Positions 1 to 64,000 of a stretch of 64,000 nucleotides of DNA are shown one piece after another. Within the stretch, counting starts at the first letter, position 1; each line of letters begins with the position of its first letter. The notes under the pieces are model-generated. The model saw nothing but the letters and a program-made list of their open reading frames with translations. It searched no databases and had not been told where the DNA came from. The position numbers were made by a program, and so were the translations under genes. The DNA comes from Planktothricoides raciborskii GIHE-MW2 (GTDB lineage: Bacteria > Cyanobacteriota > Cyanobacteriia > Cyanobacteriales > Laspinemataceae), in contig NZ_CP159837.1 of assembly GCF_040564635.1 (NCBI RefSeq), positions 291,801-355,800 of the forward strand, in the 5' to 3' direction.

Positions 1-280
1 TTTAGTGGGAGCCAATCTTCGTCTGGCATCTCAGTCAATCTTCAGCTTGAGGGAAGTCAGCCTCAGAGAGGGTACTCCGTTTGGTATGGAAATGGCTGGA
101 GTTAACCTACGGGATGCGGATTTAACCAATGCCAACCTCATGGGAGCCAACTTGAATTGGTCTGATTTGACCAATGCCAAGTTAGAGAATGCGGATATGC
201 GGTATGTGCAACTTCAAGGAGCGCAAATTTCGCCCCAAAGTGCCTATTCGATCCCTTCAGTGGTTCAAGCGGAACCGTAA
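1..280 (+). CDS. pentapeptide repeat protein, C-terminal part (gene begins upstream of window)
   Basis: Translation is a run of A(N/D)LxG pentapeptide repeats (ANLMGANLNWSDLTNAKLENADMRY). The frame is open to the window edge. Confidence 0.7.
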   Translation, partial: LVGANLRLASQSIFSLREVSLREGTPFGMEMAGVNLRDADLTNANLMGANLNWSDLTNAKLENADMRYVQLQGAQISPQSAYSIPSVVQAEP

Positions 281-430
281 GAAAAAAAAGATTGTTAGTA
301 ATTGATTTTTTTGTGGGATGACCACCAGGAAATCGAGCCGGATCTCAGACGACTATCTCCCTAAAGACTAGACCTAGATTCGACTCCCGTGGCGGCAAAA
401 TCTCTCAAGTAAAACATGAAAACATCAGTA

Positions 431-509
431 ATCATCAGGAATAATTTATAGGCGATCCCTTCTGGAAGGTTATCAAGAGGGGATCGCCTATAAATTATTC
501 CTGATGAAT
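431..509. terminator. long inverted repeat (about 27-bp arms) between convergent pentapeptide-repeat genes; likely bidirectional terminator
   Basis: atcatcaggaataatttataggcgatccc ... gggatcgcctataaattattcctgatgaat pair as a near-perfect hairpin lying between the stop codons at 280 (+) and 613 (-). Confidence 0.5.
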
Positions 510-575
510 TGCTAATGATGAATTGCCAATGATGAATTGCTAATGATGAATTGCTAATGATGAATTGCTAATGAT
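502..575. repeat. 5 tandem copies of a 14-bp unit tgatgaattgc(t/c)aa
   Basis: Direct read of the sequence. The array abuts the right arm of the hairpin. Confidence 0.85.
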
Positions 576-612
576 ATGAAATCATGGGCGGGCGATCGCT
601 TATGGGTCTGGA

Positions 613-2274
613 TCAGCCATCAAACCAACTCGACCACTGTAATCGCAATTTGAGCAATTCTTGATTTGGTTTAAACTTTTCCATAGTCGTTAAACGTAGT
701 GGCTGTTGATGAAGCGATCCATAGATCGTATCTCGTAAATTTGGCGCCACCATAATCTGGAAAGTTTCTGGCTCAACTACAATCAAATGCAGATCAAATA
801 GAGTATGAACATCCGCCCGCAGCAGTAAACCATAAGAAGGATCGCTACTTTGGGTGGGTTGATTAGGTTGCAAAAACGCCACTTCTAAAATCGGTTCGAC
901 ATCGCAATCAGTCATCGAACAACGTCCCTGATAAGCTTCTAGCAATTGTTGTCGAAGTGTAGAAGGGCCTCTTCGCTTGGCGATCGCCAAACTCACAGAG
1001 GTAAAATACCCATTCTCACCCATTCGCTGTTTAATCAACTCCAAAAATTCTTCCGGTTCAGCATTCCCTCTCGTTCGATAATGATGACTCCGATTCAGAT
1101 CCTTTTGACTCAGATGCGCTTTACTCGGACTCCTACTGACAGACTTTAACGGTAGATCCAAAGATTTCGGCTCAGGACTTGGCACAGAAACCTCTGCAAC
1201 CGGGGCTTCCGATTTCCCGGACAACTCACTGACCGTCAAGGGAAAACCAGAATCCATCTTGCCATTGCTTTCTTCCCTCAAGGAAATCAAAGGCGGATCT
1301 AACAGCGGATCTAACATTTGTTCCGTCACCCCTGTCGATAGATCGGGGCTAATCGCTGCTTGACTATCTGGTAGTCTATCTGGCAGCAAAGACAATAAAA
1401 TTGGTGATTCAATCTCTGGAGCTTGTGGCAAACTTGGCAAACTTTTCACCCCCTTAACCGAATCCAACACAAAACCATCCTCAAGAATTGCGGGATCTAA
1501 TACTTTTCCTTTGGGCAATAGAGTCCCCAGCAATTGTGCTCCCTTGAGAGAAGCCCCTTGCATATTTTCCAGAGAAGGTAATCTGGTTTTTTGCAGATTT
1601 GCCCCTTGAAGATTTGCCGCAAACAGCTTGGCTTCCGTCAAATCCGCCTCTTCCAGATTCGCCTGTTGTAGGTTAGCATTTTGCAGATTCGCACCAAAAA
1701 GATTAGCCCCCCGCAGATTAGCCCCTTGAAGATTCACCCCTTCTAAATTGGCTCCAGTCAAGTTAGCTTTTGACAGGTTAGCTCCTTGTAGTTTTCCCTG
1801 TTTAAGGTCAGCATTGCGTAACTGTGCTTGAATCAAATTGGCAACCCGCAAGTCCACTCCGGACAATTCAGCCTTGTCCAAATCTGCCGCTTCTAAATTC
1901 GCCAAACGCAGACTAGCTCCCCGAAAGTTGGCACACATTAACCGACATTGAAACAAATTTGCCCCCTGAAGTTGTGCCTCTTGTAAATCAGCCCATTGCA
2001 AATTTGCTTTTCGCAGATTAGCTTCTTTCAGCGTTGCCCGTTGTAGGGTTGCATCAGACAAATTTGCTTTTTGCAAGTCTGCCCAAGGAAGATTCGCCAA
2101 TTTTAAGTTCGCACCTTGGAAATCTATCCAACGCATATAGGCACCCTGGAGGTCGATTTCTGGTAATTGTGCTCGTTTCAGTTCCAAGCCACTTAAATTG
2201 GCATTGCGAAAATTGCGCTGGCCGCTCGTATAAAATTTGATCAATTCACTGGCACTTTTACTTTCCTCGATCAT
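613..2274 (-). CDS. pentapeptide repeat protein with Pro/Ser-rich linker and C-terminal HNH-like nuclease domain
   Basis: About 250 aa of A(N/D)LxG repeats precede a low-complexity P/S/L linker. The C-terminus reads CSMTDCDVEPILEVAFLQP...YGLLLRADVHTLFDLHLI, which resembles an HNH_2-type motif (CxxC ... N-G-L-L-L ... H..FD). Confidence 0.75.
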   Translation of the reverse strand: MIEESKSASELIKFYTSGQRNFRNANLSGLELKRAQLPEIDLQGAYMRWIDFQGANLKLANLPWADLQKANLSDATLQRATLKEANLRKANLQWADLQEAQLQGANLFQCRLMCANFRGASLRLANLEAADLDKAELSGVDLRVANLIQAQLRNADLKQGKLQGANLSKANLTGANLEGVNLQGANLRGANLFGANLQNANLQQANLEEADLTEAKLFAANLQGANLQKTRLPSLENMQGASLKGAQLLGTLLPKGKVLDPAILEDGFVLDSVKGVKSLPSLPQAPEIESPILLSLLPDRLPDSQAAISPDLSTGVTEQMLDPLLDPPLISLREESNGKMDSGFPLTVSELSGKSEAPVAEVSVPSPEPKSLDLPLKSVSRSPSKAHLSQKDLNRSHHYRTRGNAEPEEFLELIKQRMGENGYFTSVSLAIAKRRGPSTLRQQLLEAYQGRCSMTDCDVEPILEVAFLQPNQPTQSSDPSYGLLLRADVHTLFDLHLIVVEPETFQIMVAPNLRDTIYGSLHQQPLRLTTMEKFKPNQELLKLRLQWSSWFDG

Positions 2275-2516
2275 GGTTTCTCTCCTAGTCCCAAATTGTT
2301 GGAGTTTGATAACTTAAGTTGCGATGCCCCTGATTTTTCTCTGGCAAAAGTTATACTTATTGCTTCTAAATTCAGTATATTTTAATCTGCGTGCGGATGC
2401 AATCCAATTTGATGGCGATCCATTGCCATGATTGGTACACCAATTTTAAAATAAATGAAAATTATATAAAAATCAGATTTCTTTTATAATTCACGAAACT
2501 GTTAATAGTTAAACTA

Positions 2517-2546
2517 TTGACAAAAAAATTTTTTTTGTATATATTA
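2517..2546 (+). promoter_or_regulatory. near-consensus sigma70-type promoter (TTGACA, 15-17-nt spacer, TATATA/TATATT) reading into the GC-rich structured region
   Basis: ttgaca at 2517-2522 and tatata at 2538-2543, within AT-rich DNA. Confidence 0.3.
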
Positions 2547-2599
2547 ATCGAGAAAATTAATCTTGTTATTCAAAAACTATTATTTATATTCCAATACCT

Positions 2600-3050
2600 T
2601 CGCCATTTTCATGTAGAGCCTGCCCCCGCGAATGTGGGGGTTGGGTTGAGCGAGGGGAAACCCAACGGAGGAAAGAGGTTCTTAGGAAAGAGGTTCTTAG
2701 GAAAAATTTCAGAGTGGAGATTTCAATTTTCACCCTTATACGAAAATCCTAAGAACCTTTATTTTATATTCTCTATCCTGCGTTGGGTAACAGCCAAAGA
2801 ACCAACCTACTTTTCAAGGCAATGCATGATTTTGGCGAAGGTATTGATATTTAAGATAGATATTTACAGCCCTTGGCGATGTAATAAGGTACATTAAGCC
2901 AGCCCCCGCGCGGGCGGGGGATCCCCCCTAGCCCCCCTGAAAAAGGGGGGGACAAAGAAAGCCGATGGCGGGATCCGAAAGCTACGAAAGCCCCCACCTC
3001 CCCTTCAAAGGCGACGGGGTGGTGGGGGGCTAAAACGTACCTCATAATAT
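2600..3050 (+). other. GC-rich hairpin-dense non-coding segment (possible leader or ncRNA, or decayed repeat element)
   Basis: Several G/C-run inverted repeats: gcccccgcgcgggcggggg, cccccctg-aaaaa-ggggggg, gcccccacctcccc...ggggtggtggggggc. There is a tandem gaaagaggttcttag x2 with its complement cctaagaacc downstream. Only short ORFs with unconvincing, G/C-run-derived translations on either strand. Confidence 0.3.
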
Positions 3051-3058
3051 CGAAAAGT

Positions 3059-3067
3059 GCTGTATAA
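3059..3067 (+). promoter_or_regulatory. extended -10 element (TGTATAAT) upstream of the P450 gene
   Basis: tgtataat matches TGnTATAAT and lies about 60 nt before the ATG at 3126. Confidence 0.3.
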
Positions 3068-3125
3068 TATAACTAATAGGTTGAAAATATGAATAATCAA
3101 AAAACCTTTATTTTGAGCAAGGACT

Positions 3126-4436
3126 ATGAGAAAAGATTTACCTTTACCTCCCGGCAGTTCCGGTTTGCCTTTGATTGGGGAAACCCTTTCCTTTGTGTTT
3201 GATAAAAATTTTGCCGATAAGCGGATAAAAAAATATGGCAATATTTTCCGCACCAATATTTTGGGGCAGCCTACGGTGGTGATGTCCGGGACAGACGCGA
3301 ATCAATTTATTCTTTCTAGCCATTTTGACTATTTTTCTTGGCGGGAAGGTTGGCCGCCCAATTTTGGCGAATTGTTAGGAGAATCTCTGTTTTTGCAGGA
3401 GGGAGAAGAACACCGCAGGAATCGCAAATTACTGATGCCCGCATTTCATGGGCCGGCATTACAAAATTATTTTCAGACAATGGTGGAGATTTGCGATCGC
3501 TCCCTGGAAAAATGGTCAGAATTAGGAGAATTCACCTGGTTTCCTTTAATGAAACAGATGACATTTGCGATCGCCAGTATATTATTACTCGGAAGTGAAC
3601 CCGGTCAGGAAACTGAACGCTTATCAAAGCTTTTTACCCAACTCACCCAGGGTTTATTTGCCTTTCCCATTCCTCTCCCTTGGGCAACCTATCCTAAAGC
3701 CCTGAAAGCCAGAGATCAACTTTTAGCTCATATTGAAACCGCCATCCAAGATCGTCTGGAAAATCCCCGGAATGATGCATTAGGATTATTATTACAAAGT
3801 CGAGATGAAGAGGGCAATGCGCTGTCAGAAGCGGAAATTAAAGTCCAAGCTTTGTTAATGTTATTTGCCGGTCACGAAACCACCACTTCTATGTTAATTT
3901 CTCTAGCCATGAGTCTGGCACAATATCCAGATGTTTGGCAAAAAGCGCGGGCAGAACAAGAGGCCATATCCTCGGAAACCCTAACATTTGAACATCTCAA
4001 ACAAATGCCCTATCTGGGTCAAATCCTCAAAGAAATTGAACGACTTTATCCCCCAGTGGGGGGAGGCTTTCGCGGGGTGGTGAAGCCTTTTAAATTTCAA
4101 GGCTATCATGTACCCGCAGGCTGGAAAGTTCTGTATCATATGAAAGGAGCACATCAAGATAGTAACATTTATTCTCATCCAGAGAAATTCGATCCCGATC
4201 GCTTTAGTCCAGAAAGGAACGAGAACAAAAAAGTTGAGTATAGTTTAGTCGGTTTTGGTGGTGGCCCAAGAATTTGTTTGGGCATGGCTTTTGCCCAGAT
4301 GGAAATGAAAATATTTGCCGCCCGTTTACTGCAAAATTATCATTGGGAATTGTTGCCAAACCAAGACTTAACAATGGATCCCATTCCGACCCTTCACCCG
4401 CGTTCTGGTCTGAAAGTGAAACTCTGGAAACGTTAA
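3126..4436 (+). CDS. cytochrome P450 (CYP120-like)
   Basis: Heme-thiolate loop FGGGPRICLGMAFA, I-helix AGHETTTS and the ExxR/PERF region are present. Length is 436 aa. Confidence 0.9.
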   Translation: MRKDLPLPPGSSGLPLIGETLSFVFDKNFADKRIKKYGNIFRTNILGQPTVVMSGTDANQFILSSHFDYFSWREGWPPNFGELLGESLFLQEGEEHRRNRKLLMPAFHGPALQNYFQTMVEICDRSLEKWSELGEFTWFPLMKQMTFAIASILLLGSEPGQETERLSKLFTQLTQGLFAFPIPLPWATYPKALKARDQLLAHIETAIQDRLENPRNDALGLLLQSRDEEGNALSEAEIKVQALLMLFAGHETTTSMLISLAMSLAQYPDVWQKARAEQEAISSETLTFEHLKQMPYLGQILKEIERLYPPVGGGFRGVVKPFKFQGYHVPAGWKVLYHMKGAHQDSNIYSHPEKFDPDRFSPERNENKKVEYSLVGFGGGPRICLGMAFAQMEMKIFAARLLQNYHWELLPNQDLTMDPIPTLHPRSGLKVKLWKR

Positions 4437-4481
4437 TTTTTTATAGCCGCCCATGCTATTTTGAACCGCTTTTATTGCGAT

Positions 4482-4745
4482 CTAAAACTGTAGGTTTTTT
4501 TTTGCATTAAAATAGTTCCTGTTCGCGAGGGGGAATTCATCCCGATAGGACTCGAAAGCGGGGAAATCAGAGACTCCTTGATAAGACAAAATCGTCTCTG
4601 ACCATTGGGAAACTGAAGTCGATGGCGGTTGCATTTGATGGCGTAAAACTTGCAGAATCAATGTTGGCAGGGGAATATTAGATTGTGTCGCTTGACGGAT
4701 GAGGTCTTGTTCGAGGTCTGGCGGTAGGTCGATTGTAATTTGCAT
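4482..4745 (-). CDS. small hypothetical protein with an N-terminal ribbon-helix-helix-like segment
   Basis: MQITIDLPPDLEQDLIRQATQSNIPLPTLILQVL resembles CopG/RHH antitoxin N-termini. No partner gene is nearby. Confidence 0.3.
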   Translation of the reverse strand: MQITIDLPPDLEQDLIRQATQSNIPLPTLILQVLRHQMQPPSTSVSQWSETILSYQGVSDFPAFESYRDEFPLANRNYFNAKKNLQF

Positions 4746-5039
4746 CGGTAATTTCCCTCAATTGATCCGGTTTAGATATTTTATCACACCCCCACATCCC
4801 CGTCGCCTCCCACCGACCAACCCAGAAACCACCCAGAAACAGAGTTTCTGCCGTGACCTTTGCATCCTCATCCAAATCTGGTAGAGAAACCCGGTTTCTT
4901 AGACCCTTCTCGTTCCCTAGAGACCGACCCAGTGCGATCGCGGCCTATCGTTATTTTTTGTAAATCCTAAGATTCAATCTTAAATGTCGGTATAGAATAG
5001 ATGATAAATTTCAACTAAAACCCAGGAAAAAACTTCATT

Positions 5040-5618
5040 ATGGCAGTTTCACTGAAAAAAGGACAACGAGTATCCCTGGACAAGGTAGCTCCAGGACTTT
5101 CCGAAGCATTTATTGGTCTTGGATGGGATGTTAAATCTACGGACACCGGCCATGATTTTGATCTGGATGCCTCTGTATTTCTACTAGGTGCTGATGAAAA
5201 ATTAATTTCCGACAACCACTTTATTTTTTACAATAACCTCACCAGTCCGGATCCGGATAAGTCAGTTCAAAATACAGGAGATAATCTGACTGGTGTAGGA
5301 GAAGGAGATGATGAAGTTATCAAAGTTAATCTGAAAAAAGTACCGGCAAATGTTCAAAAAATTATCGTTGCCGTAACCATCTACGAAGCCGAAGAACGAC
5401 GGCAAAACTTTGGTCAAGTTGAAAATGCTTTTGTGCGGATAGTCGATGCCCAAACCAAGCAAGAAGCCATCCGCTATGACTTGACGGAAGACTACTCTGT
5501 GGAAACAGCCTTAGTGATGGCAGAACTTTACCGTAAAGATGGGGAGTGGCGACTAAACGCCGTTGGTTCTGGCTATCAAGGCGGCTTAAAAGCTTTGCTC
5601 GATCGCTATAGCAATTAG
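5040..5618 (+). CDS. terD: TerD-family stress protein
   Basis: Motifs GQRVSLDK, GLGWD, DFDLDASVFLL, GDNLTGVGEGDDEVI, FGQVENAFVRIVD and a C-terminal GEW. Confidence 0.9.
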   Translation: MAVSLKKGQRVSLDKVAPGLSEAFIGLGWDVKSTDTGHDFDLDASVFLLGADEKLISDNHFIFYNNLTSPDPDKSVQNTGDNLTGVGEGDDEVIKVNLKKVPANVQKIIVAVTIYEAEERRQNFGQVENAFVRIVDAQTKQEAIRYDLTEDYSVETALVMAELYRKDGEWRLNAVGSGYQGGLKALLDRYSN

Positions 5619-5702
5619 CATCGCCCCTTACTTGACAAAACCCAGCGGTCTATATGGAGCGCTGCCAATAAATAGGACCCAATAAATAGGACATAGAATA
5701 AA

Positions 5703-6305
5703 ATGGGAATTAACCTGCAAAAAGGACAGCGGATTTCCCTTTCCAAAGAGTCACCCGGTTTGAAAAAAATCTTATGCGGACTTGGATGGGATGTAGCCAC
5801 AAGTTCTGGAGGAGGGGTTTTTGGGATGTTCGCTAATACTCAAAACTACGACCTGGATACCTCAGTGATCTGTTTGGATGCCAATGGCAAAATCAACGAT
5901 ATCGCCAATGTTATTTACTTTGGCAATTTATCTCATCGTTCCAAAGCAATTACCCATTTAGGGGATAATCTCACGGGTGAAGGAGATGGGGATGATGAGC
6001 AAATCATTGTTGATTTAACCCTGGTTCCTCCAAATATTTCCAAGTTGGTTTTCACGGTCAATATTTACGAATGTACGAAGCGTGAACAAGATTTTGGACA
6101 GGTGAAAAATGCTTTTGTGCGTTTAGTAAATGCTTCTAATAACCAGGAAATTGCGCGTTATAACTTATCTGGTTCTGAATACAAAGGCAGTACCGGCATG
6201 ATTATGGCTGAAATCTACCGACACGGTAATGAATGGAAAATGGCAGCAATTGGCACAGGGGTTAAAGCAAACGGCTTAGGCGATCTGATAAAAGCATACG
6301 CCTAA
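5703..6305 (+). CDS. terD: TerD-family stress protein (tandem paralog)
   Basis: Carries the same motif set as the upstream gene: GLGWD, DLDTSVICLD, GDNLTGEGDGDDEQI, FGQVKNAFVRLV. Confidence 0.9.
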   Translation: MGINLQKGQRISLSKESPGLKKILCGLGWDVATSSGGGVFGMFANTQNYDLDTSVICLDANGKINDIANVIYFGNLSHRSKAITHLGDNLTGEGDGDDEQIIVDLTLVPPNISKLVFTVNIYECTKREQDFGQVKNAFVRLVNASNNQEIARYNLSGSEYKGSTGMIMAEIYRHGNEWKMAAIGTGVKANGLGDLIKAYA

Positions 6306-6444
6306 TGCAACCTTGAATGCTAATATATTTTTAGGAATTTTTAGGAGTCGGTCAGAAAATCTCGATCGACTTTTATTTCGCCGGATTTTCTGAACGCTGC
6401 TTTATCTAAACATTTTCTAAACACTTATTGACAGTTACAAGCAA

Positions 6445-7158
6445 ATGTCTCTGTACGATCGCCTGAACTTCACCAGACCTACTCGCAAGCTTAAAGTCCC
6501 AATTTGGGAACGCATTGATTTGACTAGACCTCCCAAATCTCGTTGTCCCTACTGTCGATCGCTCATCCAGAAAGATTGGCAGTTTTGCGGTGACTGCGGA
6601 GTTTCTCTGCGGCAAAAAAATGACGATTTTCGCCATTGTATTTGGGCCGATTTATCAGGGATCAGTTTAGCATCAGAAAATTCAGAAAATAAAGAAGTAA
6701 TCACTAATATCATCATGGATGCTTTTTCCAAAGTTTTCGGTGCTTTTAGAAGTGTCCAAGTATTTTTAACCTCAGATCCACCGGATCCGAACAAGTGGGT
6801 AACGAATTTTACTCACGTTTATATATGTGTCGATCAGGAACCCGTTAATTATCTTGGCATAGCCAGTTTCAAGCTGGGAACGGTTACGAATGGGGCGATC
6901 GTTCGCCTGGATCAAATATTTAATGCTTCTTACAGAGCTAGTCTTGATGCTAATCGATTGTCTAATTTAATTGCGAATACAATTGCTCACGAAATCGGAC
7001 ATACTTTGGGATTAGATCACTCTGCTTTACAGACTGATGTAATGCACGATGGACTTGACTACACGATTCATAGCATGATGCCGCCATCATTCCACGCCGA
7101 GCAAATTAACTTGATGAATCATGCGATTCGTAAATATAAGTCTTTAAAAGGATTATAA
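6445..7158 (+). CDS. zinc metalloprotease (metzincin HExxHxxGxxH) with N-terminal zinc ribbon
   Basis: HEIGHTLGLDHS followed by a Met-turn (DVMHDG...SMM). The N-terminus has CPYCRS...CGDCG. Confidence 0.75.
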   Translation: MSLYDRLNFTRPTRKLKVPIWERIDLTRPPKSRCPYCRSLIQKDWQFCGDCGVSLRQKNDDFRHCIWADLSGISLASENSENKEVITNIIMDAFSKVFGAFRSVQVFLTSDPPDPNKWVTNFTHVYICVDQEPVNYLGIASFKLGTVTNGAIVRLDQIFNASYRASLDANRLSNLIANTIAHEIGHTLGLDHSALQTDVMHDGLDYTIHSMMPPSFHAEQINLMNHAIRKYKSLKGL

Positions 7159-7330
7159 GTGATATCGGGGTATTTTTTCACTATAAAAAAGCGAGCCAGG
7201 GTTAGCATTTTTTGTAGCAATAATTTTTTTTAAGGTTGCTATTAGCTGATGTGATTTATCTATAAATACGTGAAGGAATATATTCAGGATAGCCAAAAAG
7301 CCATGAATACCGTGAAGTAAGAAAAACGGA

Positions 7331-7361
7331 AAAACCCCGGTTTGAAGAAACCGGGGTTTTT
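7331..7361. terminator. rho-independent-like hairpin aaaaccccggtttgaagaaaccggggttttt serving convergent genes
   Basis: Perfect 10-bp GC stem flanked by A and T runs. It lies between the stops at 7158 (+) and 7390 (-). A 26-bp AT palindrome follows at 7369-7395. Confidence 0.6.
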
Positions 7362-7389
7362 CCCACCAATTAATTAATCGATTAATTAA

Positions 7390-8748
7390 TTAATCTTTAG
7401 AACCAGACTCACAAAGAGTTTTATCAGAAATGCTTTCAGTCGAATTTGATTCAGACATAATCGGGTCGCGAACCATCACCTCGACACGGCGAATCTGACG
7501 ATTTTGATAAGCAATGAAAGTAGCCAAAATATTGATCAGACCCATCAATATTAAGAAGAAAGCGCTACCCCGACCTGGGCCTGTACCGATCGCCCGGCCA
7601 ATAGTTCCGGCCAACAATCCATCACTTAACAGTAACGGTTCAAAGATATGATCTACAATCGGCCCGGTGAGGATATAAGCCAAAATCGAGGCAGATTTTT
7701 CCATCGCTTGTTGTAAGGCAAATACTCGTCCTTGTAAATCCGTGGGGACTTTTGTTTGCCAAATGGTTTGATTACAACTAATCACAATGGGATAGGCAAA
7801 GAGGAAACCAAATACGGCTAAACCAGCCAAAGTTACGGAACTGTTAAAGACACCAAGACATAATAAGAGTCCTTGGAATGGGACAAAGAAATAAATCCCG
7901 GAAATCTTCCGTCTTGGTCCACCCCAAGCACTCATAGTGATACTGCCCAGTAACCAGCCAAAACCGCCAATAGACAGAACCATTCCTAGTTCTTGACTAG
8001 AGGAGAAATTCAGCATTAAAGGCCAGAATAATACCTCTAAAATCCCCATTGTGAAGTAAACAACGGTGAAGAAAGTTAGCAAACCTCGCAAACCGGGACG
8101 GAAGGTAATGTAATTCCAACCAGAGACAATTTCTTGGGATAGATCGCGGGATAGGTCGCGCCATTGGGCTGATTTTTTATTGGTTTTTTCCGGTTGCGGA
8201 AAGCGAACCATCAGCATAATGGCTAAGGCAACCAAAAAAGTAGTAAAGTCAATGATGAGGATGCCTTCTAAGTGAATTACGGCAACGAGTACCCCAGCTA
8301 ATGCCGGAGACAAAATTTTCGCCGTAGCGCGGGATATCTGCACCGCACCATTAGCCCTAGGCAGGTGTTGTTTGGGCACCAGTAAGCTGATAGTGGCGGA
8401 GTAAGCAGGCCATTGAAAGGCGTTGAAGATGGAGTTAAAGCCCACCGCTACATAGATATGCCAGATTTCTAGGCGATCAAAAAATAGCAACATCCAGATC
8501 GCTAGGGTGCCAATTCCGGCTACGGAGTCACTGAGAATCATCGCCCAGCGACGATCCCAGCGATCGACGATCGCACCGACTACGGGTGAGATGATGATGT
8601 TTGGTAGATGAATGAACAAAGAAATCAAGGCAAACTGTGTAACCGATCCGGTGGTTTGATATACCCAAACCCCCAGGGCAAAGCTGGTTAGACCAGACCC
8701 CACTAGGGATATCAGTTGTCCAAAGCAAATAAAAAGAAAAGTCTGCAT
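7390..8748 (-). CDS. MFS transporter (about 12 TM segments)
   Basis: Polytopic hydrophobic profile with MFS-like motifs (GAIVDRWDRRW). Length 452 aa. Confidence 0.8.
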   Translation of the reverse strand: MQTFLFICFGQLISLVGSGLTSFALGVWVYQTTGSVTQFALISLFIHLPNIIISPVVGAIVDRWDRRWAMILSDSVAGIGTLAIWMLLFFDRLEIWHIYVAVGFNSIFNAFQWPAYSATISLLVPKQHLPRANGAVQISRATAKILSPALAGVLVAVIHLEGILIIDFTTFLVALAIMLMVRFPQPEKTNKKSAQWRDLSRDLSQEIVSGWNYITFRPGLRGLLTFFTVVYFTMGILEVLFWPLMLNFSSSQELGMVLSIGGFGWLLGSITMSAWGGPRRKISGIYFFVPFQGLLLCLGVFNSSVTLAGLAVFGFLFAYPIVISCNQTIWQTKVPTDLQGRVFALQQAMEKSASILAYILTGPIVDHIFEPLLLSDGLLAGTIGRAIGTGPGRGSAFFLILMGLINILATFIAYQNRQIRRVEVMVRDPIMSESNSTESISDKTLCESGSKD

Positions 8749-8968
8749 GATGAATGCGATTTTTTGTAATCTTTTGAGTGAGTGAAAGGAGGAACATCAA
8801 CCATCAGACCCAATAGCGGTTGAAGCCGATCGGGGAGTCGTGAAGGTGGGATTACAGCCAATTGATTAAAGCAGCAACCCTTGTGAGTTTATACTTATCT
8901 GAACATACCCTGTTTTTGAAGCTGTCGCTACATCAGGGGGGTAATGAGGATCGCCCCATGAGTCGATC

Positions 8969-9023
8969 GCCGAAATTTTGCCGAAATTTTGCCGAAATTT
9001 TGCCGAAATTTTGCCGAAATTTT
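8969..9023. repeat. 5 perfect tandem copies of an 11-bp unit gccgaaatttt
   Basis: Direct read. The array is about 220 bp upstream of the MFS start codon. Confidence 0.85.
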
Positions 9024-9527
9024 GCGGATGGCCATTTGTCAGGGAAATATTTACCGGCGGAGTTTTCGCCCATCGTAGGGGCGCGATCTTTCCGGCGGTT
9101 CACTTAATATTTCCATTAATAACCTATATGCCGGAAAGATCGCGCCCTAGGCTGAAAATTCATGCGATCGCGATGCAGTACCGTGGGGCGATCCCGAATC
9201 TTGATGGGAAATACAGTTGTGAGAGTGGTAAATCCGCAAAAATAAATCTTAAATTTTTCTGACACAAAAAAATCTGCATCCTTCACTGGGTTTTTGCAGT
9301 GGTAAGTCCGATTATGTCTTGATTTGGCGGAGCAGTCCCCGGGTAATCTCAGTGATACTGGCAATTTATCATAGACAAGAAGGTTTTCATACTGGCGTTG
9401 CTCCCCCGCGCCGCCCTTACAAATACGAGATAATCCCTGATTTTTTTCTCTATGTTTGAGATTCTAAACTGTTAAAAGTTTATCCTGTTTATCGTGAAAA
9501 AAAATTATAAATGCAAGTTAGAATAGG

Positions 9528-10106
9528 TTAGGATTCGCGCTTGTTGTTAACATTTTGATTTGAAATGACTGTATATGCCGATTCAGCTACGGCAACGGCA
9601 ATGGTTACGGCTCCTGGTTCGGTTTCTAGGCGAAAAATTTGTTTCGGCACTAGGAGCGATATTGCATCCGCAACGCTTCGCGAACGCACAGTTTCTCCCG
9701 TTTGGGCTATTTTATCCGTTGCCGGACTCACGGTGGCAACAGCACAGAGGGCAGCGGCTTCAGCCACGCTAGGGGTGAGGATTTTTTCGGCGATCGCGGC
9801 TTCAGGGTTGGGTACTGCCTGGGATCGCAACTTTTCGGCGGGAAAAGTGCGTAACGGCCATTGGCGATCGCGGCAAAGTTCCACCAGTCCCGCTTCCGTG
9901 GCTTTGGTATCAATGGTGGCAATACCGGCGATCGCCTCCACCGCCAAATGATTCTTTTGAAATACTTCCTCTATCCCCGTTTCTATCGCCTTTCTAGAGG
10001 TAAACCGTTGGCAACCCACTCCGACCCACAAAACTCGCGGTGGTAAAAGCACTTGCGGCATTTCTGATTTTGGGGCAATTTGATGTTGGTTATGGTAAAA
10101 CTTCAT
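9528..10106 (-). CDS. CbiG C-terminal / CobE-like cobalamin biosynthesis domain protein
   Basis: LWVGVGCQRFTS ... AIAGIATIDTKATEAGLVELC ... PLRTFPAEKL fits the CbiG_C/CobE pattern. Confidence 0.55.
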   Translation of the reverse strand: MKFYHNQHQIAPKSEMPQVLLPPRVLWVGVGCQRFTSRKAIETGIEEVFQKNHLAVEAIAGIATIDTKATEAGLVELCRDRQWPLRTFPAEKLRSQAVPNPEAAIAEKILTPSVAEAAALCAVATVSPATDKIAQTGETVRSRSVADAISLLVPKQIFRLETEPGAVTIAVAVAESAYTVISNQNVNNKRES

Positions 10107-10176
10107 TCAAGTTATAGATATTAATCAGCGATATTAGTGTAGTTTCTTCAGAGAGTATCGGCTAGAAATTCGCACT

Positions 10177-11559
10177 TTAACTATTAATTAATCGCTGCGC
10201 TTCCCGAATTCCTGATAAGTAAGCCCCATGTACCGTGGAGGGATAGTCACGGGAGGTTGCTTCTCCGGCAAATAAGAGGCGCTGGTTCACGGGTTCAGCG
10301 AGGAGATCGCGATCGCCACTATCCCCACCCACGGGAATATAGGAATAAGACCCGAAAGCAAAGGGATCTTGAGTCCATCGAGTCATCATCACCATTTCCG
10401 GTTCAGGAATGGGTTGGCCATAATTCTGCCGCAAAACCCGCATAATGCGATCGCTAATTTGCGTTTCTGATAACTGTTCGATCTGGCGGGCAAAACTACC
10501 GCCAGTAAATGCCATTAATGCCGGTTTTTGACTGTAGAGTGACCAATTTAAAAATTCACCAAAATCCGCTTTTCCTTCAGATAGACAACCAAATCCGTGA
10601 TATTCTTCTGGCCAAAATTCCTGGGGAAATTTTAACACTACCTTATTTAAAACTCCCATACTTAGGCGATCTATTGCCCCTTGTTTGTTGGCAGGCAATG
10701 GGGGAGAAAACTTAATATTTCCAGATTTTAAGACTCCCAAAGGTAAGGTGACGATCGCCGCATCAGCGGTAAAATTGCCTCGATCAGTGGTGACGAATAC
10801 CCCTGAATTGCTGGTGGTAATTTCCATCACTGTTTGTTGCCGCTGAATTTCCAGATTTTTCGCTAATCCGTTAATAATTTGGTCATATCCTTGGGGAAAA
10901 ATATAATCATCGCCGTCAAAACTTTCTCCCTCATCAAACCACCAAGCGGAAAGATTTTCTAAGTCCGCACCCCGGTCAATAATCAGTTCAGAATTCAACC
11001 ACCATTGGACTAACTGAGATTCTTGGGGTTTCAGGGTTTGGGATTTTAAAATCTGTTGAATTGTGGCTGCCAGGGAGAGGTCTTTTTCTGAATTTTCCGC
11101 TAAGGCTTCCGCCCGTTCGATAATTTTTTCATAGATTTCATAACTACTATCAATATCCTCATCGCTAATTAATTTGCCATTGCTGCCGTACAAGAGAATA
11201 TTATCGAAATCTGTGGGCTTAATAGCAATATTCCATTCTCGCGCTAAATTGCCAATAGGATTATCGGTAATCCCATGAATCCAAGACGCCCCCAAATCTA
11301 CGGGAAAGCCCAGGGTGCGATCGGTATAAATGCGCCCCCCAATGCGATCGCGCCCTTCCAAAACCGTCACTTGAAACCCATTTTGCTGAAGTTCTTGGGC
11401 TGCCGCTAATCCGGCAATTCCCGCCCCAATCACCAACACTTTTTGCTGTTGAGATTGTACCCGATTTTCCGCACAAGCCCAAGACAGACCGACGGTACTA
11501 GCGAATAAACTGACCTGAAGGAAACGACGACGGTTAAGCAACGATTTAATTGAGGACAT
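10177..11559 (-). CDS. Tat-exported flavin-containing amine oxidase
   Basis: Twin-arginine leader RRRFLQVSLFASTVGLSWA and a GxGxxG FAD fold (VLVIGAGIAGLAAAQEL). The amine oxidase family C-terminal segment is present. Confidence 0.8.
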   Translation of the reverse strand: MSSIKSLLNRRRFLQVSLFASTVGLSWACAENRVQSQQQKVLVIGAGIAGLAAAQELQQNGFQVTVLEGRDRIGGRIYTDRTLGFPVDLGASWIHGITDNPIGNLAREWNIAIKPTDFDNILLYGSNGKLISDEDIDSSYEIYEKIIERAEALAENSEKDLSLAATIQQILKSQTLKPQESQLVQWWLNSELIIDRGADLENLSAWWFDEGESFDGDDYIFPQGYDQIINGLAKNLEIQRQQTVMEITTSNSGVFVTTDRGNFTADAAIVTLPLGVLKSGNIKFSPPLPANKQGAIDRLSMGVLNKVVLKFPQEFWPEEYHGFGCLSEGKADFGEFLNWSLYSQKPALMAFTGGSFARQIEQLSETQISDRIMRVLRQNYGQPIPEPEMVMMTRWTQDPFAFGSYSYIPVGGDSGDRDLLAEPVNQRLLFAGEATSRDYPSTVHGAYLSGIREAQRLINS

Positions 11560-11613
11560 AGAGGATTTAACCAGTTAAATTATCAAGCATAAAGTCCGGG
11601 TCACCATTAACAG

Positions 11614-12087
11614 TTACTTCGAGAAACTTATTGTCTCTGTGACTCTGTGGTTTTTCCCCGTTTGAAACAAATCTTTTTTCTGACGATAAAGCGATCGCAA
11701 ACTTTCTAATCCTTCGGGGGTCAAGAGATGTTTGATCGAACCCACTAATTTACCCCAAGCAAATAATTGACCCATTGAGGTGGCTTGCTGGAAATGCTGT
11801 TGATAAAATTCAACCCAAAAGTCCGGGGCATATTTTCCTGGCCAACGCCGCCGCCAGTAATCATAATCCCGTCCTTGGGGTAAGTCAACGCCGAGAATGG
11901 GGGGCAAGTCAGCGTAGCTGACAAAACGGCTGATTCCTTTACCCACAACGAGGATCACCCGAAACCAGAGGCGCACCCGATAGATATGCTTGACTGGGAC
12001 TTTTAATAATCGGGCGATCGCTTCTTTGGTGACAAACCGGCATAAAGGATGCCAGCTAATTGACTTTGGCTTAAAAGTTGTTATCAT
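11614..12087 (-). CDS. hypothetical protein
   Basis: 157-aa ORF at the head of the same-strand operon. I recognise no motifs. Confidence 0.4.
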   Translation of the reverse strand: MITTFKPKSISWHPLCRFVTKEAIARLLKVPVKHIYRVRLWFRVILVVGKGISRFVSYADLPPILGVDLPQGRDYDYWRRRWPGKYAPDFWVEFYQQHFQQATSMGQLFAWGKLVGSIKHLLTPEGLESLRSLYRQKKDLFQTGKNHRVTETISFSK

Positions 12088-12264
12088 AGTAAGTGCGTTC
12101 TTATCATAGTAAGTACGTTCCCATTTTTGTGGGATCTAGTAAGTCCCTTCCCCTTTTTGTGGGATTTGGATTGGATTGGCGATCGCCCTTCAGTTTTCCA
12201 GTCCGGAGGCGTCGCCATTTATATTTTTACCACTATATGATAAATATTTATCACTTGTCAATAC

Positions 12265-12477
12265 ATGGGTCTAGTTAAGCTAAAAATTCGCGAGTTAGCA
12301 GAGGAAAAAGGCTGGAGCATGAAGGAAGTGGCCGATCGCTCTGGGTTGGTCTATAGCACGATTCGCCATTATGCGCGATCGCCCGGAATGGCTACAGTAG
12401 ATTTAGTCGCCATCATCAAGTTAGCTCGCACCTTTGATGTGATGGTAGAAGACTTGGTGGAAGTGGTGAAGGAGTAG
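12265..12477 (+). CDS. XRE-family helix-turn-helix transcriptional regulator
   Basis: A 70-aa HTH protein (IRELAEEKGWSMKEVADRSGLVYSTIRHYA). Confidence 0.7.
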   Translation: MGLVKLKIRELAEEKGWSMKEVADRSGLVYSTIRHYARSPGMATVDLVAIIKLARTFDVMVEDLVEVVKE

Positions 12478-12523
12478 CCATTCCCATTCCCAAAAGTTCC
12501 GCAAATTTTCCTTAAAAGTTTTT

Positions 12524-12877
12524 TCAGGATATCCCATAACCTGTATAGGGACGAACTTCTGGGGGCTGAAATCCTAGGACAATATCGGATTTTGGTATTC
12601 CCGCTTCTAGCAATTCTTCCGTAATGCCATCTTCAATACCATCTCTTTGAATCCAAATTTTCCCATCAATAATTTGGACGTGGGTAATACAGCCGTGAAC
12701 GCGGCGTCTTTTGCCGTCTTCCTGTTGCCATCCCACATCAAATAATAAAAAGTGGTTGCGATCGCGATCGACGATCGCATATTCATCAATTTGGCCATAG
12801 GAATAAGGCAAATCAGCGTGTCTTTTCAGGATTTTTTCAATAGTGTCTCGATAAAAATCTAAGCGATCCATTGGCAT
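12524..12877 (-). CDS. xisI: XisI family protein
   Basis: MPMDRLDFYRDTIEKIL ... NHFLLFDVGWQ ... CITHVQIIDGKIWIQRDGIEDG is a typical XisI sequence. Confidence 0.85.
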   Translation of the reverse strand: MPMDRLDFYRDTIEKILKRHADLPYSYGQIDEYAIVDRDRNHFLLFDVGWQQEDGKRRRVHGCITHVQIIDGKIWIQRDGIEDGITEELLEAGIPKSDIVLGFQPPEVRPYTGYGIS

Positions 12878-13272
12878 ACCTCCTGACTTTCTGGATTAAA
12901 AACTAACAACTTAATCTGATTTATTTCCACGATTAACTTGGGTAATTCCTCAGAAAAAAAATCATAAAATACGACTTGAGGAATTGCAAGATATAATAGA
13001 CGATTCTGTTGCAGTTTTGCCAAAACCTGGGAATACATGATGTATTGCCCCAAGGCTTGTTCTAAATCTTTAACGGGAGAAGGATTTAAAAAGCTTTTTA
13101 CCTCTACGGCAATTTGCTGACCTTCTTTTTGTGCTGCTAACAACTTTTCTGCCCCCAAATCTACATAAGTCATCCGACCACCAAACTTCAACCGTAGCGG
13201 ATCCTCTGTAATTGTCCAGCCATCTTTGATTAAAGCTATTTTAACCGCTTCGTGGTAGATATCTTTGGCCAT
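12859..13272 (-). CDS. xisH: XisH family protein
   Basis: MAKDIYHEAVKIALIKDGWTITEDPL ... IAVEVKSF is a typical XisH sequence. It overlaps xisI by 19 bp. Confidence 0.85.
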   Translation of the reverse strand: MAKDIYHEAVKIALIKDGWTITEDPLRLKFGGRMTYVDLGAEKLLAAQKEGQQIAVEVKSFLNPSPVKDLEQALGQYIMYSQVLAKLQQNRLLYLAIPQVVFYDFFSEELPKLIVEINQIKLLVFNPESQEVCQWIA

Positions 13273-13401
13273 TCTATCTGCCCCTAAATGAGCGCGATAA
13301 GTAGGTGTACATAATTAATTGTACTCATTGTACTTTGATTTGGCTGAGATAAATCTCTGGATTTAGCCAAGCTGGTCTTTGTTGAGTTGATATTGCTTGA
13401 T

Positions 13402-16056
13402 TTAAGAAGTGCCGATCGCACTGCGGACTAAAATCACCGTACAATTACAACCGCGAGAAATTTCTTCGGGAATATTGCCCTTAATCACCTGTTGTAATAA
13501 TCCTTCCCGACTGGCGCCGAGTAACACTACATCGTAATTATACTCTTGTGCGAGGGTACTAATCACATCAGGAACAGAATCGCCATATATGGGAGTAGCG
13601 GAGATGGGACAATTCACCCGCTGATTCAGAAATTCACGGGCTTGATATAATGGGGTTTTATCCGGTTGAAATTGATTAGGATCGAATACTTCACAAAGGC
13701 GAATTTCTGGTTGATTCCCAAGCTTTAATAAGCCCGGTAAAAGTTTGAGGGCTTGTTGAGAATTAGGGCCGCCACCGATGCAAAGTAACCACCGATTAAA
13801 TAAAGGCACCGGACAGCTTTTAGTATTCGGAACCTCTTCTATAGGATTGTCTAAGCTGTTCATCTGTAAAGATTGACTCCATTTCACCACTACCACATGA
13901 CAAGAAGCTTGGCGAATTACCGTATCAACCACGTTACTAAAAATCCGCCCAGGGCTTAAGGTGGCACCTTTCCAACCCATTAAAATTAAATCAATATGTC
14001 GCTCTTTGATAGTATCTAAAATCGCTTGGGAGACATCGTGAGTCACGCGCACTTGTGTATGCACCGGCACTCCGTAACTGCGGGCAATTCTTACCGCTTG
14101 TTTTAACAACCGACGACTCTGAGTGGTGCGTACTGGGGTTTCTGATGGGGGTTGATCCCGGTGGACTAACAGCACTTGCAGGCATTCTAGTTCTGAATTT
14201 TGCTCACGGGCGATCGCTGCTGCCAACCTAATCAAAGTTCCGGCAGTTTCTGGGTTAGCCAATGGCACCAAAATCCGAGTTTTTCCCACCGCTGGATCGC
14301 GAGTTTGATACACCACATAAGAGGGAGTAGGATTGCTTTTACCGGAAGTTTCTCTGGCTAAATGAGTGCTTTCGGTTCTAATAATATCGCTACGAGTAAT
14401 AATCCCTACTAATTTACGTCCTTCGACTACCGGCAAGCGACTCAAACCAAACCGATTTAACTGATATAAAACCTCGCTTAAACTATCGTCTGAATTTACC
14501 GTTACCGGCTGTGGGGTCATAATTTCTCGGACTAATTGATGTTCGTGATAGCCTTTGGTGCCTATTTTGGCTAAATCCGCTTGACCGACAATTCCTACCA
14601 ATTGACCATTGTTGACCACGGGAAAGCCGCGATGATGAGACGATGCAAACTTATGCAAAGCTTCACCGAGAGTTTGTTCGGCGCTGAGGGTTTCCACTTG
14701 CCGCTGCATCACGTCTACGGCATGGATTTCCGATAAAAAACCGCCCACTGGTTTTTCTTTTTTTAGTTCAATGCCATTTAATGCCAAAAGCTCATCATAA
14801 AGTGAACCGCGATTGATGCGTTCCGAGACTAAGTAAGACACCACGCTGACAATCATCAAAGGCAAGACTAGGTTAAAGTCCGTGGTAATTTCAAATATCA
14901 TTACCACGCTGGTAATTGGCGCACGAGATACGGCGCAAAAAAATGCCCCCATTCCCGCAAAGGCGTAACTGGTAGGTTTTGCCAAAGCCACAATTTCCCA
15001 TTCCCATAAACCAACTAGATAACCGAGGGCAGATCCGAGAATTAAGGATGGGGCAAATAGTCCCCCTGGGGCGCGAGAACTGGCGGCGATAATGGTGAGA
15101 CAGAAGTGAGTGATAAAGGCGATCGCGCAACTTTTCGCATCAGGTTCCCCAGTCAACATAAACTCTCGTAACCCGGCGTAATTTCTAAATAGCGGCGGTA
15201 AGAGGGAGACAACAATGCCGCCAATTAAGCCAGCTAAGGCCATTTGCAGGGGCAAACCGATTCGCAGCCATCGCCGATTAAAAATAGTGGTTTGGACAAT
15301 GCCTTTTTGAAACAATACCCCCAGCAACCCCGCGAGAATGCCCAACAGCAGGTAAAAAGGAATCTCTTGGGCGGAAAAGGTGGTATATCTGGCGGTGAGA
15401 CTTTGATCTAGGTTGAGGCTTTGTCCCCCCAGGATCCGAGAAACTACCGCCCCGATAAAGGAAGCAATAATCGCCGGACCGAGGGTAATATTGGAAAAAT
15501 CTCTAATTAGTTCTTCCACTACAAATAAGACTCCGGCAATGGGGGCATTAAACCCCGCTGCGAGTCCGGCAGCAGCCCCACAAGCAATTAACTGACGGCG
15601 ATAGTCGGGAGAGGTTGGAACCCAGCGACTGAGTTGGGCTGCCAATGCAGCGCCAATTTGCACCGTCGGACCTTGTCTGCCCAAGGTGACACCAGAGGCA
15701 ATGGTGAGCATACTGCCCAGTAACTTGACCGCTGCGACTCGACCATCGAGGTTGCCACCGAGTCCAGCTAAGGCAACTTTTACCTGGGGAATACCACTAC
15801 CAGAGGTTTCTGGGGCGACCCGCTGGACGAGTAAACCGGCGAGAAAGGTTCCGCAGCAGGCGATCGCGGGTAGTACCAACCAGACTGGATATTGTTGGGT
15901 GAGGATTAGGCGAATGCTGCCCAGCCATTCCACTCCTTGTTTGAGTAAAACCGCTGCCAGCCCTGATACCAAACCAATTAAACAGGCTTCAAAAATCGCC
16001 AGGTTTTTCGGGCTGAGGGATTTCCCTAGGCGATCGCGAATCTTAGCCAATGGCAT
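13402..16056 (-). CDS. ClC-family chloride channel fused to CBS pair and two universal-stress-protein domains
   Basis: ClC motifs GSGIPQV, GRQGP and GLFAP. Two CBS domains follow, and the C-terminus has two USP-like alpha/beta domains. Length 884 aa. Confidence 0.85.
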   Translation of the reverse strand: MPLAKIRDRLGKSLSPKNLAIFEACLIGLVSGLAAVLLKQGVEWLGSIRLILTQQYPVWLVLPAIACCGTFLAGLLVQRVAPETSGSGIPQVKVALAGLGGNLDGRVAAVKLLGSMLTIASGVTLGRQGPTVQIGAALAAQLSRWVPTSPDYRRQLIACGAAAGLAAGFNAPIAGVLFVVEELIRDFSNITLGPAIIASFIGAVVSRILGGQSLNLDQSLTARYTTFSAQEIPFYLLLGILAGLLGVLFQKGIVQTTIFNRRWLRIGLPLQMALAGLIGGIVVSLLPPLFRNYAGLREFMLTGEPDAKSCAIAFITHFCLTIIAASSRAPGGLFAPSLILGSALGYLVGLWEWEIVALAKPTSYAFAGMGAFFCAVSRAPITSVVMIFEITTDFNLVLPLMIVSVVSYLVSERINRGSLYDELLALNGIELKKEKPVGGFLSEIHAVDVMQRQVETLSAEQTLGEALHKFASSHHRGFPVVNNGQLVGIVGQADLAKIGTKGYHEHQLVREIMTPQPVTVNSDDSLSEVLYQLNRFGLSRLPVVEGRKLVGIITRSDIIRTESTHLARETSGKSNPTPSYVVYQTRDPAVGKTRILVPLANPETAGTLIRLAAAIAREQNSELECLQVLLVHRDQPPSETPVRTTQSRRLLKQAVRIARSYGVPVHTQVRVTHDVSQAILDTIKERHIDLILMGWKGATLSPGRIFSNVVDTVIRQASCHVVVVKWSQSLQMNSLDNPIEEVPNTKSCPVPLFNRWLLCIGGGPNSQQALKLLPGLLKLGNQPEIRLCEVFDPNQFQPDKTPLYQAREFLNQRVNCPISATPIYGDSVPDVISTLAQEYNYDVVLLGASREGLLQQVIKGNIPEEISRGCNCTVILVRSAIGTS

Positions 16057-16588
16057 AAAGCAATTAAAAATTCACAATAATTTTACAGTAAACAAAAAAT
16101 CGGAAATTAAGATAATTTTGCCATTGAATTGCCTTTAATTCCTGGTTTCTTGGGGGCGCGATCGCTTCATGGTCAATCCCCGACCATTTTCTTCCCCCTA
16201 AACTGTCACAATTATCACAATTACTTAAAGTTTTCGGTGTTTAATATCGCATTACACCTAAAAAATTTGCGGCTCTAAATGTAGGGTTTACCTGGCCTAC
16301 AACCGGCAATATATAGTGATTTAACTCTATATTTGCGTAATTCCTCAAAAAGGCTCTATCTGGAACCACCAGATATTTTATGCCTAAATTATATTCTGTA
16401 TAGAAGACATTATATAAGATGGCGAAATCAAACTGCTCTATTTTAGTTATTTTTGATAAAAATAACCAGTTAACGATAAAGAAATATCTAAAAATCATTA
16501 ACTTGTCTAACTATCTCTAAATTTAGTTGACGTTTTGAGATTCGTTCACTTACAGTAAGGCATAAAAATAAATAATAGAGGACAACAG

Positions 16589-18610
16589 ATGTTTCGCAAT
16601 CGAACTCAAGTGGTTGTGCTTGCTGGGGTCGTCTGCACGGTTGTCGCCTGGGGAATTCCTGGGCGATCGCAGCAACAACCAGGGGAAACATTAGTCCGGC
16701 AAGAAACTTTGCTGGCACCAGCCGAAGCCAAAGCCGAAGCCCCCGCGCCCAAAGCAATCACCACCGAAGCTCCGACCATTCCTGTTGACCAGCTTAAATT
16801 ATTAGTCAAGCCTCTGACCCTCCCTGAGTTAGAGACTGAAGCCGCAGCCTGGATGGATTTGCTAAAAGCCAAAGTTCAGGAAATCAGCAACGCTGAAATT
16901 GCCATCAAACGCAAGAATCAGGTGGTTGATCAACAACAACAGGCGGTTAAAGCCTTAGAAGATGCTAAAGCTGCCTTTGCTGCTGCTGAAGAAGCTCAAA
17001 AGGCAGCTACACCCGGTTCTCCCGAAGCTGAAGCAGCAGCTAAAAAAGTTGAAGAAGCCAAGGAAGCCCTAGGGAAAGCTCAAGAAGCAGTCAATACGGC
17101 CACTCAAACGACGGAAACAATTAACCAGGATGAGTCTGTAAAGCAATTAGTTGACGAAGCCAAGCAAGATGTAGCGGCAGGAGGCAAAACTGCTGCCGAA
17201 AAAAAAGAAGAAAAAAAACAGGCAGATCAAGAGGGTGCCACCGCATCATCCCCCGATGCTGATGAATTCGATCTTTACTGTAACCAGTACGGTTACGCCA
17301 GCTATGTAGGTCAATCCGGAGTTGAAGTTTCCTGTTCTAAGGAAAACACACAAACCGAGGCAGCGGCTAAAAATACCGAGGCAGCGGCTGACAATATTGA
17401 CCAAGCCGCCGCAGATGTCGAAGCCGGTGCCGCAGACAGCGAAGCAAAACTCCAAGAAAAACAAGGACAGTTAAACGAAGCGACGAAACAATTAGAAAAG
17501 TCCTCCGCCGCAGAAGAGGAAGTGAAAACCCAACTGGTGGTCAACGTCACGACACTCCAAGGAGAACGGACTAGCCTGATCGATCGCTTAAATGTGGTTT
17601 TGGATGAAATACAAGCCAAAGGGGGCGACCCAATAGCTTACAGAACTTACATTCAAGCCGTCAGTCTTGTAGAAGTTGATGTCCGCGATACCAACGCACT
17701 GGGCATCCGAATGCTCAGTTGGATCGAGTCTGATGAAGGCGGTGTCCGCTGGGGGATGAATATTGGTAAGTTCGTGGGTATTTTAGTAGTGTCGATCGTC
17801 GTTTCCCAAATCCTGGGTCGGGTAGTCAATGGCACGATGAACAAATTCGCAGCTTCGTCTCTGTTGCGTGAATTTGTGGTCATGCTGGTGAAACGTGGCG
17901 GGGTCATTATCGGGGTTCTGATCGCATTGACCGCATTAGAAATCAGCTTAGGTCCATTGTTAGCCGTATTTGGTGGACTGAGTTTCATCCTCGGTTTTGC
18001 CCTGCAAAGCAACCTCGGCAACTTGGCTAGTGGCTTGATGATTATGGCCTACAAGCCCTTTGACGTGGGGGATGAAGTGAAGGTGGGAGGCTACTGGGCT
18101 TACATTAAGTCTATTACCCTCGCGAGTACCAAACTTCAGGGCTTTGACGGAAGTATTATTAATGTGCCGAACAATAATGTTTGGGGTGGTGACATTATTA
18201 ATTTCACCACCGCAGAGATCCGTAAGCATACGATCCCAATCTCTGTAAAGTTTGAGCAAGACCTAGATCAAGTTTACAAGATGTGGATGCAGATTGCCGC
18301 ATCACATCCAAAAGTGTTAGAGACCCCAGCCCCGGGTTGGTTCCCTTGGAGTAGTCAATATGACTATCAGATTTCCGTAACTCTATCAGCATGGACAAAG
18401 ACAGAGGACTATTGGGATGTGTATGTTGATTTGCTGAAGATGTTGCAAAAAAGCATTGGCGAGTTAGGGATTCAGTTGACCGCTCCGGTGCAAGATATTC
18501 GGATCGAATCTGGATCTAATCCTAATGGGAAAATGCCAAATCTACCTACGGAATTGATCGCGGAATCTGCAATTGTAAAAACAGCTTCAGTGTCTCCCGA
18601 AAAAGTTTAG
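16589..18610 (+). CDS. MscS-family mechanosensitive channel with long N-terminal A/E/K-rich coiled-coil domain
   Basis: Signal peptide, then about 330 aa of coiled-coil, then an MscS TM3 and beta domain (LASGLMIMAYKPFDVGDEVKVGGYWAYIKSITLASTKLQGFDGSIINVPNN). Confidence 0.85.
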   Translation: MFRNRTQVVVLAGVVCTVVAWGIPGRSQQQPGETLVRQETLLAPAEAKAEAPAPKAITTEAPTIPVDQLKLLVKPLTLPELETEAAAWMDLLKAKVQEISNAEIAIKRKNQVVDQQQQAVKALEDAKAAFAAAEEAQKAATPGSPEAEAAAKKVEEAKEALGKAQEAVNTATQTTETINQDESVKQLVDEAKQDVAAGGKTAAEKKEEKKQADQEGATASSPDADEFDLYCNQYGYASYVGQSGVEVSCSKENTQTEAAAKNTEAAADNIDQAAADVEAGAADSEAKLQEKQGQLNEATKQLEKSSAAEEEVKTQLVVNVTTLQGERTSLIDRLNVVLDEIQAKGGDPIAYRTYIQAVSLVEVDVRDTNALGIRMLSWIESDEGGVRWGMNIGKFVGILVVSIVVSQILGRVVNGTMNKFAASSLLREFVVMLVKRGGVIIGVLIALTALEISLGPLLAVFGGLSFILGFALQSNLGNLASGLMIMAYKPFDVGDEVKVGGYWAYIKSITLASTKLQGFDGSIINVPNNNVWGGDIINFTTAEIRKHTIPISVKFEQDLDQVYKMWMQIAASHPKVLETPAPGWFPWSSQYDYQISVTLSAWTKTEDYWDVYVDLLKMLQKSIGELGIQLTAPVQDIRIESGSNPNGKMPNLPTELIAESAIVKTASVSPEKV

Positions 18611-18675
18611 ATATTTACCAGAAAAAGCTTAGATATTTAATTTAGCGAATCGATCTATCTTAAAATAATCAGATG

Positions 18676-18706
18676 ATGGCCACGCATGAGCATGGCCACT
18701 TTTTTT
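18676..18706 (+). terminator. hairpin plus T-run after the MscS gene
   Basis: atggccacgcatgagcatggccac followed by ttttttt. Confidence 0.5.
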
Positions 18707-18942
18707 ACATCAGTCCGTCAGCTATATCCTTGTTCCCAGTTCAGAAAAGGAAATGCCAATCTAGAGTATCTGCCTCCCAGCCGTTTTTTTTCAAGTGCGA
18801 TCGCGCATCTTGTTTTCGGGGCAAATGACTATATATAGATTAAATGGAGCATGGTGCTGCGCCAAATTTATCGGTCAAATTGGGGCGTTACACTGCGCTT
18901 CGCTCCCTTAACACTCCCTACCAATACTACCAATACTAACTA

Positions 18943-20181
18943 CTAACAATTCAACAACTCTTTCAGAGCTTGGGCTAGTTTCTCATATTGCGCCTCAGTA
19001 TTATAAATTTGCGCGGAAATTCTCACTATCCACTGCTGAGTTGGCCAGAAATAAAAAATTGGTACTTGAATGCCATATCGATCATACAAAGCACCGGGCA
19101 ACTGATTGGCTGGAAATTGCTCGACTTTCTGGGGTAAAGGAATTGAAGCCATTGCCCCAATCATTTCATCAGGACAGGGCAAAGCAACTCCCAAGGTTTC
19201 ACAGATTATTTTTCTGGCTGTCACCGCTAACTGATGATTTCGTTCCATCAGTTCCAGCCAGCCATTTTCTAGGTGTGAATCAATAAATTTTATCGCGGTG
19301 GGAACTGATAAATAAGCGGTGGGATCGTCGGTGCCTGTCCAGTCAAATTCTAAGTGGAATCTTGACTTATCCGTGCGTGGTGAATTGGTGCCGTTACTAA
19401 TCGAAAGCGGACGAATCTGTGACTGTCGATCTGAGCGAATATATAAAAATCCTGCCCCTTTGGGACTGAGTAACCATTTGTGACAGTTGCCAGTGTAGTA
19501 AGTAGCGCCAATTTCTGACAAATCTATCGATACCATCCCCGGTGCTTGGGCGCCATCCACCAAGGTATCAATTCCCAGTTTTGTCAGTTGACTAATGAGT
19601 TTTTCAATGGGAAAAATTAAGCCCGTTTGACTGGTAGCATGATCGAGTAATACCAGTTTAGTTTTTGCGGAGACTTTCTGCATCACCGCTTCAATGATTT
19701 GATCCGGTGATTCCAGGGGAAAAGATACTGGCGCCCGGACTATCTGAACATTGGCGCGATCGCCCACAAAATTGAGGGCATTTTGACAGGCATTATAAGC
19801 ATGGTCGGTGGTTAGTATTTCGTCTCCCGGATGGAAATGTAGCGATCGCAATACCGTATTCACCCCGGTGGTAGCATTGGGAACAAAGACTAAATCTTCA
19901 GGATTTGCCCCCACAAATTGAGCTAATTTATGTCTCGCATCATCTAACAATAGCTCAAAATCTTGCATAAAAAATCGCACTGGATCGAGTTCCAGTTGCG
20001 ATCGTAATCTTTTTTGTTCAGCCATTACCACCTGGGGACAAGCACCGAACGAACCATGATTTAAAAAAGTAATCTGGCGATCGAGTGACCAAAACTCCTG
20101 CCACGGATTCCCGAATTCATCTGAAATATTAGCTGCTGATGACATGACTTTATGCTCGGTATTTCCTTCTGATAATACCAT
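18943..20181 (-). CDS. class V aminotransferase (isopenicillin-N epimerase / cysteine desulfurase-like fold)
   Basis: FLNHGSFGACP at the N-terminus, a conserved GNCHKWL lysine region, and a length of 412 aa. Confidence 0.75.
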   Translation of the reverse strand: MVLSEGNTEHKVMSSAANISDEFGNPWQEFWSLDRQITFLNHGSFGACPQVVMAEQKRLRSQLELDPVRFFMQDFELLLDDARHKLAQFVGANPEDLVFVPNATTGVNTVLRSLHFHPGDEILTTDHAYNACQNALNFVGDRANVQIVRAPVSFPLESPDQIIEAVMQKVSAKTKLVLLDHATSQTGLIFPIEKLISQLTKLGIDTLVDGAQAPGMVSIDLSEIGATYYTGNCHKWLLSPKGAGFLYIRSDRQSQIRPLSISNGTNSPRTDKSRFHLEFDWTGTDDPTAYLSVPTAIKFIDSHLENGWLELMERNHQLAVTARKIICETLGVALPCPDEMIGAMASIPLPQKVEQFPANQLPGALYDRYGIQVPIFYFWPTQQWIVRISAQIYNTEAQYEKLAQALKELLNC

Positions 20182-20300
20182 CTCACGCCGATACTTTCCG
20201 AGTCATTCATTAGACAATTCTGGCAAAATTATCAAAAGCTTCCCTTGGATCCGCCATCGGTTGGGGGTATCGAAGCCGATACTTTCCGAATCATTCATAG

Positions 20301-20630
20301 TCATTCATAGTCCTTGCGTAAAATTTGACATAATTGATACACCCGCTCTGGTTCTGAGATTTGATCTGCCAATTTTTGCAAATTTGCCGCAAAATCTTCA
20401 CTATCTAAAAATTCTCGGATGGCGAGAATTGATATTTTAATTTGCTTCAAATATTGTTTTTTTTGTTGCTCAGAACATTTATCTTGGTAATATTCCAGCA
20501 ATTCCGCTGATGCCAAAATCGTGGTTAAAGGAGTTCGCAATTCATGGGCAATAGTAGAAATCAACCAATCGATCAACTCTTGCGGGTTCAATTCGGATTC
20601 AGCCACAGGTTTCATAGTCTGTGCCTCCAT
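20301..20630 (-). CDS. small stand-alone HisKA (histidine kinase dimerisation/phosphoacceptor) domain protein
   Basis: LISTIAHELRTPLTTILASAELL H-box. No ATPase domain follows. Confidence 0.5.
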   Translation of the reverse strand: MEAQTMKPVAESELNPQELIDWLISTIAHELRTPLTTILASAELLEYYQDKCSEQQKKQYLKQIKISILAIREFLDSEDFAANLQKLADQISEPERVYQLCQILRKDYE

Positions 20631-21129
20631 TAGATATTAGGGGTTATCCAGGCAACACCGGCAATCAGCGATCTGTTTTGGCGGTAATAGCGGTAATAAA
20701 ATACTAATTTAAATTATACACAATATTCAGAATAATACCATTAAATTTTTATTAAGCTTTCTGGAAACACCATTGTTTTAGCTAACACAGACGAACCATA
20801 TAAAATATAAAATAATTATAATGTCAATCAAGCAAAATAAATTCAAACAAATTAAAACTATTTTTTATATAAAAAAACTAAATCAATGGAGAAAATTTGC
20901 CCTCACGATGGCGGACGCATCTTTCAAAACTTGTCTTACTCACATATTTCTTAACAATTTCAAAAGCTTATCTAGTCTGGGTTTCGCCTAATTTATTCAC
21001 AAAACTTCATCTTTTTTGGGTCAAGTAAGCAGCCCGGAGATCGGACTCAAGGCCGCCAGAGGATCCGGACGGCGATCGCACAGATAGACTCATCAGCTAA
21101 AATTGACGTTCCGATTGACTCGTCTGGGA

Positions 21130-21438
21130 TGGAGAAATTATGAATTCTTGGGTGGCCGAAGAACTCAAGCATACGGAATTGGGCGATGCGCGTCGTCATC
21201 GGCGATTGGTTTTGCTACCTCTAGATTGTGTCATATACACTCAACGCCTATTCCCCCTGAAACTCCGCCAACTTTGAATCAATGTGTGCGTTGGATTGCG
21301 AGCCTGGGTGGTTTCTTAGGACGTAAAAAAGATGGCGAACCCGGAGTGAAAACTATTTGGTTAGGTCTACGACGACTTGATGACATTGCGGGTACATGGA
21401 GGCTATTACAGGGTTACTTAAGCGGATGTCAAGAATAA
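21130..21438 (+). mobile_element. internally deleted IS4-family transposase remnant (N-terminus joined to C-terminus)
   Basis: MNSWVAEELKHTELGDARRHRRL matches IS4/Tn5-like N-termini. After a frame break it joins to ...NQCVRWIASLGGFLGRKKDGEPGVKTIWLGLRRLDDIAGTW, an IS4 C-terminal signature. The central DDE region is missing. Confidence 0.55.
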
Positions 21439-21689
21439 TAGACCTCTTGCAAAATAATTTTATGCTATAATTAAAAAATTGGCTTGATTAATGGATGCGA
21501 TGGTTATAGCTAATTTTCAGGATCTTTTGCTAAAAACAGCATAAAATGCTAAAGAGATATTTTGCAGTTCCACAATAAATTAATCATCAACAATCCATTA
21601 TCCATTTTATCTAAATTTGAAACCGGAGCAATTTAAACGGAGATTTGGTATCCAGATTCAAACCTTTAAAGAAATGGTGAACAAGAACA

Positions 21690-21987
21690 AGTCCGGTTAG
21701 AGAATCCTCAAGATAAACGAGTACGGCGTGGCGCCTTAACTCTTGAAGAACAAGTCCTAGTGGCCTTGGAATATTGGCGAGAATATCGAACTTATTTCCA
21801 TATCGGCACAAATTGGGGAGTATCCGAATCAACGAGAAAGCCGAATTGTCACTAATATTGAATCAACCTTAATGAAAACGGGAAAGTTTGGTATTCTTGG
21901 GAAAAAACCATTGTTCAATGGTTTTGGGATCCCAGAATTGGTGGTAGTGGATGTCGCAGAAACAGCTATCAAAAGAAAAAAAAAATA
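21690..21987 (+). pseudogene. truncated and frameshifted IS5-family (HTH_Tnp_4/DDE_Tnp_4, Harbinger-like) transposase fragment
   Basis: RGALTLEEQVLVALEYWREYRTYFHIGTNWGVSESTRK, then a frameshift, then KTGKFGILGKK...VVVDVAETAIKRKKK. It ends in a poly-A tract. Confidence 0.5.
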
Positions 21988-22556
21988 AAAAATCCTATTC
22001 AGTAAATAAAAAATACCACAGCTAAAAAATGCAATCATTAATCAAGAAAGTAAACAGATTATTTGCCTAAATGACGAGGGGATTGCCATGATTTTAACTT
22101 GTTTAAAAAGAGCCAGGTTCATTTTCATACTGAAACCTTTACAATCGATATTTATATCAAAAATTAATAGTGATTTATTATGTTAATAGGAGTGTGAAAA
22201 TTTTTAAAATATTCTCAAGTCGTTATCGAAATCGTTGCCTTATGGTTTCCCTTGCAATTTCTTGTCAGCAATTGAGAATTATGAGTTGGCTATGTGGTCG
22301 AGAATTAAATAATTATAATTATATAATTATAAGATAGATGTTTTTTGCCAGAGGTATAATTATGTTAAAAAATATGTGAGTAAGGATAAGCTCCCAAAAG
22401 GGGAGATGGGAATCTCAAAAGTTCACAAATCATAGCTATATTATGCAAAATTTACATGACTTACCAGGCGGTTGATCTCTAGATAAACTTCAAAAAATTT
22501 GCTGCCAATCATCTCTGATTGAAAATATCCTAAAATACCCTAAAATATCCTAAAAA

Positions 22557-23975
22557 TTGATCACTATAATGTCTTTAACCAATCAAAACCTGACTGAACA
22601 AGCCCAAATTGCGGCGAAGCAAAATAACTGGTCATTTGTGACCCAATGTCTGCATCAATTGTTACAATCTGAAAAAGATGCGGGAAAAGATGCTCGCAAA
22701 AAACCAGCGATCGCCTCAAATCAGATTAAAAAACATGAAACCAAACTGAATTCACCAAAAGCCCCACAAGACCGTCAGCTATTTCCCACTATGCTAGATT
22801 TAGCCTTGCAAGTCCTAGAATTTGGTGATTTTCAAGCCCGCTGGGAAGTGGTTAAAATTTTTCCCAATCTAGGCAATGCGGCGATCGCCCCTTTAATAGA
22901 AATTTTGCAGGATGAAGAGGCGGAAATAGAATTGCGGTGGTTTGCCGGACAAATTCTGGGTCAGTTCGATCGCCCGGAAGTCGTCCAAGGGTTAATTGAT
23001 TTGGTGGATAGCGACAGTGATGAAGAACTCTGCTTGGTGGCAGCAGAGGCTTTGGCTAATATTGGCCCAAATGCAATTCAGGGATTAGAAACCCTATTAA
23101 AAAATGATTCATCACGACTTTTTGCGGTTCGGGCTTTGGCGAAAATTCATCGACCGGAAATTATTGCCCCATTGTTAACGGTGGTCGATGATTCAGACTC
23201 TTTAATCCGCAAAGCAGCGATCGCGGCTTTAAGTAATTTTGATGATGCCCGAATTCCCCCAATATTAGTGACTGCATTGTCGGATTTGATGGCCACGGTG
23301 AGACTGGAAGCGGTGATTGGTTTGGGTTTATTTTCTATGCGTTCTTCTGCTGATATGTTGCCAGAGAATTTAGTGGATTTGTTGCGCGATCGCCTCTGGG
23401 ATTTTAACTTAGAAGTCTGTCAACAAGCGGCGATCGCCTTGATGCGGATTGGCAATGAATCCGCTGCCGATGCTTTATTTGCAGTGATAAAATCTCCACA
23501 CACCCCAATTCCTTTAACGGTGACAGTGGTTAATGGTTTAGGCTGGATGTCTCATCCCAAGGCATTAGACTATTTAGAAGAAGCTTTAACCCTGCCTTTG
23601 TCCTCCGCAGTATGGTCTTCAATAATTAGCAGTTTGGGCCGAGTAGAATCTTCGGTTTTGCAACCAAAAGCGGCGCATATTTTGATTAATTTCCTCAAGT
23701 CGGAAACTTCAAACCCGGCGATCGAACAGCCCAAAATTAAGCAGGCGATCGCCGTAGGGTTGGGACAATTAGGACAGGCGATCGCCATTGAACCCCTGAA
23801 AGAACTGTTAGCTGATGACAATGAAACCGTCAGACTTCATGCGATCGCGGCATTGAAACATTTTGATTCAAAGGCGATCGGTGAAAACTTACAGGGATTA
23901 CTTAGTAACGACGCTGTAACCCTGGAAATTAACTCACGAGTCGCGATCGATATGGAAAAATTCTCCTCACATTGA
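22557..23975 (+). CDS. HEAT / PBS-lyase-like repeat protein
   Basis: Repeated (A/L)xxALxxIGdpxAixxL modules throughout its 472 aa. Confidence 0.65.
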   Translation: MITIMSLTNQNLTEQAQIAAKQNNWSFVTQCLHQLLQSEKDAGKDARKKPAIASNQIKKHETKLNSPKAPQDRQLFPTMLDLALQVLEFGDFQARWEVVKIFPNLGNAAIAPLIEILQDEEAEIELRWFAGQILGQFDRPEVVQGLIDLVDSDSDEELCLVAAEALANIGPNAIQGLETLLKNDSSRLFAVRALAKIHRPEIIAPLLTVVDDSDSLIRKAAIAALSNFDDARIPPILVTALSDLMATVRLEAVIGLGLFSMRSSADMLPENLVDLLRDRLWDFNLEVCQQAAIALMRIGNESAADALFAVIKSPHTPIPLTVTVVNGLGWMSHPKALDYLEEALTLPLSSAVWSSIISSLGRVESSVLQPKAAHILINFLKSETSNPAIEQPKIKQAIAVGLGQLGQAIAIEPLKELLADDNETVRLHAIAALKHFDSKAIGENLQGLLSNDAVTLEINSRVAIDMEKFSSH

Positions 23976-24018
23976 TCGCACAATTTTTCTATATCGGCTT
24001 TGTCTGTTTTCTCTGTTT

Positions 24019-24092
24019 GCTGAGGTACATAAGGATATAGATTCCCGCGAAGGCGGGAATGACAGATTTTACCTTTGTACCTCATAAATATA
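24019..24092. repeat. small nested-hairpin element with core attcccgcgaaggcgggaat (a second copy of the core lies at 39875-39900)
   Basis: Outer inverted repeat tgaggtacataagg/cctttgtacctca encloses the perfect inner hairpin. It sits just after the HEAT gene stop. Confidence 0.5.
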
Positions 24093-24863
24093 CGAACTAA
24101 TTTATAGTTTTTATTTGATATGAAACTCAAGAAAATAAACCATTGATAACCCTCTTATTTCAAGAAAACTGTTATCAAACTTTTAAGCTAAAATATTTAA
24201 AAATTTATTTTTTAAATATCAATTAGCTTGGTTAATTCAATCTGATTTTACTCTGACAGTAAGCCGTCAGAAGGGCAACGGTCAGCGACCAATGTAGGGG
24301 CTGAAAGCTGATTCCTGAAGCATCCAAGCTGATAGCTGATTTTTGATACCTGAATGCTGATCTCTGGCATACAGCAGTATAGTAGACAACAAAGTAGGGG
24401 CGAGTTTGAAACCTGCCCCTACCCGACGTTGATCCCCCCAAACCCCCGATAAGCGCTCCAATCGGCTTTTTAGCCTGGGAAAGCAAGAAGTCTAATTAGT
24501 TTTTTAGGCGATATAGCATCAAGGGGATGTTTCCGCAAGTCTTTGATTATGTTTTGGTAAGGGAATGTTAATTAACAGTGATTTTAACCGGGCGATCGAC
24601 AGATCCATTGAATATAATGAAATATAATGAAAAAATTATCTGCTGCCGGACTTTTTCAAAAAGTTTCCCAACGCTCTGGAGGTGTTTGCCGTTTTACCTG
24701 TACGGGTGGCTTCCGTGCTAAAAAATACAGACAAAAAGTTCAGTAAAGCGCAGAAACGTCTCAAATTTTCTGGCTTTTTTGGACTGGTAAGCTTTTTGGC
24801 TTGAATCTGACTCCCGAAACAAAAAACCTGAGCTAGTCAAAACTTAGCTAAAAACCACCAATC

Positions 24864-26021
24864 ATGGAATCAAACACCGTAGTTGATCAACCTCTGATAG
24901 CAAAATCCAGGCGTGAGGAAATTTGCCATATTCTTGGGACATCCTTAGACCCAGAACAATGGAAAGATTGGCGCTGGCAAATGCGTCACCGGCTGACTAA
25001 ATTAGAACATTTTCAGCAGTTGCTAAAGCTCACTCCATCAGAGGAACGAGGGCTAGAAAAAGCGCGGGATAAGTTTGCGGTGGCCGTAACGCCGCATTTT
25101 GCCGAGTTAATTGACCCTGATAATCCCCTTTGCCCAATTCGCTTGCAGGTAGTGCCACGAGAAGAAGAATTAGTCACCAGTTTAGGAGATATGGCCGATC
25201 CCTGCGGTGAGGATAATGATAGCGTGGTGCCTGGACTGGTACACCGTTATCCCGATCGCGTGTTACTGCTGGCTTTGGACTCTTGCGCGGCTTACTGCCG
25301 TTACTGCACGCGATCGCGCTTAGTCAGCCAAGGGGAGATGTATCCCCTGACACGGCGGATCGATGTCATAGTTGCTTACTTGCAAGAACATACTGAAGTC
25401 CGGGATGTGCTGATTTCTGGGGGGGATCCGCTGCTGATGTCTGATGAAGTTTTGGACAACTTGCTGGGACAGTTGCGGGCGATCGAACATATTGAATTTG
25501 TGCGGATCGGTTCCCGCGTTCCCAGTTTCTTACCCCAACGGATTACCCCGTCCCTTGTTTCCGTTTTGCGGAAGCATCGCGTGTGGCTTTCCTTGCACTT
25601 TTGTCATCGGAAAGAACTAACCGCTGAAGTCGCCACAGCTTGCGATTTACTGGCTGATGGTGGCATTCCTCTGGGCAGTCAAACGGTTCTGCTGAAAGGG
25701 GTGAATGATTCCGTAGCCGCACTGAAAAATCTGTTTCACGGTCTACTCAAACTGCGTGTACGCCCCTACTACCTCTACCAATGTGACCCGGTTGTGGGCA
25801 CCGCACACCTACGGACGACGGTGCAAACCGGGATTGATTTGATCTCTCAACTGCGGGGTCATACGACGGGGTATGCAGTGCCCACATTCGTGATCGATGC
25901 ACCGGGTGGTGGGGGCAAAGTCCCCATTTTCCCGGAAACCGTAATGGCTTACGAAAACAGCCAAACCATTGTACGGAATTGGGAAGGCCATCTCTACACT
26001 TATATAGATCCAGTGGAGTAA
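24864..26021 (+). CDS. kamA: lysine 2,3-aminomutase family radical-SAM enzyme
   Basis: CAAYCRYCTR (CxxxCxxC) plus KamA family blocks (SGGDPL, PYYLYQCD). Length 385 aa. Confidence 0.85.
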   Translation: MESNTVVDQPLIAKSRREEICHILGTSLDPEQWKDWRWQMRHRLTKLEHFQQLLKLTPSEERGLEKARDKFAVAVTPHFAELIDPDNPLCPIRLQVVPREEELVTSLGDMADPCGEDNDSVVPGLVHRYPDRVLLLALDSCAAYCRYCTRSRLVSQGEMYPLTRRIDVIVAYLQEHTEVRDVLISGGDPLLMSDEVLDNLLGQLRAIEHIEFVRIGSRVPSFLPQRITPSLVSVLRKHRVWLSLHFCHRKELTAEVATACDLLADGGIPLGSQTVLLKGVNDSVAALKNLFHGLLKLRVRPYYLYQCDPVVGTAHLRTTVQTGIDLISQLRGHTTGYAVPTFVIDAPGGGGKVPIFPETVMAYENSQTIVRNWEGHLYTYIDPVE

Positions 26022-26023
26022 CC

Positions 26024-27016
26024 ATGAAGCTTTTGATTGGTTTGTGTTACGACCTGAAGGAAGACTATCTTAAAGCAGGTTTCAGTGCGATCGAGGTGAT
26101 GGAATTTGACGATGAAGAAACGATCATTGGTCTGGAAGATGCTTTAAGCCATTTGGGTCATAATGTTGAACGGATCGGCAATGGCAGAGAACTAGCGCGG
26201 AGGCTAGTTGCAGGCGATCGCTGGGATTTGATTTTCAATCTGGCCGAAGGGGTTTGGGGTCGTTCCCGTGAAGCGCAAGTCCCCGCAGTCTGTGAATTAT
26301 TTAATCAACCTTATACATTCTCGGATCCCCTGACTTGTGCCCTGGCCTTGGATAAGGCTTTGGCCAAGCGGGTAGTGCGCGATCGCGGTTTGCCCACCCC
26401 AGAATTTGAAATAGTGAATACCCCCGAAGAGGCAAGCACATTATCCTTACCCCTGCCCCTGTTCCTCAAACCCTTGGCCGAGGGCAGTTCCAAAGGTGTC
26501 ACCAGCCATTCTTTCATCAACGACCAAGAAGCGTTAGTCCCAGCCTGCGAAGAATTGCTGGCACAATTTCACCAGCCGGTACTCGTAGAAACTTTTCTCC
26601 CCGGCAGGGAAGTCACTGTGGGTATTGTCGGCAATGGCAGCACTGCGGGGGTGCTGGCTGTCATGGAAGTCATCTTTACTGACAAAGCCGACGCGGTAGG
26701 ATATACCGCCCTGAATAAAGGCGAATATCTAGAACGGGTATCTTATCGTCTCGTCACTGATGAAGAACCAGTGGCAGCACAGGCCAACCAACTGGCTTTA
26801 AATGTCTACCATGCGCTGGGTTGCCGGGACACCGCCCGCGTTGATTTGCGCTGTGATGCCAGAGGGGTTTGGCATTTTCTAGAGGTTAATCCATTGCCAG
26901 GGCTAAACCATATCCGTTCAGATTTGCCAATTATGGCGGATCTTGCTGGTCTGTCTTACCCGCAATTGATTGGCAAGATTGTTGACAGTGCATGGCAACG
27001 GTGGCAAGAGCATTAA
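26024..27016 (+). CDS. ATP-grasp ligase of the D-Ala-D-Ala ligase family
   Basis: Ddl-like N-domain and ATP-grasp fold (FLKPLAEGSSKGV, EVTVGIVGNG). The start is set at MKLLIG, 3 nt after the kamA stop; a longer in-frame extension from 25979 is possible. Confidence 0.75.
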   Translation: MKLLIGLCYDLKEDYLKAGFSAIEVMEFDDEETIIGLEDALSHLGHNVERIGNGRELARRLVAGDRWDLIFNLAEGVWGRSREAQVPAVCELFNQPYTFSDPLTCALALDKALAKRVVRDRGLPTPEFEIVNTPEEASTLSLPLPLFLKPLAEGSSKGVTSHSFINDQEALVPACEELLAQFHQPVLVETFLPGREVTVGIVGNGSTAGVLAVMEVIFTDKADAVGYTALNKGEYLERVSYRLVTDEEPVAAQANQLALNVYHALGCRDTARVDLRCDARGVWHFLEVNPLPGLNHIRSDLPIMADLAGLSYPQLIGKIVDSAWQRWQEH

Positions 27017-27508
27017 CCATAAATTTAGTAGCGCGTCTTAGTAGCGCGTCCAGACTAAAATTATGGGTCGTAGTGGCAATTCACGAGTGGCAATTCACGA
27101 ATTGCCACTACACTCACAGAATTGATCAATGCCCCCTAAATAATAGACAATTCTGGCAGAATTCTCGCTCATCTCCCCGAAGATCGGGGGGTTGGGAGGA
27201 TCGATCCAGAATTTTGCCAGAATTGTCTAATAAATCTGTAAAATTTTGTAACGAGTTGCCAATTTGGCAACATAATCTCCTGATTCGAGGGTTTCATAGA
27301 CTGAGAAAGACGTACTTATTTCACAATCCAGGTCAAGGCTTGGTTTTCAGGGCATTAAAAACCGGGCTGTTCATTGAGTTTTGGCTCATCAGGTCAGAAA
27401 AAATGAGCAAAAACCCGGTTTTTCTGACTACGGAAGTCGCAGGGCAGTGCAGCGAACTGTTGCATCATCTCAAGATTGCTATCTATATAGATTGAAACAG
27501 GTGAAATT

Positions 27509-28672
27509 ATGTTAAAATCTCTCCCATATCCCGTGACAAATCCTTCGATTAAACCCCCAAGTCAATCACCGCTCATTCAATCATATAAAACCAATTGGTG
27601 GAGAGATCCACAAAAACAAAAACCCCTAGTTTCATTAATTGTGCCTGGGTACAACGAAGCGGCGATCGTGGAACAAAATCTCACTATTCTCTGCGAGTAT
27701 ATGGAATCTCTCCAGGATACCTATGACTGGGAAATTGTGGTGATTAATGATGGCAGTTTGGATGAGACCGGAGAACTGGCGGAAGCCTTTGCAAGTACCA
27801 GAGAAAATGTGTATGTTTTACATCATATCACCAATTTCGGACTCGGCCAAGCCCTTAAATTTGGCTTTAATTACTGTCATGGGGATTATGTTGTCGTCAT
27901 CGATTTGGATCTGAGTTATGCTCCAGAACATATCGAAAGACTTCTCAGCAAAATGCGAGAAACTCTGGCGAAAATTGTCGTAGCTTCTCCTTATATAGAA
28001 GGAGGAAATATTTCTAATGTTCCTTGGGCTAGGAAAAAATTAAGTATCTGGGCTAACCGATTTTTATCCGCGACTTCTAAGGGAGAATTAGCCACAGTCA
28101 CCGGCATGGTGCGAGCTTATGATGGGCAGTTTTTGCGATCGCTAAATTTGCGTTCCATGAGCATGGATATCAATCCAGAAATTATCTATAAAGCCAGAAT
28201 TTTACGAGCGAGAATTGAAGAGATCCCGGCTCACTTAAACTGGCGAGTGGAGCGCACCGTGAAGAAGCCGAAAAGACGATCTAGCATGAGGATTTGGCGG
28301 CAAATTTGGTCGGTTTTATTCTCTGGATTTATTTCTCGACCTGTGATATTTTTCTTAATTCCAGGCTTATTCTTGTTTGGCTTTTCTTGTTTAGCGAATG
28401 CTTGGGTACTCATTCATACTTTTACCAATTATCAAAACTTACCGGCTGATTGGTTTCTGGATCGCTTTTCCGATGCGGTCGCTGGGGCTTTTCACCAGGC
28501 GCCGCACACCTTTATTATTGGTGGCATGACTTTGATGTTGGCAATTCAGTTAGTAAGCTTGGGAATTATTTCCATGCAAACCAAAAGCAATTTTGAAGAA
28601 ATGTTTTACCTAGGAACAGCGATTTATAAATTAAATAAGCAAAATAAGCAAGAATTGAATAAAAAACATTAA
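27509..28672 (+). CDS. GT2 polyprenyl-phosphate glycosyltransferase (ArnC/GtrB/DPM1-like) with C-terminal TM helices
   Basis: LVSLIVPGYNEA, VVINDGSLDET and a DLD motif, with two C-terminal hydrophobic segments. Confidence 0.85.
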   Translation: MLKSLPYPVTNPSIKPPSQSPLIQSYKTNWWRDPQKQKPLVSLIVPGYNEAAIVEQNLTILCEYMESLQDTYDWEIVVINDGSLDETGELAEAFASTRENVYVLHHITNFGLGQALKFGFNYCHGDYVVVIDLDLSYAPEHIERLLSKMRETLAKIVVASPYIEGGNISNVPWARKKLSIWANRFLSATSKGELATVTGMVRAYDGQFLRSLNLRSMSMDINPEIIYKARILRARIEEIPAHLNWRVERTVKKPKRRSSMRIWRQIWSVLFSGFISRPVIFFLIPGLFLFGFSCLANAWVLIHTFTNYQNLPADWFLDRFSDAVAGAFHQAPHTFIIGGMTLMLAIQLVSLGIISMQTKSNFEEMFYLGTAIYKLNKQNKQELNKKH

Positions 28673-28695
28673 AAAAGTCCCAGAACATCACTAAC

Positions 28696-28730
28696 CCGGT
28701 TTCTTCAACAAGCCGGTTTTTTTGGCTGAC
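28696..28730 (+). terminator. hairpin aacccggtttcttcaacaagccggttttttt after the GT2 gene
   Basis: Stem aaccgg/ccggtt followed by a T-run. Confidence 0.4.
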
Positions 28731-29032
28731 TTGAATACCAGGAAGCTGGTTTTTTTTAAAATAACGGGTTTTTCCCAAAGGTTTTCCAAAAATATGCCAA
28801 TTTGGCAACACGGATTTAGAAAAATAGTGTTTCATAGAAATATCTGGCGTTCCCATCAATGGCGATCGCTGTTGAGTCTAAAAAATCTGTCAATTTAGCA
28901 AAACCCAGCCAAAAATTAAGTTGGCTATTGCCGATTGATTCAACGGATTTTTTATACTTTTTTTAATAATCAAAAAAATCAAAAAGCAATCAAATTAATT
29001 TACACCGATTTAAAACCTAGGAGTTTGACATC

Positions 29033-30265
29033 ATGGTTGCAGAAATTACCAAACAAAAAACTATCACATTACCTTCCGATCAAGAAGCTTCTGGTAGAAC
29101 CCTGGGCGATGAAGAAATCGCCTTGGTCGCTGAGGCGATCCGCAGTGGAACTTTGACCAGCACCAAAGGAAATTTTGTTAAAGAATTAGAACAAAAATTT
29201 GCCGATCGCCTGGGGGTAAAACACGCTTACGCTTGTGCCTCTGGAACCGCAGCCATTCATGTAGCGGTAGCGGCGATCGATCCAGAACCCGGAGATGAAA
29301 TTGTCACCACTTCCATCACCGATATGGGAGGCTTAACTCCGATTATTTATCAAGGAGCAATTCCCGTTTTTGCCGATGTTGATCCGAAAACTTGGAATGT
29401 GACCGCAGAAACCATTGAACCTTGTTTGAGCGATCGCACCAAAGCCATCATCGTCACTCATTTATTCGGCAATCCTTGCAACATGAGCGAGATTATTGAA
29501 CTCGCGAAATCTCGCAATATTCCCGTGATTGAAGACTGTGCTCAGGCTTACGGTGCCAAACATAATCATCAGCACGTTGGCACTCTGGGAACCATTGGTT
29601 GTTTCAGTTTACAACAAGGTAAACATATTACTACTGGGGAAGGTGGATTTGTTGTCACCAACGATGACGCTTTAGCCCGTCGGATGTACTTATTTATCAA
29701 CAAAGCTTGGGGTTACGGAGATCCAAATCCAGACCACTACTTTTTAGCCCTAAATTATCGCATCAGCGAATTACAAGGGGCTGTTGCGGTTGCCCAACTC
29801 AAGAAATTAGATGGAGTGATTTCCAGTCGCATCACCACCGCCAACAAACTGACAGAAAAATTGCAAGATATTGCCGGAATTGAAACCCCTTGGGCTGATC
29901 CGCGTAACATTCACACTTACTGGAAATATTGTCTACGGGTTGACAGTGAAGTCATTCCCAATGGCCCCGTAGGATTAGCGAAACTACTAAAAGAAAAAGG
30001 CATTTTCTCAGCGCCTCGATATATCCAGAAACCTGCTTTTATGTGCGAAATTTTCCAAAAACAACGCACCTTTGGGAATTCTCGCTATCCCTTTACCTTA
30101 GCCCGACCCGAAGCCGTTGACTACGATCGCGCCCGATTTGCCGGTACTTTTGCCGGATTAGAAAGCGTGCTCGTATTACCTTGGAACGAGCGTTACACCA
30201 ACGATCATGTTGACTATATTGCCAGCGAAATTCTCAACGCGGTGGAATTACTGGTAAATCGCTAA
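29033..30265 (+). CDS. DegT/DnrJ/EryC1/StrS-family PLP-dependent sugar aminotransferase
   Basis: Family-wide blocks including FSLQQGKHITTGEGG (PLP lysine). Length 410 aa. Confidence 0.9.
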   Translation: MVAEITKQKTITLPSDQEASGRTLGDEEIALVAEAIRSGTLTSTKGNFVKELEQKFADRLGVKHAYACASGTAAIHVAVAAIDPEPGDEIVTTSITDMGGLTPIIYQGAIPVFADVDPKTWNVTAETIEPCLSDRTKAIIVTHLFGNPCNMSEIIELAKSRNIPVIEDCAQAYGAKHNHQHVGTLGTIGCFSLQQGKHITTGEGGFVVTNDDALARRMYLFINKAWGYGDPNPDHYFLALNYRISELQGAVAVAQLKKLDGVISSRITTANKLTEKLQDIAGIETPWADPRNIHTYWKYCLRVDSEVIPNGPVGLAKLLKEKGIFSAPRYIQKPAFMCEIFQKQRTFGNSRYPFTLARPEAVDYDRARFAGTFAGLESVLVLPWNERYTNDHVDYIASEILNAVELLVNR

Positions 30266-30478
30266 TTAAGGTTAGTTATTTCACCAATAGCCAAGGGGCT
30301 CATCCCAGTATAATCGGGGCGAAGCATTGCGGCGATTAAGTGATCGTTAAGCATCTTAAATTCCGGAATGGTTTGCCCCAAAAAAACCGGGCTAATCGCC
30401 GATAGTTTTCAACAAATTAATCTCGATTAGCTATTAGCAACTCAGCATAAATTTTTAATAAAAAACAGGTTAATCATT

Positions 30479-31510
30479 ATGACGACAAAAACTAAATTTG
30501 GACTGGTTGGGGCAGGGGCGATCGCCCAAGCTTATGCTCAAGCATTTGAAGCCAGTGAAACCGCTGAACTTGTGGGAGTTGCCGATCTGAGAACCGAAGC
30601 TGCCCAAGCCCTCGGCGAAAGATTAGGATGCCCCAGTTACGAATCATATCAAGCAATGGGTGAAGCGTCAGAACTCGACGCAGTAATTATCTGCACCCCT
30701 CCTGTCACCCATGAGGCAATTGCCATACATTTTTTAGAAAGTCAGATTCCTGTTTTGTGCGAAAAACCCCTGAGTATTGACCTTGCAAGTGCTCGGAGAA
30801 TGGTGGATGCAGCGCAAAAAGCCGGAGTAAAACTCACAATGGCTTCAAAATTCCGCTACGTCGAAGATGTCATCAAAGCAAAAAGCATTGTATCTTCGGG
30901 AATTTTAGGGGAAATTGTCTTATTTGAAAATGCTTTTACCTCGCGGGTTGATATGTCATCTCGTTGGAATGCCAAACCAGAAATTTCTGGGGGCGGGGTG
31001 TTAATTGATAACGGCACTCACTCCATTGATATTATGCGCTATTTCCTCGGAAGATTGGCAGAAGTACAGGTAGTCGAAGCCAAACGAATTCAAGGTTTGC
31101 CAGTTGAAGATACGGTGCGTATCTTTGCTAAAAGTGTCAGCGGTGTTGTCGGCAATATCGATCTTTCTTGGAGTATCAACAAAGAACTCGATTACTATAT
31201 CCGAATTTACGGTTCTCAAGGAACAATTTCTGTCGGCTGGCAAGAATCTAAATACCGTCAAAGTTATAGTAAAGATTGGATTAAATTTGGCAATGGCTAC
31301 GACAAAGTACAGGCATTCCGCAGTCAAATTGAAAATTTTGCTAAAGGCATTAAAGATGAAGAAAATCTGTTAATTAATCACGAAGATGCTCTGGCATCTG
31401 TAGAAGTAATTGAAGCCGCTTATGCAGCACTAGAAAACAGCAAGTGGACAAAAGTCGGACATCAAGAAAATATTAAATTCAGAATCGATCGCTTGCAATC
31501 AGCAGCTTAA
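30479..31510 (+). CDS. Gfo/Idh/MocA-family NAD-dependent sugar oxidoreductase
   Basis: N-terminal Rossmann FGLVGAGAIAQ and an EKP motif (LCEKPLS). Length 343 aa. Confidence 0.85.
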   Translation: MTTKTKFGLVGAGAIAQAYAQAFEASETAELVGVADLRTEAAQALGERLGCPSYESYQAMGEASELDAVIICTPPVTHEAIAIHFLESQIPVLCEKPLSIDLASARRMVDAAQKAGVKLTMASKFRYVEDVIKAKSIVSSGILGEIVLFENAFTSRVDMSSRWNAKPEISGGGVLIDNGTHSIDIMRYFLGRLAEVQVVEAKRIQGLPVEDTVRIFAKSVSGVVGNIDLSWSINKELDYYIRIYGSQGTISVGWQESKYRQSYSKDWIKFGNGYDKVQAFRSQIENFAKGIKDEENLLINHEDALASVEVIEAAYAALENSKWTKVGHQENIKFRIDRLQSAA

Positions 31511-31664
31511 TTTTCACCTGTTTATGGTGGGCTATGCCCACCAACATTCCCTAGGGGTAAATACCCACCATATCTGATGGATCAACCATCAATCCTAAAG
31601 CGTAATTATTGTTTGGATAAAAATCAGAAAAAAATTATCCTTGAGTAACCCATGAGGTTTTGAT

Positions 31665-32288
31665 ATGACGGTTAAAATTCATCCCACAGCCAACATTGAA
31701 TTAGGGGTGACAATTGGCGAAAAAACATCTATCTGGGACAATGTGCATATTCGTCACTCCACTCAAATTGGCGAAGAATGTATTATTGGGGAAAAAAGTT
31801 ATATTGCTTATGGGGTGACGATTGGCGATCGCGTGAAAATAAACGCTTTTGTCTATATTTGCACCGCTGTCACCATAGAAGATGGAGTGATGATTTCAGC
31901 CTCAACTACCTTTACTAATGACCGCTTTCCCAGAGCCACCACTTCAGATTTAAAACAGTTAAGAACCTCCGATCCCGATGACCATACTTTGCCAACTCTG
32001 GTCAAAGAAGGAGCAACCATTGGTGCCGGTTGTACCATTGGTAATAACCTGGAAATTGGTCGTTTTGCGATGATTGGCATGGGGTCTTTGGTGACTAAAT
32101 CAATCCCGGATTTTCATCTGGCAATTGGCCATCCAGCGAAGTCCATTGGTTGCGTGTGTCGCTGTGGAGAACCTTTGCTTCGTTTCACCCATGAAACAGA
32201 ACAATTTGACGAGGTTACTTGTTCTGTTTGCGGATTAAAATACTCTGTAAAACATCAAGTGGTGACAGAACTTACTCCTCCCGTTTGA
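31665..32288 (+). CDS. left-handed beta-helix (hexapeptide) sugar N-acyltransferase with C-terminal Cys4 ribbon
   Basis: Repeating [LIV]G hexads. The C-terminus has CVCRCG ... CSVCG. Confidence 0.8.
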   Translation: MTVKIHPTANIELGVTIGEKTSIWDNVHIRHSTQIGEECIIGEKSYIAYGVTIGDRVKINAFVYICTAVTIEDGVMISASTTFTNDRFPRATTSDLKQLRTSDPDDHTLPTLVKEGATIGAGCTIGNNLEIGRFAMIGMGSLVTKSIPDFHLAIGHPAKSIGCVCRCGEPLLRFTHETEQFDEVTCSVCGLKYSVKHQVVTELTPPV

Positions 32289-32324
32289 AATGATTACAAG
32301 ACCGGAAAAGTAGGAGCATAACCG

Positions 32325-33689
32325 ATGAGCGATCGCAATTTATCATCTACCATAAAAAATCCCCAGATAGAACATCCCAAAACAGAAAGTTGGGCAATTA
32401 TCGGTGGTGGGATGCTGGGCATGACTTTAGCCCATCGTCTGGTGCAACAAGGCAAAAATGTCACCTTATTTGAAAGTGCCAATTATTTAGGTGGATTGGC
32501 AAGTGCTTGGCAACTGGGTGATTTAGTTTGGGATCGCCATTATCATGTCACCTTGTTGTCAGATACTTATTTAAAAAATCTGTTAGATGAACTGGGTTTA
32601 GCCGCCGAAATGCAATGGGTGGAAACTCGCACCGGCTTATATACCAATGGCAAGTTATATTCGATTTCTAATAGTATCGAATTTCTTCGAGATTTTCCCC
32701 TAGGGTTACTCGGTAAAATCCGCTTTGCTTTAACCATTCTCTATGGGTCAAAAATTAAAAATTGGCAAAAACTAGAAAAAATATCTGTGAGTGATTGGCT
32801 AATCCGCTGGTCGGGCAAGTCGGTGTTTGAGAAAATTTGGTTGCCCCTACTGCGATCGAAGCTGGGAGAGAACTATAAAATCGCGTCTGCTTCCTTTATT
32901 TGGGCAATTATTGCCCGACTATATGCGGCCCGTCGTACCGGATTGAAAAAAGAAATGTTTGGCTATGTTCCCGGTGGATATGCCAAAATTATCGATCGCT
33001 TTGCCCAAGTTTTAGCGGCAGAAAATGTTAAGATAGAACTCGGTCATCGGGTGACAAGAATTGAGCGATTTAACCAAGGCATCAAGATTCAGTTTGACAA
33101 TGGGCATGAAGCAAGGTGCGATCGCGTAATTGTCACCTGCGCTGCCCCAATTGCCGCGCAAATTTGCCCGGACTTAACCGCTGATGAAATCAATCGACTC
33201 AAAGCCATTCAATATCAGGGAATTATTTGTGCTTCTCTGCTATTGAAGAAGCCTTTATCTGACTTCTATGTCACCAACATTACTGAGGACTGGGTTCCCT
33301 TTACCGGGGTAATTGAAATGTCCGCCTTAGTCGATCTCCAAAACTTCCACGGCAATGCTTTGGTTTACCTGCCGAAATATGTCACCCAAAACGACCCGGA
33401 TTTTGCTTTATCTGATTCAGAAATTAAAGCAAAATTCATTCAAGGTCTGCAAAGGATGTATCCGGAGTTTGACCCCAGGGACATCCTCTGTTTCCAAGTC
33501 TCGAAAGTCCGGTATGTCCTGGCAATTTCTACCCTAAATTACTCAGAAATGTTGCCGCAAATTAACACCTCTATCCCCGGATTACATATTATCAACACCG
33601 CGCATATTCTCAACGGCACATTGAATGTGAATGAAACCATTCAGCTTGCGGAAAAAGTAAGTCAACAGCTTTTTACTCTGCCTATTTAA
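32325..33689 (+). CDS. FAD/NAD(P)-binding amine-oxidase-fold oxidoreductase
   Basis: IIGGGMLGMTLAHRL ... ESANYLGGLA dinucleotide-binding start. Length 454 aa. Confidence 0.7.
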   Translation: MSDRNLSSTIKNPQIEHPKTESWAIIGGGMLGMTLAHRLVQQGKNVTLFESANYLGGLASAWQLGDLVWDRHYHVTLLSDTYLKNLLDELGLAAEMQWVETRTGLYTNGKLYSISNSIEFLRDFPLGLLGKIRFALTILYGSKIKNWQKLEKISVSDWLIRWSGKSVFEKIWLPLLRSKLGENYKIASASFIWAIIARLYAARRTGLKKEMFGYVPGGYAKIIDRFAQVLAAENVKIELGHRVTRIERFNQGIKIQFDNGHEARCDRVIVTCAAPIAAQICPDLTADEINRLKAIQYQGIICASLLLKKPLSDFYVTNITEDWVPFTGVIEMSALVDLQNFHGNALVYLPKYVTQNDPDFALSDSEIKAKFIQGLQRMYPEFDPRDILCFQVSKVRYVLAISTLNYSEMLPQINTSIPGLHIINTAHILNGTLNVNETIQLAEKVSQQLFTLPI

Positions 33690-33719
33690 CCTTGAAAACC
33701 ACCACAAGGAGGTGAATAT

Positions 33720-34388
33720 ATGAACCAGCTATCTTCCATAAAACTTTTACCACCAGAGACCTTGTTAAAAACTGGTGCCGTCGATCATGCTGATTGGAAC
33801 TATCGACCTATTTTAGGCTGGATTCAACGTCAAAGATTTAATCTGATTATATCTTTGTTGGCCAAAGAAAGGGTCAATCGACTTTTAGAAGTCGGTTATG
33901 GCAGTGGTGTCTTTATGCCTGAATTAAGCGATCGCTGTCGGGAACTGTACGGAATTGATATTCACCAAAAACAAGCATCAGTGAATAAAGTTTTGGCCGA
34001 ATTTAATATTTCAGCAAAACTTTATTCGGGTAGTGCCACATTACTCCCATTTAAAAATAATTTTTTTGACTGTTTAGTGGCCGTTAGCAGTCTTGAATTT
34101 ATTGATAATTTAGATGCAGCTTCTCAGGAAATGCAGCGAGTTCTCAAGCCGGGAGGTTCTCTAGTTGTTGTGACTCCAGGTGCTTCAAAAATTGTGGATA
34201 TCGGATTAAAACTTCTTACGGGAAAAAGTGCGAAAAATGACTATGGCGATCGCCGTCAATCATTAATTCCTACTTTGCTGAAATATTTTACCATTCAACA
34301 AAAAACTACCGTACCTAGATTTGACAGTGGTCTGTTCTGTCTTTACACTGGCTTAAAACTTTGCCCTCGTCTTAAGAAGAAAATTTAA
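33720..34388 (+). CDS. class I SAM-dependent methyltransferase
   Basis: Motif I LEVGYGSGVF and a post-I acidic residue. Length 222 aa. Confidence 0.75.
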   Translation: MNQLSSIKLLPPETLLKTGAVDHADWNYRPILGWIQRQRFNLIISLLAKERVNRLLEVGYGSGVFMPELSDRCRELYGIDIHQKQASVNKVLAEFNISAKLYSGSATLLPFKNNFFDCLVAVSSLEFIDNLDAASQEMQRVLKPGGSLVVVTPGASKIVDIGLKLLTGKSAKNDYGDRRQSLIPTLLKYFTIQQKTTVPRFDSGLFCLYTGLKLCPRLKKKI

Positions 34389-34470
34389 CCGATCGCTCCC
34401 GACTAAGATCAATCACAATCCCTGAAAAATTAACAATTTTATCCTTAGCTAAAAAAATCGGTAGTTTTAT

Positions 34471-36141
34471 ATGAAAAACACGATAAAAATCAGATTAACG
34501 ACTAATGAAAATTGGCAATTTTTGCCTAATTCATTTAAGTTTTTATTAGTTGTAGTTTTAGCGATCGGCATTTTTTTTAGGTTTGCTAACCTGGAGCAAA
34601 AAATTTACTGGGGCGATGAAGCTTTTACTTCTCTGTGGATTTCTGGTCATACATCAACGGAGTTAATGGCCAGTCTTTTTACCGGGGAAATTATTCAAGT
34701 TGAAGACTTCCAAAAATATCAGGGTATTTTTCCGGGAAATAACGTCATTGATACCGTGAATGCTCTAGCAAAAGATACTCCTTTGATGCCACCACTGTAC
34801 TTTGCCCTGGTGCGCTGTTGGGTGGGAGTTTTTGGTGACTCGATCGCCGCTATAAGAGCGCTTTCTGCTGTGATTAGTTTATTCGTATTTCCAGCGATCT
34901 ATTGGCTATGTTGGGAATTGTTTAATTCATCATTAGTCGGATGGATTGTGATCGCCCTTACCGCTGTATGTCCTTATCAAGTTTTATACGCCCAAGAAGC
35001 GAGACCATATATCTTATGGGCAGTGACAATTTTACTTTCTAGTGCCTGTTTACTCCGAGCCATCAGGATTAATAAACCGCTCAATTGGGGCATATATGCG
35101 ATCGCTTTGACTGCCAGTCTATACACGCATCTATTTTCTGTATTTGTGGCCGTCGGGCAGGGAATTTATCTTCTCATAATTCACCGGTTTCGCTTGAATA
35201 AAATATCGATCAACTATTTGCTATCTTCTTTGGCAGCAGTCCTCTTATTTTTCCCTTGGTTTTTATGCATCATAAAATTTCAACAGTATTATCCAGATAG
35301 TTCTGGTGCTTCTATTTTTACTTTATCCAAGCGCTTAATCGGTTTGTTTACTCGATGCTTTATCGATTTCGGATCGGATTATTCAGACTCAGTTATAACA
35401 CTTATTATAATGACGATAATGAGCAGTATTATTATTATACTAATTGGTTATAGCTTTTGGTTTTTAATTTTTCATAATCCTGTGAAAATATGGGGTTTTG
35501 TGCTTCTGTCGAGTCTGCCAATCCTGCCTCTAGCCGTTTTGAGGGATTTAATCAAAGTATCTCAAGTGCTTCTAACCAGTCCAAGATATTTGTTTCCGGT
35601 TATTTTATATGTACAAATATCTGTGGCTTATTTGATATATATTTGGCTTCAAGGCAATCAAACAAATCATAAAAAATACCGAATTGTTTTCGTATCATTA
35701 ATTGCATCAGGTATATTATCTTCTGCCGTTAGCTTGCCAGCCGAAACTTGGTGGAATAAGCCAATCCCAATTCAATATCCTCGAATTGTCGAGAAGATAA
35801 ATCAATCTCAAAATGCCCTCATTATTAGTGATAGTTACTTATGGGCGATGTGGAATTTAATTTACTATCCTAACTTGGATACTTCAAATCTACAGTTTCA
35901 ATTGTTTACCCCCGAAACCCTAGAAATGTTTGACTTTGCTCAAAACATTAACATGAAATCAAGAGTTACTGGGAAGAATACAGCCAGGGACGATGAAAAT
36001 CAAAAAATATTTTTATTCTGGCCATCTAAGGAGTTGATTAATAAATTAAAAAATACTCATAATTGGGCTGTTGAATCTGTAAAAAATGTAAATTTTTTAT
36101 GGAATGTTACATCTCTAAGCCAGAAAAATAATATATCCTAA
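34471..36141 (+). CDS. GT-C fold (ArnT/PMT, GT39/83-like) polytopic membrane glycosyltransferase, paralog 1
   Basis: About 11 TM helices with a first-loop acidic motif (WGDEAF) typical of lipid-linked-donor GT-C enzymes. The 5' ~620 bp are near-identical to the next gene. Confidence 0.7.
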   Translation: MKNTIKIRLTTNENWQFLPNSFKFLLVVVLAIGIFFRFANLEQKIYWGDEAFTSLWISGHTSTELMASLFTGEIIQVEDFQKYQGIFPGNNVIDTVNALAKDTPLMPPLYFALVRCWVGVFGDSIAAIRALSAVISLFVFPAIYWLCWELFNSSLVGWIVIALTAVCPYQVLYAQEARPYILWAVTILLSSACLLRAIRINKPLNWGIYAIALTASLYTHLFSVFVAVGQGIYLLIIHRFRLNKISINYLLSSLAAVLLFFPWFLCIIKFQQYYPDSSGASIFTLSKRLIGLFTRCFIDFGSDYSDSVITLIIMTIMSSIIIILIGYSFWFLIFHNPVKIWGFVLLSSLPILPLAVLRDLIKVSQVLLTSPRYLFPVILYVQISVAYLIYIWLQGNQTNHKKYRIVFVSLIASGILSSAVSLPAETWWNKPIPIQYPRIVEKINQSQNALIISDSYLWAMWNLIYYPNLDTSNLQFQLFTPETLEMFDFAQNINMKSRVTGKNTARDDENQKIFLFWPSKELINKLKNTHNWAVESVKNVNFLWNVTSLSQKNNIS

Positions 36142-36325
36142 AGTGAATCAAAAATATTGTCTTACTTTACCCCTGTCTGAAGTATGGGTGAGATTTATAT
36201 CCTAATAAACGGATATATTTTCTAGATACATTCGTCATAAAAAATCAAGGCAATTTTCAACACAATAAACAAAAAATGCGATTTTTATAAATAAAATTTG
36301 GTCTGATTTTAGACCGAGGATAACT

Positions 36326-37945
36326 ATGAAAACAATGAATATTTTTTTAAATAATCATTGCCAAATTAACCCTAAATGGCTAAGATTTATCATTATCTCC
36401 GCTTTAGCAATCGGCATTTTTTTTAGATTTGCTAACCTGGAGCAAAAAATTTATTGGGGCGATGAAGCTTTTACTTCTCTGTGGATTTCTGGTCATACAT
36501 CAACGGAGTTAATGGCCAGTCTTTTTACCGGGGAAATTATTCAAGTTGAAGACTTCCAAAAATATCAGGGTATTTTTCCGGGAAATAACGTCATTGATAC
36601 CGTGAATGCTCTAGCAAAAGATACTCCTTTGATGCCACCACTGTACTTTGCCCTGGTGCGCTGTTGGGTGGGAGTTTTTGGTGACTCGATCGCCGCTATA
36701 AGAGCGCTTTCTGCTGTGATTAGTTTATTCGTATTTCCAGCGATCTATTGGCTATGTTGGGAATTGTTTAATTCATCATTAGTCGGATGGATTGCGATCG
36801 CCCTTACCGCTGTATGTCCTTATCAAGTTTTATACGCCCAAGAAGCGAGACCATATATCTTATGGGCAGTGACAATTTTACTTTCTAGTGCCTGTTTACT
36901 CCGAGCCATCAGGATTAATAAACCGCTCAATTGGGGCATATATGCGATCGCTTTGACTGCCAGTCTATACACACATCTATTTTCTGTATTTGTGGCCGTC
37001 GGGCATGGAATTTATCTTCTGATCTTAGAACGGTTTCGACTGAGTAAAATCTTGATGGCTTATTTGATAGCATCTGTTGGGGGGATGTTGGCGTTTTCTC
37101 CCTGGATTTTATTGATCCTAAAATTTCAAGAGTATTATCGAGAGCAACCCGGGGCTTCTATCTTTGTTATAGCCAAGCGCTTAATCGGGATTCTGCCTAG
37201 AATTATTATCGATTTCGGCTCTGGCTATTCAGACTCGGTTCTGAAAATTTCTGTGATGCTGATCTTAAATTCCCTCGTCTTGGCATTTATCTGCTATGCT
37301 TTTTGGGTGACTATTTGTAAAAATCCTCTAAAAATTTCCGCCTTTTTGGTAATTTTTACCTGGTTTATCTTACTGGTGACAGTGTTCAGAGATTTAAATT
37401 CAACTTCTGGAGTTCTACTAACCAACAAAAGATATTTGTTTCCGGTTGTTATGGGTATAGAAATATCCATAGCGGATTTTTTATCCTACCAACTAAGTCA
37501 GAAAAAAATCCCTCAAAGGCTCTGTCATATTATTTTATTAGGATTGATTTCATCAGGAATTTTATCTGGGGCGATTAGTCTGCCGTCAAAAACTTGGTGG
37601 AATAAGGAGGTTGGCAATGACTATACTGAAATTGTGGAGCAAATAAATCAATATCAAAATCCAGTTGTAATCAGCGACACGAAATTGTGGGTAATCTGGA
37701 ATTTAATTTACTATCATAAATTGGACAAATCAAAGTTAAAATTGCAGTTGTTTACTCCCAAAACTCTTCATATGTTTAACCCTGAAAAAACTGACGCAAA
37801 TATTTCTGATACCAGCACCGTAGACTATGGGAATAGCGATTTACTTTTATTTTATCCCTCTCCAGGATTAATTGCTAAATTTGAAGCCTCTAGTGATGGA
37901 AAATTGGCATCTGTAAATAAGTTAAGATTATGGTCACTTAAATAA
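36326..37945 (+). CDS. GT-C fold (ArnT/PMT-like) membrane glycosyltransferase, paralog 2
   Basis: Same architecture as paralog 1. The N-terminal ~205 aa are about 99% identical to paralog 1 and the C-terminal half has diverged. Confidence 0.7.
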   Translation: MKTMNIFLNNHCQINPKWLRFIIISALAIGIFFRFANLEQKIYWGDEAFTSLWISGHTSTELMASLFTGEIIQVEDFQKYQGIFPGNNVIDTVNALAKDTPLMPPLYFALVRCWVGVFGDSIAAIRALSAVISLFVFPAIYWLCWELFNSSLVGWIAIALTAVCPYQVLYAQEARPYILWAVTILLSSACLLRAIRINKPLNWGIYAIALTASLYTHLFSVFVAVGHGIYLLILERFRLSKILMAYLIASVGGMLAFSPWILLILKFQEYYREQPGASIFVIAKRLIGILPRIIIDFGSGYSDSVLKISVMLILNSLVLAFICYAFWVTICKNPLKISAFLVIFTWFILLVTVFRDLNSTSGVLLTNKRYLFPVVMGIEISIADFLSYQLSQKKIPQRLCHIILLGLISSGILSGAISLPSKTWWNKEVGNDYTEIVEQINQYQNPVVISDTKLWVIWNLIYYHKLDKSKLKLQLFTPKTLHMFNPEKTDANISDTSTVDYGNSDLLLFYPSPGLIAKFEASSDGKLASVNKLRLWSLK

Positions 37946-38186
37946 TTATTAGCTCAAAAATAATTAAAATTCAACCCAGCGACCTGCCTGGGCTATGGCA
38001 ATTGAAAAATCGCGATCGCTTGAGTCAGTCAAGTACCAAATTGCAAAAAAAGTAAATTTTTGTAACATAATGCCAAACTGGCAACACAGCTAGATGAATC
38101 GGGTTTTTCATAGGGATATAGAAATTTTCAGCGATTCGTCGGCAAGGCGATCGCAGTTCACCGACTCACCCGAAAAGGAGTAATCC

Positions 38187-38522
38187 ATGAGTAATCAACC
38201 CTTGACCACATTGGAGAAATCTACTATAACTTCGGAAATTGTCTCCCTAATTTTGGCCAATGTTCGGGACATTGCCGAGGAACAAGATATAGAAATTTCT
38301 GATAATTTAGACGAAAATACTCCGCTGTTTGGTAAGCACGGCTTATTTGATTCCTTGGGACTGGTCTCCCTGGTGGTCGCGGTGGAAGAAGCGATCGCCG
38401 ATAAATATGGAGTTACTGTGAGTCTCGCGGATGAAAAAGCCATGTCCCAAAAGCACAGCCCCTATCGTAATATCAGTTCTCTAGCTGAATATGCCAGTAG
38501 TTTAATTCCTACGGAAACGTAA
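38187..38522 (+). CDS. acyl carrier protein-like (phosphopantetheine attachment DSL motif)
   Basis: GLFDSLGLVSLVVAVEEA in an acidic 111-aa protein. Confidence 0.65.
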   Translation: MSNQPLTTLEKSTITSEIVSLILANVRDIAEEQDIEISDNLDENTPLFGKHGLFDSLGLVSLVVAVEEAIADKYGVTVSLADEKAMSQKHSPYRNISSLAEYASSLIPTET

Positions 38523-38527
38523 ATAAT

Positions 38528-39226
38528 ATGGATCATCCGATTACTTTGATTACCGGAACTCGCAAAGGAATTGGCAAATTTTTAGCCGAACACTATGTCG
38601 CCCAAGGACATCATGTCATTGGTTGCAGTCGCGGGGAAATCGATTGGAAATTAGACGGTTATATTCATTACGTCGCGGATGTTGCGGATGAAAAAGCGGT
38701 TCAGGCAATTTTTGCCGATTTACGCCAAACTTATGGTCGGCTAGATCATTTAATTAATAATGCGGGAATGGCTTCTATGAATCATTCTTTGCTCACTCCC
38801 GTTTCCACAGTTCACAAACTGTTAGATACGAATGTGGTCGGCACTTTTCTCTTTTGTCGAGAAGCGGCTAAATTAATGAAAAAAAATAAGTATGGTCGCA
38901 TCGTGAATTTCACCACGATCGCCGTACCCCTGAAATTAGCAGGAGAAGCAATTTATGTAGCATCAAAAGCAGCAGTGCTTTCTTTAACGGAAGTTTTAGC
39001 CAGAGAATTTGCGGAATTTGGCATTACGGTTAATTCCGTGGGTCCCGTACCCATTGAGACGGATTTAATTCGGGCTGTCCCGAAAGAAAAAATTGACCAG
39101 TTACTTGCCAAACAAGCGATTCACCGTTTGGGAACCTGTGAAGATGTGGCTAATGTGATTGACTTTTATCTCAAAAAAGAAAGTGGCTTAGTTACAGGTC
39201 AAAATCTGTTTTTAGGGGGCGTCTAA
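38528..39226 (+). CDS. SDR-family oxidoreductase (FabG-like ketoacyl reductase)
   Basis: TGTRKGIGK, NNAG and YVASKAAV (YxxxK). Confidence 0.85.
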   Translation: MDHPITLITGTRKGIGKFLAEHYVAQGHHVIGCSRGEIDWKLDGYIHYVADVADEKAVQAIFADLRQTYGRLDHLINNAGMASMNHSLLTPVSTVHKLLDTNVVGTFLFCREAAKLMKKNKYGRIVNFTTIAVPLKLAGEAIYVASKAAVLSLTEVLAREFAEFGITVNSVGPVPIETDLIRAVPKEKIDQLLAKQAIHRLGTCEDVANVIDFYLKKESGLVTGQNLFLGGV

Positions 39227-39288
39227 TTTTTGAGATAATCATTGATTATTTAACGGTTTCTCATTGTTAATTACTGGAGAAGCTGAAG

Positions 39289-39789
39289 ATGAGTAAAATC
39301 ATTTTTTCCTCGGTGCTGAATAGTGATTATTATGATGATTTAGAAAAGCTGATGTTTTTCAACCCCCAACAAGAAAAAGTCAGAAATGAGGTAATTTCAG
39401 CGGTAGAACGCTATGGTCAACCGAAAATTTACCGGGATGGCGATCGCCTGAGAATTGGGGTGGGTTCTTTCTCAATGGTGCAAGCATTATTTGCCCTGAA
39501 TGGTCAAAAAGCCGATCGGCAATTGCTGGGGATGATTGCTTATATGCGCGAAAATCCTGACAATATGGCGATTTTGCATATCGTGGTGCGAGAAGACTAT
39601 TCTGCGGTGGGAATTCATGGTAATGAAATGTTACTAATGCACTTAATCGATCGCGTCAGGGAAATTGCCGCTAAAATTAAAGGCATAAGTTGCGTAACCC
39701 TTGCCTATAAATCAGAAAAAATTACCAAAATTCCGGTCAAACACCGAATGGCTGAATCAGGAATTACGCATGAGGTCGGTAGGGTGTGA
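39289..39789 (+). CDS. hypothetical protein (possible acyl-CoA N-acyltransferase-like fold)
   Basis: 166-aa ORF in operon context. I recognise no strong motif. Confidence 0.45.
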   Translation: MSKIIFSSVLNSDYYDDLEKLMFFNPQQEKVRNEVISAVERYGQPKIYRDGDRLRIGVGSFSMVQALFALNGQKADRQLLGMIAYMRENPDNMAILHIVVREDYSAVGIHGNEMLLMHLIDRVREIAAKIKGISCVTLAYKSEKITKIPVKHRMAESGITHEVGRV

Positions 39790-39874
39790 AAGCGCAAAGC
39801 GTAACGTACCAATATCCCATATAAGTAGACGGGCAGAAATAACCACAGACCCAATGAGAAAAAAACTGTCATTC

Positions 39875-39900
39875 CCGCGAAGGCGGGAATCCACAGCCTA
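39875..39900. repeat. second copy of the gtcattcccgcgaaggcgggaat hairpin core
   Basis: Matches the core at 24037-24062. Confidence 0.5.
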
Positions 39901-40015
39901 TCGGCGGGGAAAGAAAAGTGAAATTAATTATGTTCACCTACTTATAGAGTCGTTGCGTAAGTCATAAGGATGTTTGAAATAAATTAATTTAACCAAAAAT
40001 TATGGAGGTTTTTAA

Positions 40016-41362
40016 GTGTATATTGACTTTTTACTTGACATATTTAATCGCCACCGAGAACAAGAGGCAATCGTCTGGCGAAACCAGCTATTTTCCTACG
40101 ATTGGCTATTAAATGCGATCGCCGATTGGCGCGAAAAACTTAGGGGAATTGAAGGGTTAGTGGTCAGCTTGGAAGCAGATTTTTCGCCCAACGCGATCGC
40201 CTTGTTGTTAGTTTTAATCGAACAGAACTGCATCATTGTTCCCCTGAGTAGTTCTGTAGACATGAAAAAAGCGGAATTTCGGGAAATTGCTGAGGTAGAA
40301 ACAATCATTAAAGTCAGTGATTTAGAAGCAGTGGAAATTGAGGAAACGCCCATCACTGCCACTCACGAACTTTTGCTAAAACTGAAACAGCAAAGCAGAC
40401 CGGGACTGATTCTCTTTTCCTCCGGTTCTACGGGAAAAAGTAAAGCGACCGTCCATGATTTTGTGCCGCTGTTAGAAAAATTTAAAGAACCACGCCAATT
40501 TTTACGCACCCTGACTTTTTTACTCTTCGATCATATCGGCGGAATTAATACCTTATTTTATAGTTTAGCCAATGGGGGATTAGTGGTTAGTATTGAAGAT
40601 AGGTCGCCGGATGTAGTTTGCCAAGCCATTGAAAAATACAAGCTGGAATTATTACCTACTTCACCCACTTTTATCAATTTAATCTTGTTGAGTGAAGCCT
40701 ACAAACGCTATGATATTTCTAGTCTTAAGCTGGTGACTTATGGCACGGAAGTCATGGCAGAAACCACCTTAAAACGATTTAACCAACTATTTCCCAATGT
40801 TAGATTATTACAAACCTATGGATTATCAGAAATTGGCATTATGCGATCAAAGTCAAAATCTTCTGATTCTTTGTGGGTAAAAGTTGGGGGCGAAGGATTT
40901 GAAACTCGCATCGTGGATGGTCAGCTAGAAATTAAAGCAAAATCCGCCATGTTGGGCTACATGAATGCACCGAGTCCTTTTACGGAAGATGGCTGGTTAA
41001 AAACTGGTGATGCGGTAGAAGTTGACGGAGAATATATTAGATTTTTAGGCCGAAAATCAGAAATGATTAATGTGGGTGGGGAAAAAGTTTACCCCGCAGA
41101 AGTCGAAAGTGTTCTTCAGTTAATGGACGGAGTGGACGATGTGGCCGTTTGCGCGGAAAAAAACCCAATTACCGGGCAAATTGTTAAGGCCAAAGTTAAA
41201 CTAAGTACCAATGAAAGCCTCCCAGAATTTAGAAAACGAATGTGGAGTTTTTGTCAAAAAACAATGCCTAAATTTAAAATTCCCCAAAAAGTCGTTTTGG
41301 CAAATGATTGGATGCATAGCGAACGGTTTAAGAAAATGAGGAGGGACATTGAAACTGGTTGA
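40016..41362 (+). CDS. AMP-dependent synthetase/ligase (short acyl-ACP/CoA synthetase-like adenylating enzyme)
   Basis: AMP-binding P-loop LFSSGSTGKSKAT, plus YGLSE and GWLKTGD motifs. Length 448 aa. Confidence 0.85.
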   Translation: MYIDFLLDIFNRHREQEAIVWRNQLFSYDWLLNAIADWREKLRGIEGLVVSLEADFSPNAIALLLVLIEQNCIIVPLSSSVDMKKAEFREIAEVETIIKVSDLEAVEIEETPITATHELLLKLKQQSRPGLILFSSGSTGKSKATVHDFVPLLEKFKEPRQFLRTLTFLLFDHIGGINTLFYSLANGGLVVSIEDRSPDVVCQAIEKYKLELLPTSPTFINLILLSEAYKRYDISSLKLVTYGTEVMAETTLKRFNQLFPNVRLLQTYGLSEIGIMRSKSKSSDSLWVKVGGEGFETRIVDGQLEIKAKSAMLGYMNAPSPFTEDGWLKTGDAVEVDGEYIRFLGRKSEMINVGGEKVYPAEVESVLQLMDGVDDVAVCAEKNPITGQIVKAKVKLSTNESLPEFRKRMWSFCQKTMPKFKIPQKVVLANDWMHSERFKKMRRDIETG

Positions 41363-41984
41363 ACCAATTGTCAGCGATCGCTATACCCCAGTGGAATATC
41401 ACCAGTTTTCCCAGCCCAAAAATCTCCGTATAGCGATGAAAATTGCCGGGATACTTTCTTGGCCATTAGTATTACCTTTAGCCTGGTTATCTCGAAAATC
41501 GGATTTTATCTTTCGCACGGTTTCTGAATTATTAGCAATTGTCCCTTATTTATTCGGGGTAATTATCCGATATGAGTTCTACCGCTGGACTTTAACCTGG
41601 TGTGGGAAAAATGTGGCGATCGGCTTTGGCACAATATTGACTTATCGCAATATTAAAATCGGCAGCAATGTCAATATTGGCAACCATATTACGATTCATT
41701 ATTGCGATATTGGGTCTTATGTTTTGATTGCCGACGGTTGCCAACTTTTGAGTGGTTCCCGCTATCACAATTTCGATCGCACCGACATTCCCATCGCCTT
41801 ACAAGGTGGCCAACTACGGCGAATTCAAATTGGCGATGACTGCTGGATCGGGGCCAATGCAGTGGTGATGAACGATATCGGTCAAGGGAGTGTGGTTGGG
41901 GCGGGGGCGGTTGTCACCAAGGCCGTAGAACCTTATACCGTTGTAGCGGGAAATCCGGCAAAACCAATCAGGAGTCGTTTATGA
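41349..41984 (+). CDS. membrane-anchored hexapeptide-repeat acyltransferase (WcaF-like)
   Basis: N-terminal TM segments followed by left-handed-helix hexads (IGSNVNIGNHITI ... IGANAVVM ... VVGAGAVV). Confidence 0.75.
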   Translation: MKLVEPIVSDRYTPVEYHQFSQPKNLRIAMKIAGILSWPLVLPLAWLSRKSDFIFRTVSELLAIVPYLFGVIIRYEFYRWTLTWCGKNVAIGFGTILTYRNIKIGSNVNIGNHITIHYCDIGSYVLIADGCQLLSGSRYHNFDRTDIPIALQGGQLRRIQIGDDCWIGANAVVMNDIGQGSVVGAGAVVTKAVEPYTVVAGNPAKPIRSRL

Positions 41985-42994
41985 ATCCCATGAATCAAAT
42001 CCAAGCCTCAACCGAGGGTAGGGTGGGCAAAATTTTGCCCACCCTACGGATAGCGATCGCCTGTATTCTCAGCACGATCCTCGGCTGTGCTTCCAAAGCC
42101 AACATTTCCCCTCCCTTTGAAGCGGGGGCAAAGGGGTATTCCCCAACCCCGAAATCGACTAACGACTTTCCTGACTATTCTCGTACCCCGGTGCTATTTG
42201 TCCACGGTTCCGGCTTAAGTTCAAGCACATGGCAGCCCATGATCAAACATCTGCAAGAAATTGGTTATCCATCGGCATATCTTTACGCCGTGGAGATCCA
42301 GCCCAATGATGGGGCAAACGATCGCGCCGCCGAAACCTTCATTGCCCCTGCGGTGGAGTCGATGTTGGCCAAAGCCCAGGCAGCCGCCAGAGATGCCGCC
42401 AAACAAAAATCTAACGTCCCAAAAAATATCGAACCGATACCCGTGAAGGTGGATATCGTAGCGCACAGTATGGGGGCGGTAAGCAGTCGCTGGTACATCG
42501 CCAAACTGCATCCAGAACGGGTACGCACTTGGATTTCCCTTGCCGGGGCTAATCATGGCACCAATGCCCTCTGCGGTTATTCCGGAGCAGGGAATCAACA
42601 AATGTGTCCAGCCTTTGCCACTTCTGCGGAGGACAGTCCCTTGCAGGTGGCACTCAATGGCACCCCCAGCGCCCCGATTGATGAAACTCCCTTCGGACTG
42701 GGAGTTGATTCCCCAGAAGTCAAAACCATTCCCCCAGACACAGACCGAGAGATTTTATATCTCTCCGTGCGAATTGAACCCGATGGTTGGATTAAACCAG
42801 AAAATAGTGCCGTAATTGATGGGGCTGGAGGACTGCCCATCCCCATCCCTGCGGGAGTCCCGGTGCAAGAAACCAGTCCCGGCAACTACTTATTTCAAGG
42901 TCGCGTCGGCCACGATCCCCTGCCCCAAGACCCGGATCTAATTCGTCTGGTAGCCAGTATGCTTAGTGTCCGCGACGGACAGGAGAGGCGTTAA
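41981..42994 (+). CDS. lipoprotein lipase/esterase (alpha/beta hydrolase, Lipase_2-like)
   Basis: Lipobox ILGCAS, nucleophile elbow AHSMGA, and PVLFVHGSG. A 30-bp perfect palindrome lies in the signal-peptide coding region. Confidence 0.7.
   Translation: MNPMNQIQASTEGRVGKILPTLRIAIACILSTILGCASKANISPPFEAGAKGYSPTPKSTNDFPDYSRTPVLFVHGSGLSSSTWQPMIKHLQEIGYPSAYLYAVEIQPNDGANDRAAETFIAPAVESMLAKAQAAARDAAKQKSNVPKNIEPIPVKVDIVAHSMGAVSSRWYIAKLHPERVRTWISLAGANHGTNALCGYSGAGNQQMCPAFATSAEDSPLQVALNGTPSAPIDETPFGLGVDSPEVKTIPPDTDREILYLSVRIEPDGWIKPENSAVIDGAGGLPIPIPAGVPVQETSPGNYLFQGRVGHDPLPQDPDLIRLVASMLSVRDGQERR
42018..42047. repeat. 30-bp perfect palindrome gtagggtgggcaaaattttgcccaccctac, in frame within a CDS (identical copy at 47762-47791)
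   Basis: Exact self-complementarity, and exact identity to the intergenic copy at 47762-47791. Confidence 0.9.
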
Positions 42995-43713
42995 TGAGTA
43001 TCTCTTACCAACTTGTTCCCTTTGATCGAAACACCCCTGCACCCGTGCAAGTTCTCGCTCGACTGCATCAAGAGCTAATCCCCAGTAGCCCAATTGTCTT
43101 ATTGGGTAAGGGATTTATGGAGCAATTTTACTATCATATATTGCCCCGCGAGGGTTTAATTTGTGGTGCCGTGGCCTATATCGACGGTCAACCCGCCGGA
43201 TTTATCGTCGCCACACCAGACTCAGCCCGGTTTATGAGAATTGGCCTCCGACGCCATTGGTGGCGATTAATCTGGATCATTGGCACTTCGGTGCTGCGGG
43301 AACCTAAGCGACTGGCGGCGATTTGGGAAGCATGGCAAATTATGAGGAGTAGGGGTCAATGGCCATTGACCCCTACTGGTGAAGCAGAAGCACTGGAGGG
43401 AGAACTGCTTTCTTTTGGGGTACTGCCTGCTTACCGAAATCCAAAATTTATTAGACAATCTGGTTTACAAATTTCCCAGGATCTTTTCAACCGGGCTGTA
43501 AGCCAGATTCAAGAGGCAGGAATTTGCCAAATTCGAGCGATCGTTGACGCGGACAATACTCCCGCCAAACTGTTTTATCACGGATTGGGATGGCATCTCG
43601 ATCGCACCCAAGTCCCTGGTTGGCGACTTCCCAGTGTGGATTTTGTCTGGCGAAACACGGCAAAAGCAGATCCGGCGCAACCAAGCTTTCAAGCTTTAAA
43701 CAAGGGGAACTGA
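42994..43713 (+). CDS. GNAT-like acyltransferase-fold protein (carries an in-frame palindromic insertion)
   Basis: FGVLPAYRNPKF ... AIVDADNTPAKLFYHGLGW resembles the GNAT core. The palindrome at 43349-43376 is translated as RGQWPLTP. Confidence 0.5.
   Translation: MSISYQLVPFDRNTPAPVQVLARLHQELIPSSPIVLLGKGFMEQFYYHILPREGLICGAVAYIDGQPAGFIVATPDSARFMRIGLRRHWWRLIWIIGTSVLREPKRLAAIWEAWQIMRSRGQWPLTPTGEAEALEGELLSFGVLPAYRNPKFIRQSGLQISQDLFNRAVSQIQEAGICQIRAIVDADNTPAKLFYHGLGWHLDRTQVPGWRLPSVDFVWRNTAKADPAQPSFQALNKGN
43349..43376. repeat. 28-bp perfect palindrome gtaggggtcaatggccattgacccctac, in frame within a CDS (near-identical copy at 48743-48770)
   Basis: Exact self-complementarity. The copy in the intergenic region at 48.7 kb is preceded by a heptamer array. 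Confidence 0.9.
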
Positions 43714-43714
43714 T

Positions 43715-44809
43715 ATGAAAGAAAAACAAGATTCCCTGAAAAAAAGAGAGACTTCCGTTCGTCGCTGGCTATACGGACTATTGGGTCTAATCATCACCAT
43801 TGTCTTTTTAGTCTGGGCATTACGGGGTGTATCCCCAGGGGTGGTATGGCAAGCGGTGCAACAATCCCAAGGAGAATGGGTGCTGCTGGGGTTAATCACC
43901 TTTATCAGTTCCTTTTCCATTCGGGCAAGACGTTGGGGCACCTTGCTGGGGGCACACCACGACCCAGGGTCCTTTAAAATCCGTCAATCTGCGGTGTTCA
44001 TTGGCTTTGCCGGTAATGCTATTCTCCCAGCCCATGCGGGAGAGGTGATTCGTTCTTTAATTCTGCACCGATTTGGCGGCGTTCCTTTGGGGGCAGCCCT
44101 GGGAAGCATCTTCGCCGAACGGTTGCTGGATGCGGTGGTCGCCTTTCTCTTATTATTAATTGCCCTGTTGTCCGTGACCCAAGCTAGTCACCTTGGGGCC
44201 GTACAACCGGGAAATTTCTCCTCTTTGCCCGTTGGCTGGATCGCGCTGGTGTTAGCGATCGCCTGTGTAATGTTCTTATCCGCCGCTAGATGGCCTTTGG
44301 CGATCGCGGAATTCGTTGGCAAAGTTAGCCGAGTCTTCGGTCTGGGTCGCCATGCCCCCCGAATTGAGGCGATCGTCCGCAGTCTACTCAGTGGACTCGA
44401 AGCCCTCCGCTATCCTCAACGGGGCATTATGGCGGTGATGGAGAGTTTCTGTATTTGGGGCATGACCGGCATGACCTACTGGTTCCTGATGTTGGCCTTT
44501 GGCATTAATACCCCCGGCCCAATGGGGGCTTTGTTCGTCCAAGGGGTTGTGGCATTAGCGATCGCCATTCCCTCGTCCCCCGGTTACTTAGGCCCATTTG
44601 AAGCCGCCATCAGATTCGGACTGGGACTCTACGCCATTCCCCCAGATGCGATCGTGGCTTTTGCCATCACCCTGAGAATTCTCATGTTCTTCAGTCTCAC
44701 CGCGATCGGATTTTTCCTCGCCACCCGGTTGGGTCTATCTTGGCATGACTTCATCCAAAGCAAAAACGACCAAAAAGCGGGTGTTTTCACCAAATCTGGA
44801 TCTGGGTGA
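43715..44809 (+). CDS. polytopic membrane protein of the lysylphosphatidylglycerol-synthase-TM / flippase-like (UPF0104) family
   Basis: Eight hydrophobic segments and an N-terminal KKRETSVRRWLYGLLGLIITIVFLVWALRGV typical of this family. Confidence 0.65.
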   Translation: MKEKQDSLKKRETSVRRWLYGLLGLIITIVFLVWALRGVSPGVVWQAVQQSQGEWVLLGLITFISSFSIRARRWGTLLGAHHDPGSFKIRQSAVFIGFAGNAILPAHAGEVIRSLILHRFGGVPLGAALGSIFAERLLDAVVAFLLLLIALLSVTQASHLGAVQPGNFSSLPVGWIALVLAIACVMFLSAARWPLAIAEFVGKVSRVFGLGRHAPRIEAIVRSLLSGLEALRYPQRGIMAVMESFCIWGMTGMTYWFLMLAFGINTPGPMGALFVQGVVALAIAIPSSPGYLGPFEAAIRFGLGLYAIPPDAIVAFAITLRILMFFSLTAIGFFLATRLGLSWHDFIQSKNDQKAGVFTKSGSG

Positions 44810-44855
44810 GGAGGCAAAAATTACGAAGAGAAACCCCATTCCTGAGATTAAAACC

Positions 44856-45857
44856 ATGAACAAAAATAAAAATAAGCAACAAAATAACAAACCCTACGCC
44901 AGCTTATCCCTAGACCTGGATAACAAATGGTCATATATGAAAACTCACGGCGATCGCGGTTGGGAAACTTTCCCCTCCTACTTGGATATTGTTGTGCCTC
45001 GGTTCCTGGAATTTCTCAAAGCCAGAAATCAGACCATTACTGTCTTTATTGTCGGTCAAGATGCGGCATTAGAAAAAAACCACCAAGCCCTAAAAGCGAT
45101 CGCCGATGCAGGCCATGAAATTGGCAATCATTCCTTTAATCACGAACCGTGGTTACATCTTTATTCCGAGGCAGAAATTGAACAAGAAATTGTCATAGCC
45201 CAACAGCAGATTAAGCAAGTCACGGGCAAACGTCCCATTGGATTTCGCGGCCCTGGTTTCAGTATTTCCCAAAACACTTTACAGGTTTTGAAAAGACAAG
45301 GCTATGAATATGATGCCTCAACTTTCCCCACTTTTCTCGGCCCGCTTGCCCGGGCTTATTATTTCCTCACCACCAAATTAGACCCGGAAGAACAACGCAA
45401 ACGCAAAGCATTATTTGGCAGTCTCGCCGAAGGATTTCGACCCTTAAAACCCTATCATTGGCATCTGGATGCCGGGGAAATTGTGGAAATTCCTGTAACT
45501 ACCATGCCCATTTTTAAAGTGCCGATTCATGTCAGCTATATTCTCTATCTCAGTCAATTTTCAACGGGGTTAGCCTTACTTTATTTTCGGATAGCCATGT
45601 TGTTATGCCGCTTAACCGGAGTGCAACCGTCTTTATTGCTTCATCCTTTGGATTTTCTTGGTTATGATGATGCCCCAGAGTTGGCATTTTTCCCGGCGAT
45701 GAAACTGCCCTCGGCAAAGAAAATAGAAATCCTCAGTCAAGTGCTTAATTTAATGTCCGATCGCTTCACAATTGTGACGATGCAGCAGTATGCTCGCGAA
45801 GTATCGCAAAAAGCGAATCTGCCCCTGGTGCAGCCAAATTTTCAACATAATTGTTGA
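44856..45857 (+). CDS. polysaccharide deacetylase (NodB homology domain)
   Basis: LSLDLD (TFDD-like motif) and GNHSFNHEPW (HSxxH). The start is chosen at MNKNK; an in-frame extension to 44745 would overlap the upstream gene by 65 bp. Confidence 0.8.
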   Translation: MNKNKNKQQNNKPYASLSLDLDNKWSYMKTHGDRGWETFPSYLDIVVPRFLEFLKARNQTITVFIVGQDAALEKNHQALKAIADAGHEIGNHSFNHEPWLHLYSEAEIEQEIVIAQQQIKQVTGKRPIGFRGPGFSISQNTLQVLKRQGYEYDASTFPTFLGPLARAYYFLTTKLDPEEQRKRKALFGSLAEGFRPLKPYHWHLDAGEIVEIPVTTMPIFKVPIHVSYILYLSQFSTGLALLYFRIAMLLCRLTGVQPSLLLHPLDFLGYDDAPELAFFPAMKLPSAKKIEILSQVLNLMSDRFTIVTMQQYAREVSQKANLPLVQPNFQHNC

Positions 45858-45951
45858 TTGTTGATTGTTGATTGTTGATTGTTGATTGTTGTTTGTTGTT
45901 TGTTGTTTGTTCAGCAACCACCAACCACCAAGCACCAACCACCAACCACCA
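45851..45951. repeat. STRR-like heptamer array (ttgttga)n that switches to an (accaacc)n array
   Basis: Direct read. The TGA stop of the deacetylase is part of the first repeat. Confidence 0.85.
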
Positions 45952-46029
45952 AAAAAATAATCAGCGGATGTCCCCCTATTTTCAATTACCAAGGGATATC
46001 CGCTGTAAAAAGATTCTCGGAAAGCTAGA

Positions 46030-46329
46030 TCAACTGCTACCAGTAAATTGAAGTTCTGGAAATTTACCTTGAGCAGAGGATAAAGGAAGCCGTCTGCCTT
46101 CTTCTTGCCAATAGTTAATTACTTCTGTAGCTTTATTGAGTAACTCGACGCGATCGACTTCGGCGATCCAGTGCTTGCCTTCGAGTTCATTCTTCAGTTC
46201 TTCCCAGGCATCATTGCGAGGCCAAAAGAAGTAACGAGTTAATGGACTGGTGCCTTGACCAACAACTTGATCTACCGCAAGGGCTACGTTGTCCTCTAGC
46301 CAGAGAACCTTTAGAATGAATTTTGACAA
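46030..46329 (-). CDS. ycf65: ribosomal protein PSRP-3 / Ycf65 homolog
   Basis: [21 protein letters not shown]...[23 protein letters not shown]...VINYWQEEG matches the conserved Ycf65 sequence. Confidence 0.8.
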
Positions 46330-46442
46330 TCAAACCTCCCGGACAATGCGGTGACTATTTTACAAATGTACAATTCTCTATTGTACAACAATTTTTGTCA
46401 ATAGCGCAGTTATACAGCAATTATTTTTTTGGGAGGAAATCA

Positions 46443-47267
46443 GTGAGCGGGGAATCAACTAGAGGCGACCGGGCAATCGCGATCGCGGTTTTTGATATCG
46501 ATGGGGTGGTCAGGGACGTGAGTGGGTCATACCGACGGGCGATCGCGGATACCGTGGAACACTTCACCGCCGCCAAATACCGCCCGACATACCGCCCCAC
46601 CCCTGGGGATATCGACCAACTCAAATCAGAAGGCATCTGGAATAATGACTGGGAAGCTTCCCAAGAATTAATCTATCGCTATTTTGAACGGCAAGGTCAA
46701 AGCCGTGGGGAAATAAATCTTGACTTTGAAACCTTAGTGGCATTTTTTCAATCCCGGTATCGCGGCACCGACCCGGTGAACATGAATGGCTACATCACCC
46801 AAGAACCTTTACTATTACAACCCAGTTACTTAGCCAGTCTCACAAATGCGGGAATTCCTTGGGGATTTTTTAGTGGGGCAATGCGGGCAGAAGTTGCTTA
46901 TGTGCTAGAAGGGGCGTTAGGGCTGGAAAATCCCGTGGTTGTAGCGATGGAAGATGCCCCCGGAAAGCCCGACCCCACCGGACTTTTTGCCGTTTTAGCC
47001 CAACTGCAACAACAGTATCCCATCTCAAAAACGACTCCAACGATCTATGTCGGCGATACGGTGGCGGATATGTGGACGGTGCAGAAAGCTAAGGAACAAC
47101 AAGGCGATCGCTTTTGGGTCGGGGTGGGAGTCTTGCCCCCTCATGTCACGAGCGATCGCCGGGAAGCCTATATTCAAAACCTAGAAAAAGCGGGCGCCGC
47201 TGTGGTCCTGAGCAACGTCCAAGAATTAACCCCAGAATTAATTCAAAAATTAGTTATTGGTTGTTAG
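46443..47267 (+). CDS. HAD-superfamily hydrolase
   Basis: Motif I FDIDGVV, later GDTVADM, and a GGAGG RBS 8 nt upstream of a GTG start. The 3' end is built from heptamer repeats. Confidence 0.7.
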   Translation: MSGESTRGDRAIAIAVFDIDGVVRDVSGSYRRAIADTVEHFTAAKYRPTYRPTPGDIDQLKSEGIWNNDWEASQELIYRYFERQGQSRGEINLDFETLVAFFQSRYRGTDPVNMNGYITQEPLLLQPSYLASLTNAGIPWGFFSGAMRAEVAYVLEGALGLENPVVVAMEDAPGKPDPTGLFAVLAQLQQQYPISKTTPTIYVGDTVADMWTVQKAKEQQGDRFWVGVGVLPPHVTSDRREAYIQNLEKAGAAVVLSNVQELTPELIQKLVIGC

Positions 47268-47395
47268 TTATTGGGTAGGGATTCTTTCGTTGTTAGTTGT
47301 TAGTTATTGGTTGTTGCTTGTTAGTTGTTCGTGGTCGAATTTTCAGAACTAATAACTAACAACTAATAACCAATAACAATAGACTTGTTACTTTC
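47245..47395. repeat. imperfect inverted pair of (ttgttag/ttattgg)n heptamer arrays
   Basis: ttgttagttattgg ... array followed by its approximate reverse complement aactaataactaacaactaataaccaataacaa. Confidence 0.8.
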
Positions 47396-47689
47396 CCAGG
47401 CTAAAAAGCCTATAAGGGTTTTAATGGTGGGGGTTATCAATCCATTATTTTGCAAAAGCTTCAATAATTTCTTATTCAGCTTACCGATTTTCCAAAAGTC
47501 TCAACATGAAATAAAATAGCAGATCGCACATCATTGAGATCCTCTTGATATGTATCCCCTTGACCGACTACAACTCCCTTGATACCTAAAGGATAGGCAA
47601 CATAACCATCAGGGTGTTTTTCTACAATAATTTTGCTATTTTTCATCGTTTTTTCTATTAAAAAAACAACGAAATTGACTGGAATTGTA

Positions 47690-47845
47690 TTTAGTTGGTT
47701 GTTGTTTGTTAATTGTTGGTTGTTAATTGTTTTTTGTTGTTTGTTCCAGATTATTCCATTGGTAGGGTGGGCAAAATTTTGCCCACCCTACTAATAACGA
47801 ACAACCAACAACAACCAACAACCAACAACCAACAACCAACAACAA
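47690..47845. repeat. composite element: GT-rich heptamer array, then the 30-bp palindrome (47762-47791), then an AC-rich (caaccaa)n array
   Basis: Direct read. The arms are approximate reverse complements, so the whole element could form a hairpin of about 150 nt. Confidence 0.85.
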
Positions 47846-48655
47846 TTACTTAATTTCAATAAATTTTTGCAAAGCGGCGACCATTGCCGGAGGCCAACGG
47901 CGAATCTGACTCACCCAAGTGAGGTCTTGATAACGGCGATCTAATCCTGCTGCTGCCACCCAGTTACTTTCGGCTTCGCCAATTTTGCCTTCTGACCACA
48001 GGGCGGCGCTAAGGGCTGCCCGCATATCGGCAAATTTGGGGTATTTGCGGACTAAGTTTTTCATCTGCCGCAAGGCTTCGGACTTTTCCCCAAGCTGATA
48101 CAGGGCCAGGGCATAGTTTGCGCGGGCAAAGGCATAGTCGGGGGCTAATTCACTGGCTATTTCATAGTCAGCCACAGCCGCTTGCCATTGTCCTAAACCC
48201 GCTTCCGCATTGCCTCGGTTATTGTAGGCTGCGGGATCTTCGGGGTTGAGTTCTAGGACATGGTTATAGTCCGCGATCGCCTCTTCATAGCGCCCCAACC
48301 CTTCCCACGCGGTGCCCCGGTTGAGATAGGCATCCGGGGCATTGGGATAAAGTTCTATAGACTTGTTATAGTCCGCGATCGCCTCTGCCAACTTATTCTG
48401 GCTAACCCTAGAATTGCCTCGGTTACTCCAAATTGCCGGATTTTCGGGAAACATTTGTAAAATTTCCGTCCAATAAGCCTCTGCCGTGGCAAAGTCTCCG
48501 GCATTAGTCGCGGACATAGCTTGACTGACCAACTCTTCCGCTTGAATAATTTGGGTTTCGGTGGTGGGATTTTCTGATTTGGCCATTACCGGCGCCATAT
48601 TTCCCAACCAAATCCCCACAGTAACAATCAGTACACACAATAACCTTAAAATCAC
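47846..48655 (-). CDS. secreted TPR-repeat protein
   Basis: Signal peptide, then at least six TPR units (AxxYxxRGxAxxxLGxxxEAIADYxxAxELxP). Confidence 0.8.
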   Translation of the reverse strand: MILRLLCVLIVTVGIWLGNMAPVMAKSENPTTETQIIQAEELVSQAMSATNAGDFATAEAYWTEILQMFPENPAIWSNRGNSRVSQNKLAEAIADYNKSIELYPNAPDAYLNRGTAWEGLGRYEEAIADYNHVLELNPEDPAAYNNRGNAEAGLGQWQAAVADYEIASELAPDYAFARANYALALYQLGEKSEALRQMKNLVRKYPKFADMRAALSAALWSEGKIGEAESNWVAAAGLDRRYQDLTWVSQIRRWPPAMVAALQKFIEIK

Positions 48656-48835
48656 AGTATCCTCACAATTACCGTTTATGGCAATTGTACGAAAATTTCG
48701 CTCGCTGTTACAAATACAAGGTTATTTCTGGTTTGTTTGTTGTTTGTTGTTTGTAGGGGTCAATGGCCATTGACCCCTAAATTAAACCCTACATTGACCC
48801 TAGAACAGAAAAATTTAATTTGGGCAAGTCATCGA

Positions 48836-50383
48836 TTAATCACCAGCTAAAAGGGCTTTTGTTTGTGACTCACCGGCTAGACGAAGTTGCTGTTTCAGTT
48901 TCCACGTTAAAGCGGCAATAATACTGGAATGACTGAGGACAACTCCGAGAAAACCGTTTAATGAGATATATTCAGTGCCTAAAAATGGGAGTGGGGTAAA
49001 CAGATACAATTCGGGAACATAGTCTGGATTAACCTGGAATATCCCTAAAAGCAATAAGGGAAATATCATGGCGATGCCGATACTTGAAGCAGCCCAAATT
49101 GCCCGTTTATTGTTTTTAATTAGCAGCATCAGTTGAGCTAAGACTGCATAGATCAACATTAAGGTACAAGCAATGAAAATACCCGCGATCGCCCATATTT
49201 GTTCTTTGCTATCTATGGGATATAACAAAATCCAAGGCAGGAAAATACCGATTGTGATGCCAAGATTAATCGCGATCGCTACTGGGGCAGGACTTTTTTC
49301 ACCAAATATCCAATCTTGCCAGGAATATTTCAAATTTTGAGTATGGGAATATCGCGCCCAATCTTGCAAAGTTTGGCGATGGGGAGACAGCATAGCAATC
49401 AAACCCATAAACCAGCATAAGTTGATTAAAGCAAGGGCAATTATGCTGTTTTCAAAAACATAATTGCTGGGTGGAAATAGGTTGATTTGGGGTAGAACAA
49501 AACCTAGTAAATTAATCTCAAAACAAGCGACTAAGCTGTAACTCTCTTTTTTGCTAAAAATTGTCGCGGTGGTATTTTTAAAGCGGCGGTTTAACCCTCG
49601 CCAAATCCAATAAATCCACAGAAGACAATTGAAGATAGCAAATCCTCGGAATGCGAAGATATTATCGGCGATCGCAGTCCAAAACCATTGCAAGTCTTGA
49701 AATTCCATGTAGTAATCATATAAAATGCCGAAATCCGTATATAGAGATAACCAAAGGCAAAAAGTAGCTGTGCCTGCGGCGATCGCCCCTTGAGTTCCGC
49801 CCAGAAAAACGTAAAGCATTCCCAGGCTGTAGAAGAAACCGCAAATTGCCCCTAAGAGTACATAGAAACTCAGTAGCAAAGGTACAGAAAAATCAGCCGC
49901 GATCGCTGACCAAATATGCAAAGGCAAAGCCACCGCAGCCCCTAAAAAAATAATGATGGGAACTCCCAGCATTTTGCCCAAGAGAATAGTATAAGTTGAC
50001 TGAGGAGTTAGGCGAATAAAATTTAAAGTGCCGCGCCGCTGTTCTTCAGCTAAATTTGAGACTAATAAATAAACTCCACCGACCACCAGAGTCAAAACCA
50101 AAATCCAACTAAAACTATGGTGTAAATCTTTCCACCACTCCGGCCAATTAATCGTACAAAAACCCTCTGTTTCCGTACAATATGGATGATAAAGTTCTAT
50201 TTTTCTGGAGGGCAGTTGTACCCAGAAGTAAAGTAATAACAAAAGCTGAATCGCCAGAGATGCGCCAATACCGAGGAAAACGTTACGATTGTTCAGCCGT
50301 CCTTTGAATTCACGGAATATTTGCGGATTCCATTCGCCGATGGGATCTAATAATGAAATATTCATCGTATTTTTTTGGGTCAT
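48836..50383 (-). CDS. long ABC-2-like permease paralog C (last gene of ABC operon)
   Basis: Conserved with its two neighbours: WNPQIFREFKGRL, EQRRGTLNFIRLTPQS...ILLGK (an ABC-2 'E-x-GTLE' like motif) and SPHRQTLQDWARYSH. About 12 TM segments. Confidence 0.55.
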   Translation of the reverse strand: MTQKNTMNISLLDPIGEWNPQIFREFKGRLNNRNVFLGIGASLAIQLLLLLYFWVQLPSRKIELYHPYCTETEGFCTINWPEWWKDLHHSFSWILVLTLVVGGVYLLVSNLAEEQRRGTLNFIRLTPQSTYTILLGKMLGVPIIIFLGAAVALPLHIWSAIAADFSVPLLLSFYVLLGAICGFFYSLGMLYVFLGGTQGAIAAGTATFCLWLSLYTDFGILYDYYMEFQDLQWFWTAIADNIFAFRGFAIFNCLLWIYWIWRGLNRRFKNTTATIFSKKESYSLVACFEINLLGFVLPQINLFPPSNYVFENSIIALALINLCWFMGLIAMLSPHRQTLQDWARYSHTQNLKYSWQDWIFGEKSPAPVAIAINLGITIGIFLPWILLYPIDSKEQIWAIAGIFIACTLMLIYAVLAQLMLLIKNNKRAIWAASSIGIAMIFPLLLLGIFQVNPDYVPELYLFTPLPFLGTEYISLNGFLGVVLSHSSIIAALTWKLKQQLRLAGESQTKALLAGD

Positions 50384-50396
50384 AGTTAGTGGTTAG

Positions 50397-50571
50397 TAGG
50401 GTGCGTTAGGCGCTAATTCTATTCATATAAAAACCGTTAATTTTCAAAATAGCGCCGTAACGCACCATCTTTATTTAGCGTAGGTTGGGTTCAGTAACGG
50501 GTAGGGTGCGTTAGTCGCTAACTTAACTGATATAAAAACCGTTAACTTTTAAAATAGCGACGTAACGCACC
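50397..50571. repeat. two tandem copies of a ~70-bp element, each an imperfect hairpin (ggtgcgttaggcgcta ... tagcgccgtaacgcacc)
   Basis: Direct read. The copies differ at about 8 positions. They lie between permease paralogs B and C. Confidence 0.8.
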
Positions 50572-50631
50572 AAATTGACATTAAGCAAAACTACAATTTT
50601 CAAGCAGTGATTAACCCACGACATTTACATC

Positions 50632-52359
50632 TTAAATTGTAGGCAATTTCACTGGTTTCAGCAAGGCTTGAGTGGCTGACTGACCCAAATGATTCACTCG
50701 CCGTTTCAACACCAAAGTTAAACCACCTAAAATGGCAAATTGCCCCACAAAAGCTAACAGCACATAATTGAATGAAATATGTTCTGTGGCCGCCCAATAA
50801 AAGGCGGAAAATAGCCAGAGAAATGGTTGGTCATCGGGTTCCAGGGAAAACAAGACAAAAACCATTAGAGGCAAAACAGTTAATGTCTCTACAATGCTGG
50901 CTGCCCAAATGCCTCGTTTCTGGGTTTTCATTAATAACATTAACTGGGCAATGACTGCGTAAATGGTAATCGAACTAATGAATAATAAGAGATTCCCTAA
51001 AGCAGCGGTTTTGATTGTTTCATTAGGCCATAGCAAAATCCAAGGGACTAATAAACCAGCGGCAAAAATAGCATTAAGCGCGATCGCCACAATCGCCGGA
51101 CTTTTTTCACCCCAAACCAAATCCTGCCACAGGGATTTAAAACTGTTGCTGTGAGAATATCGCGCCCAATCTTGTACCGTTTGCCGGTGAGGAGAAAGCG
51201 CCGCGATCAACCCAATAAACAGCAGTAGATTTAAGAGTAATATATAACCCAAATTCTCAGAAAAAGCTCTAATAAATTCGCTATATTCATAAGGTTGTCC
51301 TTCTTGCAGAGCAAAACCTAGCATCGCTAATTGAAACAGAGCAACCAGGTTATAACTTTGGCGCTTACTAATTATCGTGGCGGTGGGGTTGGGGAAGCGA
51401 CGAGAAAGCCCTTGCCAGATAGCATAAGTCCAGAGGCAGTAATTTACCACCATGAGGCAAAAAATAGCGATCGCCGAAGCACCTAACGGCCAATAAAACC
51501 ATTGCCAAGAAGATAAATTACCGTAGTTAAAATAATGCTCTGCGGGTTGTAAGCTGGCTAGATTCTTAGCAACTAAGTTTGGCAGTAATATGGCGGGATT
51601 GAATAAATTTAGCCAATCGATAGGTGAATGAAGGACTGGGGTTGAATATCGCTCTAGTCTTACAGATGTGAATGCGAGGCAGCCAAAGACTAAACCACTC
51701 CCTAACCAGGTTTGAAATCCACCTAAGTAAGCAGTGGTTAGCCCAAATAGCATGGCTAAACTATAGAAGAAAATGCAGCCAGCAATTACGGCGATATCAA
51801 AACCGATGATTAATCCCAAGGGAATTTGGGCGGATAATCCAGCCCAAGTATGCAGCGGTATGGCCAATAAAACCCCCAGATAAAGTAATATTGGTACGCC
51901 GAATAGTTTACCCAGCAAAATTGTTTGGGTAGACCGAGGACTGACGCGGATAAAATTTAGGGTGCCATTTTTTTCTTCTTTGGCTAGGTCGCTGATTAGC
52001 ATATATGTCCCCGCCACAAAGAGGGCGAAAACCGCTGCAAAACTGAGCCACAAAAATATGTCTAGCCACCATAAATCCCAGTTAATTAGCACTTGGCCAG
52101 AAGTATCTGTTAAACATACATATCCAGAGTTTATTTCGCGGTAAGTTTCTAAGCAGTAGTAATGGGAATAGTATGTATTTAGGCTGTTGGGTAATTGGCT
52201 GCCGTAAGTCCCCACTAGAATTATCTGACTTACGAGGGAAATTGCCGCAGCGATCGCCACATTGCGGGTTTTCAGTCGCCCTTTGACTTCTCGAAAGAGT
52301 TGGGGATTGATATCACTCAAACTGTCCAGCCATTTTTCAACAAATTTTTTTAGATTCAT
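50632..52359 (-). CDS. long ABC-2-like permease paralog B
   Basis: INPQLFREVKGRL, EEKNGTLNFIRVSPRS...ILLGK and SPHRQTVQDWARYSH. Confidence 0.55.
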   Translation of the reverse strand: MNLKKFVEKWLDSLSDINPQLFREVKGRLKTRNVAIAAAISLVSQIILVGTYGSQLPNSLNTYYSHYYCLETYREINSGYVCLTDTSGQVLINWDLWWLDIFLWLSFAAVFALFVAGTYMLISDLAKEEKNGTLNFIRVSPRSTQTILLGKLFGVPILLYLGVLLAIPLHTWAGLSAQIPLGLIIGFDIAVIAGCIFFYSLAMLFGLTTAYLGGFQTWLGSGLVFGCLAFTSVRLERYSTPVLHSPIDWLNLFNPAILLPNLVAKNLASLQPAEHYFNYGNLSSWQWFYWPLGASAIAIFCLMVVNYCLWTYAIWQGLSRRFPNPTATIISKRQSYNLVALFQLAMLGFALQEGQPYEYSEFIRAFSENLGYILLLNLLLFIGLIAALSPHRQTVQDWARYSHSNSFKSLWQDLVWGEKSPAIVAIALNAIFAAGLLVPWILLWPNETIKTAALGNLLLFISSITIYAVIAQLMLLMKTQKRGIWAASIVETLTVLPLMVFVLFSLEPDDQPFLWLFSAFYWAATEHISFNYVLLAFVGQFAILGGLTLVLKRRVNHLGQSATQALLKPVKLPTI

Positions 52360-52371
52360 GGTGATTTGTCT

Positions 52372-53940
52372 CTATACTGACGTAAGTAATTTTTGAGAGT
52401 CAGAGGCACCGAGATGATGCAATTTTTTGGTTAAACCAAAACTCAATCCGGCAATGACTAACCATTGACCTAATATAACAAAACCGATCGCGATCGCGGG
52501 GGCTTCTGGCACCGCTGCCCAAGCTATACCAAATACCGAAAACATCCACAACACCGGAGATTTGTTTTCTACCGCTAATAAAATTAGTATCGGTAAAAAG
52601 ATAGCGCTAGTTAATTCAATTAAGGTTAAACCGGCTCTTTGTTGGCTTTTCATTAATAGCCCTAGCTGAATAATTAGGGCATAAATTAAGATTAAATTAA
52701 CGCTCATCACCCAAGCGGCGATCGCTTGCATTGAGTTAGAAATACTGCTATTGACTAAGATCCAAAAAGGGATCAAAATTAAGCTGCTAATGCCGATATT
52801 AAGAGCGATCGCTGCTGGGGCGGGACTTTTTTCTCCTAAGATTAAATCTGCCCATAAATTCTGTTTTTCCCCAGCGCTTGTTCCTTGCCAGAAATTTTGA
52901 TTTTGATTTCGATATCGTGACCAATCAATCAGAGTTGGTCTTTGCGGACAAATTATGGCGGCAATAATTAAGAGAAAGCCTAGGTTAATAATGGAAATCG
53001 GCAGTAAAGTGAATAATAAGCTTTTATCATCTTTAATTACCGACATGAATGGCCAAAGTAATCCTAGTAGCCATACTTGAAAACTGCCCACGATCCAGTA
53101 ACTTTGTTTTTTGCTGATTAAGGTGCAATGAGGATGATTAAATCGGCGATTTAAACTTTGCCAAATCCAATACGCAACCGTCCCAACAGTCATCAATGTC
53201 CAGAGAGTCATTAACCCTAAATGGTTGCCAATTGGTAAAGCAAACCATTGCCAGCTTTCCCAACCATAATATGTCAGGCTAGACCAGGAAAATCGGGTAA
53301 AAATTATGGCTAAATACGATGACCCTAAACAAAAACTCACGATAGCCAAGGCGCTTTCTTGATGTTCGGCGCTACTAAACAAAATAGTCAGCATAGCCAA
53401 GGAAAAAAGAAAAATAGCCCCCACCAAAACTATAGCATATAAACTGACCAACCATCCGAGCGGAATTCCCGCAGCGATCGCGGAAATTAAATGTAACGGA
53501 ACTGCCAGTAAAATTGTCAGATAAACTAATATCGGCACCCCTAATAATTTGCCGATAAAAATTTTATGGCTGGACTGAGGACTTAAGCGAATAAAATTCA
53601 GCGTACCCCCACGTTGTTCTTGAGTTAAATCACGCACCAGCAGGTAAACTACACCGCAGAATAAGATCAAGGAAAGCATCCAATAAAGAAATTGAAATAT
53701 TAATAACCATTTAATTTCCCAAACATATTCTACACAATAACCGAGGGAGTGATTATTTTCATATTTAATACATTTTGAGTCAGATAATGCGGTAAAGAGT
53801 AGAAATTGAAAGCCTAAAGAACCTCCTCCGACCCAGATTAAGTTCCGCAGGGTTAATCTTCCTTTTAGTTCTCGAAATAACTGGGCATTCCAGTCACCGA
53901 CTATATCGATTATTTTGTCAATCATTGTAATTGTGAACAT
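52372..53940 (-). CDS. long ABC-2-like permease paralog A
   Basis: WNAQLFRELKGRL, EQRGGTLNFIRLSPQS...IFIGK and CPQRPTLIDWSRY. Confidence 0.55.
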   Translation of the reverse strand: MFTITMIDKIIDIVGDWNAQLFRELKGRLTLRNLIWVGGGSLGFQFLLFTALSDSKCIKYENNHSLGYCVEYVWEIKWLLIFQFLYWMLSLILFCGVVYLLVRDLTQEQRGGTLNFIRLSPQSSHKIFIGKLLGVPILVYLTILLAVPLHLISAIAAGIPLGWLVSLYAIVLVGAIFLFSLAMLTILFSSAEHQESALAIVSFCLGSSYLAIIFTRFSWSSLTYYGWESWQWFALPIGNHLGLMTLWTLMTVGTVAYWIWQSLNRRFNHPHCTLISKKQSYWIVGSFQVWLLGLLWPFMSVIKDDKSLLFTLLPISIINLGFLLIIAAIICPQRPTLIDWSRYRNQNQNFWQGTSAGEKQNLWADLILGEKSPAPAAIALNIGISSLILIPFWILVNSSISNSMQAIAAWVMSVNLILIYALIIQLGLLMKSQQRAGLTLIELTSAIFLPILILLAVENKSPVLWMFSVFGIAWAAVPEAPAIAIGFVILGQWLVIAGLSFGLTKKLHHLGASDSQKLLTSV

Positions 53941-54080
53941 ACTTATTTGTTCCAGATACTTTTTGTCGGTTATTTGTTCTTGGTTGCTGGGTTAGAAACT
54001 GGGGCTAACTGTTAATCCGACATTTAATCCGACATTGCCGTTTCCCTACCCCTGCCCCTCTGCCCCTCCGCACTCCTGCC

Positions 54081-55031
54081 TTAAGAGGCTTGCTTATGTC
54101 CTAATTTGAGAAAAATGGTTTCTAGGTCTTCTTGGGTGCAATGAAATTCCGTGAGAGCAATGCCACTTTCTACGAGCGATCGCAGCAATTTAGCGCTATC
54201 TTCTGGATTACCGGAAAATTGCACCCGCAGACTGTTGCGATCGGAAAGAATTTCCCAGCCGTCTATTTGGGGATGATTACGCAATTCAGACTCTAATGCT
54301 TCTAATTTACCCAAAGTAGAGATAATAATTTGCTGGCCACTTAATCTTTGATAAAGTTCTTTCAGGGGCGCACTTTCCACCAGATAGCCAAGTTCCATAA
54401 TGCCTACGGAGGTGCAAAGTTCCGCTAAGTCGCTGAGAACGTGAGAAGAAATTAAAATTGTCATCCCCGCTTCTCGGAGAATTTTGATAATTTCCCGAAA
54501 CTGCATCCGGGCGATCGGATCTAACCCAGAGACAGGTTCATCTAATAGTAAAAGTATTGGTTCATGGATAATGGTTCTGGCTAAACTGAGGCGTTGTTTC
54601 ATCCCTCGCGATAGGGTAGAAATTAAGCTATTGCGTTTATTGCTGAGTTGCACCAATTCTAGTACATCATAAAGCCGTTGACGGCGCCGGGGTTGTCTTA
54701 AGTGATAAAGACGGGCAAAATAGTCGAGATAATCCCAAACAGTGAGGTCATCATAAAGAGGAAAATCATCGGGCAAAAATCCCAGCCGTTGTTTCAGGGT
54801 CGGATTAGAATTATCTCTTAATAAACGTTCCCCATTAATATAGATTTCTCCAGTAGTGGGTTCTTCCGCAGTGGCTAACATTCTAATTAGTGTCGTTTTG
54901 CCTGCGCCGTTGGGGCCAATGAGTCCATAAACTTCGCCACAAGCTACCTGTAAATCTACATCATTGACGGCAATTTGTCGGTCAAATTGCTTAGTCAGTC
55001 CGCGAGTATCGATCGCCAGTTCTTTTGCCAT
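54081..55031 (-). CDS. ABC transporter ATP-binding protein with C-terminal extension
   Basis: Walker A GPNGAGKTT, signature LSRGMKQRLSLAR, and Walker B LLLDEP. Confidence 0.9.
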   Translation of the reverse strand: MAKELAIDTRGLTKQFDRQIAVNDVDLQVACGEVYGLIGPNGAGKTTLIRMLATAEEPTTGEIYINGERLLRDNSNPTLKQRLGFLPDDFPLYDDLTVWDYLDYFARLYHLRQPRRRQRLYDVLELVQLSNKRNSLISTLSRGMKQRLSLARTIIHEPILLLLDEPVSGLDPIARMQFREIIKILREAGMTILISSHVLSDLAELCTSVGIMELGYLVESAPLKELYQRLSGQQIIISTLGKLEALESELRNHPQIDGWEILSDRNSLRVQFSGNPEDSAKLLRSLVESGIALTEFHCTQEDLETIFLKLGHKQAS

Positions 55032-55214
55032 AGCTGCTGTAGGATATGAAGGATTAGGCTGATTAATAGCCTAGCCTTTCTCTACAGGAATCGTCATCCG
55101 CTTTTCGCAAATCTGACAAAGATTTAAGATTTGTAAATTTTGGGTTAATTTTTCGCCGTAATATAGCCCTAATATATAGGAGTGAATCCCTCGGCCATCC
55201 CCAGGAATCTATCA

Positions 55215-55880
55215 ATGCTGCTATTGCAATTTAGTACCTCTCATTACTGTCGGAAAGCCCGACTCGCACTCGGTTATAAAAAAATATCTTATACCGTTAA
55301 CAATTTAACCCCAGGATTACACGCCCTCAAGATTAAACCTCTGACAGGGTTAACCACTACCCCGGTACTCTTGCCAGAGGTTGACGGGCAACCCAAAGCC
55401 ATTGGGGACTCGACCCAAATTTTGAAATTTCTCGAAGCTTATAGTCCCGAACCGCCATTATCTCTAGGCAGCACCCTAGACACCGAAGCCTGGATGTTAG
55501 AAGATTGGCTTGATGAAAGTATTGGCACCGCTACCCGGTTTGTTTACTATGATTATCGCGCTGGAGAAGGCAAAGCGATTGACCCTTCCTTTTCCAGCCA
55601 ACTGGTGATTACCATCGTCCGCCAACAATATGGCATTACTCCCGCAGCGGTCGCCCTTGCCAGAGATCGCCTCACAACCGCCTTCGCGGTATTACAAGAA
55701 CGCTGGCAAACCCGTCCCTACTTAGTGGGCGATCGCCTCTCCGTAGCCGACATTGCTGCCGCAGCCCTTCTCAGTCCCCTTGCCCTCATTCCTGAATATC
55801 GGCAAAAATACCCCTGGCTATTTGAACGCATTGCCCAAATCCATCACAATTGCAATGAACCCCTACCCCCTGGTTTGTAA
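55215..55880 (+). CDS. glutathione S-transferase-family protein
   Basis: Thioredoxin-like N-domain (LLLQFSTSHYCRKARL ... TTPVLL) and a helical C-domain. An in-frame GTG at 55182 is an alternative start. Confidence 0.6.
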   Translation: MLLLQFSTSHYCRKARLALGYKKISYTVNNLTPGLHALKIKPLTGLTTTPVLLPEVDGQPKAIGDSTQILKFLEAYSPEPPLSLGSTLDTEAWMLEDWLDESIGTATRFVYYDYRAGEGKAIDPSFSSQLVITIVRQQYGITPAAVALARDRLTTAFAVLQERWQTRPYLVGDRLSVADIAAAALLSPLALIPEYRQKYPWLFERIAQIHHNCNEPLPPGL

Positions 55881-55984
55881 TGAAAATGGTTAATCGTCCC
55901 ATATTATCTCGTCTCATAGCGCCTAGGACACCGCATTGCCCTGTCCCTAGGGCTCCTGCCCCCCTGCCGATGGCGGGCTCCCCT

Positions 55985-56050
55985 GCTCGTTGGCGGCTCC
56001 CCTGCCCCCCCGCTCGTTGGCGGCTCCCCTGCCCCCCCGCTCCCCTGCTC
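55985..56050. repeat. 27-bp tandem repeat gctcgttggcggctcccctgccccccc, about 2.4 copies
   Basis: Direct read. It produces the Pro/Ala-rich translation of ORF 55880-56326. Confidence 0.8.
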
Positions 56051-56769
56051 CTCTGCTTCCTCCTCCCCACCCCCGCGATCGCCTTACCGCCTCCAGAAGA
56101 CCTGCCGGAAGAAATTTTACGCACAGAGATCATCACCGAAGCGCGATCGCCCATTGATGGTCAACCCATCACCCCTGCGGAATATGCAAAACTCCAGCTA
56201 CAACAACCAGAACTCTGGACTGACAATCCCAACCTCCCTACTGGAACATCAGCATTCTCGGCCACCAGCCACATTATCAATAAATTTCCCATCCGCTACT
56301 TACTGCGGCAGATGTTCCCTCTTTAGTGCTATTTGTTATTTGTTAATTGTTACTTGTTATTTGTTGTTTGTAGTTGAGCAATATATCCCCTGACCGACCC
56401 CTAGCCACCGGCTTGTCACCTACTAAAGATCGATTGTAGCCATTTTCCTTTACATTATTTAATATCTCTGGTGTATGAGAATATCGTCTCATCACCCAGC
56501 AACGGTTCATGCCGTTTTGCAGGGGTTTTGCCTCTACCCGTATAGGGTTAGGTTTTCTCCTGTCCCTGTCCTCAACCGGAAAACCGATGACCACTGGAGC
56601 TTGCCTAGGCTTGTAACAATTTCTCACATAAAACAAATTTATCCCCAAACGTGGGATAAATTAAGTGAGAAATCGCTGAAAACTCATAACAATGAGATGT
56701 TTTTATAAACAAGATCAAGAGGCAACTTATCTTTTCTCACATTAGTAAACTTCATAATTAGGTAGGTTC

Positions 56770-59088
56770 ATGTCCATAACCATTACTCCCGATCAAGTTA
56801 ACAGTATTGTATGGAACCAACATCAAGACCCCTTTCAAATCCTTGGGCCTCATCCGATTGAAGAAAATGGCAAAGTAACAAGCTGGGTGGTGCGAGCTTA
56901 TCTACCCAACGCCGAAGCAGTCTGGGTCGTACTCCCAGAAGTCAGAAAAGAATATTCCATGCAATCGGTGCATAATGCTCACTTCTTTGAATGCACCATC
57001 GAAACAACCGAACTTTCTAACTATCAGCTACGGGTCAAAGAAGGCGATCGCGAACGGGTGATCTACGATCCTTATGCCTTCCGGTCTTCCAAACTCACGG
57101 ACTTTGACATCCATTTATTTGCCGAAGGCAACCATCACCGCATCTATGAAAAACTAGGCGCCCATCCAATGGTGGTTGAAGGAGTCAAAGGGGTATATTT
57201 CGCCGTTTGGGCTCCCAATGCTCGCAACGTATCAATTTTGGGAGATTTTAACTCCTGGGACGGTCGCAAACACCAAATGCGGAAAATCGGCAACGGGATT
57301 TGGGAGTTGTTCATTCCTCAAATTGGGGTAGGGGAAGCCTACAAATATGAAATTAAGAATAATGAAGGTCATATTTACGAAAAATCCGATCCCTACGGTT
57401 TCCAACAAGAACCCCGCCCCAAAACTGCCTCGATCGTTACGGACTTAGAAACCTACACCTGGACCGATCGCGACTGGATGGAAAAACGGCGTCACACCGA
57501 TGCCTTAACTCAGCCCGTTGCCGTCTATGAATGCCATTTAGGTTCTTGGCTACACGCAGCTTCAGCGGAACCAGCGGTTAAACCCGACGGCACCGAAGAA
57601 CCCGTAGTGGTTGTGTCGGAACTGAAAACCACCGCTCGTTTTCTCACCTACCGGGAACTCGCCGATCGCCTCATTCCTTACGTCAAAGAACTCGGCTACA
57701 CTCATATCGAACTGCTACCCATTGCCGAACACCCCTTTGATGGCTCCTGGGGCTACCAAGTCACCGGCTACTTTGCTCCCACTTCTCGCTACGGCAGTCC
57801 CGAAGACTTCATGTACTTCGTGGATCAGTGCCACCAAAACGGCATTGGGGTATTGGTAGACTGGGTGCCCGGTCACTTCCCCAAAGATGGTCACGGTTTA
57901 GCCTTCTTTGATGGGACTCACCTCTATGAACACGCCGACCCGCGCAAAGGCGAGCACAAAGAATGGGGCACCTTGGTATTTAACTACAACCGCAACGAAG
58001 TGCGGAACTTCCTCTATGCCAATGCCCTATTCTGGTTTGACAAATACCACATTGACGGCATTCGGGTGGATGCAGTGGCGTCTATGCTGTATCTGGACTA
58101 TGCCCGGAAACCAGGGGAATGGGTTGCCAACCAATATGGCGGACGGGAAAATATTGAAGCGGCTGATTTCCTGCGGCAGGTTAATCACCTGATTTTCAGT
58201 TATTTCCCAGGGACACTTTCTGTGGCGGAAGAGTCCACCGCTTGGCCGATGGTTTCCTGGCCGACTTATGTGGGCGGTTTGGGCTTTAACCTCAAGTGGA
58301 ATATGGGCTGGATGCACGATATGCTGGACTATTTCAGCATGGATCCTTGGTTCCGCCAGTTCCACCAAAATAACGTCACCTTCAGTATGTGGTATAACCA
58401 CAGCGAGAATTTCATGCTGGCGTTATCTCACGATGAAGTGGTTCACGGTAAGAGCAATATTATTGGCAAGATGCCGGGCGATCGCTGGCAGAAATTCGCT
58501 AACCTGCGCTGCTTATTTGCCTATATGTACGCCCACCCAGGGAAGAAAACCATGTTTATGGGCATGGAATTTGGCCAATGGAGTGAGTGGAATGTCTGGG
58601 GTGACTTGGAATGGCAACTGTTGCAGTATGAACCCCACCAACAAACTAAGCGCTTCTTTAGTGAATTAAACCGGCTTTATCGCCAACAACCCGCCCTTTA
58701 TACTTGGGATTTTGCTCAGGAAGGGTTTGAGTGGATTGATTGCAGCGATAACCGTCATAGCGTAGTTTCTTTTATTCGCCGCGCTAAAGACTCCGATGAA
58801 TTTATTTTGACAGTTTGTAACTTCACCCCTCAACCCCACAGCCATTACCGGGTTGGCGTACCCGAACACGGTTTTTATACCGAAATCTTTAACAGCGATG
58901 CTAAAGAATTCGGCGGCAGCAATATGGGCAACCTAGGCGGTAAATGGGCTGATGAATGGTGGATGCACAATCGTCGCTATTCTTTGGATCTTTGCTTGCC
59001 TCCTTTGGCGGTGGTGATGTTCAAACTCGATCGCCAAAAAACCGAAGAAGCCCGTAAAGCTTTGTTAGCAGAAAGTCAGAATCAATAA
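56770..59088 (+). CDS. glgB: 1,4-alpha-glucan branching enzyme
   Basis: 772 aa with CBM48 and GH13 catalytic blocks (YELHLGSW-like, [23 protein letters not shown]-like [32 protein letters not shown]). Confidence 0.95.
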
Positions 59089-59103
59089 GTTCTCATAAAA
59101 CCT

Positions 59104-59173
59104 AGAAACCGGGTTTCTGTCAAAATATCTTCGCCACCTAGAAGATATTTCACAGAAACCCGGTTTCTTTTTC
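59104..59173. terminator. bidirectional terminator-like inverted repeat between glgB and cyanoP
   Basis: agaaaccgggtttctg ... cagaaacccggtttcttttt, with an inner aaatatcttc/gaagatattt palindrome. Confidence 0.5.
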
Positions 59174-59218
59174 AATGGTGGGCAAAAGCCCACCAGAAAT
59201 ACCACCAAAAAATTGAAA

Positions 59219-59761
59219 TTAATAAACGGAGAAAGAAGCCACCACTTGCTTTAAAGTTTCCGCAGTTTTTTGCCAGCGATTTGCGGTGGTAGACACATTA
59301 AAGCTGAATAGTTTACCGCGACTAATCGCCACACTGGCAATATCATGGCGATCTTGGTTGGCCAATTTTACCGCATATTCTAAGATATAATAAGTTTTGT
59401 CTTTCTTTTCTATGGCAGTGGCATTGATTAACTCTGCTTGTCTTCCAGAACCTTCAGGGGCGATCGCTTTCTGCAAGATTTTATATCCCACCGTTGAAGG
59501 ATCGCCAATATCCTGAAGTTTTTCATTTTCTGGAATTTGAGAAATCACCACGCTGACATTTTCGCTCGACTCAATTAAATCTTTGAACACCACATCTGGG
59601 CCATTTTTCACCGGCACCTCAACCCATCCATTCGGATACAAAAATTCATAACCTTTATAGCTATTCACATAAGGTTTTAAACCTGTGGTCGGTGAACTCA
59701 CACAACCTGTTAAGCTAATAGTCAAAACAACGAGAATAATGGCAGCAATTCGTTTAAGCAT
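59219..59761 (-). CDS. psbP: PsbP-like protein (cyanoP) lipoprotein
   Basis: Lipobox LTGC and a PsbP-fold sequence (YEFLYPNGW ... YYILEYAV). Confidence 0.8.
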   Translation of the reverse strand: MLKRIAAIILVVLTISLTGCVSSPTTGLKPYVNSYKGYEFLYPNGWVEVPVKNGPDVVFKDLIESSENVSVVISQIPENEKLQDIGDPSTVGYKILQKAIAPEGSGRQAELINATAIEKKDKTYYILEYAVKLANQDRHDIASVAISRGKLFSFNVSTTANRWQKTAETLKQVVASFSVY

Positions 59762-60081
59762 CTTTCTGATTTCCTTGCAATCTTCCGATCAATGACTCTG
59801 ACTTGAATATAAGCCTGCCCCCGTGAAGACGAGGGTCAGAGCCATTCACCATAGATTTATTTTCACATCCAATGGCCGCTTTTCTCGATCTTTTGTCGCG
59901 TTGTAGAGCATGGTAGAACCAAGGAAAGGTAGCGCGATCGCTGTCCCCTCCCGAACCTCATCCCCTCCCGAACCTCATCTCCTCGAGAACCTCATCCGAC
60001 GGCAGTCCCCCGACGTAGCAACACATCTGCATCAAAGCTTTATGATAATCAAATATCCTTTACAAAACTTCATAACTGACC

Positions 60082-60966
60082 GTGATTGCAGAACCACTTA
60101 CCTCACCCAGTACCTTGGAACCACTCACCTGGGAGTGGCAAAACCATCAAATTAAATACATCGTCAAAGGCACAGGTCTGCCCCTAGTTTTGGTGCATGG
60201 GTTCGGTGCCTCCATTGGACATTGGCGTAAGAATATTCCCGCCTTGGCTGAGGGGGGTTATCGGGTTTTTGCTCTGGACTTATTGGGATTTGGCGGTTCC
60301 GATAAAGCCCCAGTGGACTATTCCGTGGAACTGTGGCAACAATTGCTCAAAGATTTCTGGCATGAACATATTCAAGAACCCGCTGTATTTATTGGCAACT
60401 CTATTGGGGCGCTGCTGAGTTTGGCGATCGCCGCTAATCATCCCGAAATCGTCGCTGGTGGGGTATTGCTAAACTGTGCCGGTGGCTTAAATCACCGTCC
60501 TGAAGAACTGCATTTTCCCCTGCGGCAAATTATGACCATCTTTACTAATGTGGTCAGTTCCCCAGGGTTAGGGCCATTTCTCTTTGACCGCATTCGCCAA
60601 AAACATCGCATCCGCAACACCTTGCGGCAAGTTTACGGCAACAAATCTGCTATTACCAACGAATTAGTCGAATTACTTTATCAACCCTCTTGCGATCCAG
60701 GGGCGCAAAAAGTTTTTGCCTCCATTGTCACCGCCCCTCCAGGCCCACAACCCACGGAATTATTACCCTTGGTCAAATGTCCCCTCTTAGTTTTGTGGGG
60801 CGAAGATGACCCCTGGACTCCGGTGAGTGGCGGGCGAATTTTCCAAGAGTTTGCGCGATCGCAACCCATTAAATTTGTTTCCATTCCCAAAACCGGCCAC
60901 TGTCCCCATGACGAACGGCCAGAAGTGGTCAATCCGTTAATTTTAGATTGGCTCAACAATCTGTAA
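60082..60966 (+). CDS. alpha/beta-fold hydrolase
   Basis: LVLVHGFGAS, nucleophile elbow GNSIGA, and a C-terminal GHCPHDE triad region. Confidence 0.75.
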   Translation: MIAEPLTSPSTLEPLTWEWQNHQIKYIVKGTGLPLVLVHGFGASIGHWRKNIPALAEGGYRVFALDLLGFGGSDKAPVDYSVELWQQLLKDFWHEHIQEPAVFIGNSIGALLSLAIAANHPEIVAGGVLLNCAGGLNHRPEELHFPLRQIMTIFTNVVSSPGLGPFLFDRIRQKHRIRNTLRQVYGNKSAITNELVELLYQPSCDPGAQKVFASIVTAPPGPQPTELLPLVKCPLLVLWGEDDPWTPVSGGRIFQEFARSQPIKFVSIPKTGHCPHDERPEVVNPLILDWLNNL

Positions 60967-61300
60967 TTGTTCGTCATTAAAGGAAATAGTGTTTCCTTGG
61001 TGAAACAGCTTGATGCGGAGCAATTAGGCATCAACATTAAGCATCAAGAGCAACAAAAGGTGGGCAATACCCACCTTTTTATCATTTTTAATTATGTCTA
61101 GAATAAAAAATCAGTTTAGGTTAAAATAACCAATATATCGAAACCCTAGATGAATTGTGAGAGAATGGAAGAGATAAGTAGAGACAGCCAGTGGCTTCTA
61201 TTCTATGCTAGACGACTTAGGATTGCTATATCTAGCAAAAATTAGCATAACTCTGTAGGCGATCGCCCACAAAGAGAAAACCGGGTTTCTTTCCGTAGGG

Positions 61301-61422
61301 GTTGGCAGCGGATGGGATAGTTGATGGGATAGTTGATGGGATATTCCGTTGGCAGCGGATGGAATAGTTGATGGGATAGTTGATGGGATATTCCGTTGGC
61401 AGCGGATGGAATAGTTGATGGG
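61301..61422. repeat. 47-bp tandem repeat, about 2.6 copies (gttggcagcggatggRatagttgatgggatagttgatgggatattcc)
   Basis: Direct read. The complement motif ctatccgctgccaa recurs inverted at 61625-61660. Confidence 0.85.
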
Positions 61423-62061
61423 TTGACGGTTTGTAAATAATATCAGGGCTATCTGAAAAGCGATCGCTATCCGATTCAGAAAGTAGTCAACCCAAATAGC
61501 CCAGAAACCGGGTTTCGGTTTTGAATATCAGCAGTTATCTGTGGAATGCTTTCAAAGAAACCCGGTTTATTGCTTGGGGTAGAGAAATAAGCTGCCAACC
61601 AACCGCTATCCGATTCAGAAAATAGTCAACCTATCCGCTGCCAACCCCTATCCGCTGCCAATCAGGTATATATATGGGTTATATATATGGGCGCATACTA
61701 TTCCCATTATAAAGTCTTACGATGATTTTATTATAAATTAATTTTGGAGAACTTGTCAATAGTTTTTTCGGTAAATTTTTGGTTAAATTTGATTAAAAAT
61801 CGATAAAATTTTAAATAAACCCAATTTATCAGCTAAAGAAACTATTTTTTGAACCAAAGCAGCGTAATATCCCAGCCAGCTTGCAACTACCAGGAGATCG
61901 CATCAAAAAAATCTGAAAATTCAGAACAAGCAAAAAATGCGAATCGCTATTAAGGGAGACAAATCGCTACTATAAACGTATTTACAAATGGGGATAAATC
62001 ATGGAAAACATCCCCTTTGCTTAATCTGCCAATAGCCTCTAGCGTCAAACAATCATCACTT

Positions 62062-63135
62062 ATGTCTCAAAAAAACGACACCACGATTCTGGTCTTAGCC
62101 CTGCTAATTACCGTAGGTTTAGCAGGCGGTGGAGTTTGGTGGTTTACGGGTCTAAAAAACCGCGCCTCCGACCCCAGGGGAACAGATTCTAATTCCCAGA
62201 CAACCCCTGCTCAAGGCTATAATCAAAATTCCCCTAGCTCAAATTTTAGCCCAGTTAAAACTTTTGCCCAAATACAAAATGTTCCCCAGGCATTAGTCAG
62301 CTATGGGGGCAGTACCTCTTGGTCGCCGATCCGCCAAGAAGTCGATGCTTTAATTCAAGTTGTTTGGCCTGACTTTAAGCTGCGTTATACCCAACATCCG
62401 ACAAAACCTCCGGGGTCTACGACTGGCATTGAGATGCTATTAAACGATCAATTAGCCTTTGTTCAGTCTTCGCGATCAATTAAAGATACAGAATATGAAC
62501 AAGCTCAACAAAAAGGGTTTACTTTGAAACAAATTCCTGTGGCTATTGATGGCATTGCGATCGCCGTCAACCCAACTCTGAATATTCCCGGCTTAACTGT
62601 CACCCAGCTTAAACAAATTTATACCGGCAAAATTACCAATTGGAACGAAGTAGGCGGATCAAACTTAGCCATTGTTGCTTATTCTCGCAGACCGGAAGAC
62701 AGCGGCAGCGTAGAGTTTTTCATCGATAATATTCTGAATGGAGAAAAGTTTGCTGATAATGTTTCTTTTATCCCCACAACCACTGAAGCTTTGCGCCTAG
62801 TGGCGAATAATTTGGGGGCAATTTACTATGGTTCGGCGCCGCAAGTTGTCCCGCAATGTCAGATAAAATCAATCGCGATCGCCAATCAAGAGGCAGAATT
62901 TATTCCTCCGTATCAAGAGCCTTGGGTGTCCCGGGAAGAATGCCCAACTAAGCGGAATCAATTAAATCAAGCTGCTTTTCAAAGTGGAGCATATCCGATT
63001 ACCCGCAGATTGTTTATCATCGTCAAACAAAATGGGCAAATCGACCAGCAAGCGGGTGAAGCTTATGCTCAGTTACTTTTAAGTGACCAAGGACAAGATT
63101 TAATTGAAAAAGCTGGATTTGTGAGAATTCGTTAA
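62062..63135 (+). CDS. PstS-family (phosphate-type) periplasmic substrate-binding protein, membrane-anchored
   Basis: N-terminal TM, then a PBP fold with GSTTGIEMLLNDQLAFVQSSR. A TTG at 62017 would extend the ORF. Confidence 0.7.
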   Translation: MSQKNDTTILVLALLITVGLAGGGVWWFTGLKNRASDPRGTDSNSQTTPAQGYNQNSPSSNFSPVKTFAQIQNVPQALVSYGGSTSWSPIRQEVDALIQVVWPDFKLRYTQHPTKPPGSTTGIEMLLNDQLAFVQSSRSIKDTEYEQAQQKGFTLKQIPVAIDGIAIAVNPTLNIPGLTVTQLKQIYTGKITNWNEVGGSNLAIVAYSRRPEDSGSVEFFIDNILNGEKFADNVSFIPTTTEALRLVANNLGAIYYGSAPQVVPQCQIKSIAIANQEAEFIPPYQEPWVSREECPTKRNQLNQAAFQSGAYPITRRLFIIVKQNGQIDQQAGEAYAQLLLSDQGQDLIEKAGFVRIR

Positions 63136-63172
63136 TTTTTTCAAAATCAATCCCTAAAGATTGTTGCATCCC

Positions 63173-63212
63173 CTGAATAGCCGGGGCAATTCATAAATTG
63201 CCCCGGCTATTC
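63173..63212 (+). terminator. hairpin aatagccggggcaatt-cataa-aattgccccggctatt after the PstS-like gene
   Basis: 16-bp perfect stem. Confidence 0.5.
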
Positions 63213-63287
63213 GAGCGGCAATCGAGCAGCGATCGCCCCCATGTTTAGTCACTAATCATTAGTCACCCACCATTAGTCACCAACAAA

Positions 63288-64000
63288 ATGAATAAATCAC
63301 AGAATCAAGATAATTTGGCCAGCCATGCCCAAAAGTGGCCAGAGGAATTTTGGGCAGCGATTGATTTATTCTCCCTGAAATCGCGATTTTGCGATCGCTT
63401 AATCAATGCCACCTCTGATTATTTGTTAGCAACGCGATCGCCTGCTATTGACAATCAAATGCCAATATTGACGCCCTCAACGATGCCATTAAACCGCACC
63501 AAAGACGTAGAAAAAGTCATCTATATTTCCGCGATCGCCTTCAAATTGCAAAAGACCCTGCAAAAAGCCCAGGAAAAAGCCCAGCAAAAAGCCCCGGCAG
63601 AAATTGCCGAGGCGATCGGTTCTTTAATCGAGCCTTCCCCCGATTTCACCGTTCATATTCGTGACGGTTGGATTCAATTCCATCTCAGCGAACCAGGGTT
63701 AGCCACCTGGTTGCAACGTCTCAGCCAATGGCCCAGCCAAACTCACGGTTCAGAGAACCCACACCAAAGTCAAAACTGGCAAAAAATCTATGCCACATTG
63801 GATGCCACAAATAATCTCACAAATAATCTCTTTCTACTGGAATACACCCACGCTCGATGTTGCTCGCTGCTGCGCTTGGGCGATCGGGAGCAACTAATCA
63901 GCCTGTCTGAGTCCAGCTTGTCGGAACATAGCACCGATCTGCAAATTATCAACCCCAATCCTATCCCCTGGTTAAGCGATCGAAACCAACTGCGTCCGAT
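63288..64000 (+). CDS. partial ORF (runs off window); hypothetical protein with a DALR-anticodon-binding-like segment
   Basis: Open frame from the ATG at 63288 to the window end. LLEYTHARCCSLLRLGD resembles the ArgRS DALR motif (Y-HAR-S-LR). Confidence 0.35.
   Translation, partial: MNKSQNQDNLASHAQKWPEEFWAAIDLFSLKSRFCDRLINATSDYLLATRSPAIDNQMPILTPSTMPLNRTKDVEKVIYISAIAFKLQKTLQKAQEKAQQKAPAEIAEAIGSLIEPSPDFTVHIRDGWIQFHLSEPGLATWLQRLSQWPSQTHGSENPHQSQNWQKIYATLDATNNLTNNLFLLEYTHARCCSLLRLGDREQLISLSESSLSEHSTDLQIINPNPIPWLSDRNQLRP

Follow-up and report, generated by a model that had tools for sequence, protein, structure and literature searches.

Gene content and layout

Seventeen ORFs on the + strand lie between positions 27509 and 45857 of the window, the whole 64,000-nucleotide stretch of Planktothricoides raciborskii GIHE-MW2 DNA that was analyzed (Table 1). 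An earlier, sequence-only reading had described seventeen co-directional genes with overlapping or abutting starts. Number and direction were borne out, and every family that it had named was reproduced with Pfam and NCBIfam, in place of a set of unrelated families. The spacing holds, however, only in the distal half, from the AMP-ligase to the LPG_synthase_TM gene and between the ACP and SDR genes, whereas at six junctions the genes are separated, by the ORF coordinates, by 360, 213, 154, 184, 241, and 226 nt. With random orientation, sixteen consecutive same-strand junctions have a P of ~1.5e-5 (arithmetic), and the synteny in relatives on which the earlier reading leaned was found, gene for gene, in four other assemblies; the arrangement is therefore more than chance. 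Nucleotide identity of the window to P. raciborskii GCA_014698535.1 is 98.7 to 99.3%. The hairpin and T-run after the GT2 gene are kept in two related genomes (loci L001 and L002), which suggests more than one transcription unit, so that a single operon is not established.

Table 1. Predicted features of the block, in window coordinates
Feature	Coordinates	Strand	Basis
GT2, polyprenyl-phosphate glycosyltransferase type (ArnC/GtrB/DPMS-like)	27509..28672	+	Pfam Glycos_transf_2, 1.5e-30
Terminator-like hairpin + T-run	28696..28716	+	Consensus scan; directly 3' of GT2 stop
Second terminator-like hairpin + T-run	28737-28750		Consensus scan
DegT-family PLP sugar aminotransferase	29033..30265	+	Pfam DegT_DnrJ_EryC1, 8.6e-86
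Gfo/Idh/MocA NAD-dependent sugar dehydrogenase; candidate UDP-GlcNAc 3-dehydrogenase	30479..31510	+	Pfam
LβH N-acetyltransferase, WlbB/WbpD/QdtC class (acetylates 3-amino sugars)	31665..32288	+	PDB match
FAD oxidoreductase, PRK07233 family, PPO/phytoene-desaturase-like fold	32325..33689	+	NCBIfam NF005560, amine-oxidase fold
Class I SAM methyltransferase	33720..34388	+	Pfam Methyltransf_11, 7.3e-19
GT-C glycosyltransferase 1 (PMT_2; ArnT-like architecture)	34471..36141	+	Pfam, 36.1 bits, cut-off 26.1
GT-C glycosyltransferase 2, hypervariable region	36326..37945	+	Pfam PMT_2, 40.5 bits, cut-off 26.1
Dedicated acyl carrier protein (ACP)	38187..38522	+	Weak PP-binding and DltC matches
FabG-like SDR (3-oxoacyl-ACP reductase type)	38528..39226	+	Pfam adh_short_C2, 1.2e-45
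166-aa protein, possibly GNAT-like	39289..39789	+	Orthologues in L001, L003, L020
Stand-alone adenylating enzyme (AMP-ligase; acyl-ACP/CoA ligase type)	40016..41362	+	Pfam AMP-binding, AMP-binding_C
Membrane-anchored LβH acyltransferase (WcaF/WbbJ-like)	41349..41984	+	Pfam Hexapep; NCBIfam WcaF family, 7.8e-17
Exported lipoprotein serine esterase (LipA/PhaZ7-like)	41981..42994	+	Pfam Lipase_2, Palm_thioest
GNAT acyltransferase, small dedicated family	42994..43713	+	Weak GNAT; Acetyltransf_1 matched by 5/5 orthologues
LPG_synthase_TM (MprF flippase-domain family) membrane protein; candidate lipid-linked-sugar flippase	43715..44809	+	Pfam, 8.8e-41
Cytoplasmic NodB-family de-N-acetylase	44856..45857	+	Pfam Polysacc_deac_1, 1.9e-22; ORF opens at 44745

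Predicted sugar-nucleotide, lipid-carrier, and tailoring enzymes

The GT2 protein is assigned to the polyprenyl-phosphate type because its nearest solved relatives are DPMS (5MLZ, 1.7e-18, residues 38-287), ArnC (9HWJ, 2.7e-14), and GtrB (5EKP, 3.8e-13) and because its catalytic domain is followed by two C-terminal TM helices (266-296 and 336-354). It carries the motifs DGSLDE and DLDLSYAPE; a QxxRW motif was not found in its sequence. The DegT protein matched perosamine synthase (3.5e-58), WbpE (1.7e-41), and ArnB (1.1e-41), scores that do not reveal regiospecificity. The Gfo/Idh/MocA protein gave 1.1e-39 against the NCBIfam archaeal UDP-GlcNAc 3-dehydrogenase, under the family cut-off, and matched WlbA (3Q2K, 3.4e-23; 3Q2I, 4.1e-22) about equally with inositol dehydrogenase (7e-25); the PDB comparisons gave no 3-position-specific scoring of either protein. 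The 3-amino-sugar logic proposed earlier for this pair was strengthened by the first hexapeptide protein, which matched WlbB (3MQG) over its full length (residues 4-193, 1.3e-32), followed by a WxcM-like protein, 7S43, and QdtC, all of them 3-amino-sugar N-acetyltransferases.

Against NF005560/PRK07233 the FAD enzyme scored 455 bits (cut-off 252). A Foldseek search with its predicted model (pLDDT 86.7) identified PPO (2IVD; E 8.4e-27, TM 0.78) and phytoene desaturase (5MOG; TM 0.82), and homologues with 55 to 74% identity occur in many cyanobacteria and metagenomes. The methyltransferase matched NodS weakly (3.5e-6). The NodB protein, a weak match to ArnD (2.4e-5), has DLD and HSFNH metal motifs, and no signal peptide was found in it; its start is probably 44856, not 44745, because the resulting 333 aa equals the orthologue length.

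GT-C transferases and the choice of acceptor

GT-C 1 has about 12 TM segments, and GT-C 2 is its tandem paralogue (66% identical). The best PDB match of a GT-C AlphaFold model (pLDDT 84.9) was ArnT (5F15; Foldseek E 4.9e-7, TM 0.53), followed by PglB/STT3, ALG12, and Pmt4, which together with the PMT_2 scores upheld the ArnT/PMT-like calls made earlier. Almost all sequences in the alignment share a WGDE motif in the first loop. Mismatches to locus L004, in which a third GT-C is present, concentrate at 35.7 to 37.9 kb, with 12 to 28 per 300 nt at GT-C 2 and 0 to 1 elsewhere; between relatives, biosynthetic genes are 84 to 100% identical, and GT-Cs 44 to 98% identical, in 2 to 3 copies. The GT-C genes are thus the hypervariable part of the block: even strains that are nearly identical have different GT-C sequences and numbers of copies. 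This matches the pattern of Gtr systems, which combine conserved GtrA/GtrB with a "serotype-specific Gtr* (GT-C)" (PMC11127046).

The LPG_synthase_TM protein scored 91.8 bits against TIGR00374 (cut-off 43.2). No LPG_synthase_TM gene was called in core loci L018 and L019, both of which instead have a small EamA (ArnE/F-like) gene downstream. By gene content the flippase slot is interchangeable, filled by either protein, and flippases of several families are reported in such glycosylation systems (PMC11127046).

If the block were a true Arn/Lgm/Flm analogue, its GT-Cs would modify lipid A or the LPS core with a diamino sugar that is cationic after deacetylation, with lower surface charge and resistance to cationic peptides as the result. 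Such an acceptor would fit because ArnT is the top structural match, a point against the reading that we prefer below; the sequence of GT2, de-N-acylase, small flippase, and GT-C follows the logic of Arn, FlmK, and LgmABC (PMC4402001; PMC4993483), and where a core locus lacks the acyl module, the delivered sugar would keep a free amine. A TM of 0.53 is fold-level only, however, with PglB, STT3, and ALG12 almost equal, and the charge would be lost in Planktothricoides, where re-acylation of the amine is probable. Lipid A is also a conserved acceptor, yet the GT-C genes, of PMT_2 or GT87 type in different loci, are the most variable part of the block; their hypervariability argues against lipid A and for a strain-variable glycan. 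We consider a lipid A acceptor unlikely.

Somewhat more doubtful is protein O-glycosylation, in which the PMT_2 GT-Cs would use the lipid-linked sugar to glycosylate Ser/Thr residues of exported proteins such as pilins, S-layer proteins, or adhesins. Besides the Pfam assignment, the first periplasmic loop holds a conserved pair of acidic residues (D-E), like the DE motif of the PMT family; Pmt4 is among the structural matches, and the Woeseiaceae system described below has very large neighboring proteins. The GT-Cs showed no sequence-level similarity to solved PMTs, however, their TM to Pmt1, Pmt2, and Pmt4 (0.30 to 0.48) is below that to ArnT, and the conserved block encodes no candidate acceptor protein.

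The acyl module

The ACP has the motif GL(L/F)DSxGLV, and its Ser56 does not vary among 7 loci, which come from several phyla. The SDR, with TGxxxGIG and YxxxK motifs, gave 4.8e-44 against the NCBIfam 3-oxoacyl-ACP reductase, under the cut-off. Motifs SGSTGKSK, YGLSE, and GRKSE mark the AMP-ligase, whose homologues are 65 to 72% identical across phyla; among solved structures it comes closest to aryl, fatty-acyl, and malonyl ligases, none of which stands out. The N-terminal segment of the membrane-anchored LβH protein is hydrophobic, and the esterase, with lipobox ILGC and nucleophile motif AHSMGA, matched LipA (4.8e-7) and PhaZ7 (2.9e-4). The 166-aa protein gave no significant family match and occurs only in the cyanobacterial versions, being absent from L021-L024. 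At E<=1e-10, the GNAT family comprises 278 representative clusters. Of 10 long homologues that were tested, 7 are fused to a class I SAM methyltransferase and 1 to a GT2, fusions that, as read from sequence, link the tailoring enzymes.

The product of such enzymes could also be a glycolipid that stays free in the membrane, a diamino-sugar lipid that is N-acylated and resembles lipid X or Nod-type or hopanoid-glucosamine head groups, with the GT-Cs using another donor. Going by the family matches, deacetylation and N-acylation with ACP and LβH proteins would be the chemistry of LpxA, LpxC, and LpxD and of NodB/NodA. The hopanoid head-group genes HpnI, HpnK, and HpnL form the same triad of GT2, deacetylase, and LPG_synthase_TM families, HpnE is the second-best NCBIfam match of the FAD enzyme (4.8e-27), and the FAD fold is nearest to enzymes that act on hydrophobic substrates. 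The GT2 protein, however, is like polyprenyl-phosphate transferases, not HpnI (HpnB 2e-6 only), and practically all of the core loci examined have a GT-C, a sign that a lipid-phosphate donor is used; we judge a free glycolipid improbable.

A widespread core with a portable acyl cassette

By gene content, the block is composite: a widespread 8-gene core (GT2, DegT, Gfo/Idh/MocA, WlbB-like 3-N-acetyltransferase, PRK07233-type FAD enzyme, NodB, one or more GT-Cs, and a small flippase candidate) and a rare, portable add-on (ACP, SDR, AMP-ligase, LβH, esterase, and GNAT). The core was confirmed in at least 465 metagenome loci. DegT, Gfo, and hexapeptide genes lie upstream in 36 of 38 testable loci, NodB is present in 31 of the 34 FAD loci with enough downstream sequence, and neighboring polytopic ORFs matched a GT-C family in 8 of 10 cases (PMT_2 in 7, 5 of them above cut-off; GT87 in 1). 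Loci L017-L019 hold GT2, DegT, Gfo, hexapeptide, FAD, NodB, and GT-C genes plus an LPG_synthase_TM or EamA protein, their divergent GT-Cs being confirmed by hhalign at 94 to 97% probability.

The add-on was found in 0 of 25 sampled core loci. Core and add-on occur together again in a Leptolyngbyaceae genome (L020), a gammaproteobacterial Woeseiaceae genome (L022; identities GT2 54%, NodB 59%, AMP 68%, SDR 68%, second hexapeptide 59%, GNAT 42%, and esterase 45%), and one more genome. Very large fn3/Big/Laminin_G proteins adjoin the Woeseiaceae system. ACP-SDR-AMP also occurs without the core, in one O-antigen-like and one nonulosonic-acid (NeuB) locus, and as judged from these contexts is a portable glycan-acylation cassette.

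Since most core loci lack it, the acyl module could in principle serve another substrate, and two unrelated systems might be juxtaposed here, with ACP, AMP-ligase, GNAT, LPG_synthase_TM, and esterase in MprF- or Dlt-like (amino)acylation and turnover of membrane lipids. The occurrence of each part without the other is consistent with this, as are DltC as the sole, weak NCBIfam match of the ACP (8e-4), the LPG_synthase_TM domain being the flippase domain of MprF, and a GC content of 0.36 in the GT-C genes versus 0.52 from lipase to LPG. In three further lineages, however, the acyl set and core occur together and interleaved, with NodB beside ACP or, as in L024, a GT-C gene between SDR and AMP; L017, a core locus without acyl genes, still has LPG_synthase_TM; and the GNAT fusions tie that protein to the sugar pathway. 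The AMP-ligase is like acyl ligases, not DltA, and the cassette elsewhere lies in glycan loci. Mere juxtaposition is the least probable of the alternatives, and we regard it as very unlikely.

A proposed pathway

With a probability of roughly 0.55, we interpret the block as a composite, three-component periplasmic glycosylation system in which a lipid-linked GlcNAc3NAc-type donor would be tailored first and its sugar then transferred to a surface glycan that varies between strains. The starting point is what was observed directly (the families and folds of the proteins, the synteny and modularity of the block, and the hypervariability of its GT-Cs); substrates, step order, acyl group, and acceptor are those that homology and gene context suggest. 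The Gfo/Idh/MocA, DegT, and WlbB-like proteins would convert UDP-GlcNAc to a UDP-2,3-diacetamido-2,3-dideoxyhexose (GlcNAc3NAc type), which the ArnC/DPMS-like GT2 would place on polyprenyl phosphate at the cytoplasmic membrane face. Cytoplasmic NodB would then remove one N-acetyl group from the lipid-linked sugar, much as ArnD removes a formyl group. In Planktothricoides, the freed amine would be methylated by the methyltransferase and then re-acylated. The acyl group would be short and probably 3-hydroxylated: the AMP-ligase may load an acid onto the dedicated ACP, the SDR may reduce it, and the membrane-anchored LβH protein and/or the GNAT may transfer it to the amine. This order of deacetylation, methylation, and acylation follows Nod-factor tailoring. 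The FAD enzyme, found in every version of the system, may further oxidize or desaturate a hydrophobic, carrier-linked intermediate. The LPG_synthase_TM protein would flip the donor across the membrane, and the two tandem GT-Cs would transfer its sugar on the periplasmic side. The acceptors would vary between strains and are most probably O-antigen or some other polysaccharide of the envelope, and the esterase may trim an ester on donor or product.

The parallel drawn earlier between GT2, flippase-like, NodB, and GT-C proteins and ArnC/ArnEF/ArnD/ArnT, whose logic has been described (PMC4402001), is supported by the ArnC-type GT2 matches and by ArnT as best GT-C match. The claim that no Arn-like system with an ACP-dependent acylation arm plus FAD oxidoreductase, methyltransferase, and lipase was known stands, in that full-text literature searches found no published description of the system. 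Lipid-carrier amino-sugar transfer with an acyl module is likewise supported as the overall interpretation, and nothing that the earlier reading had named as refuting it was observed in the tests run. The block would work like Arn, Lgm, and Gtr, from which the proposed tailoring of the lipid-linked donor before transfer would distinguish it. Its most likely role is to assemble, on a lipid carrier in the membrane, an unusual sugar with two amines, to redecorate that sugar with a custom acyl group, and to link it to the cell surface.

Gene content and layout of the cluster

The sequence-only reading described 17 co-directional genes, and ORF coordinates bore out 17 consecutive plus-strand ORFs. 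Its list of families was reproduced by Pfam and NCBIfam scans, the kind of check it had itself proposed: a GT2 glycosyltransferase, a DegT aminotransferase, a Gfo/Idh/MocA oxidoreductase, a hexapeptide (LβH) transferase, a protein of the FAD amine-oxidase fold, a class I SAM methyltransferase, two PMT_2 GT-C proteins, an ACP-like protein, a FabG-like SDR, an AMP-binding enzyme (AMP-ligase), a second LβH protein with a hydrophobic N-terminus, a Lipase_2/Palm_thioest lipoprotein, a GNAT (weak match), an LPG_synthase_TM protein, and a NodB deacetylase. The 17th gene (166 aa) gave no significant family in domain and family searches. Overlapping or abutting starts, claimed for the whole cluster, are found from the AMP-ligase gene to the LPG_synthase_TM gene and at the ACP-SDR junction (overlap or ≤5 nt), but not at six other junctions, where the ORF coordinates leave gaps of 154 to 360 nt. 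We also considered whether an in-frame stop might split the AMP-ligase and rejected this, since homologues of 446 to 449 aa align over 99% of the 448-aa ORF.

Coordinates of the cluster, its local elements, and neighboring features (positions in the window unless a locus is named; L001 and L002 are related loci bearing the cluster, L004 is the near-identical strain locus of GCA_014698535.1, and L017 is a locus without the acyl genes)
Position	Strand	Feature	Remarks
13402-18610		884-aa CLC chloride channel (−) with fused CBS and two Usp domains; adjoining MscS-type mechanosensitive channel (673 aa, +)	Osmotic or ion-stress neighborhood upstream of the cluster
24041-24060 and 39871-39890		Perfect 20-bp palindrome ATTCCCGCGAAGGCGGGAAT	First copy 3′ of the HEAT gene, second in the 226 nt that separate the 166-aa and AMP-ligase genes
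24864-26021	+	Lysine-2,3-aminomutase-like radical SAM gene	
~26024-27016	+	D-Ala-D-Ala-ligase-family ATP-grasp gene	3 nt after the radical SAM gene
26992-27495	+	167-aa ORF	Probably non-coding
27509-45857	+	17-gene cluster	
28673-29032		GT2-DegT intergenic region	86% mean column identity with L001 and L002
28696-28716		Terminator-like hairpin and T-run	Directly 3′ of the GT2 stop; kept in two related genomes
28.2-35.1 kb		Stretch compared with L004	0 to 1 mismatches per 300 nt
35700-37950		GT-C region compared with L004	Diversification hot spot; 12 to 28 mismatches per 300 nt at 35.7-37.8 kb
44856	+	NodB start	Most likely position
48836-55031	−	Three tandem paralogous membrane proteins (515, 575, and 522 aa)	~10 TM segments each; no Pfam family
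54081-55031		ABC-transporter ATPase gene	Upstream of the three tandem paralogues
L001, 945-1000; L002, 2735-2800		Tandem repeats of heptamer AATAACA	5′ of GT2
L017, 4800-4900		Tandem repeats of heptamer GGGGATT	5′ of GT2
L004, 9728-11578		1.85-kb insertion	Carries a third GT-C gene

The conserved GT2-DegT intergenic region includes the terminator-like hairpin and a block with the HIP1 palindrome GCGATCGC. An Rfam search of the window found no RNA family, and we saw no evidence for a leader element 5′ of the GT2 gene, a region conserved within the close lineage only. Heptamer tandem repeats occupy this place in three other loci; the window has none at the corresponding position. The 167-aa ORF that precedes GT2 was rejected as a gene: it belongs to no family, its composition is odd (arginine-rich and of low complexity), and conservation 5′ of GT2 in relatives is confined to its 3′ ~270 nt and to the nucleotide level. 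Some assemblies annotate it as a gene; it is probably non-coding. The two copies of the 20-bp palindrome (chance expectation, 0.01) have dissimilar flanks and may represent a short repeated or hairpin-forming element.

The radical SAM/ATP-grasp pair separates the HEAT-repeat gene from GT2. It is present in three Planktothricoides-type assemblies, with an identical radical SAM protein, and is missing from L001 and L002, where GT2 directly follows HEAT; the pair may be a lineage-specific add-on that forms and ligates beta-lysine, or may be unrelated. On the other side of the cluster, the three tandem membrane paralogues have N-terminal motifs in common (e.g., NPQLFRE.KGRL and GTLNFIR.SP.S) and, with the ATPase, possibly constitute an unusual multi-permease ABC exporter.

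A probable 3-amino-sugar pathway and a glycosyltransferase of polyprenyl-phosphate type

The first LβH protein matched WlbB over its full length (PDB 3MQG, 1.3e-32), and its further matches were all 3-amino-sugar N-acetyltransferases. The Gfo protein matched WlbA at ~1e-23, about equal to inositol dehydrogenase, and scores for the DegT protein were not position-specific; both are compatible with a role at the 3-position. The suggestion of a WbpB/WbpE-type 3-amino-sugar logic thus stands at family level, with the dehydrogenase/aminotransferase/acetyltransferase trio present and the acetyltransferase WlbB-specific. The order of the trio is that of the Wbp/Wlb pathways to UDP-2,3-diacetamido-2,3-dideoxy sugars (WbpB/WbpE/WbpD, equivalent to WlbA/WlbC/WlbB). 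Unlike those pathways, the ORFs of the cluster include neither a WbpA-type 6-dehydrogenase nor a WbpI-type 2-epimerase in Pfam and NCBIfam scans, so the substrate is probably UDP-GlcNAc rather than UDP-GlcNAcA. An Epimerase_2 gene was found only in the versions from a Woeseiaceae MAG (L022) and one further genome (L024). Whereas a Leloir transferase acts next in Wbp/Wlb, the product here is predicted to go to a lipid monophosphate carrier.

The best solved relative of the GT2 protein is Dol-P-Man synthase (1.7e-18, over the whole catalytic domain), followed by ArnC and GtrB. Its C-terminus bears two TM helices, a D-x-D...P-E motif is present, and the QxxRW motif seen in processive synthases is missing; we regard the protein as the putative polyprenyl-phosphate glycosyltransferase component (GtrB/DPMS type, with C-terminal TM helices). 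NodB has no signal peptide and keeps its metal-binding motifs. The candidate flippase is the LPG_synthase_TM protein (364 aa), which consists, by Pfam, of the TM domain alone; the cluster encodes no GtrA, SMR, or MATE protein. Two loci without the acyl genes (L018 and L019) lack LPG_synthase_TM and have a small EamA gene downstream.

Candidate tailoring enzymes

The FAD enzyme scored 455 bits against NF005560/PRK07233 (curated cut-off, 252), a family titled only "hypothetical protein." In fold, its model (pLDDT 86.7) comes nearest to protoporphyrinogen oxidase (PPO) and plant phytoene desaturase (TM 0.78 to 0.82), both of which act on hydrophobic substrates, and then to amine oxidases. Given these folds and the absence of a GLF domain, identification as a UDP-sugar pyranose/furanose mutase was dropped. 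The esterase, which has both a lipobox and a GXSXG nucleophile, resembles Bacillus subtilis LipA and PhaZ7, and the ACP serine is invariant in seven loci. The 239-aa GNAT belongs to a small family (278 representative clusters at E ≤ 1e-10); among ten long members, seven carry a fused NodS-like methyltransferase and one a fused GT2.

The GT-C proteins are genuine and hypervariable

That the two GT-C calls might be generic membrane proteins is contradicted by PMT_2 scores above the cut-off and by a GT-C fold in model comparison. A Foldseek search with the GT-C 1 model (pLDDT 84.9) gave ArnT as the best match (5F15; E 4.9e-7, TM 0.53, 12% identity), then PglB/STT3, ALG12, and Pmt4. By sequence, neither the single protein nor a 39-sequence profile matched any solved structure; fold comparison alone succeeded. 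The first loop carries a nearly invariant WGDE motif. When the genome collection was scanned with GT-C 2, 11 of the 12 loci found held paralogues of 35 to 38% identity with no other genes of the cluster nearby, and the GT-C family alone is therefore no marker of the system. An HMM from our GT-C alignment (A1) was too narrow for the GT-Cs of other core loci and was replaced by hhalign and Pfam on polytopic ORFs.

Divergence from L004 is concentrated in the GT-C region, and the third GT-C gene of L004 is a presence/absence polymorphism between near-identical strains. Two relatives at greater distance have biosynthetic proteins of 84 to 99% identity; their GT-Cs are 88 to 93% identical in one and only 44 to 53% in the other. 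PMT_2 score, fold, and hypervariability together identify a variable GT-C-fold transferase component. In gtr operons, GtrA/GtrB are conserved and accompanied by a "serotype-specific Gtr* (GT-C)" (PMC11127046); by analogy, the variation seen here matches that pattern. The ArnT-like fold of the model makes lipid A a possible acceptor, but because the GT-Cs are variable, a variable glycan acceptor is favored.

A widespread core and a rare acyl add-on

The cluster is syntenic in relatives, gene for gene, in GCA_014698535.1 (98.7 to 99.3% nucleotide identity), an Oscillatoriales MAG, and a JGI metagenome. Homologues of the FAD enzyme are 55 to 74% identical across many cyanobacteria and metagenomes, and core proteins are 55 to 81% identical across hundreds of environmental contigs. 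The loci of Tolypothrix, Pseudanabaena, and a third (7.6-Mb) genome comprise GT2, DegT, Gfo, LβH, FAD, and NodB genes, a large polytopic protein, LPG_synthase_TM or a small EamA protein, and in some a methyltransferase. Their polytopic proteins are divergent GT-Cs, one by Pfam (GT87) and the others by hhalign (94 to 97% to the window's GT-C family). A metagenome scan with a FAD profile gave at least 465 confirmed loci. Among the best 80 of these, DegT, Gfo, and LβH lay on the same strand in 36 of the 38 loci with enough upstream sequence, and NodB was present in 31 of the 34 with enough downstream sequence; neighboring polytopic ORFs of the metagenome loci matched PMT_2 (7/10) or GT87 (1/10).

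None of 25 core loci of ≥12 kb from the metagenomes contained genes of the acyl module, so the seven-gene stretch that runs from ACP to GNAT is a rare add-on. The set does accompany the core in a Leptolyngbyaceae MAG, in a gammaproteobacterial (Woeseiaceae) MAG, and in GCA_040961615.1, where a PMT_2 GT-C gene is placed between the SDR and AMP-ligase genes; because of this recurrence in three other genomes, it is no chance neighbor. Most genes that the Woeseiaceae MAG shares with the window are 42 to 68% identical (LPG_synthase_TM, 25%), and its nucleotide-sugar genes differ. The AMP-ligase and SDR are 65 to 78% identical across phyla. ACP-SDR-AMP also occurs alone, once adjoining GT4, GT2, and Wzy genes and once adjoining NeuB, formyltransferase, and AsnB genes and a GNAT; from this distribution we take it to be a portable cassette for glycan acylation.

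Comparison with known systems

The carrier-linked amino-sugar systems Arn (PmrHFIJKLM; L-Ara4N on lipid A), LgmABC of Bordetella, and Flm/FlmK of Francisella combine an aminotransferase-made amino sugar nucleotide, transient N-acylation, an ArnC-type GT2 that loads undecaprenyl phosphate, NodB-type de-N-acylation on the carrier, a small membrane flippase, and an ArnT-like periplasmic GT-C (PMC4402001, PMC4993483). The cluster would parallel them in these respects, with LPG_synthase_TM as the candidate flippase, and ArnC and ArnT are among the best solved relatives of its GT2 and GT-C. Its sugar, in contrast, is predicted from the WlbB-like acetyltransferase to be of 3-amino-hexose type, not Ara4N, GlcN, or GalN. 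Unlike Arn, it has no ArnA (no Formyl_trans or UDP-GlcA decarboxylase domain in the 17 ORFs), has an LPG_synthase_TM protein in place of ArnE/F, has hypervariable, multi-copy GT-Cs, and adds the FAD enzyme, methyltransferase, ACP-dependent acylation arm, and exported esterase. The GT2 scored 56 bits against the ArnC equivalog NF007986 (cut-off, 529), which makes it a homologue of the same subclass and not an orthologue; NodB scored 23.7 bits against the ArnD equivalog NF011923 (cut-off, 382) and has only the NodB superfamily in common with it. By analogy, the cluster would work like Arn, Lgm, Flm, and Gtr-type systems, yet it is not a member of Arn, since ArnA is missing and the ArnC and ArnD scores lie far under the cut-offs.

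Three-component systems (GtrA/GtrB/Gtr*, CsbB/GtcA/YfhO, and the Citrobacter pentofuranose systems) have a conserved synthase and flippase and an acceptor-specific, variable GT-C; their flippases come from different families, and auxiliary enzymes can edit the lipid-linked donor (PMC11127046). The same combination of polyprenyl-phosphate sugar synthase, candidate flippase, and GT-C is found here. The known systems carry simple sugars (Glc, GlcNAc, Gal, Ribf, and Xylf), whereas in the cluster the three components come with their own nucleotide-sugar pathway and with as many as seven proteins for tailoring or accessory roles. Unlike Gtr, the cluster lacks a GtrA-family protein.

Nod-factor tailoring acts on a chitooligosaccharide through the deacetylase NodB, the N-methyltransferase NodS, the N-acyltransferase NodA, the ACP NodF, and the ketosynthase NodE. 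The cluster gave weak NCBIfam matches to the NodB and NodS families, and the proposed de-N-acetylation of a GlcNAc-type sugar, N-methylation, and N-acylation from a dedicated ACP would parallel this chemistry. The substrate would instead be a lipid-linked monosaccharide; NodA and NodC are missing, and acyl supply would run through the AMP-ligase and SDR, not a NodE ketosynthase. Editing of decaprenyl-phospho-ribose on its carrier by the flavoenzyme DprE1 with its partner DprE2 (PMC11127046) offers a further precedent. A flavoenzyme and other enzymes may likewise act here on a polyprenyl-phosphate-bound sugar. DprE1 has a vanillyl-alcohol-oxidase-type fold, unlike the PPO/phytoene-desaturase-like fold predicted for the FAD enzyme.

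An LPG_synthase_TM protein beside a GNAT could recall MprF, but the C-terminal aminoacyl-tRNA-dependent synthase domain is missing and the GNAT matches generic Acetyltransf_1 alone. An ACP with an AMP-ligase could recall Dlt; the DltC match is weak (19.4 bits; cut-off, 68), the best matches of the AMP-ligase are acyl-CoA ligases, and there is no MBOAT (DltB) or DltD domain. By domain content, the cluster is neither MprF nor Dlt.

Proposed mechanism and significance

We conclude that the cluster is a genuine feature, and its reading as a lipid-carrier amino-sugar transfer system is supported by families, folds, and synteny. In the mechanism we propose, the Wlb-like trio would make a UDP-2,3-diacetamido-hexose, GT2 would transfer the sugar onto polyprenyl phosphate, and NodB would remove one acetyl group on the carrier, much as ArnD removes a formyl group in the Arn pathway (PMC4402001). 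In Planktothricoides methylation of the freed amine would precede its re-acylation from the ACP; the AMP-ligase would activate the acid and the SDR would reduce it, with transfer by the membrane-anchored LβH protein and/or the GNAT. The FAD enzyme would contribute a further step, LPG_synthase_TM would flip the donor, the GT-C paralogues would move the sugar to variable acceptors, and the exported esterase would edit an ester. More broadly, the cluster could represent a previously unrecognized, cross-phylum class of periplasmic glycosylation, in which a polyprenyl-phosphate-linked diamino sugar is remodeled on its carrier (de-N-acetylated, N-methylated, re-N-acylated via ACP, and oxidized by a PPO/phytoene-desaturase-like flavoenzyme) and placed on different surface acceptors by swappable tandem GT-C paralogues; we hold this tentatively, at a probability of roughly 0.3. 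The open-access full-text literature yielded no published description of the cluster, an absence that does not prove it to be undescribed.

Cyanobacterial envelope glycoconjugates are poorly characterized, and the core is among the more conserved envelope loci observed in this analysis. If the proposal is true, three-component glycosylation would gain a new donor sugar (GlcNAc3N type), and lipid-linked donors would be open to extensive tailoring; in O-polysaccharide (OPS) side-chain systems an epimerase is the sole auxiliary enzyme of this donor-editing kind known (PMC11127046). The widespread PRK07233 flavoprotein family would gain its first function, based on context, and the portable ACP-SDR-AMP cassette would account for unusual N-acyl groups that O-antigens and nonulosonic acids carry in other phyla. 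The GT-C cassette would be a locus of surface variation, usable for strain typing, in a genus that forms blooms and produces taste and odor. On the broader, tentative reading given above, filamentous cyanobacteria would gain a strain-level generator of surface diversity, possibly directed against phages or grazers.

Follow-up and report, generated by a model that had tools for sequence, protein, structure and literature searches.

Background

Concerted evolution in prokaryotes, in which paralogues within one genome are closer to each other than to their orthologues, is documented for tufA/tufB and, in cyanobacteria, for psbA and psbD, and it operates on the latter two genes in the Oscillatoriales (PMC6053082). 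In these cases whole genes evolve in concert and the copies encode the same protein, and the survey of concerted genes lists no glycosyltransferase (PMC6053082). Tandem paralogues with gene conversion are described for mammalian TLR1/TLR6, where conversion affects the divergence of the copies (PMC2077338), and for HMA4 of Arabidopsis halleri, where divergence is mosaic (bioRxiv 10.1101/2025.10.29.685298). The two glycosyltransferase genes studied here, genes A and B, resemble tufA/tufB and psbA/psbD in that synonymous sites are homogenised and in that synteny shows the duplication to be older, following the criteria of the survey (PMC6053082). However, in contrast to the tuf and psb genes, the copies are adjacent and homogenisation is confined to an internal segment of 618 nt close to the 5′ end, the remainder being distinct. 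They also differ from TLR1/TLR6 and HMA4, which are eukaryotic, meiotic systems of other protein classes. Gene conversion itself is well known, and the locus is a further example of a known process.

Glycosyltransferases of the GT-C_A type begin with a conserved module of seven transmembrane (TM) helices, behind which a variable module accounts for most of the acceptor contacts, and their catalytic base is carried by the first helix within the first luminal loop (PMC13503287). In three-component systems of periplasmic glycosylation, such as Gtr of Shigella/Salmonella or ORF15/14/12 of Citrobacter youngae, a polyprenyl-phosphate GT2 enzyme and a flippase act together with an acceptor-specific GT-C enzyme, which sets the destination of the sugar; several different GT-C arabinofuranosyltransferases use DPA (PMC11127046). 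Candidates for the same three functional classes are encoded in the gene cluster of A and B. However, its flippase candidate belongs to the LPG_synthase_TM/TIGR00374 family and not to GtrA, SMR, or MATE, and the cluster differs further in its many extra tailoring genes and in its two or three tandem GT-C genes. The mycobacterial genes embCAB for EmbC/EmbA/EmbB are likewise arranged in tandem, their products and the Aft enzymes using decaprenyl-phosphate-arabinose as donor, and RgtA-D of Rhizobium use dodecaprenyl-phosphate-GalA. Emb/Aft and RgtA-D thus set a precedent, with paralogous GT-C enzymes that draw on one donor but serve different acceptors, although Emb proteins are about twice as long as those of genes A and B and their relatedness to them is at the fold level only. 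To our knowledge, a conversion-homogenised module has not been reported for Emb/Aft or Rgt paralogues.

A Near-Identical Segment Within Two Diverged Tandem Genes

The window analysed comprises 64,000 nucleotides of the genome of Planktothricoides raciborskii GIHE-MW2 (NZ_CP159837.1:291801-355800). Genes A and B lie in it in tandem on the same strand, both as intact reading frames (Table 1). Scores of their products for Pfam PF13231 (PMT_2) are 36.1 bits for A and 40.5 bits for B at a gathering score of 26.1. The protein of gene A is identical to XCM37488.1/WP_054465164.1 of Planktothricoides, and that of gene B to XCM37489.1 of P. raciborskii GIHE-MW2. Neither protein matched an NCBIfam family at E ≤ 1e-4 or a PDB sequence, in the latter case even with a 75-sequence profile at E ≤ 10. 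One member of the A/B family bears the UniRef name “Glycosyltransferase RgtA/B...”.

Table 1. Features of the tandem glycosyltransferase locus and of its gene cluster, with positions counted from the first letter of the window.
Feature	Position	Strand	Remarks
GT2 glycosyltransferase, two C-terminal membrane helices	27509..28672	+	Pfam Glycos_transf_2, 1.5e-30
Gene A, GT-C fold glycosyltransferase, type A	34471..36141	+	ORF, 556 aa; Pfam PMT_2
Diverged 5′ head, gene A	34471..34556	+	51% nt, 23% aa identity A versus B
Copy of the homogenised tract in gene A (about codons 30-234)	34557..35174	+	6 mismatches/618 nt versus B copy
Candidate catalytic Asp49-Glu50, gene A	34615..34620	+	at the N-terminal end of helix 48-57, directly following TM1
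Diverged 3′ part, gene A: variable module from TM8 on, C-terminal periplasmic domain	35175..36141	+	
Gene B, GT-C fold glycosyltransferase, type B	36326..37945	+	ORF, 539 aa; Pfam PMT_2
Diverged 5′ head, gene B	36326-36402	+	51% nt, 23% aa identity A versus B
Copy of the homogenised tract in gene B (about codons 27-231)	36403..37020	+	6 mismatches/618 nt versus A copy
Equivalent candidate acidic pair D46-E47, gene B	36461-36466	+	matches Asp49-Glu50 of gene A
Diverged variable module and C-terminal periplasmic domain, gene B	37021..37945	+	
Flippase-like membrane protein, LPG_synthase_TM/TIGR00374	43715..44809	+	91.8 bits, cutoff 43.2

A sequence-only reading of the window had noticed a homogenised 5′ segment of ~620 bp in these tandem GT-C paralogues, and the alignment confirms it. 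The two copies of the tract stand at a fixed offset of 1846 nt, with the reading frame kept, and are 99.0% identical in nucleotides; their six mismatches (at 34563, 34581, 34608, 34949, 35127, and 35160 of the A copy) comprise four synonymous ones and two residue changes (V160A and Q230H). The coordinates proposed earlier (~34570-35185 and ~36405-37020) were within about 15 nt of the measured edges, and the supposedly identical N-terminal core of ~205 residues is identical in 203 of 205. The 3′ halves had been described as diverged, and the 3′ 60% of the genes indeed retain just about 61% nucleotide and 44-47% amino acid identity. The 5′ heads, i.e., the first 26-29 codons, are diverged as well.

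The longest run identical in A and B measures 340 nt, compared with a maximum of 54 in 10,000 shuffles of the mismatch positions, and synonymous differences occupy 4 of 143 sites in the tract versus 104 of 180 outside (Fisher p = 3e-29). Uniform divergence along the genes, which the sequence-only reading had set against its own proposal, is not found: dS is 0.03 in the tract (0.028, with dN 0.004) versus 1.1 outside, the 3′ part having a dS of 1.11 (1.1-1.3), at which synonymous sites are saturated, and a dN of 0.45. The mosaic pattern far exceeds what chance would give. The 64-kb window contains no third copy of the tract.

The G+C content of the tract is 0.42 versus 0.33 and 0.36 in the rest of the genes; at third positions, the values for tract versus rest are 0.39 versus 0.31 in gene A and 0.37 versus 0.37 in gene B, and family members in general show a difference of +0.02 in the same direction. 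GC-biased gene conversion is not claimed, since the G+C excess of the tract is mostly a matter of amino acid composition.

Grouping by Genome in the Tract and by Orthology Elsewhere

The locus of GIHE-MW2 (W) was compared with the syntenic loci of other Planktothricoides lineages (L001, L002, and L004). Fully syntenic operons with gene A followed by gene B are present in L001, L002, L004, L088, L089, and L090, and, the loci being syntenic, the respective A and B genes are positional orthologues. In the quartet formed by both copies of W and of L001, 22 sites of the tract group the sequences by genome and 1 by orthology, whereas outside the tract grouping is by orthology throughout (259:0 in the 3′ part and 25:0 in the 5′ head). 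For the quartet of W and L002, sites by genome and sites by orthology stand at 14:1 in the tract versus 5:200 in the 3′ part, and a third quartet groups by genome in the tract (15:1) and by orthology outside of it (214:4). The contrast in grouping between the tract and the rest is highly significant (Fisher p = 7e-32). Identities of the C-terminal parts to their orthologues amount to 88% aa (L001) and 76% aa (L002) for gene A and to 93% aa (L001) and 87% aa (L002) for gene B. The tract thus groups by genome and the remainder by orthology, which together with the contrast in dS argues for an old duplication and recurrent homogenisation. We conclude, at a probability of roughly 0.88, that A and B are old tandem paralogues in which a 618-nt segment has been repeatedly homogenised by ectopic gene conversion.

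The extent of homogenisation differs between lineages and strains. A-B differences in the tract number 5, 6, 7, 13, 15, or 47, with positions differing as well; the value of 13 belongs to the FACHB strain, and those of 15 and 47 belong to L001 and L002, respectively, both short-read MAG loci in which the assembler could make the tract copies slightly too alike. At site 34949, A and B differ in three strains, both copies carry T in one metagenome, and both carry C in another. The conversion events are independent among lineages and strains.

A collapsed or duplicated repeat, or smoothing of the consensus, would provide a trivial origin for falsely identical segments, and a near-identical repeat of 340-618 nt does exceed the length of short reads. 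Also, metagenome assemblers can merge near-identical paths, and copies from MAGs may be over-homogenised. However, both reading frames are intact, in frame, and equipped with unique heads, spacer, and tails, the exact A and B proteins are encoded on a 7,215,835-bp contig of strain GIHE-MW2, and two metagenome assemblies, made from separate samples, are in agreement. The 13, 15, or 47 differences retained in other lineages speak against wholesale merging, and smoothing in MAGs can neither create the mosaic pattern nor apply to the 7.2-Mb contig or to SR001. In this independent, independently assembled isolate, A and B are identical to those of W with the same six differences in the tract, and the assembly artefact that the sequence-only reading had feared is therefore extremely improbable.

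A recent tandem duplication, followed by very fast divergence of the C-terminal part under positive or relaxed selection while the N-terminal part has not yet diverged, might seem to account for the same mosaic. In their C-terminal part, A and B are each other's closest relatives (45% aa versus 25-37% to other types), and the dN/dS of this part of gene A is high, about 0.4-0.9 between lineages and 0.87 for W versus L001, values from which constraint on gene A may be relaxed. Fast protein evolution, however, cannot yield a saturated 3′ dS of 1.1-1.3. Moreover, W, L001, L002, and the FACHB strain each possess distinct orthologues of A and B, and not a single 3′ site of the W/L001 quartet opposes orthology. 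As these orthologues are common to at least three lineages, whose flanking dS is 0.1-0.35, the duplication predates the lineages, and a recent origin of the pair is hardly credible. Of the two origins that the sequence-only reading had offered, recent gene conversion stands, albeit as a recurrent process and not as a single recent event, whereas duplication with rapid C-terminal divergence has to be abandoned. Whole-gene comparison of A with B yields 65% aa identity, a value that conceals two quite distinct histories and is a warning for annotation.

Constraint at the nucleotide level, as exerted by an embedded RNA or antisense gene, by a regulatory element, or by extreme codon selection, could also hold a tract constant, and all four paralogue types of the locus share 88-98% of their nucleotides in an island within it (gene A residues about 120-205). 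In contrast, dS of the tract between lineages is 0.16-0.21 versus 0.08-0.35 for flanking genes; this is a normal synonymous rate, and thus the tract is not frozen by constraint. The tract has neither an Rfam match nor an antisense ORF of 80 aa or more, and permissive E-values in Rfam searches gave just two chance-level eukaryotic hits, both outside the tract. In addition, tandem GT-C pairs of the same family from Microcoleus, Nostoc, and other cyanobacteria reach just 45-70% identity in the corresponding region, with L068 as the exception. Such constraint has a negligible likelihood as the cause of the near-identity.

Conversion Between the Tandem Copies

The number of GT-C genes at the locus varies between two and three. 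Recombination between strains is clearly indicated by sequence comparison, namely by a divergent patch of ~1 kb at 33700-34670 between near-identical strains and by a part of the B copy of the FACHB strain that is closest to the A copy of another lineage, L001. These observations would suit unequal crossing-over, in cycles of deletion and duplication, or imports of alleles from other strains, instead of an intrachromosomal conversion of patches. Unequal crossing-over, however, would give one junction and a changed gene number, whereas the tract has two edges within each gene, and heads, spacer, and both tails remain orthologous. Imports alone cannot make both copies of one genome share derived states. 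We consider either process quite improbable as the source of the tract, and, as the tract is internal and two-edged with heads and spacer distinct, conversion of a patch fits better than unequal crossing-over.

In the proposed gene conversion, the 618-nt segment of one copy would repeatedly be overwritten with the sequence of the other copy by non-reciprocal homologous recombination between loci, the partners being direct repeats 1846 nt apart, and the process would probably depend on RecA-type recombination. Conversion would halt where the copies are too different to pair. The 5′ edge, defined by type-specific sites that end at one shared alignment position in W, L001, L002, and L004, is sharp and fixed at codon about 29. 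The 3′ edge, near the end of the seventh helix, is softer and lineage-dependent, being displaced about 100 nt further on in L002. At this edge, conversions that erase the diverged C-terminal half would probably be removed by selection. The outcome is a mosaic of a shared, presumably catalytic and donor-side module and two long-separated variable modules with their periplasmic domains.

Approximate Coincidence of the Tract With a Structural Module

An AlphaFold2 model of the gene A protein (pLDDT 89.4, pTM 0.90) finds its best PDB fold matches in ArnT (5F15 and 5EZM; probability 1.0, TM 0.51-0.56). Foldseek matches with probability 1.0 comprise ArnT, PglB/STT3, ALG9/12, DPY19, and Pmt4, with TM-scores of 0.43-0.56. 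By the Pfam match and the Foldseek match of the predicted model, A and B belong to the GT-C fold. With ArnT, the undecaprenyl-phosphate-L-Ara4N:lipid A transferase (5EZM, 5F15), and with GT-C_A enzymes they share, as far as the model indicates, a conserved N-terminal multi-helix module whose first periplasmic loop bears an acidic residue, and behind it a variable module and a C-terminal domain in the periplasm. In contrast to ArnT, however, they have no detectable sequence match and no NCBIfam equivalog, and they are not ArnT orthologues.

Helices in the tract region of the gene A model comprise residues 20-38, 109-121, 125-151, 154-165, 180-200, 203-219, and 223-237. According to DSSP and hydropathy on the predicted model, seven hydrophobic helices thus lie at residues 20-237, and the tract covers most of TM1, the first periplasmic loop, and the following region through the seventh hydrophobic helix, ending at about residue 234. 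The helix count of the whole protein is not odd, as a periplasmic C-terminus would need, and the total number of TM helices may be off by one; the boundary of the module is thus known only approximately. Among 75 family members, conservation of D49 and E50 is at least 90%, and helix 48-57, at the start of which they are placed, is the first helix of the first periplasmic loop in gene A. Within this approximate boundary, the tract coincides in the predicted structure with the conserved seven-helix GT-C module that carries the candidate catalytic Asp-Glu pair.

Operon Context and Predicted Roles

Genes A and B are part of a same-strand cluster with genes for a GT2 enzyme with C-terminal TM helices, a flippase-like protein, a deacetylase, and sugar-modifying enzymes, a cluster that represents a conserved envelope-glycoconjugate operon of Planktothricoides raciborskii. 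The GT2 protein has hydrophobic segments at residues 266-305 and 333-356 and matches NCBIfam PgfS, ArnC, AglJ, and PpgS, all far below cutoffs; it is a candidate polyprenyl-phosphate sugar synthase making the lipid-linked donor. The flippase-like protein, which possesses multiple hydrophobic segments and is of a family different from GtrA, is a candidate exporter of this donor, and its gene is present in every syntenic locus whose DNA reaches that far. It is plausible, by analogy, that A and B draw on one and the same polyprenyl-phosphate sugar, with the GT2 enzyme as its producer and the flippase-like protein as its exporter, and that each delivers it to an acceptor site of its own; the same donor with different acceptors would fit the architecture of GT-C modules as well as the operon context.

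Promoter-like sites are present at the shuffled expectation (13 versus 13.9). Terminator-like sites number 8 versus 3.4 in shuffled sequence, with weak stems.

Other Paralogue Types and the Wider Family

Tandem GT-C pairs are encoded in 19 of 79 loci from other cyanobacteria. As 18 of these 19 pairs are just 45-70% identical along most of their length, homogenisation of a long tract is not general in the GT-C family; the remaining pair, L068, is uniformly 55-87% identical. In three Microcoleus pairs, a short patch of 91-95% identity is located in the first 20-40 codons.

In related Planktothricoides lineages, the same operon slot contains the GT-C sets A+B, A+B+C, or D+C, and variable modules across types A-D share 25-47% aa identity. 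The tract was considered as the left arm for cassette replacement between lineages with A+B and those with D+C but found no support in this role, the 5′ part of the first GT-C gene being already diverged between W and L085 (59-83%). As judged from the sequences, the nearly identical upstream methyltransferase gene is more likely to be the arm for cassette replacement. For L085 and L087, the island gives only a weak and mixed signal of conversion between their D and C types (4 sites by genome, 9 by orthology). Among the sites private to gene A of L002 at alignment nt 387-443, 7 of 11 match the C copy, which is suggestive only of a conversion patch from type C into this gene.

More tentatively, and with considerable doubt, the locus might be viewed as a modular diversification system, in which the homogenised module serves as shared recombination substrate for swapping acceptor-specific modules. 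If so, the conserved module, especially residues about 120-205, would be exchanged among all types, even between lineages, and acceptor modules would be gained, lost, and recombined, altering surface glycans between strains, for example under pressure from phages or grazers.

For practical work, the 618-nt near-identical direct repeat is a likely spot for breaks or smoothing in short-read assemblies, and the edges of the tract, at about residues 29-30 and 234-235 of gene A, mark the cut points for chimeras. The locus also draws attention to an envelope-glycosylation operon that varies between strains of a bloom-forming species. For the GT-C family, it offers a natural experiment in which one module has been kept interchangeable while the other has been held apart over a synonymous divergence of >1. 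This would lend independent support to the structural proposal that the chemistry common to these enzymes resides in the N-terminal seven-helix module and that the acceptor is recognised by the variable module.

Results

Genes A and B, which are encoded on the same strand with a spacer of 184 nt between them, both match Pfam PMT_2 (PF13231, GT-C clan) with scores above the gathering score. A repeat search, together with an ungapped alignment of positions 1846 nt apart, defines a near-identical internal segment, here termed the tract, within which A and B differ only at positions 34563, 34581, 34608, 34949, 35127, and 35160. Four of these differences are synonymous and two change an amino acid (V160A and Q230H), leaving 203 of 205 amino acids the same in both proteins. 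The longest identical run comprises 340 nt, compared with a maximum of 54 nt when mismatch positions were shuffled 10,000 times. Upstream of the tract, the first 26–29 codons (heads) show 51% nucleotide and 23% amino acid identity, and downstream of it identity is about 61% for nucleotides and 44–47% for amino acids. The sequence-only reading had thus described this segment correctly, its coordinates being off by at most about 15 nt.

Coordinates of the features discussed (window positions unless another locus is named)
Feature	Locus	Position	Details
Same-strand cluster holding A and B	window	~24.8–45.9 kb	
Gene A	window	34471–36141	556 aa; PMT_2
Gene B	window	36326–37945	539 aa; PMT_2
Tract, copy in A	window	34557–35174	6 mismatches to copy in B
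Tract, copy in B	window	36403–37020	
Island common to types A–D	window	~34830–35085	A residues ~120–205
GT-C slot	window	34471–37945	A+B
GT-C slot	L002	13825–15342	A+B+C
GT-C slot	L090 (FACHB strain)	7001–8668	A+B+C
GT-C slot	L085	10001–13456	D+C
GT-C slot	L087	9337–12705	D+C
Patch diverging from L003/L004	window	33700–34670	~1 kb
Methyltransferase gene	window	33720–34388	
Radical SAM/ATP-grasp interval	window	24864–27495	
Interval of raised G+C	window	41650–43900	0.49–0.55
Conserved ORF	window	38187–38522	111 aa; sub-threshold PP-binding/ACP-like match
Conserved ORF	window	39289–39789	166 aa
Conserved ORF	window	42994–43713	239 aa; no family match
Microcoleus patches	L010	7991–8186 / 9641–9836	
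Microcoleus patches	L015	858–1054 / 2508–2704	
Microcoleus patches	L027	7951–8111 / 9601–9761	

The proteins encoded by A and B correspond exactly to XCM37488.1 and XCM37489.1 of P. raciborskii GIHE-MW2 (7,215,835-bp contig). The independent assembly of isolate SR001 (GCA_001276715.1, L089) contains both genes with the identical six tract differences, and L003 and L004, metagenome scaffolds obtained from different samples, agree base for base across the copy in A (window 34300–35300). In other lineages the copies differ at 13, 15 or 47 sites, and assemblers are therefore not simply merging them. An assembly duplication artefact, which had been considered at the outset, is excluded, although short-read MAGs taken alone may over-smooth the tract slightly.

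For comparison, syntenic operons were used from L001 (MAG, Oscillatoriales S07.Bin090), L002 (JGI metagenome), L003, L004, and L088 (ENA metagenomes), the isolates L089 and L090, and two more lineages (L085 and L087). These are close relatives, since dS of flanking genes is 0.05–0.6, mostly 0.1–0.35. A precedes B in the window, L001, and L002, and outside the tract protein identities among these three are 76–88% for A–A, 87–93% for B–B, and 43–48% for A–B. When parsimony-informative sites were counted for the quartet of A and B from the window and L001, 22 tract sites grouped the sequences by genome and one by orthology, in contrast to 0 and 259 sites in the diverged 3′ part and 0 and 25 in the heads. 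With L002, the ratio of genome to orthology was 14:1 for tract sites and 5:200 for sites of the 3′ part. The contrast in grouping between tract and 3′ part is highly significant (Fisher p = 7e-32). According to Nei-Gojobori estimates made region by region, window A and B differ in the tract by a dS of 0.028 and a dN of 0.004, and in the 3′ part by 1.11 and 0.45, respectively. Between lineages, dS of the tract (0.16–0.21) is similar to that of neighboring genes, and the tract is thus not frozen.

Judged by these comparisons, the duplication that gave rise to A and B long predates the split of these lineages, homogenization of the tract took place separately in each of them, as was found for the window, L001, and L002, and its similarity reflects copying and not constraint. 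The pattern is concerted evolution by ectopic gene conversion, and we assign a probability of roughly 0.88 to the view that such conversion has recurred between two old tandem paralogs and is limited to their conserved GT-C module. Of the two alternatives offered by the sequence-only reading, gene conversion is the one borne out by the opposite grouping of tract and 3′ part. The other, in which a recent duplication was followed by rapid divergence of the C-terminal halves, is rejected on two counts: fast protein evolution cannot saturate synonymous sites, and both gene types have orthologs.

The 5′ edge of the tract is sharp and identical in all lineages compared, type-specific sites ending at window ~34556/34557. 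The 3′ edge is softer, lying at ~35160–35175 in the window and L001 and about 100 nt further on in L002, whose copies are less alike (47 differences, dS 0.22). Homogenization by unequal crossing-over fits less well than patch-type conversion, because the tract lies inside each gene and is bounded on both sides, and heads, spacer, and tails stay orthologous. Patch-type conversion would halt at the fixed 5′ edge because the heads (51% identity) would be too different to pair, and the position of the 3′ edge would depend on the gradual loss of similarity and probably on selection against loss of the diverged half as well.

Recombination at this locus is frequent, between paralogs as well as between strains, as three observations attest. 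At site 34949, A differs from B in GIHE-MW2, SR001, and the FACHB strain, both copies carry T in L088, and both carry C in L004. In the FACHB strain the tract of A is identical to that of window A, and the stretch of its B equivalent to window 34971–35191 has its closest counterpart in L001 A, with 7 mismatches, and differs from every B copy at 14–17 positions. Finally, the window is nearly identical to L003/L004 except for a divergent patch spanning the methyltransferase gene, the spacer, and the 5′ end of A, the right end of which lies ~110 nt inside the tract. The patch resembles an allelic recombination import with one junction within the homogenized segment. Between the window and L085, dS of the methyltransferase gene is only 0.05, compared with ~0.2 for neighboring genes, which suggests a recent exchange between lineages with different GT-C sets.

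The operon slot holds A+B in the window, L001, and SR001 and, with the further GT-C paralogs C and D, other sets elsewhere (see table), among lineages that are closely related (flank dS 0.1–0.4) and even within one species, to which GIHE-MW2, SR001, and the FACHB strain belong. C-terminal parts of different types share 25–47% of their amino acids. All four types have in common an island of 78–98% (mostly 88–98%) nucleotide identity, in which dS between types is 0.27–0.5 as compared with at least 1 elsewhere. The same region is 50–70% identical in tandem pairs of other genera, except for the pair of L068, which is uniformly similar (55–87%). The island has probably undergone older or wider conversion involving every type, but the quartet signal for D versus C is weak there (4:9, genome to orthology). 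Outside the genus, tandem GT-C pairs occur in 19 of 79 loci, none of the 19 showing a long sharp-edged tract. In three Microcoleus pairs, the first 20–40 codons are 91–95% identical and the rest of the genes 45–65%, which may point to a conversion tract of far smaller length in a remote part of the family.

The AlphaFold2 model of A (75 homologs), which is of high confidence (pLDDT 89.4, pTM 0.90), is most similar in Foldseek searches of the PDB to ArnT (5F15, 5EZM), followed by PglB/STT3, ALG12/ALG9, DPY19, and Pmt4, all with probability 1.0. At the sequence level, A and B matched neither a solved structure nor an NCBIfam family, and they are not orthologs of ArnT. By their predicted structure they are GT-C fold enzymes of an uncharacterized cyanobacterial family, named "glycosyltransferase family 39 protein" in databases. 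The pair D49-E50, conserved in at least 90% of family members, lies where the first helix of the long periplasmic loop 1 begins. According to DSSP and hydropathy, the tract (residues ~30–234) covers most of TM1 and the first loop and extends to the seventh hydrophobic helix (223–237). In GT-C_A enzymes, seven TM helices form an N-terminal conserved module whose first loop carries the catalytic base, and most specific acceptor contacts are made by the variable module that comes after it (PMC13503287; see also PMC10154233). As closely as can be told from DSSP and hydropathy, with an approximate boundary, the tract would correspond to the conserved module and the diverged part to the variable module plus C-terminal periplasmic domain. 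The C-terminal part of A (35175–36141) has a dN/dS of ~0.87 versus L001 and 0.42 versus L002, compared with 0.24–0.28 for gene B and ~0.1 for flanking genes, which indicates relaxed or diversifying selection on its variable module.

Discussion

Among the products of the cluster holding A and B are a GT2 enzyme that ends in two membrane helices and shows sub-threshold similarity to ArnC, PpgS, PgfS, and AglJ, a flippase-like membrane protein (TIGR00374, above cutoff), a DegT-type aminotransferase, a GFO/IDH oxidoreductase, two hexapeptide acyltransferases, an amine oxidase, a methyltransferase, an ACP-like protein, an SDR, an AMP-binding enzyme, a thioesterase- or lipase-like protein, and a polysaccharide deacetylase. 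In three-component periplasmic glycosylation, the sugar is linked to polyprenyl phosphate in the cytoplasm and, once flipped, is passed on by a GT-C enzyme specific for the acceptor (PMC11127046). As the cluster matches this logic in its genes, it is reasonable to suppose, with about even odds, that the two enzymes draw on one lipid-linked donor and act on different acceptors, as the sequence-only reading proposed. Precedents exist in other systems with several GT-C enzymes drawing on one donor.

In the window and L003, the radical SAM/ATP-grasp interval contains a lysine-2,3-aminomutase-like radical SAM gene, a D-Ala-D-Ala-ligase-like ATP-grasp gene, and an ORF of 167 aa (G+C ~0.51) that is not called in L002, where the other two genes are present. 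All three are missing from L001, L085, and L087, in which a HEAT-repeat gene is directly followed by the GT2 gene. Further downstream, G+C steps up from the ~0.40 of the genes before it in an interval that takes in the last part of the second hexapeptide transferase gene, all of the lipase/thioesterase-like gene and the 239-aa ORF, and the first part of the flippase-like gene. The positions of the three conserved ORFs with weak or no family assignment are occupied by ORFs in all syntenic loci whose DNA reaches them.

Concerted evolution is well known in prokaryotes, for example for tuf, psbA, and psbD (PMC6053082), and partial conversion has been described for tandem paralogs in eukaryotes. 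A and B are another case of this well-known process, and our literature search found no report of such gene conversion for GT-C genes. That the locus is a modular system diversifying a surface glycan seems rather unlikely to us. The A/B pair offers a natural module-swap experiment and flags a strain-variable envelope locus.

Follow-up and report, generated by a model that had tools for sequence, protein, structure and literature searches.

A probable acylation arm built on a dedicated acyl carrier protein in a glycan gene cluster of Planktothricoides raciborskii

Described carrier-protein modules and the P. raciborskii locus

The closest precedents for the module described here are RfbK-O of Vibrio cholerae, WfpC-G of Flavobacterium psychrophilum, and two uncharacterized gene trios in Aeromonas and Yersinia. 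In the V. cholerae O1 rfbK-rfbO genes (wbeK-O), the acyl carrier protein (ACP) RfbK and the AMP-forming ligase RfbL are proposed to build a 2,4-dihydroxybutanoyl group for N-acylation of perosamine (PMC12208996). The wfpC-wfpG genes of F. psychrophilum encode an O-PS-specific ACP (WfpD), a 3-ketoacyl-ACP reductase (WfpF), and a PglD-homologue left-handed beta-helix (LbH) acyltransferase (WfpG), which is predicted to move a carrier-borne dihydroxyhexanoyl group to UDP-Qui2NAc4N (PMC6519341). The group II flagellin-glycosylation islands of Aeromonas carry an ACP (orf1), a 3-oxoacyl-ACP reductase (orf2), and an AMP-synthetase (orf3) (PMC7874193), and an ACP/reductase/synthetase trio of Yersinia ruckeri serotype O1 is accompanied by a polysaccharide deacetylase (PMC5552943).

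Here, we investigated a 64,000-nt window of P. raciborskii GIHE-MW2 DNA (the whole stretch analysed; NZ_CP159837.1, positions 291,801–355,800, assembly GCF_040564635.1), using gene content, motifs, folds, synteny, and co-occurrence. A sequence-only reading had proposed that five of its genes form a minimal kit that loads a (hydroxy)acyl group onto a carrier protein and transfers it, with N- or O-acylation of a sugar as the suggested outcome. All five open reading frames lie on the + strand where they had been placed, with the minor correction that the gap between the ACP and short-chain dehydrogenase/reductase (SDR) genes is 5 nt rather than 4.

By gene content, the module can be likened to rfbK-O, with a dedicated ACP, ligase, reductase, and hexapeptide acyltransferase in a glycan cluster. 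Morona et al. are said to have described RfbM and RfbN as reductases and RfbO as the hexapeptide acyltransferase in 1995. However, the V. cholerae set has an iron-type alcohol dehydrogenase and a LuxC/LuxE-like reductase where the window has a single FabG-like SDR, and it serves a GDP-sugar and a classical ABC-transporter O-antigen, whereas the window offers an Arn-like context (GT2, deacetylase, flippase-like protein, GT-C). F. psychrophilum has two ketosynthases and lacks an adenylating ligase, whereas here a ligase would load a preformed acid and the cluster has no ketosynthase. The F. psychrophilum transferase is a soluble PglD-type enzyme, unlike the membrane-associated, MAT/WcaF-like LbH protein found here. 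The Aeromonas trio matches the window in gene content and order, and the Y. ruckeri trio in gene content. Both adjoin pseudaminic-acid or O-antigen genes and LuxE/LuxC, unlike the window, and both probably belong to the same trio family, present in at least 506 species.

The carrier, ketoreductase, and ligase

The first gene (38187–38522, +) encodes a dedicated acyl carrier protein of 111 residues containing the motif GLFDSLG. The sequence-only reading had called it ACP-like with a DSL site, and this held up under Pfam, homologue alignment, AF2, and Foldseek, even though the Pfam PP-binding score is 17.5 bits, below the gathering threshold of 20.8. A weak DltC match is the only type of NCBIfam match (some homologues are annotated as DltC), and none of the 156 homologues has a precomputed Pfam domain. 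Asp55-Ser56 is invariant across 23 diverse homologues, in which the site reads DS(L/M/I). In the AF2 model (pLDDT 79), predicted helix II begins at residue 56, and the eight best Foldseek matches are all ACPs. The sub-threshold carrier is therefore a real, divergent ACP family, and Ser56 in GLFDSLG is its predicted phosphopantetheine site. A second invariant feature of the family is the loop motif LADEKAMSQxxSP(F/Y), which spans residues 80–92.

The second gene (38528–39226, +) encodes a classical SDR of 232 residues, assigned as a FabG-like ketoreductase from Pfam, NCBIfam, and motifs. It matches adh_short/adh_short_C2 at 1e-45 and, on the FabG model, scores 150.8 bits (cut-off 297.75). The motifs for cofactor binding and catalysis are complete (TGTRKGIG, NNAG, YVASK), and we take Lys13 and Arg35 to suggest use of NADP(H). 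In principle, the substrate of the SDR could be the sugar instead of a tethered acyl group.

The ligase gene (40016–41362, +; GTG start) encodes an ANL-superfamily adenylate-forming enzyme of 448 residues, predicted from Pfam (AMP-binding, 2e-25; AMP-binding_C, 2e-8) and motifs to be an acid:carrier-protein ligase. The A3 (SSGSTGKSK), A5 (YGLSE), A7 (TGD), A8 (GRKSEMIN), and A10 (KKMRR) motifs are all present. The earlier description as a short AMP-ligase was right about the enzyme type, but this length is usual for the family, whose members run from 447 to 455 residues. The closest solved relatives are DhbE (the top PDB match), FadD13, 4-chlorobenzoate ligase, and MenE, and all NCBIfam scores are far below their cut-offs.

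The ligase occurs in at least 506 species, is 54–75% identical across the best 80 loci, and is 60–75% identical to orthologues from Bacillus, Povalibacter, and Pseudobdellovibrionaceae. Seeding genomes with the ligase gave 37 well-flanked loci, each with no less than 4 kb of sequence to either side. All 37 have the carrier and 34 have the SDR, which always lies between carrier and ligase. Seeding independently from the membrane-associated LbH protein gave seven loci, all seven carrying the carrier, SDR, and ligase alongside. The arrangement is therefore far beyond chance. The order carrier-SDR-ligase is kept across many phyla. Each of the more than 90 related loci that we examined has a polysaccharide or glycoconjugate setting, and this conserved trio bears out the idea of a single kit. 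The trio often adjoins a DegT aminotransferase, a polysaccharide deacetylase, and an acyltransferase. Its contexts include Wza/Wzz/Wzx in Flavobacterium; Bac_transf, FabH, and a PglD-like transferase in Bacillus; DegT and PglD-like genes with an ABC exporter in Pseudobdellovibrionaceae; and Wzm/Wzt in an unclassified metagenome locus (L101).

Candidate acyltransferases and the surrounding cassette

Downstream of the ligase lies a gene for a membrane-associated LbH acyltransferase of 211 residues (41349–41984, +; TTG start), which overlaps the ligase stop by 14 nt. The sequence-only reading had it as a TM-anchored hexapeptide acyltransferase. The hexapeptide assignment stands (Hexapep, 1e-10), and the anchor is moderately supported: of two hydrophobic stretches (~26–48 and ~53–75), only the second passes the KD threshold of 1.6. 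The family is 59–99% identical over its full length, with the N-terminal region (26–78) as conserved as the beta-helix and Y139-H140 invariant. The best profile matches are WcaF, WbbJ, NeuD, maltose/galactoside O-acetyltransferases, Vat, and CatB, and the best PDB matches are galactoside/maltose O-acetyltransferases.

The proposed likeness to LpxA/LpxD-type acyltransferases thus fails at the family level, where the relatives are the maltose/galactoside-acetyltransferase/WcaF branch. We rejected LpxA membership, for which the model requires 226 bits and the protein scores 29.6, and LpxD does not appear among the 25 best of 45 listed matches. The window's protein has in common with LpxA/LpxD its left-handed beta-helix and the proposed role of carrying a hydroxyacyl group from ACP to amino sugar; unlike them, it aligns best with MAT/GAT/Vat/CatB/WcaF and bears an additional hydrophobic module, also conserved, at its N-terminus. 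It is a candidate for unloading the carrier, against which counts that its closest characterized relatives use acetyl-CoA (acyl-CoA-dependent) and not acyl-ACP.

Two GNAT proteins are also encoded. GNAT166 (39289–39789, +), previously a 166-residue unknown, is indeed an open reading frame of that length but can now be recognized as GNAT-fold; its family is undescribed and lacks a Pfam model. The gene is an accessory one, inserted into the module in cyanobacterial loci and a few others such as L101. GNAT239 (42994–43713, +), a second conserved GNAT acyltransferase, lies just outside the interval first considered; 10 of 13 family members match Acetyltransf_1, and all PDB profile matches are GNATs. 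It occurs in 25 of the best 80 ligase loci and in ~10 loci directly follows the ligase in place of the LbH gene. GNAT239 is the commonest transferase-type neighbour of the ligase, and it and the LbH protein are equally plausible users of the acyl-carrier. In a reference-set comparison, 18 of the 37 well-flanked ligase loci had no recognizable transferase.

The module sits in a ~15-gene cassette common to several phyla. Following the LbH gene, and overlapping its stop, is a gene for an exported alpha/beta hydrolase (41981–42994, +), probably a lipoprotein, of the LipA/PhaZ7/PPT1 type (Lipase_2, Palm_thioest, PGAP1; weak PhaZ7). Its hydrophobic N-terminal segment carries the sequence ILGC, which resembles a lipobox, and its nucleophile elbow reads AHSMG; it is co-conserved in Spirulina (L004), L006–L008, and L101. 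After GNAT239 comes a flippase-like membrane protein (43715–44809, +; LPG_synthase_TM at 9e-41 in Pfam; TIGR00374 at 91.8 bits against an NCBIfam cut-off of 43.2) with at least five TM segments, conserved in the cassette. The last of these genes encodes a NodB/ArnD-superfamily polysaccharide deacetylase (44745–45857, +; Polysacc_deac_1, 2e-22), which is probably translated from a start codon downstream of the ATG listed for it; it is directly upstream of the carrier gene in L006–L008, L010, L092, and L101. From the ligase to the flippase-like gene, stop/start spacings are −14, −4, −1, and +1 nt. The ligase gene stands 226 nt away from the first three genes, which is a point against the pathway proposed below.

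Upstream, profile matches confirmed the amino-sugar pathway genes noticed earlier, though all sugar-pathway assignments score below NCBIfam equivalog cut-offs. These + strand genes encode a GT2 with two C-terminal TM segments (27509–28672), which best matches the polyprenyl-phosphate glycosyltransferases PgfS, ArnC, PpgS, and AglJ; a DegT aminotransferase (29033–30265); a GFO/UDP-GlcNAc-3-dehydrogenase-like protein (30479–31510); a NeuD/WbpD-like LbH N-acetyltransferase of 207 residues, of the NeuD/PglB/VioB type (31665–32288); and a PRK07233 FAD oxidase-like protein (32325–33689). They are syntenic in Spirulina and co-conserved in L006–L008. Next are a methyltransferase (33720–34388, +) and two tandem paralogous GT-C glycosyltransferases (PMT_2, ArnT-like; 34471–36141 and 36326–37945, +), with 11–12 TM segments each and 348 of 535 positions identical.

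The Arn, Lgm, and Flm pathways (ArnB, ArnC, ArnD, ArnT; LgmA-C; FlmF2, NaxD, FlmK) modify lipid A with amino sugars. The logic of the cassette resembles theirs (an aminotransferase, a polyprenyl-phosphate GT2, a membrane deacylase unmasking an amine, a flippase, and periplasmic GT-C transfer), although its flippase candidate is of the LPG_synthase_TM type instead of ArnE/F and its matches to Arn models are all far below cut-offs. None of the Arn, Lgm, or Flm pathways is known to use a carrier protein to put a new acyl group on the sugar. The WbpB/E/D-like diamino-sugar genes, polyprenyl-phosphate-type GT2, deacetylase, flippase-like protein, GT-C pair, and exported hydrolase together suggest an Arn-like route with deacetylation and re-acylation.

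Proposed pathway and competing readings

We consider it reasonably likely that the five genes and at least four that follow make up an acylation arm dedicated to the modification of a glycan or glycolipid. The tight conservation of the trio, always in glycan loci, gives good support to a hydroxyacyl group, probably short, that is borne on the carrier and destined for an amino sugar. The chemistry set out below is inferred throughout, including which acid is used, whether acylation is at N or O, and that the acceptor is lipid-linked. A phosphopantetheinyl transferase whose gene lies elsewhere would convert the carrier to its holo form at Ser56. Judging from its synteny, intact motifs, and very high cross-phylum conservation, the ligase would adenylate one specific small carboxylic acid, the same in all lineages, and thioesterify it to the carrier. 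The SDR would then reduce a keto group on the tethered chain, or interconvert hydroxy and keto forms, to give hydroxyacyl-S-carrier; 3-hydroxybutanoyl from acetoacetate is an illustrative candidate. The chain is probably short, as most loci have no ketosynthase.

The WbpB/WbpE/WbpD-like enzymes may make a UDP-2,3-diamino-type sugar, which the ArnC-like GT2 probably places on polyprenyl phosphate. The cluster deacetylase would then de-N-acetylate it, freeing an amine so that the special acyl group replaces the acetyl. Transfer to the amino sugar would involve a membrane-associated transferase, either the LbH protein, translationally coupled to the ligase, or GNAT239. The LPG_synthase_TM-like protein may flip the product, the GT-C enzymes may transfer it to a periplasmic acceptor, and the exported AHSMG hydrolase would act after that transfer.

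The trio could work as proposed while the LbH protein is an ordinary acetyl-CoA-dependent WcaF/MAT-type O-acetyltransferase and GNAT239 (or GNAT166 in cyanobacteria) unloads the carrier. We hold this to be rather unlikely, given the overlap of the LbH gene with the ligase stop codon and the trio beside all seven independently seeded orthologues. In other lineages, a PglD-type LbH protein holds the same post-ligase position, and conservation at 59–99% suggests a specialized partner, not a generic acetyltransferase. A different product, a lipid anchor, would follow if the ligase were a long-chain acyl-ACP synthetase making a lipo-amino-sugar or glycolipid, later deacylated in the periplasm by the lipase-like protein in a lipid A-like or GPI-like remodelling. 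Databases do name the ligase a “long-chain fatty acid--CoA ligase,” but such names are generic and the NCBIfam scores fall far short. FadD13 among its best PDB matches, the membrane-associated N-terminus of the acyltransferase, the co-conserved hydrolase with its lipase, palmitoyl thioesterase, and PGAP1 matches, and the “liposugar” speculated on by the Aeromonas authors (PMC7874193) all favour this reading. We nonetheless find it improbable, as the obligatory ketoreductase would have no obvious role on a ready-made fatty acid, and the trio also occurs together with PglD-like N-acyltransferases in O-antigen and capsule loci of the classical kind, whose known chemistry is short N-acyl groups.

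Loading of an amino acid onto a DltC-like carrier, here possibly a beta-amino acid, would agree with the DltC matches and annotations of the carrier and with a KamA-type 2,3-aminomutase and Ddl-like ligase upstream (24864–27016). That pair is absent from the syntenic Spirulina locus, neither an MBOAT (DltB) nor DltD is present, and the SDR would be left without a role. Furthermore, the ligase aligns with acyl/aryl-CoA ligases, and the A4 residue after its conserved His, presumably Ile174 by Stachelhaus/DhbE numbering, is not the alpha-amino-binding Asp. We therefore regard Dlt-like aminoacylation as very improbable. Finally, an ACP, an adenylating enzyme (here with a DhbE-like top PDB match), and a ketoreductase are also parts of PKS/NRPS loading modules, and a siderophore, NRPS, or PKS fragment might lie inside a glycan cluster by accident. 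Synteny effectively refutes this. All of the more than 90 related loci have a polysaccharide or glycoconjugate context, none of the sampled contexts looks like a siderophore or polyketide cluster, and condensation, ketosynthase, and thioesterase domains were not found in the window's cluster.

The three-gene core is widespread in bacteria and has already been noticed in the literature. In our preferred reading, the small P. raciborskii kit of carrier, reductase, ligase, and membrane-associated acyltransferase most likely serves to attach an unusual acyl group to an amino sugar.

The proposed acylation module and its coupled genes

We found all five co-directional ORFs of the module at 38187–41984 (+) as the sequence-only reading had described them. 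They encode a carrier protein (38187–38522, 111 aa), an SDR (38528–39226, 232 aa), a 166-aa protein (GNAT166; 39289–39789), an ANL ligase (40016–41362, 448 aa), and a membrane-associated left-handed beta-helix (LbH) acyltransferase, the TM-hexapeptide protein (41349–41984, 211 aa). The module proteins are identical to NCBI entries of strain GIHE-MW2, and those entries bear generic names only. The carrier and SDR genes are separated by 5 nt rather than by the 4 bp claimed at first. The ligase and TM-hexapeptide genes overlap by 14 nt, and the next three junctions (41984 onward) measure −4, −1, and +1 nt. Coupling thus reaches past 38187–41984 and continues to at least 44809. The coupled block takes in a hydrolase (41981–42994), a second GNAT (GNAT239; 42994–43713), and a flippase-like protein (43715–44809). 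Promoter and terminator scans gave counts no different from shuffled sequence (42 versus 43.5 and 30 versus 22.8 ± 4.6, respectively), and therefore we take the operon limits from co-orientation and stop/start overlaps. No RNA family reached the Rfam gathering score anywhere in the 64-kb window.

The 226-nt gap between the GNAT166 and ligase genes (39790–40015) holds a 20-nt GC-rich palindrome at 39871–39890 (ATTCCCGCGAAGGCGGGAAT). The same gap is 205 nt in the related locus L001 and only 16 nt in Spirulina; thus, the element is not conserved. We also observed a sharp shift in GC content within the co-directional cluster (34000–46000), from 0.36–0.37 in the GT-C genes to about 0.41 from carrier to ligase and 0.52 at 42–44 kb, where the hydrolase, GNAT239, and flippase-like genes lie. 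These steps hint at a mosaic origin of the cluster.

Carrier, SDR, ligase, and candidate transferases

The carrier displays the site GLFDSLG, in which Asp55 and Ser56 are invariant among 23 diverse homologues. Ser56 sits at the exact start of helix II in the AlphaFold (AF2) model (pLDDT 79) and is the predicted phosphopantetheine site. The protein scores 17.5 bits against Pfam PP-binding (PF00550), below the gathering threshold of 20.8. Its family numbers at least 156 proteins, and a precomputed Pfam domain is missing from all 120 of the homologues listed. A Foldseek search of the PDB returned ACPs as all of the best eight matches, with weak statistics (E values of 0.4–1.5, TM scores of 0.42–0.62), as one would expect of a small protein. 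Judged from its sequence, the carrier appears to belong to a coherent, divergent subfamily of type II carrier proteins. The model has three long helices and, in the region of helix III, an unstructured loop. Residues 80–92 form a loop particular to the family, LADEKAMSQxxSP(F/Y), which is invariant across phyla in the 23 diverse members and is absent from ordinary ACPs. The model is least certain at this loop, which may serve in docking.

The SDR contains TGTRKGIG at residue 9, NNAG at 77, and YVASK at 143, and matches Pfam adh_short_C2 at 1e-45. Its score against the FabG equivalog TIGR01830 is 150.8 bits, far below the cut-off of 297.75, which makes it an SDR of the FabG-like class rather than FabG itself.

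The ligase has two domains, AMP-binding and AMP-binding_C, both above Pfam thresholds, with the ANL core motifs A3 (P-loop), A5, A7, A8 hinge, and A10 Lys all present. It had been called short; the length of 448 aa is correct, but it is normal for a family of 447–455 aa. All 98 NCBIfam matches fall under their cut-offs, the best at 133.8 bits against 476, and the enzyme would thus be placed outside the characterized subfamilies tested, including FadD, MenE, DltA, and acetoacetyl-CoA synthetase. The closest solved structures are acyl- and aryl-acid ligases, namely DhbE, FadD13, 4-chlorobenzoate ligase (CBL), and MenE. These all score about 70–76 bits, so PDB and NCBIfam neighbors do not discriminate among substrates. 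Alignment with FadD13 superposes the invariant FDHIGG on the A4 motif, which makes Ile174 the residue following the conserved His, a position that we take from Stachelhaus/DhbE numbering. Amino-acid-activating enzymes carry Asp here. With this mapping, an α-amino acid is excluded as substrate, and it is the only class that the sequence allowed us to exclude.

The TM-hexapeptide protein had been proposed to be an LpxA/LpxD-type enzyme. It scores only 29.6 and 29.3 bits against LpxA models with cut-offs of 226 and 231, and LpxD is absent from the best 25 of the 45 NCBIfam matches listed. We therefore drop the family assignment and keep, as a working analogy, the transfer of a hydroxyacyl group from a carrier to an amino sugar. 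The nearest relatives are WcaF, WbbJ, NeuD, maltose/galactoside O-acetyltransferases, and Vat/CatB, and the best PDB matches are galactoside/maltose O-acetyltransferases and Vat/CatB (E value of 1e-11). With hexapeptide repeats and an extended loop, the protein is most similar to the MAT/GAT/WcaF branch, although it remains below the cut-offs for the WcaF subfamily (61.5 bits versus 192) and for WbbJ (58 versus 243). Tyr139-His140 in the loop is invariant, and His140 is presumably catalytic, as in LacA. The family (106 members) shares 59–99% identity over the full length, and the hydrophobic N-terminal region (residues 26–78) is conserved like the beta-helix (0.73 versus 0.77). Acyl-ACP is a candidate donor for this enzyme by virtue of genomic linkage to the carrier and ligase.

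Two GNATs accompany these genes. GNAT166 has the GNAT fold and, among described GNAT families, no Pfam match and only 20 bits against RimI. An exhaustive profile search, which found 656 representatives, led us to reject its restriction to cyanobacteria. It lies within the module in cyanobacterial loci and in an unclassified metagenome locus (L101), and elsewhere it adjoins FabH-like, deacetylase, and DegT genes. GNAT166 is accessory. GNAT239 is a genuine GNAT.

Conservation of the trio and the surrounding cassette

Contexts seeded by carrier homologues show the order carrier-SDR-ligase inside polysaccharide loci of Bacillus, Flavobacterium, a Pseudobdellovibrionaceae genome, Spirulina, and a metagenome contig. 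In a scan using one genome per species, loci encoding a ligase relative were present in at least 506 species-level genomes from more than 10 phyla. The best 80 of these are 54–97% identical and come from Cyanobacteria, Proteobacteria, Bacillota, Chloroflexota, Gemmatimonadota, Acidobacteriota, Actinomycetota, Planctomycetota, and others. Identity is 60–75% among the ligases of this cyanobacterium, Povalibacter, Bacillus, and a Bdellovibrio relative, and conservation across phyla argues for a single common substrate. A carrier gene is found at 74–75 of the best 80 loci and an SDR gene at 74; where at least 4 kb of flank was available on both sides (n = 37), the numbers are 37 and 34.

The gene 3′ of the ligase differs by lineage among the best 80 loci. 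The window-type order is TM-hexapeptide, then an alpha/beta hydrolase, then the GNAT239-like protein (~220–240 aa). At about 10 loci, a GNAT239-like gene directly follows the ligase, and GNAT239 is the commonest transferase-type neighbor overall (25/80). Bacillaceae have a second ACP and a PglD-like LbH protein after the ligase, with FabH upstream. Further arrangements occur, among them a different hexapeptide protein in Roseiflexus. A putative MBOAT/DltD-like partner in Chloroflexota was rejected, as the pair following the ligase is a Pfam-less protein and then another hexapeptide protein. Seeding independently with the TM-hexapeptide protein (at least 56% identity) placed the trio of carrier, SDR, and ligase next to it in 7/7 loci. 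A metagenome scan with the same protein gave 10 loci, mostly short, of which two (L091 and L092) were usable. The related cassette in L101 (8736–10925 and 15424–16672) gains, after the TM-hexapeptide gene, an FkbH-like protein together with a second PP-binding ACP (a glyceryl-ACP-type loader); a Wzm/Wzt (Wzt_C) O-antigen-type ABC exporter comes next.

The module is part of a set of ~15 genes that recurs in the window, Spirulina, Povalibacter, and several metagenome contigs. This cassette comprises a GFO oxidoreductase resembling UDP-GlcNAc 3-dehydrogenase, a DegT aminotransferase, a NeuD/WbpD-type LbH N-acetyltransferase, an amine-oxidase-like FAD protein (32325–33689, +), a methyltransferase, and a GT2 with two C-terminal TM segments whose best matches are polyprenyl-phosphate glycosyltransferases. 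Outside cyanobacteria, it also has a UDP-GlcNAc 2-epimerase and an NAD-dependent epimerase. A polysaccharide deacetylase (Polysacc_deac_1; 44745–45857 in the window) often lies directly upstream of the carrier gene. The remainder consists of the acylation module, an exported AHSMG hydrolase with a lipobox-like signal, GNAT239, the LPG_synthase_TM flippase-like protein, and a GT-C (PMT_2, ArnT-like). The GT-C gene is present as two tandem copies in the window (34471–36141 and 36326–37945, +; 348/535 residues identical, 11–12 TM segments each) versus one in related loci. Only three cluster proteins exceed an NCBIfam cut-off: the FAD protein (PRK07233/NF005560), the flippase-like protein (TIGR00374), and a HAD hydrolase (TIGR01548). 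The NF005560/PRK07233 entry is itself named "hypothetical protein," and the gene also accompanies the cassette in other phyla.

In its logic, the cassette matches the Arn, Lgm, and Flm pathways for modifying amino sugars, to which it adds an arm for re-acylation. As for Arn, an aminotransferase, a polyprenyl-phosphate GT2, a deacylase, and a GT-C are encoded together (DegT, GT2, Polysacc_deac_1, and two PMT_2). Scores against the ArnC (56 bits versus a cut-off of 529, for the GT2), ArnB (188.8 versus 631), and ArnD (23.7 versus 382) models all fall below, and the GT-C proteins had no NCBIfam match that would indicate ArnT orthology. Every match to a characterized model stays under its cut-off, and the cassette therefore resembles these pathways without being a member of them.

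Several neighboring features are recorded here. Directly upstream of the GT2, a KamA-type 2,3-aminomutase overlaps a Ddl-like ATP-grasp ligase (24864–27016, +). The aminomutase is AblA-like at 460 bits (cut-off 525), and the syntenic Spirulina locus lacks the pair. In this genome, the pair may contribute a β-amino acid to the product of the cluster, or it may be unrelated. A 167-aa ORF at 26992–27495 (+) with an odd W/R/C-rich composition and no homologues found is probably spurious. The TIGR01548-family HAD hydrolase (46323–47267, +; 208 bits versus a cut-off of 140), which may or may not belong to the cluster, begins 465 nt past the deacetylase and is also found in the close relative L009. 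Three large adjacent ORFs occupy the opposite strand (48836–50383, 50632–52359, and 52372–53940, −), the first two with no Pfam match.

Proposed function and alternatives

The best-supported reading, which we consider probable, is that the module prepares a hydroxyacyl group on a carrier and transfers it to a diamino sugar. Each chemical step is one that we infer. The ligase would load one specific small acid onto the holo-carrier, and the SDR would set its oxidation state to yield a hydroxyacyl-S-carrier. A membrane-associated acyltransferase, either the TM-hexapeptide protein or GNAT239, would then pass the acyl group to a diamino sugar, probably a lipid-linked one, either at the amine that the deacetylase has freed or at a hydroxyl. 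The next steps would be flipping and transfer by the GT-C. The sequence-only reading is thus partly supported: its idea of hydroxyacyl transfer from carrier to amino sugar is kept, and the enzyme family it named is not.

The main rival divides the labor differently: the TM-hexapeptide protein would be an ordinary acetyl-CoA O-acetyltransferase, like those among its nearest relatives, and GNAT239, so often a neighbor of the ligase, would unload the carrier. We think this rather unlikely. That the module builds a long-chain lipid anchor seems improbable, and its being a fragment of a secondary-metabolite pathway is hardly credible. A Dlt-like aminoacylation is very unlikely: the carrier matches DltC weakly (19.4 bits versus an NCBIfam cut-off of 68), the cluster encodes no MBOAT (DltB) or DltD, and the ligase has Ile rather than Asp at the A4 position.

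Beyond hydroxyacyl loading and transfer, we tentatively suggest, with considerable doubt, that the module is the acyl-donor arm of an undescribed cross-phylum envelope pathway. At the cytoplasmic face of the membrane, a 2,3-diamino sugar linked to polyprenyl phosphate would lose an N-acetyl group and take up a new acyl group from the dedicated carrier. The sugar would next be flipped, transferred by the GT-C to a periplasmic acceptor, and finally remodelled by the exported AHSMG hydrolase. Such a pathway would combine lipid-carrier chemistry of the Arn type with acylation and deacylation resembling those of lipid A or GPI. Its carrier subfamily, recognizable by the LADEKAMSQ loop, would be new, as would its membrane-docked LbH family, which would take acyl-carrier, not acyl-CoA.

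For O-antigen sugars, acylation from a dedicated carrier is an existing proposal in V. cholerae O1 (RfbK/RfbL and partners; PMC12208996) and in F. psychrophilum (WfpC-G; PMC6519341). Like these RfbK-O and Wfp systems, the window has an ACP, an acyl-building enzyme, and an LbH acyltransferase in a glycan locus adjoining amino-sugar genes; the likeness is one of gene content and synteny. The same trio content is listed without characterization in Aeromonas flagellin-glycosylation islands (PMC7874193) and among Yersinia ruckeri O1-specific genes (PMC5552943). Our literature searches found proposals and gene lists and no biochemically characterized version of the trio, and a review of E. coli O-antigens assigns no gene for 3-hydroxybutanoyl groups. 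Carrier-based glycan acylation as such is known, though only as a proposal, and will not surprise a specialist. What is new is the divergent carrier subfamily, its membrane-docked MAT/WcaF-like LbH partner, the extra GNATs, and the Arn-like cross-phylum cassette around them.

The trio is present in at least 506 species-level genomes, and its ligase is unusually conserved, at 54–75% identity. Such breadth and conservation, along with the question of what the cassette makes, recommend the trio for experiments. In this cyanobacterium and many environmental bacteria, the trio is housed in the conserved Arn-like cassette of ~15 genes, so the locus is a concrete place to begin looking for a new envelope modification. 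Non-acetyl acyl decorations shape serotype, phage receptors, and immune recognition, and the identity of the substrate would explain how such N- and O-acyl groups reach bacterial surface glycans.
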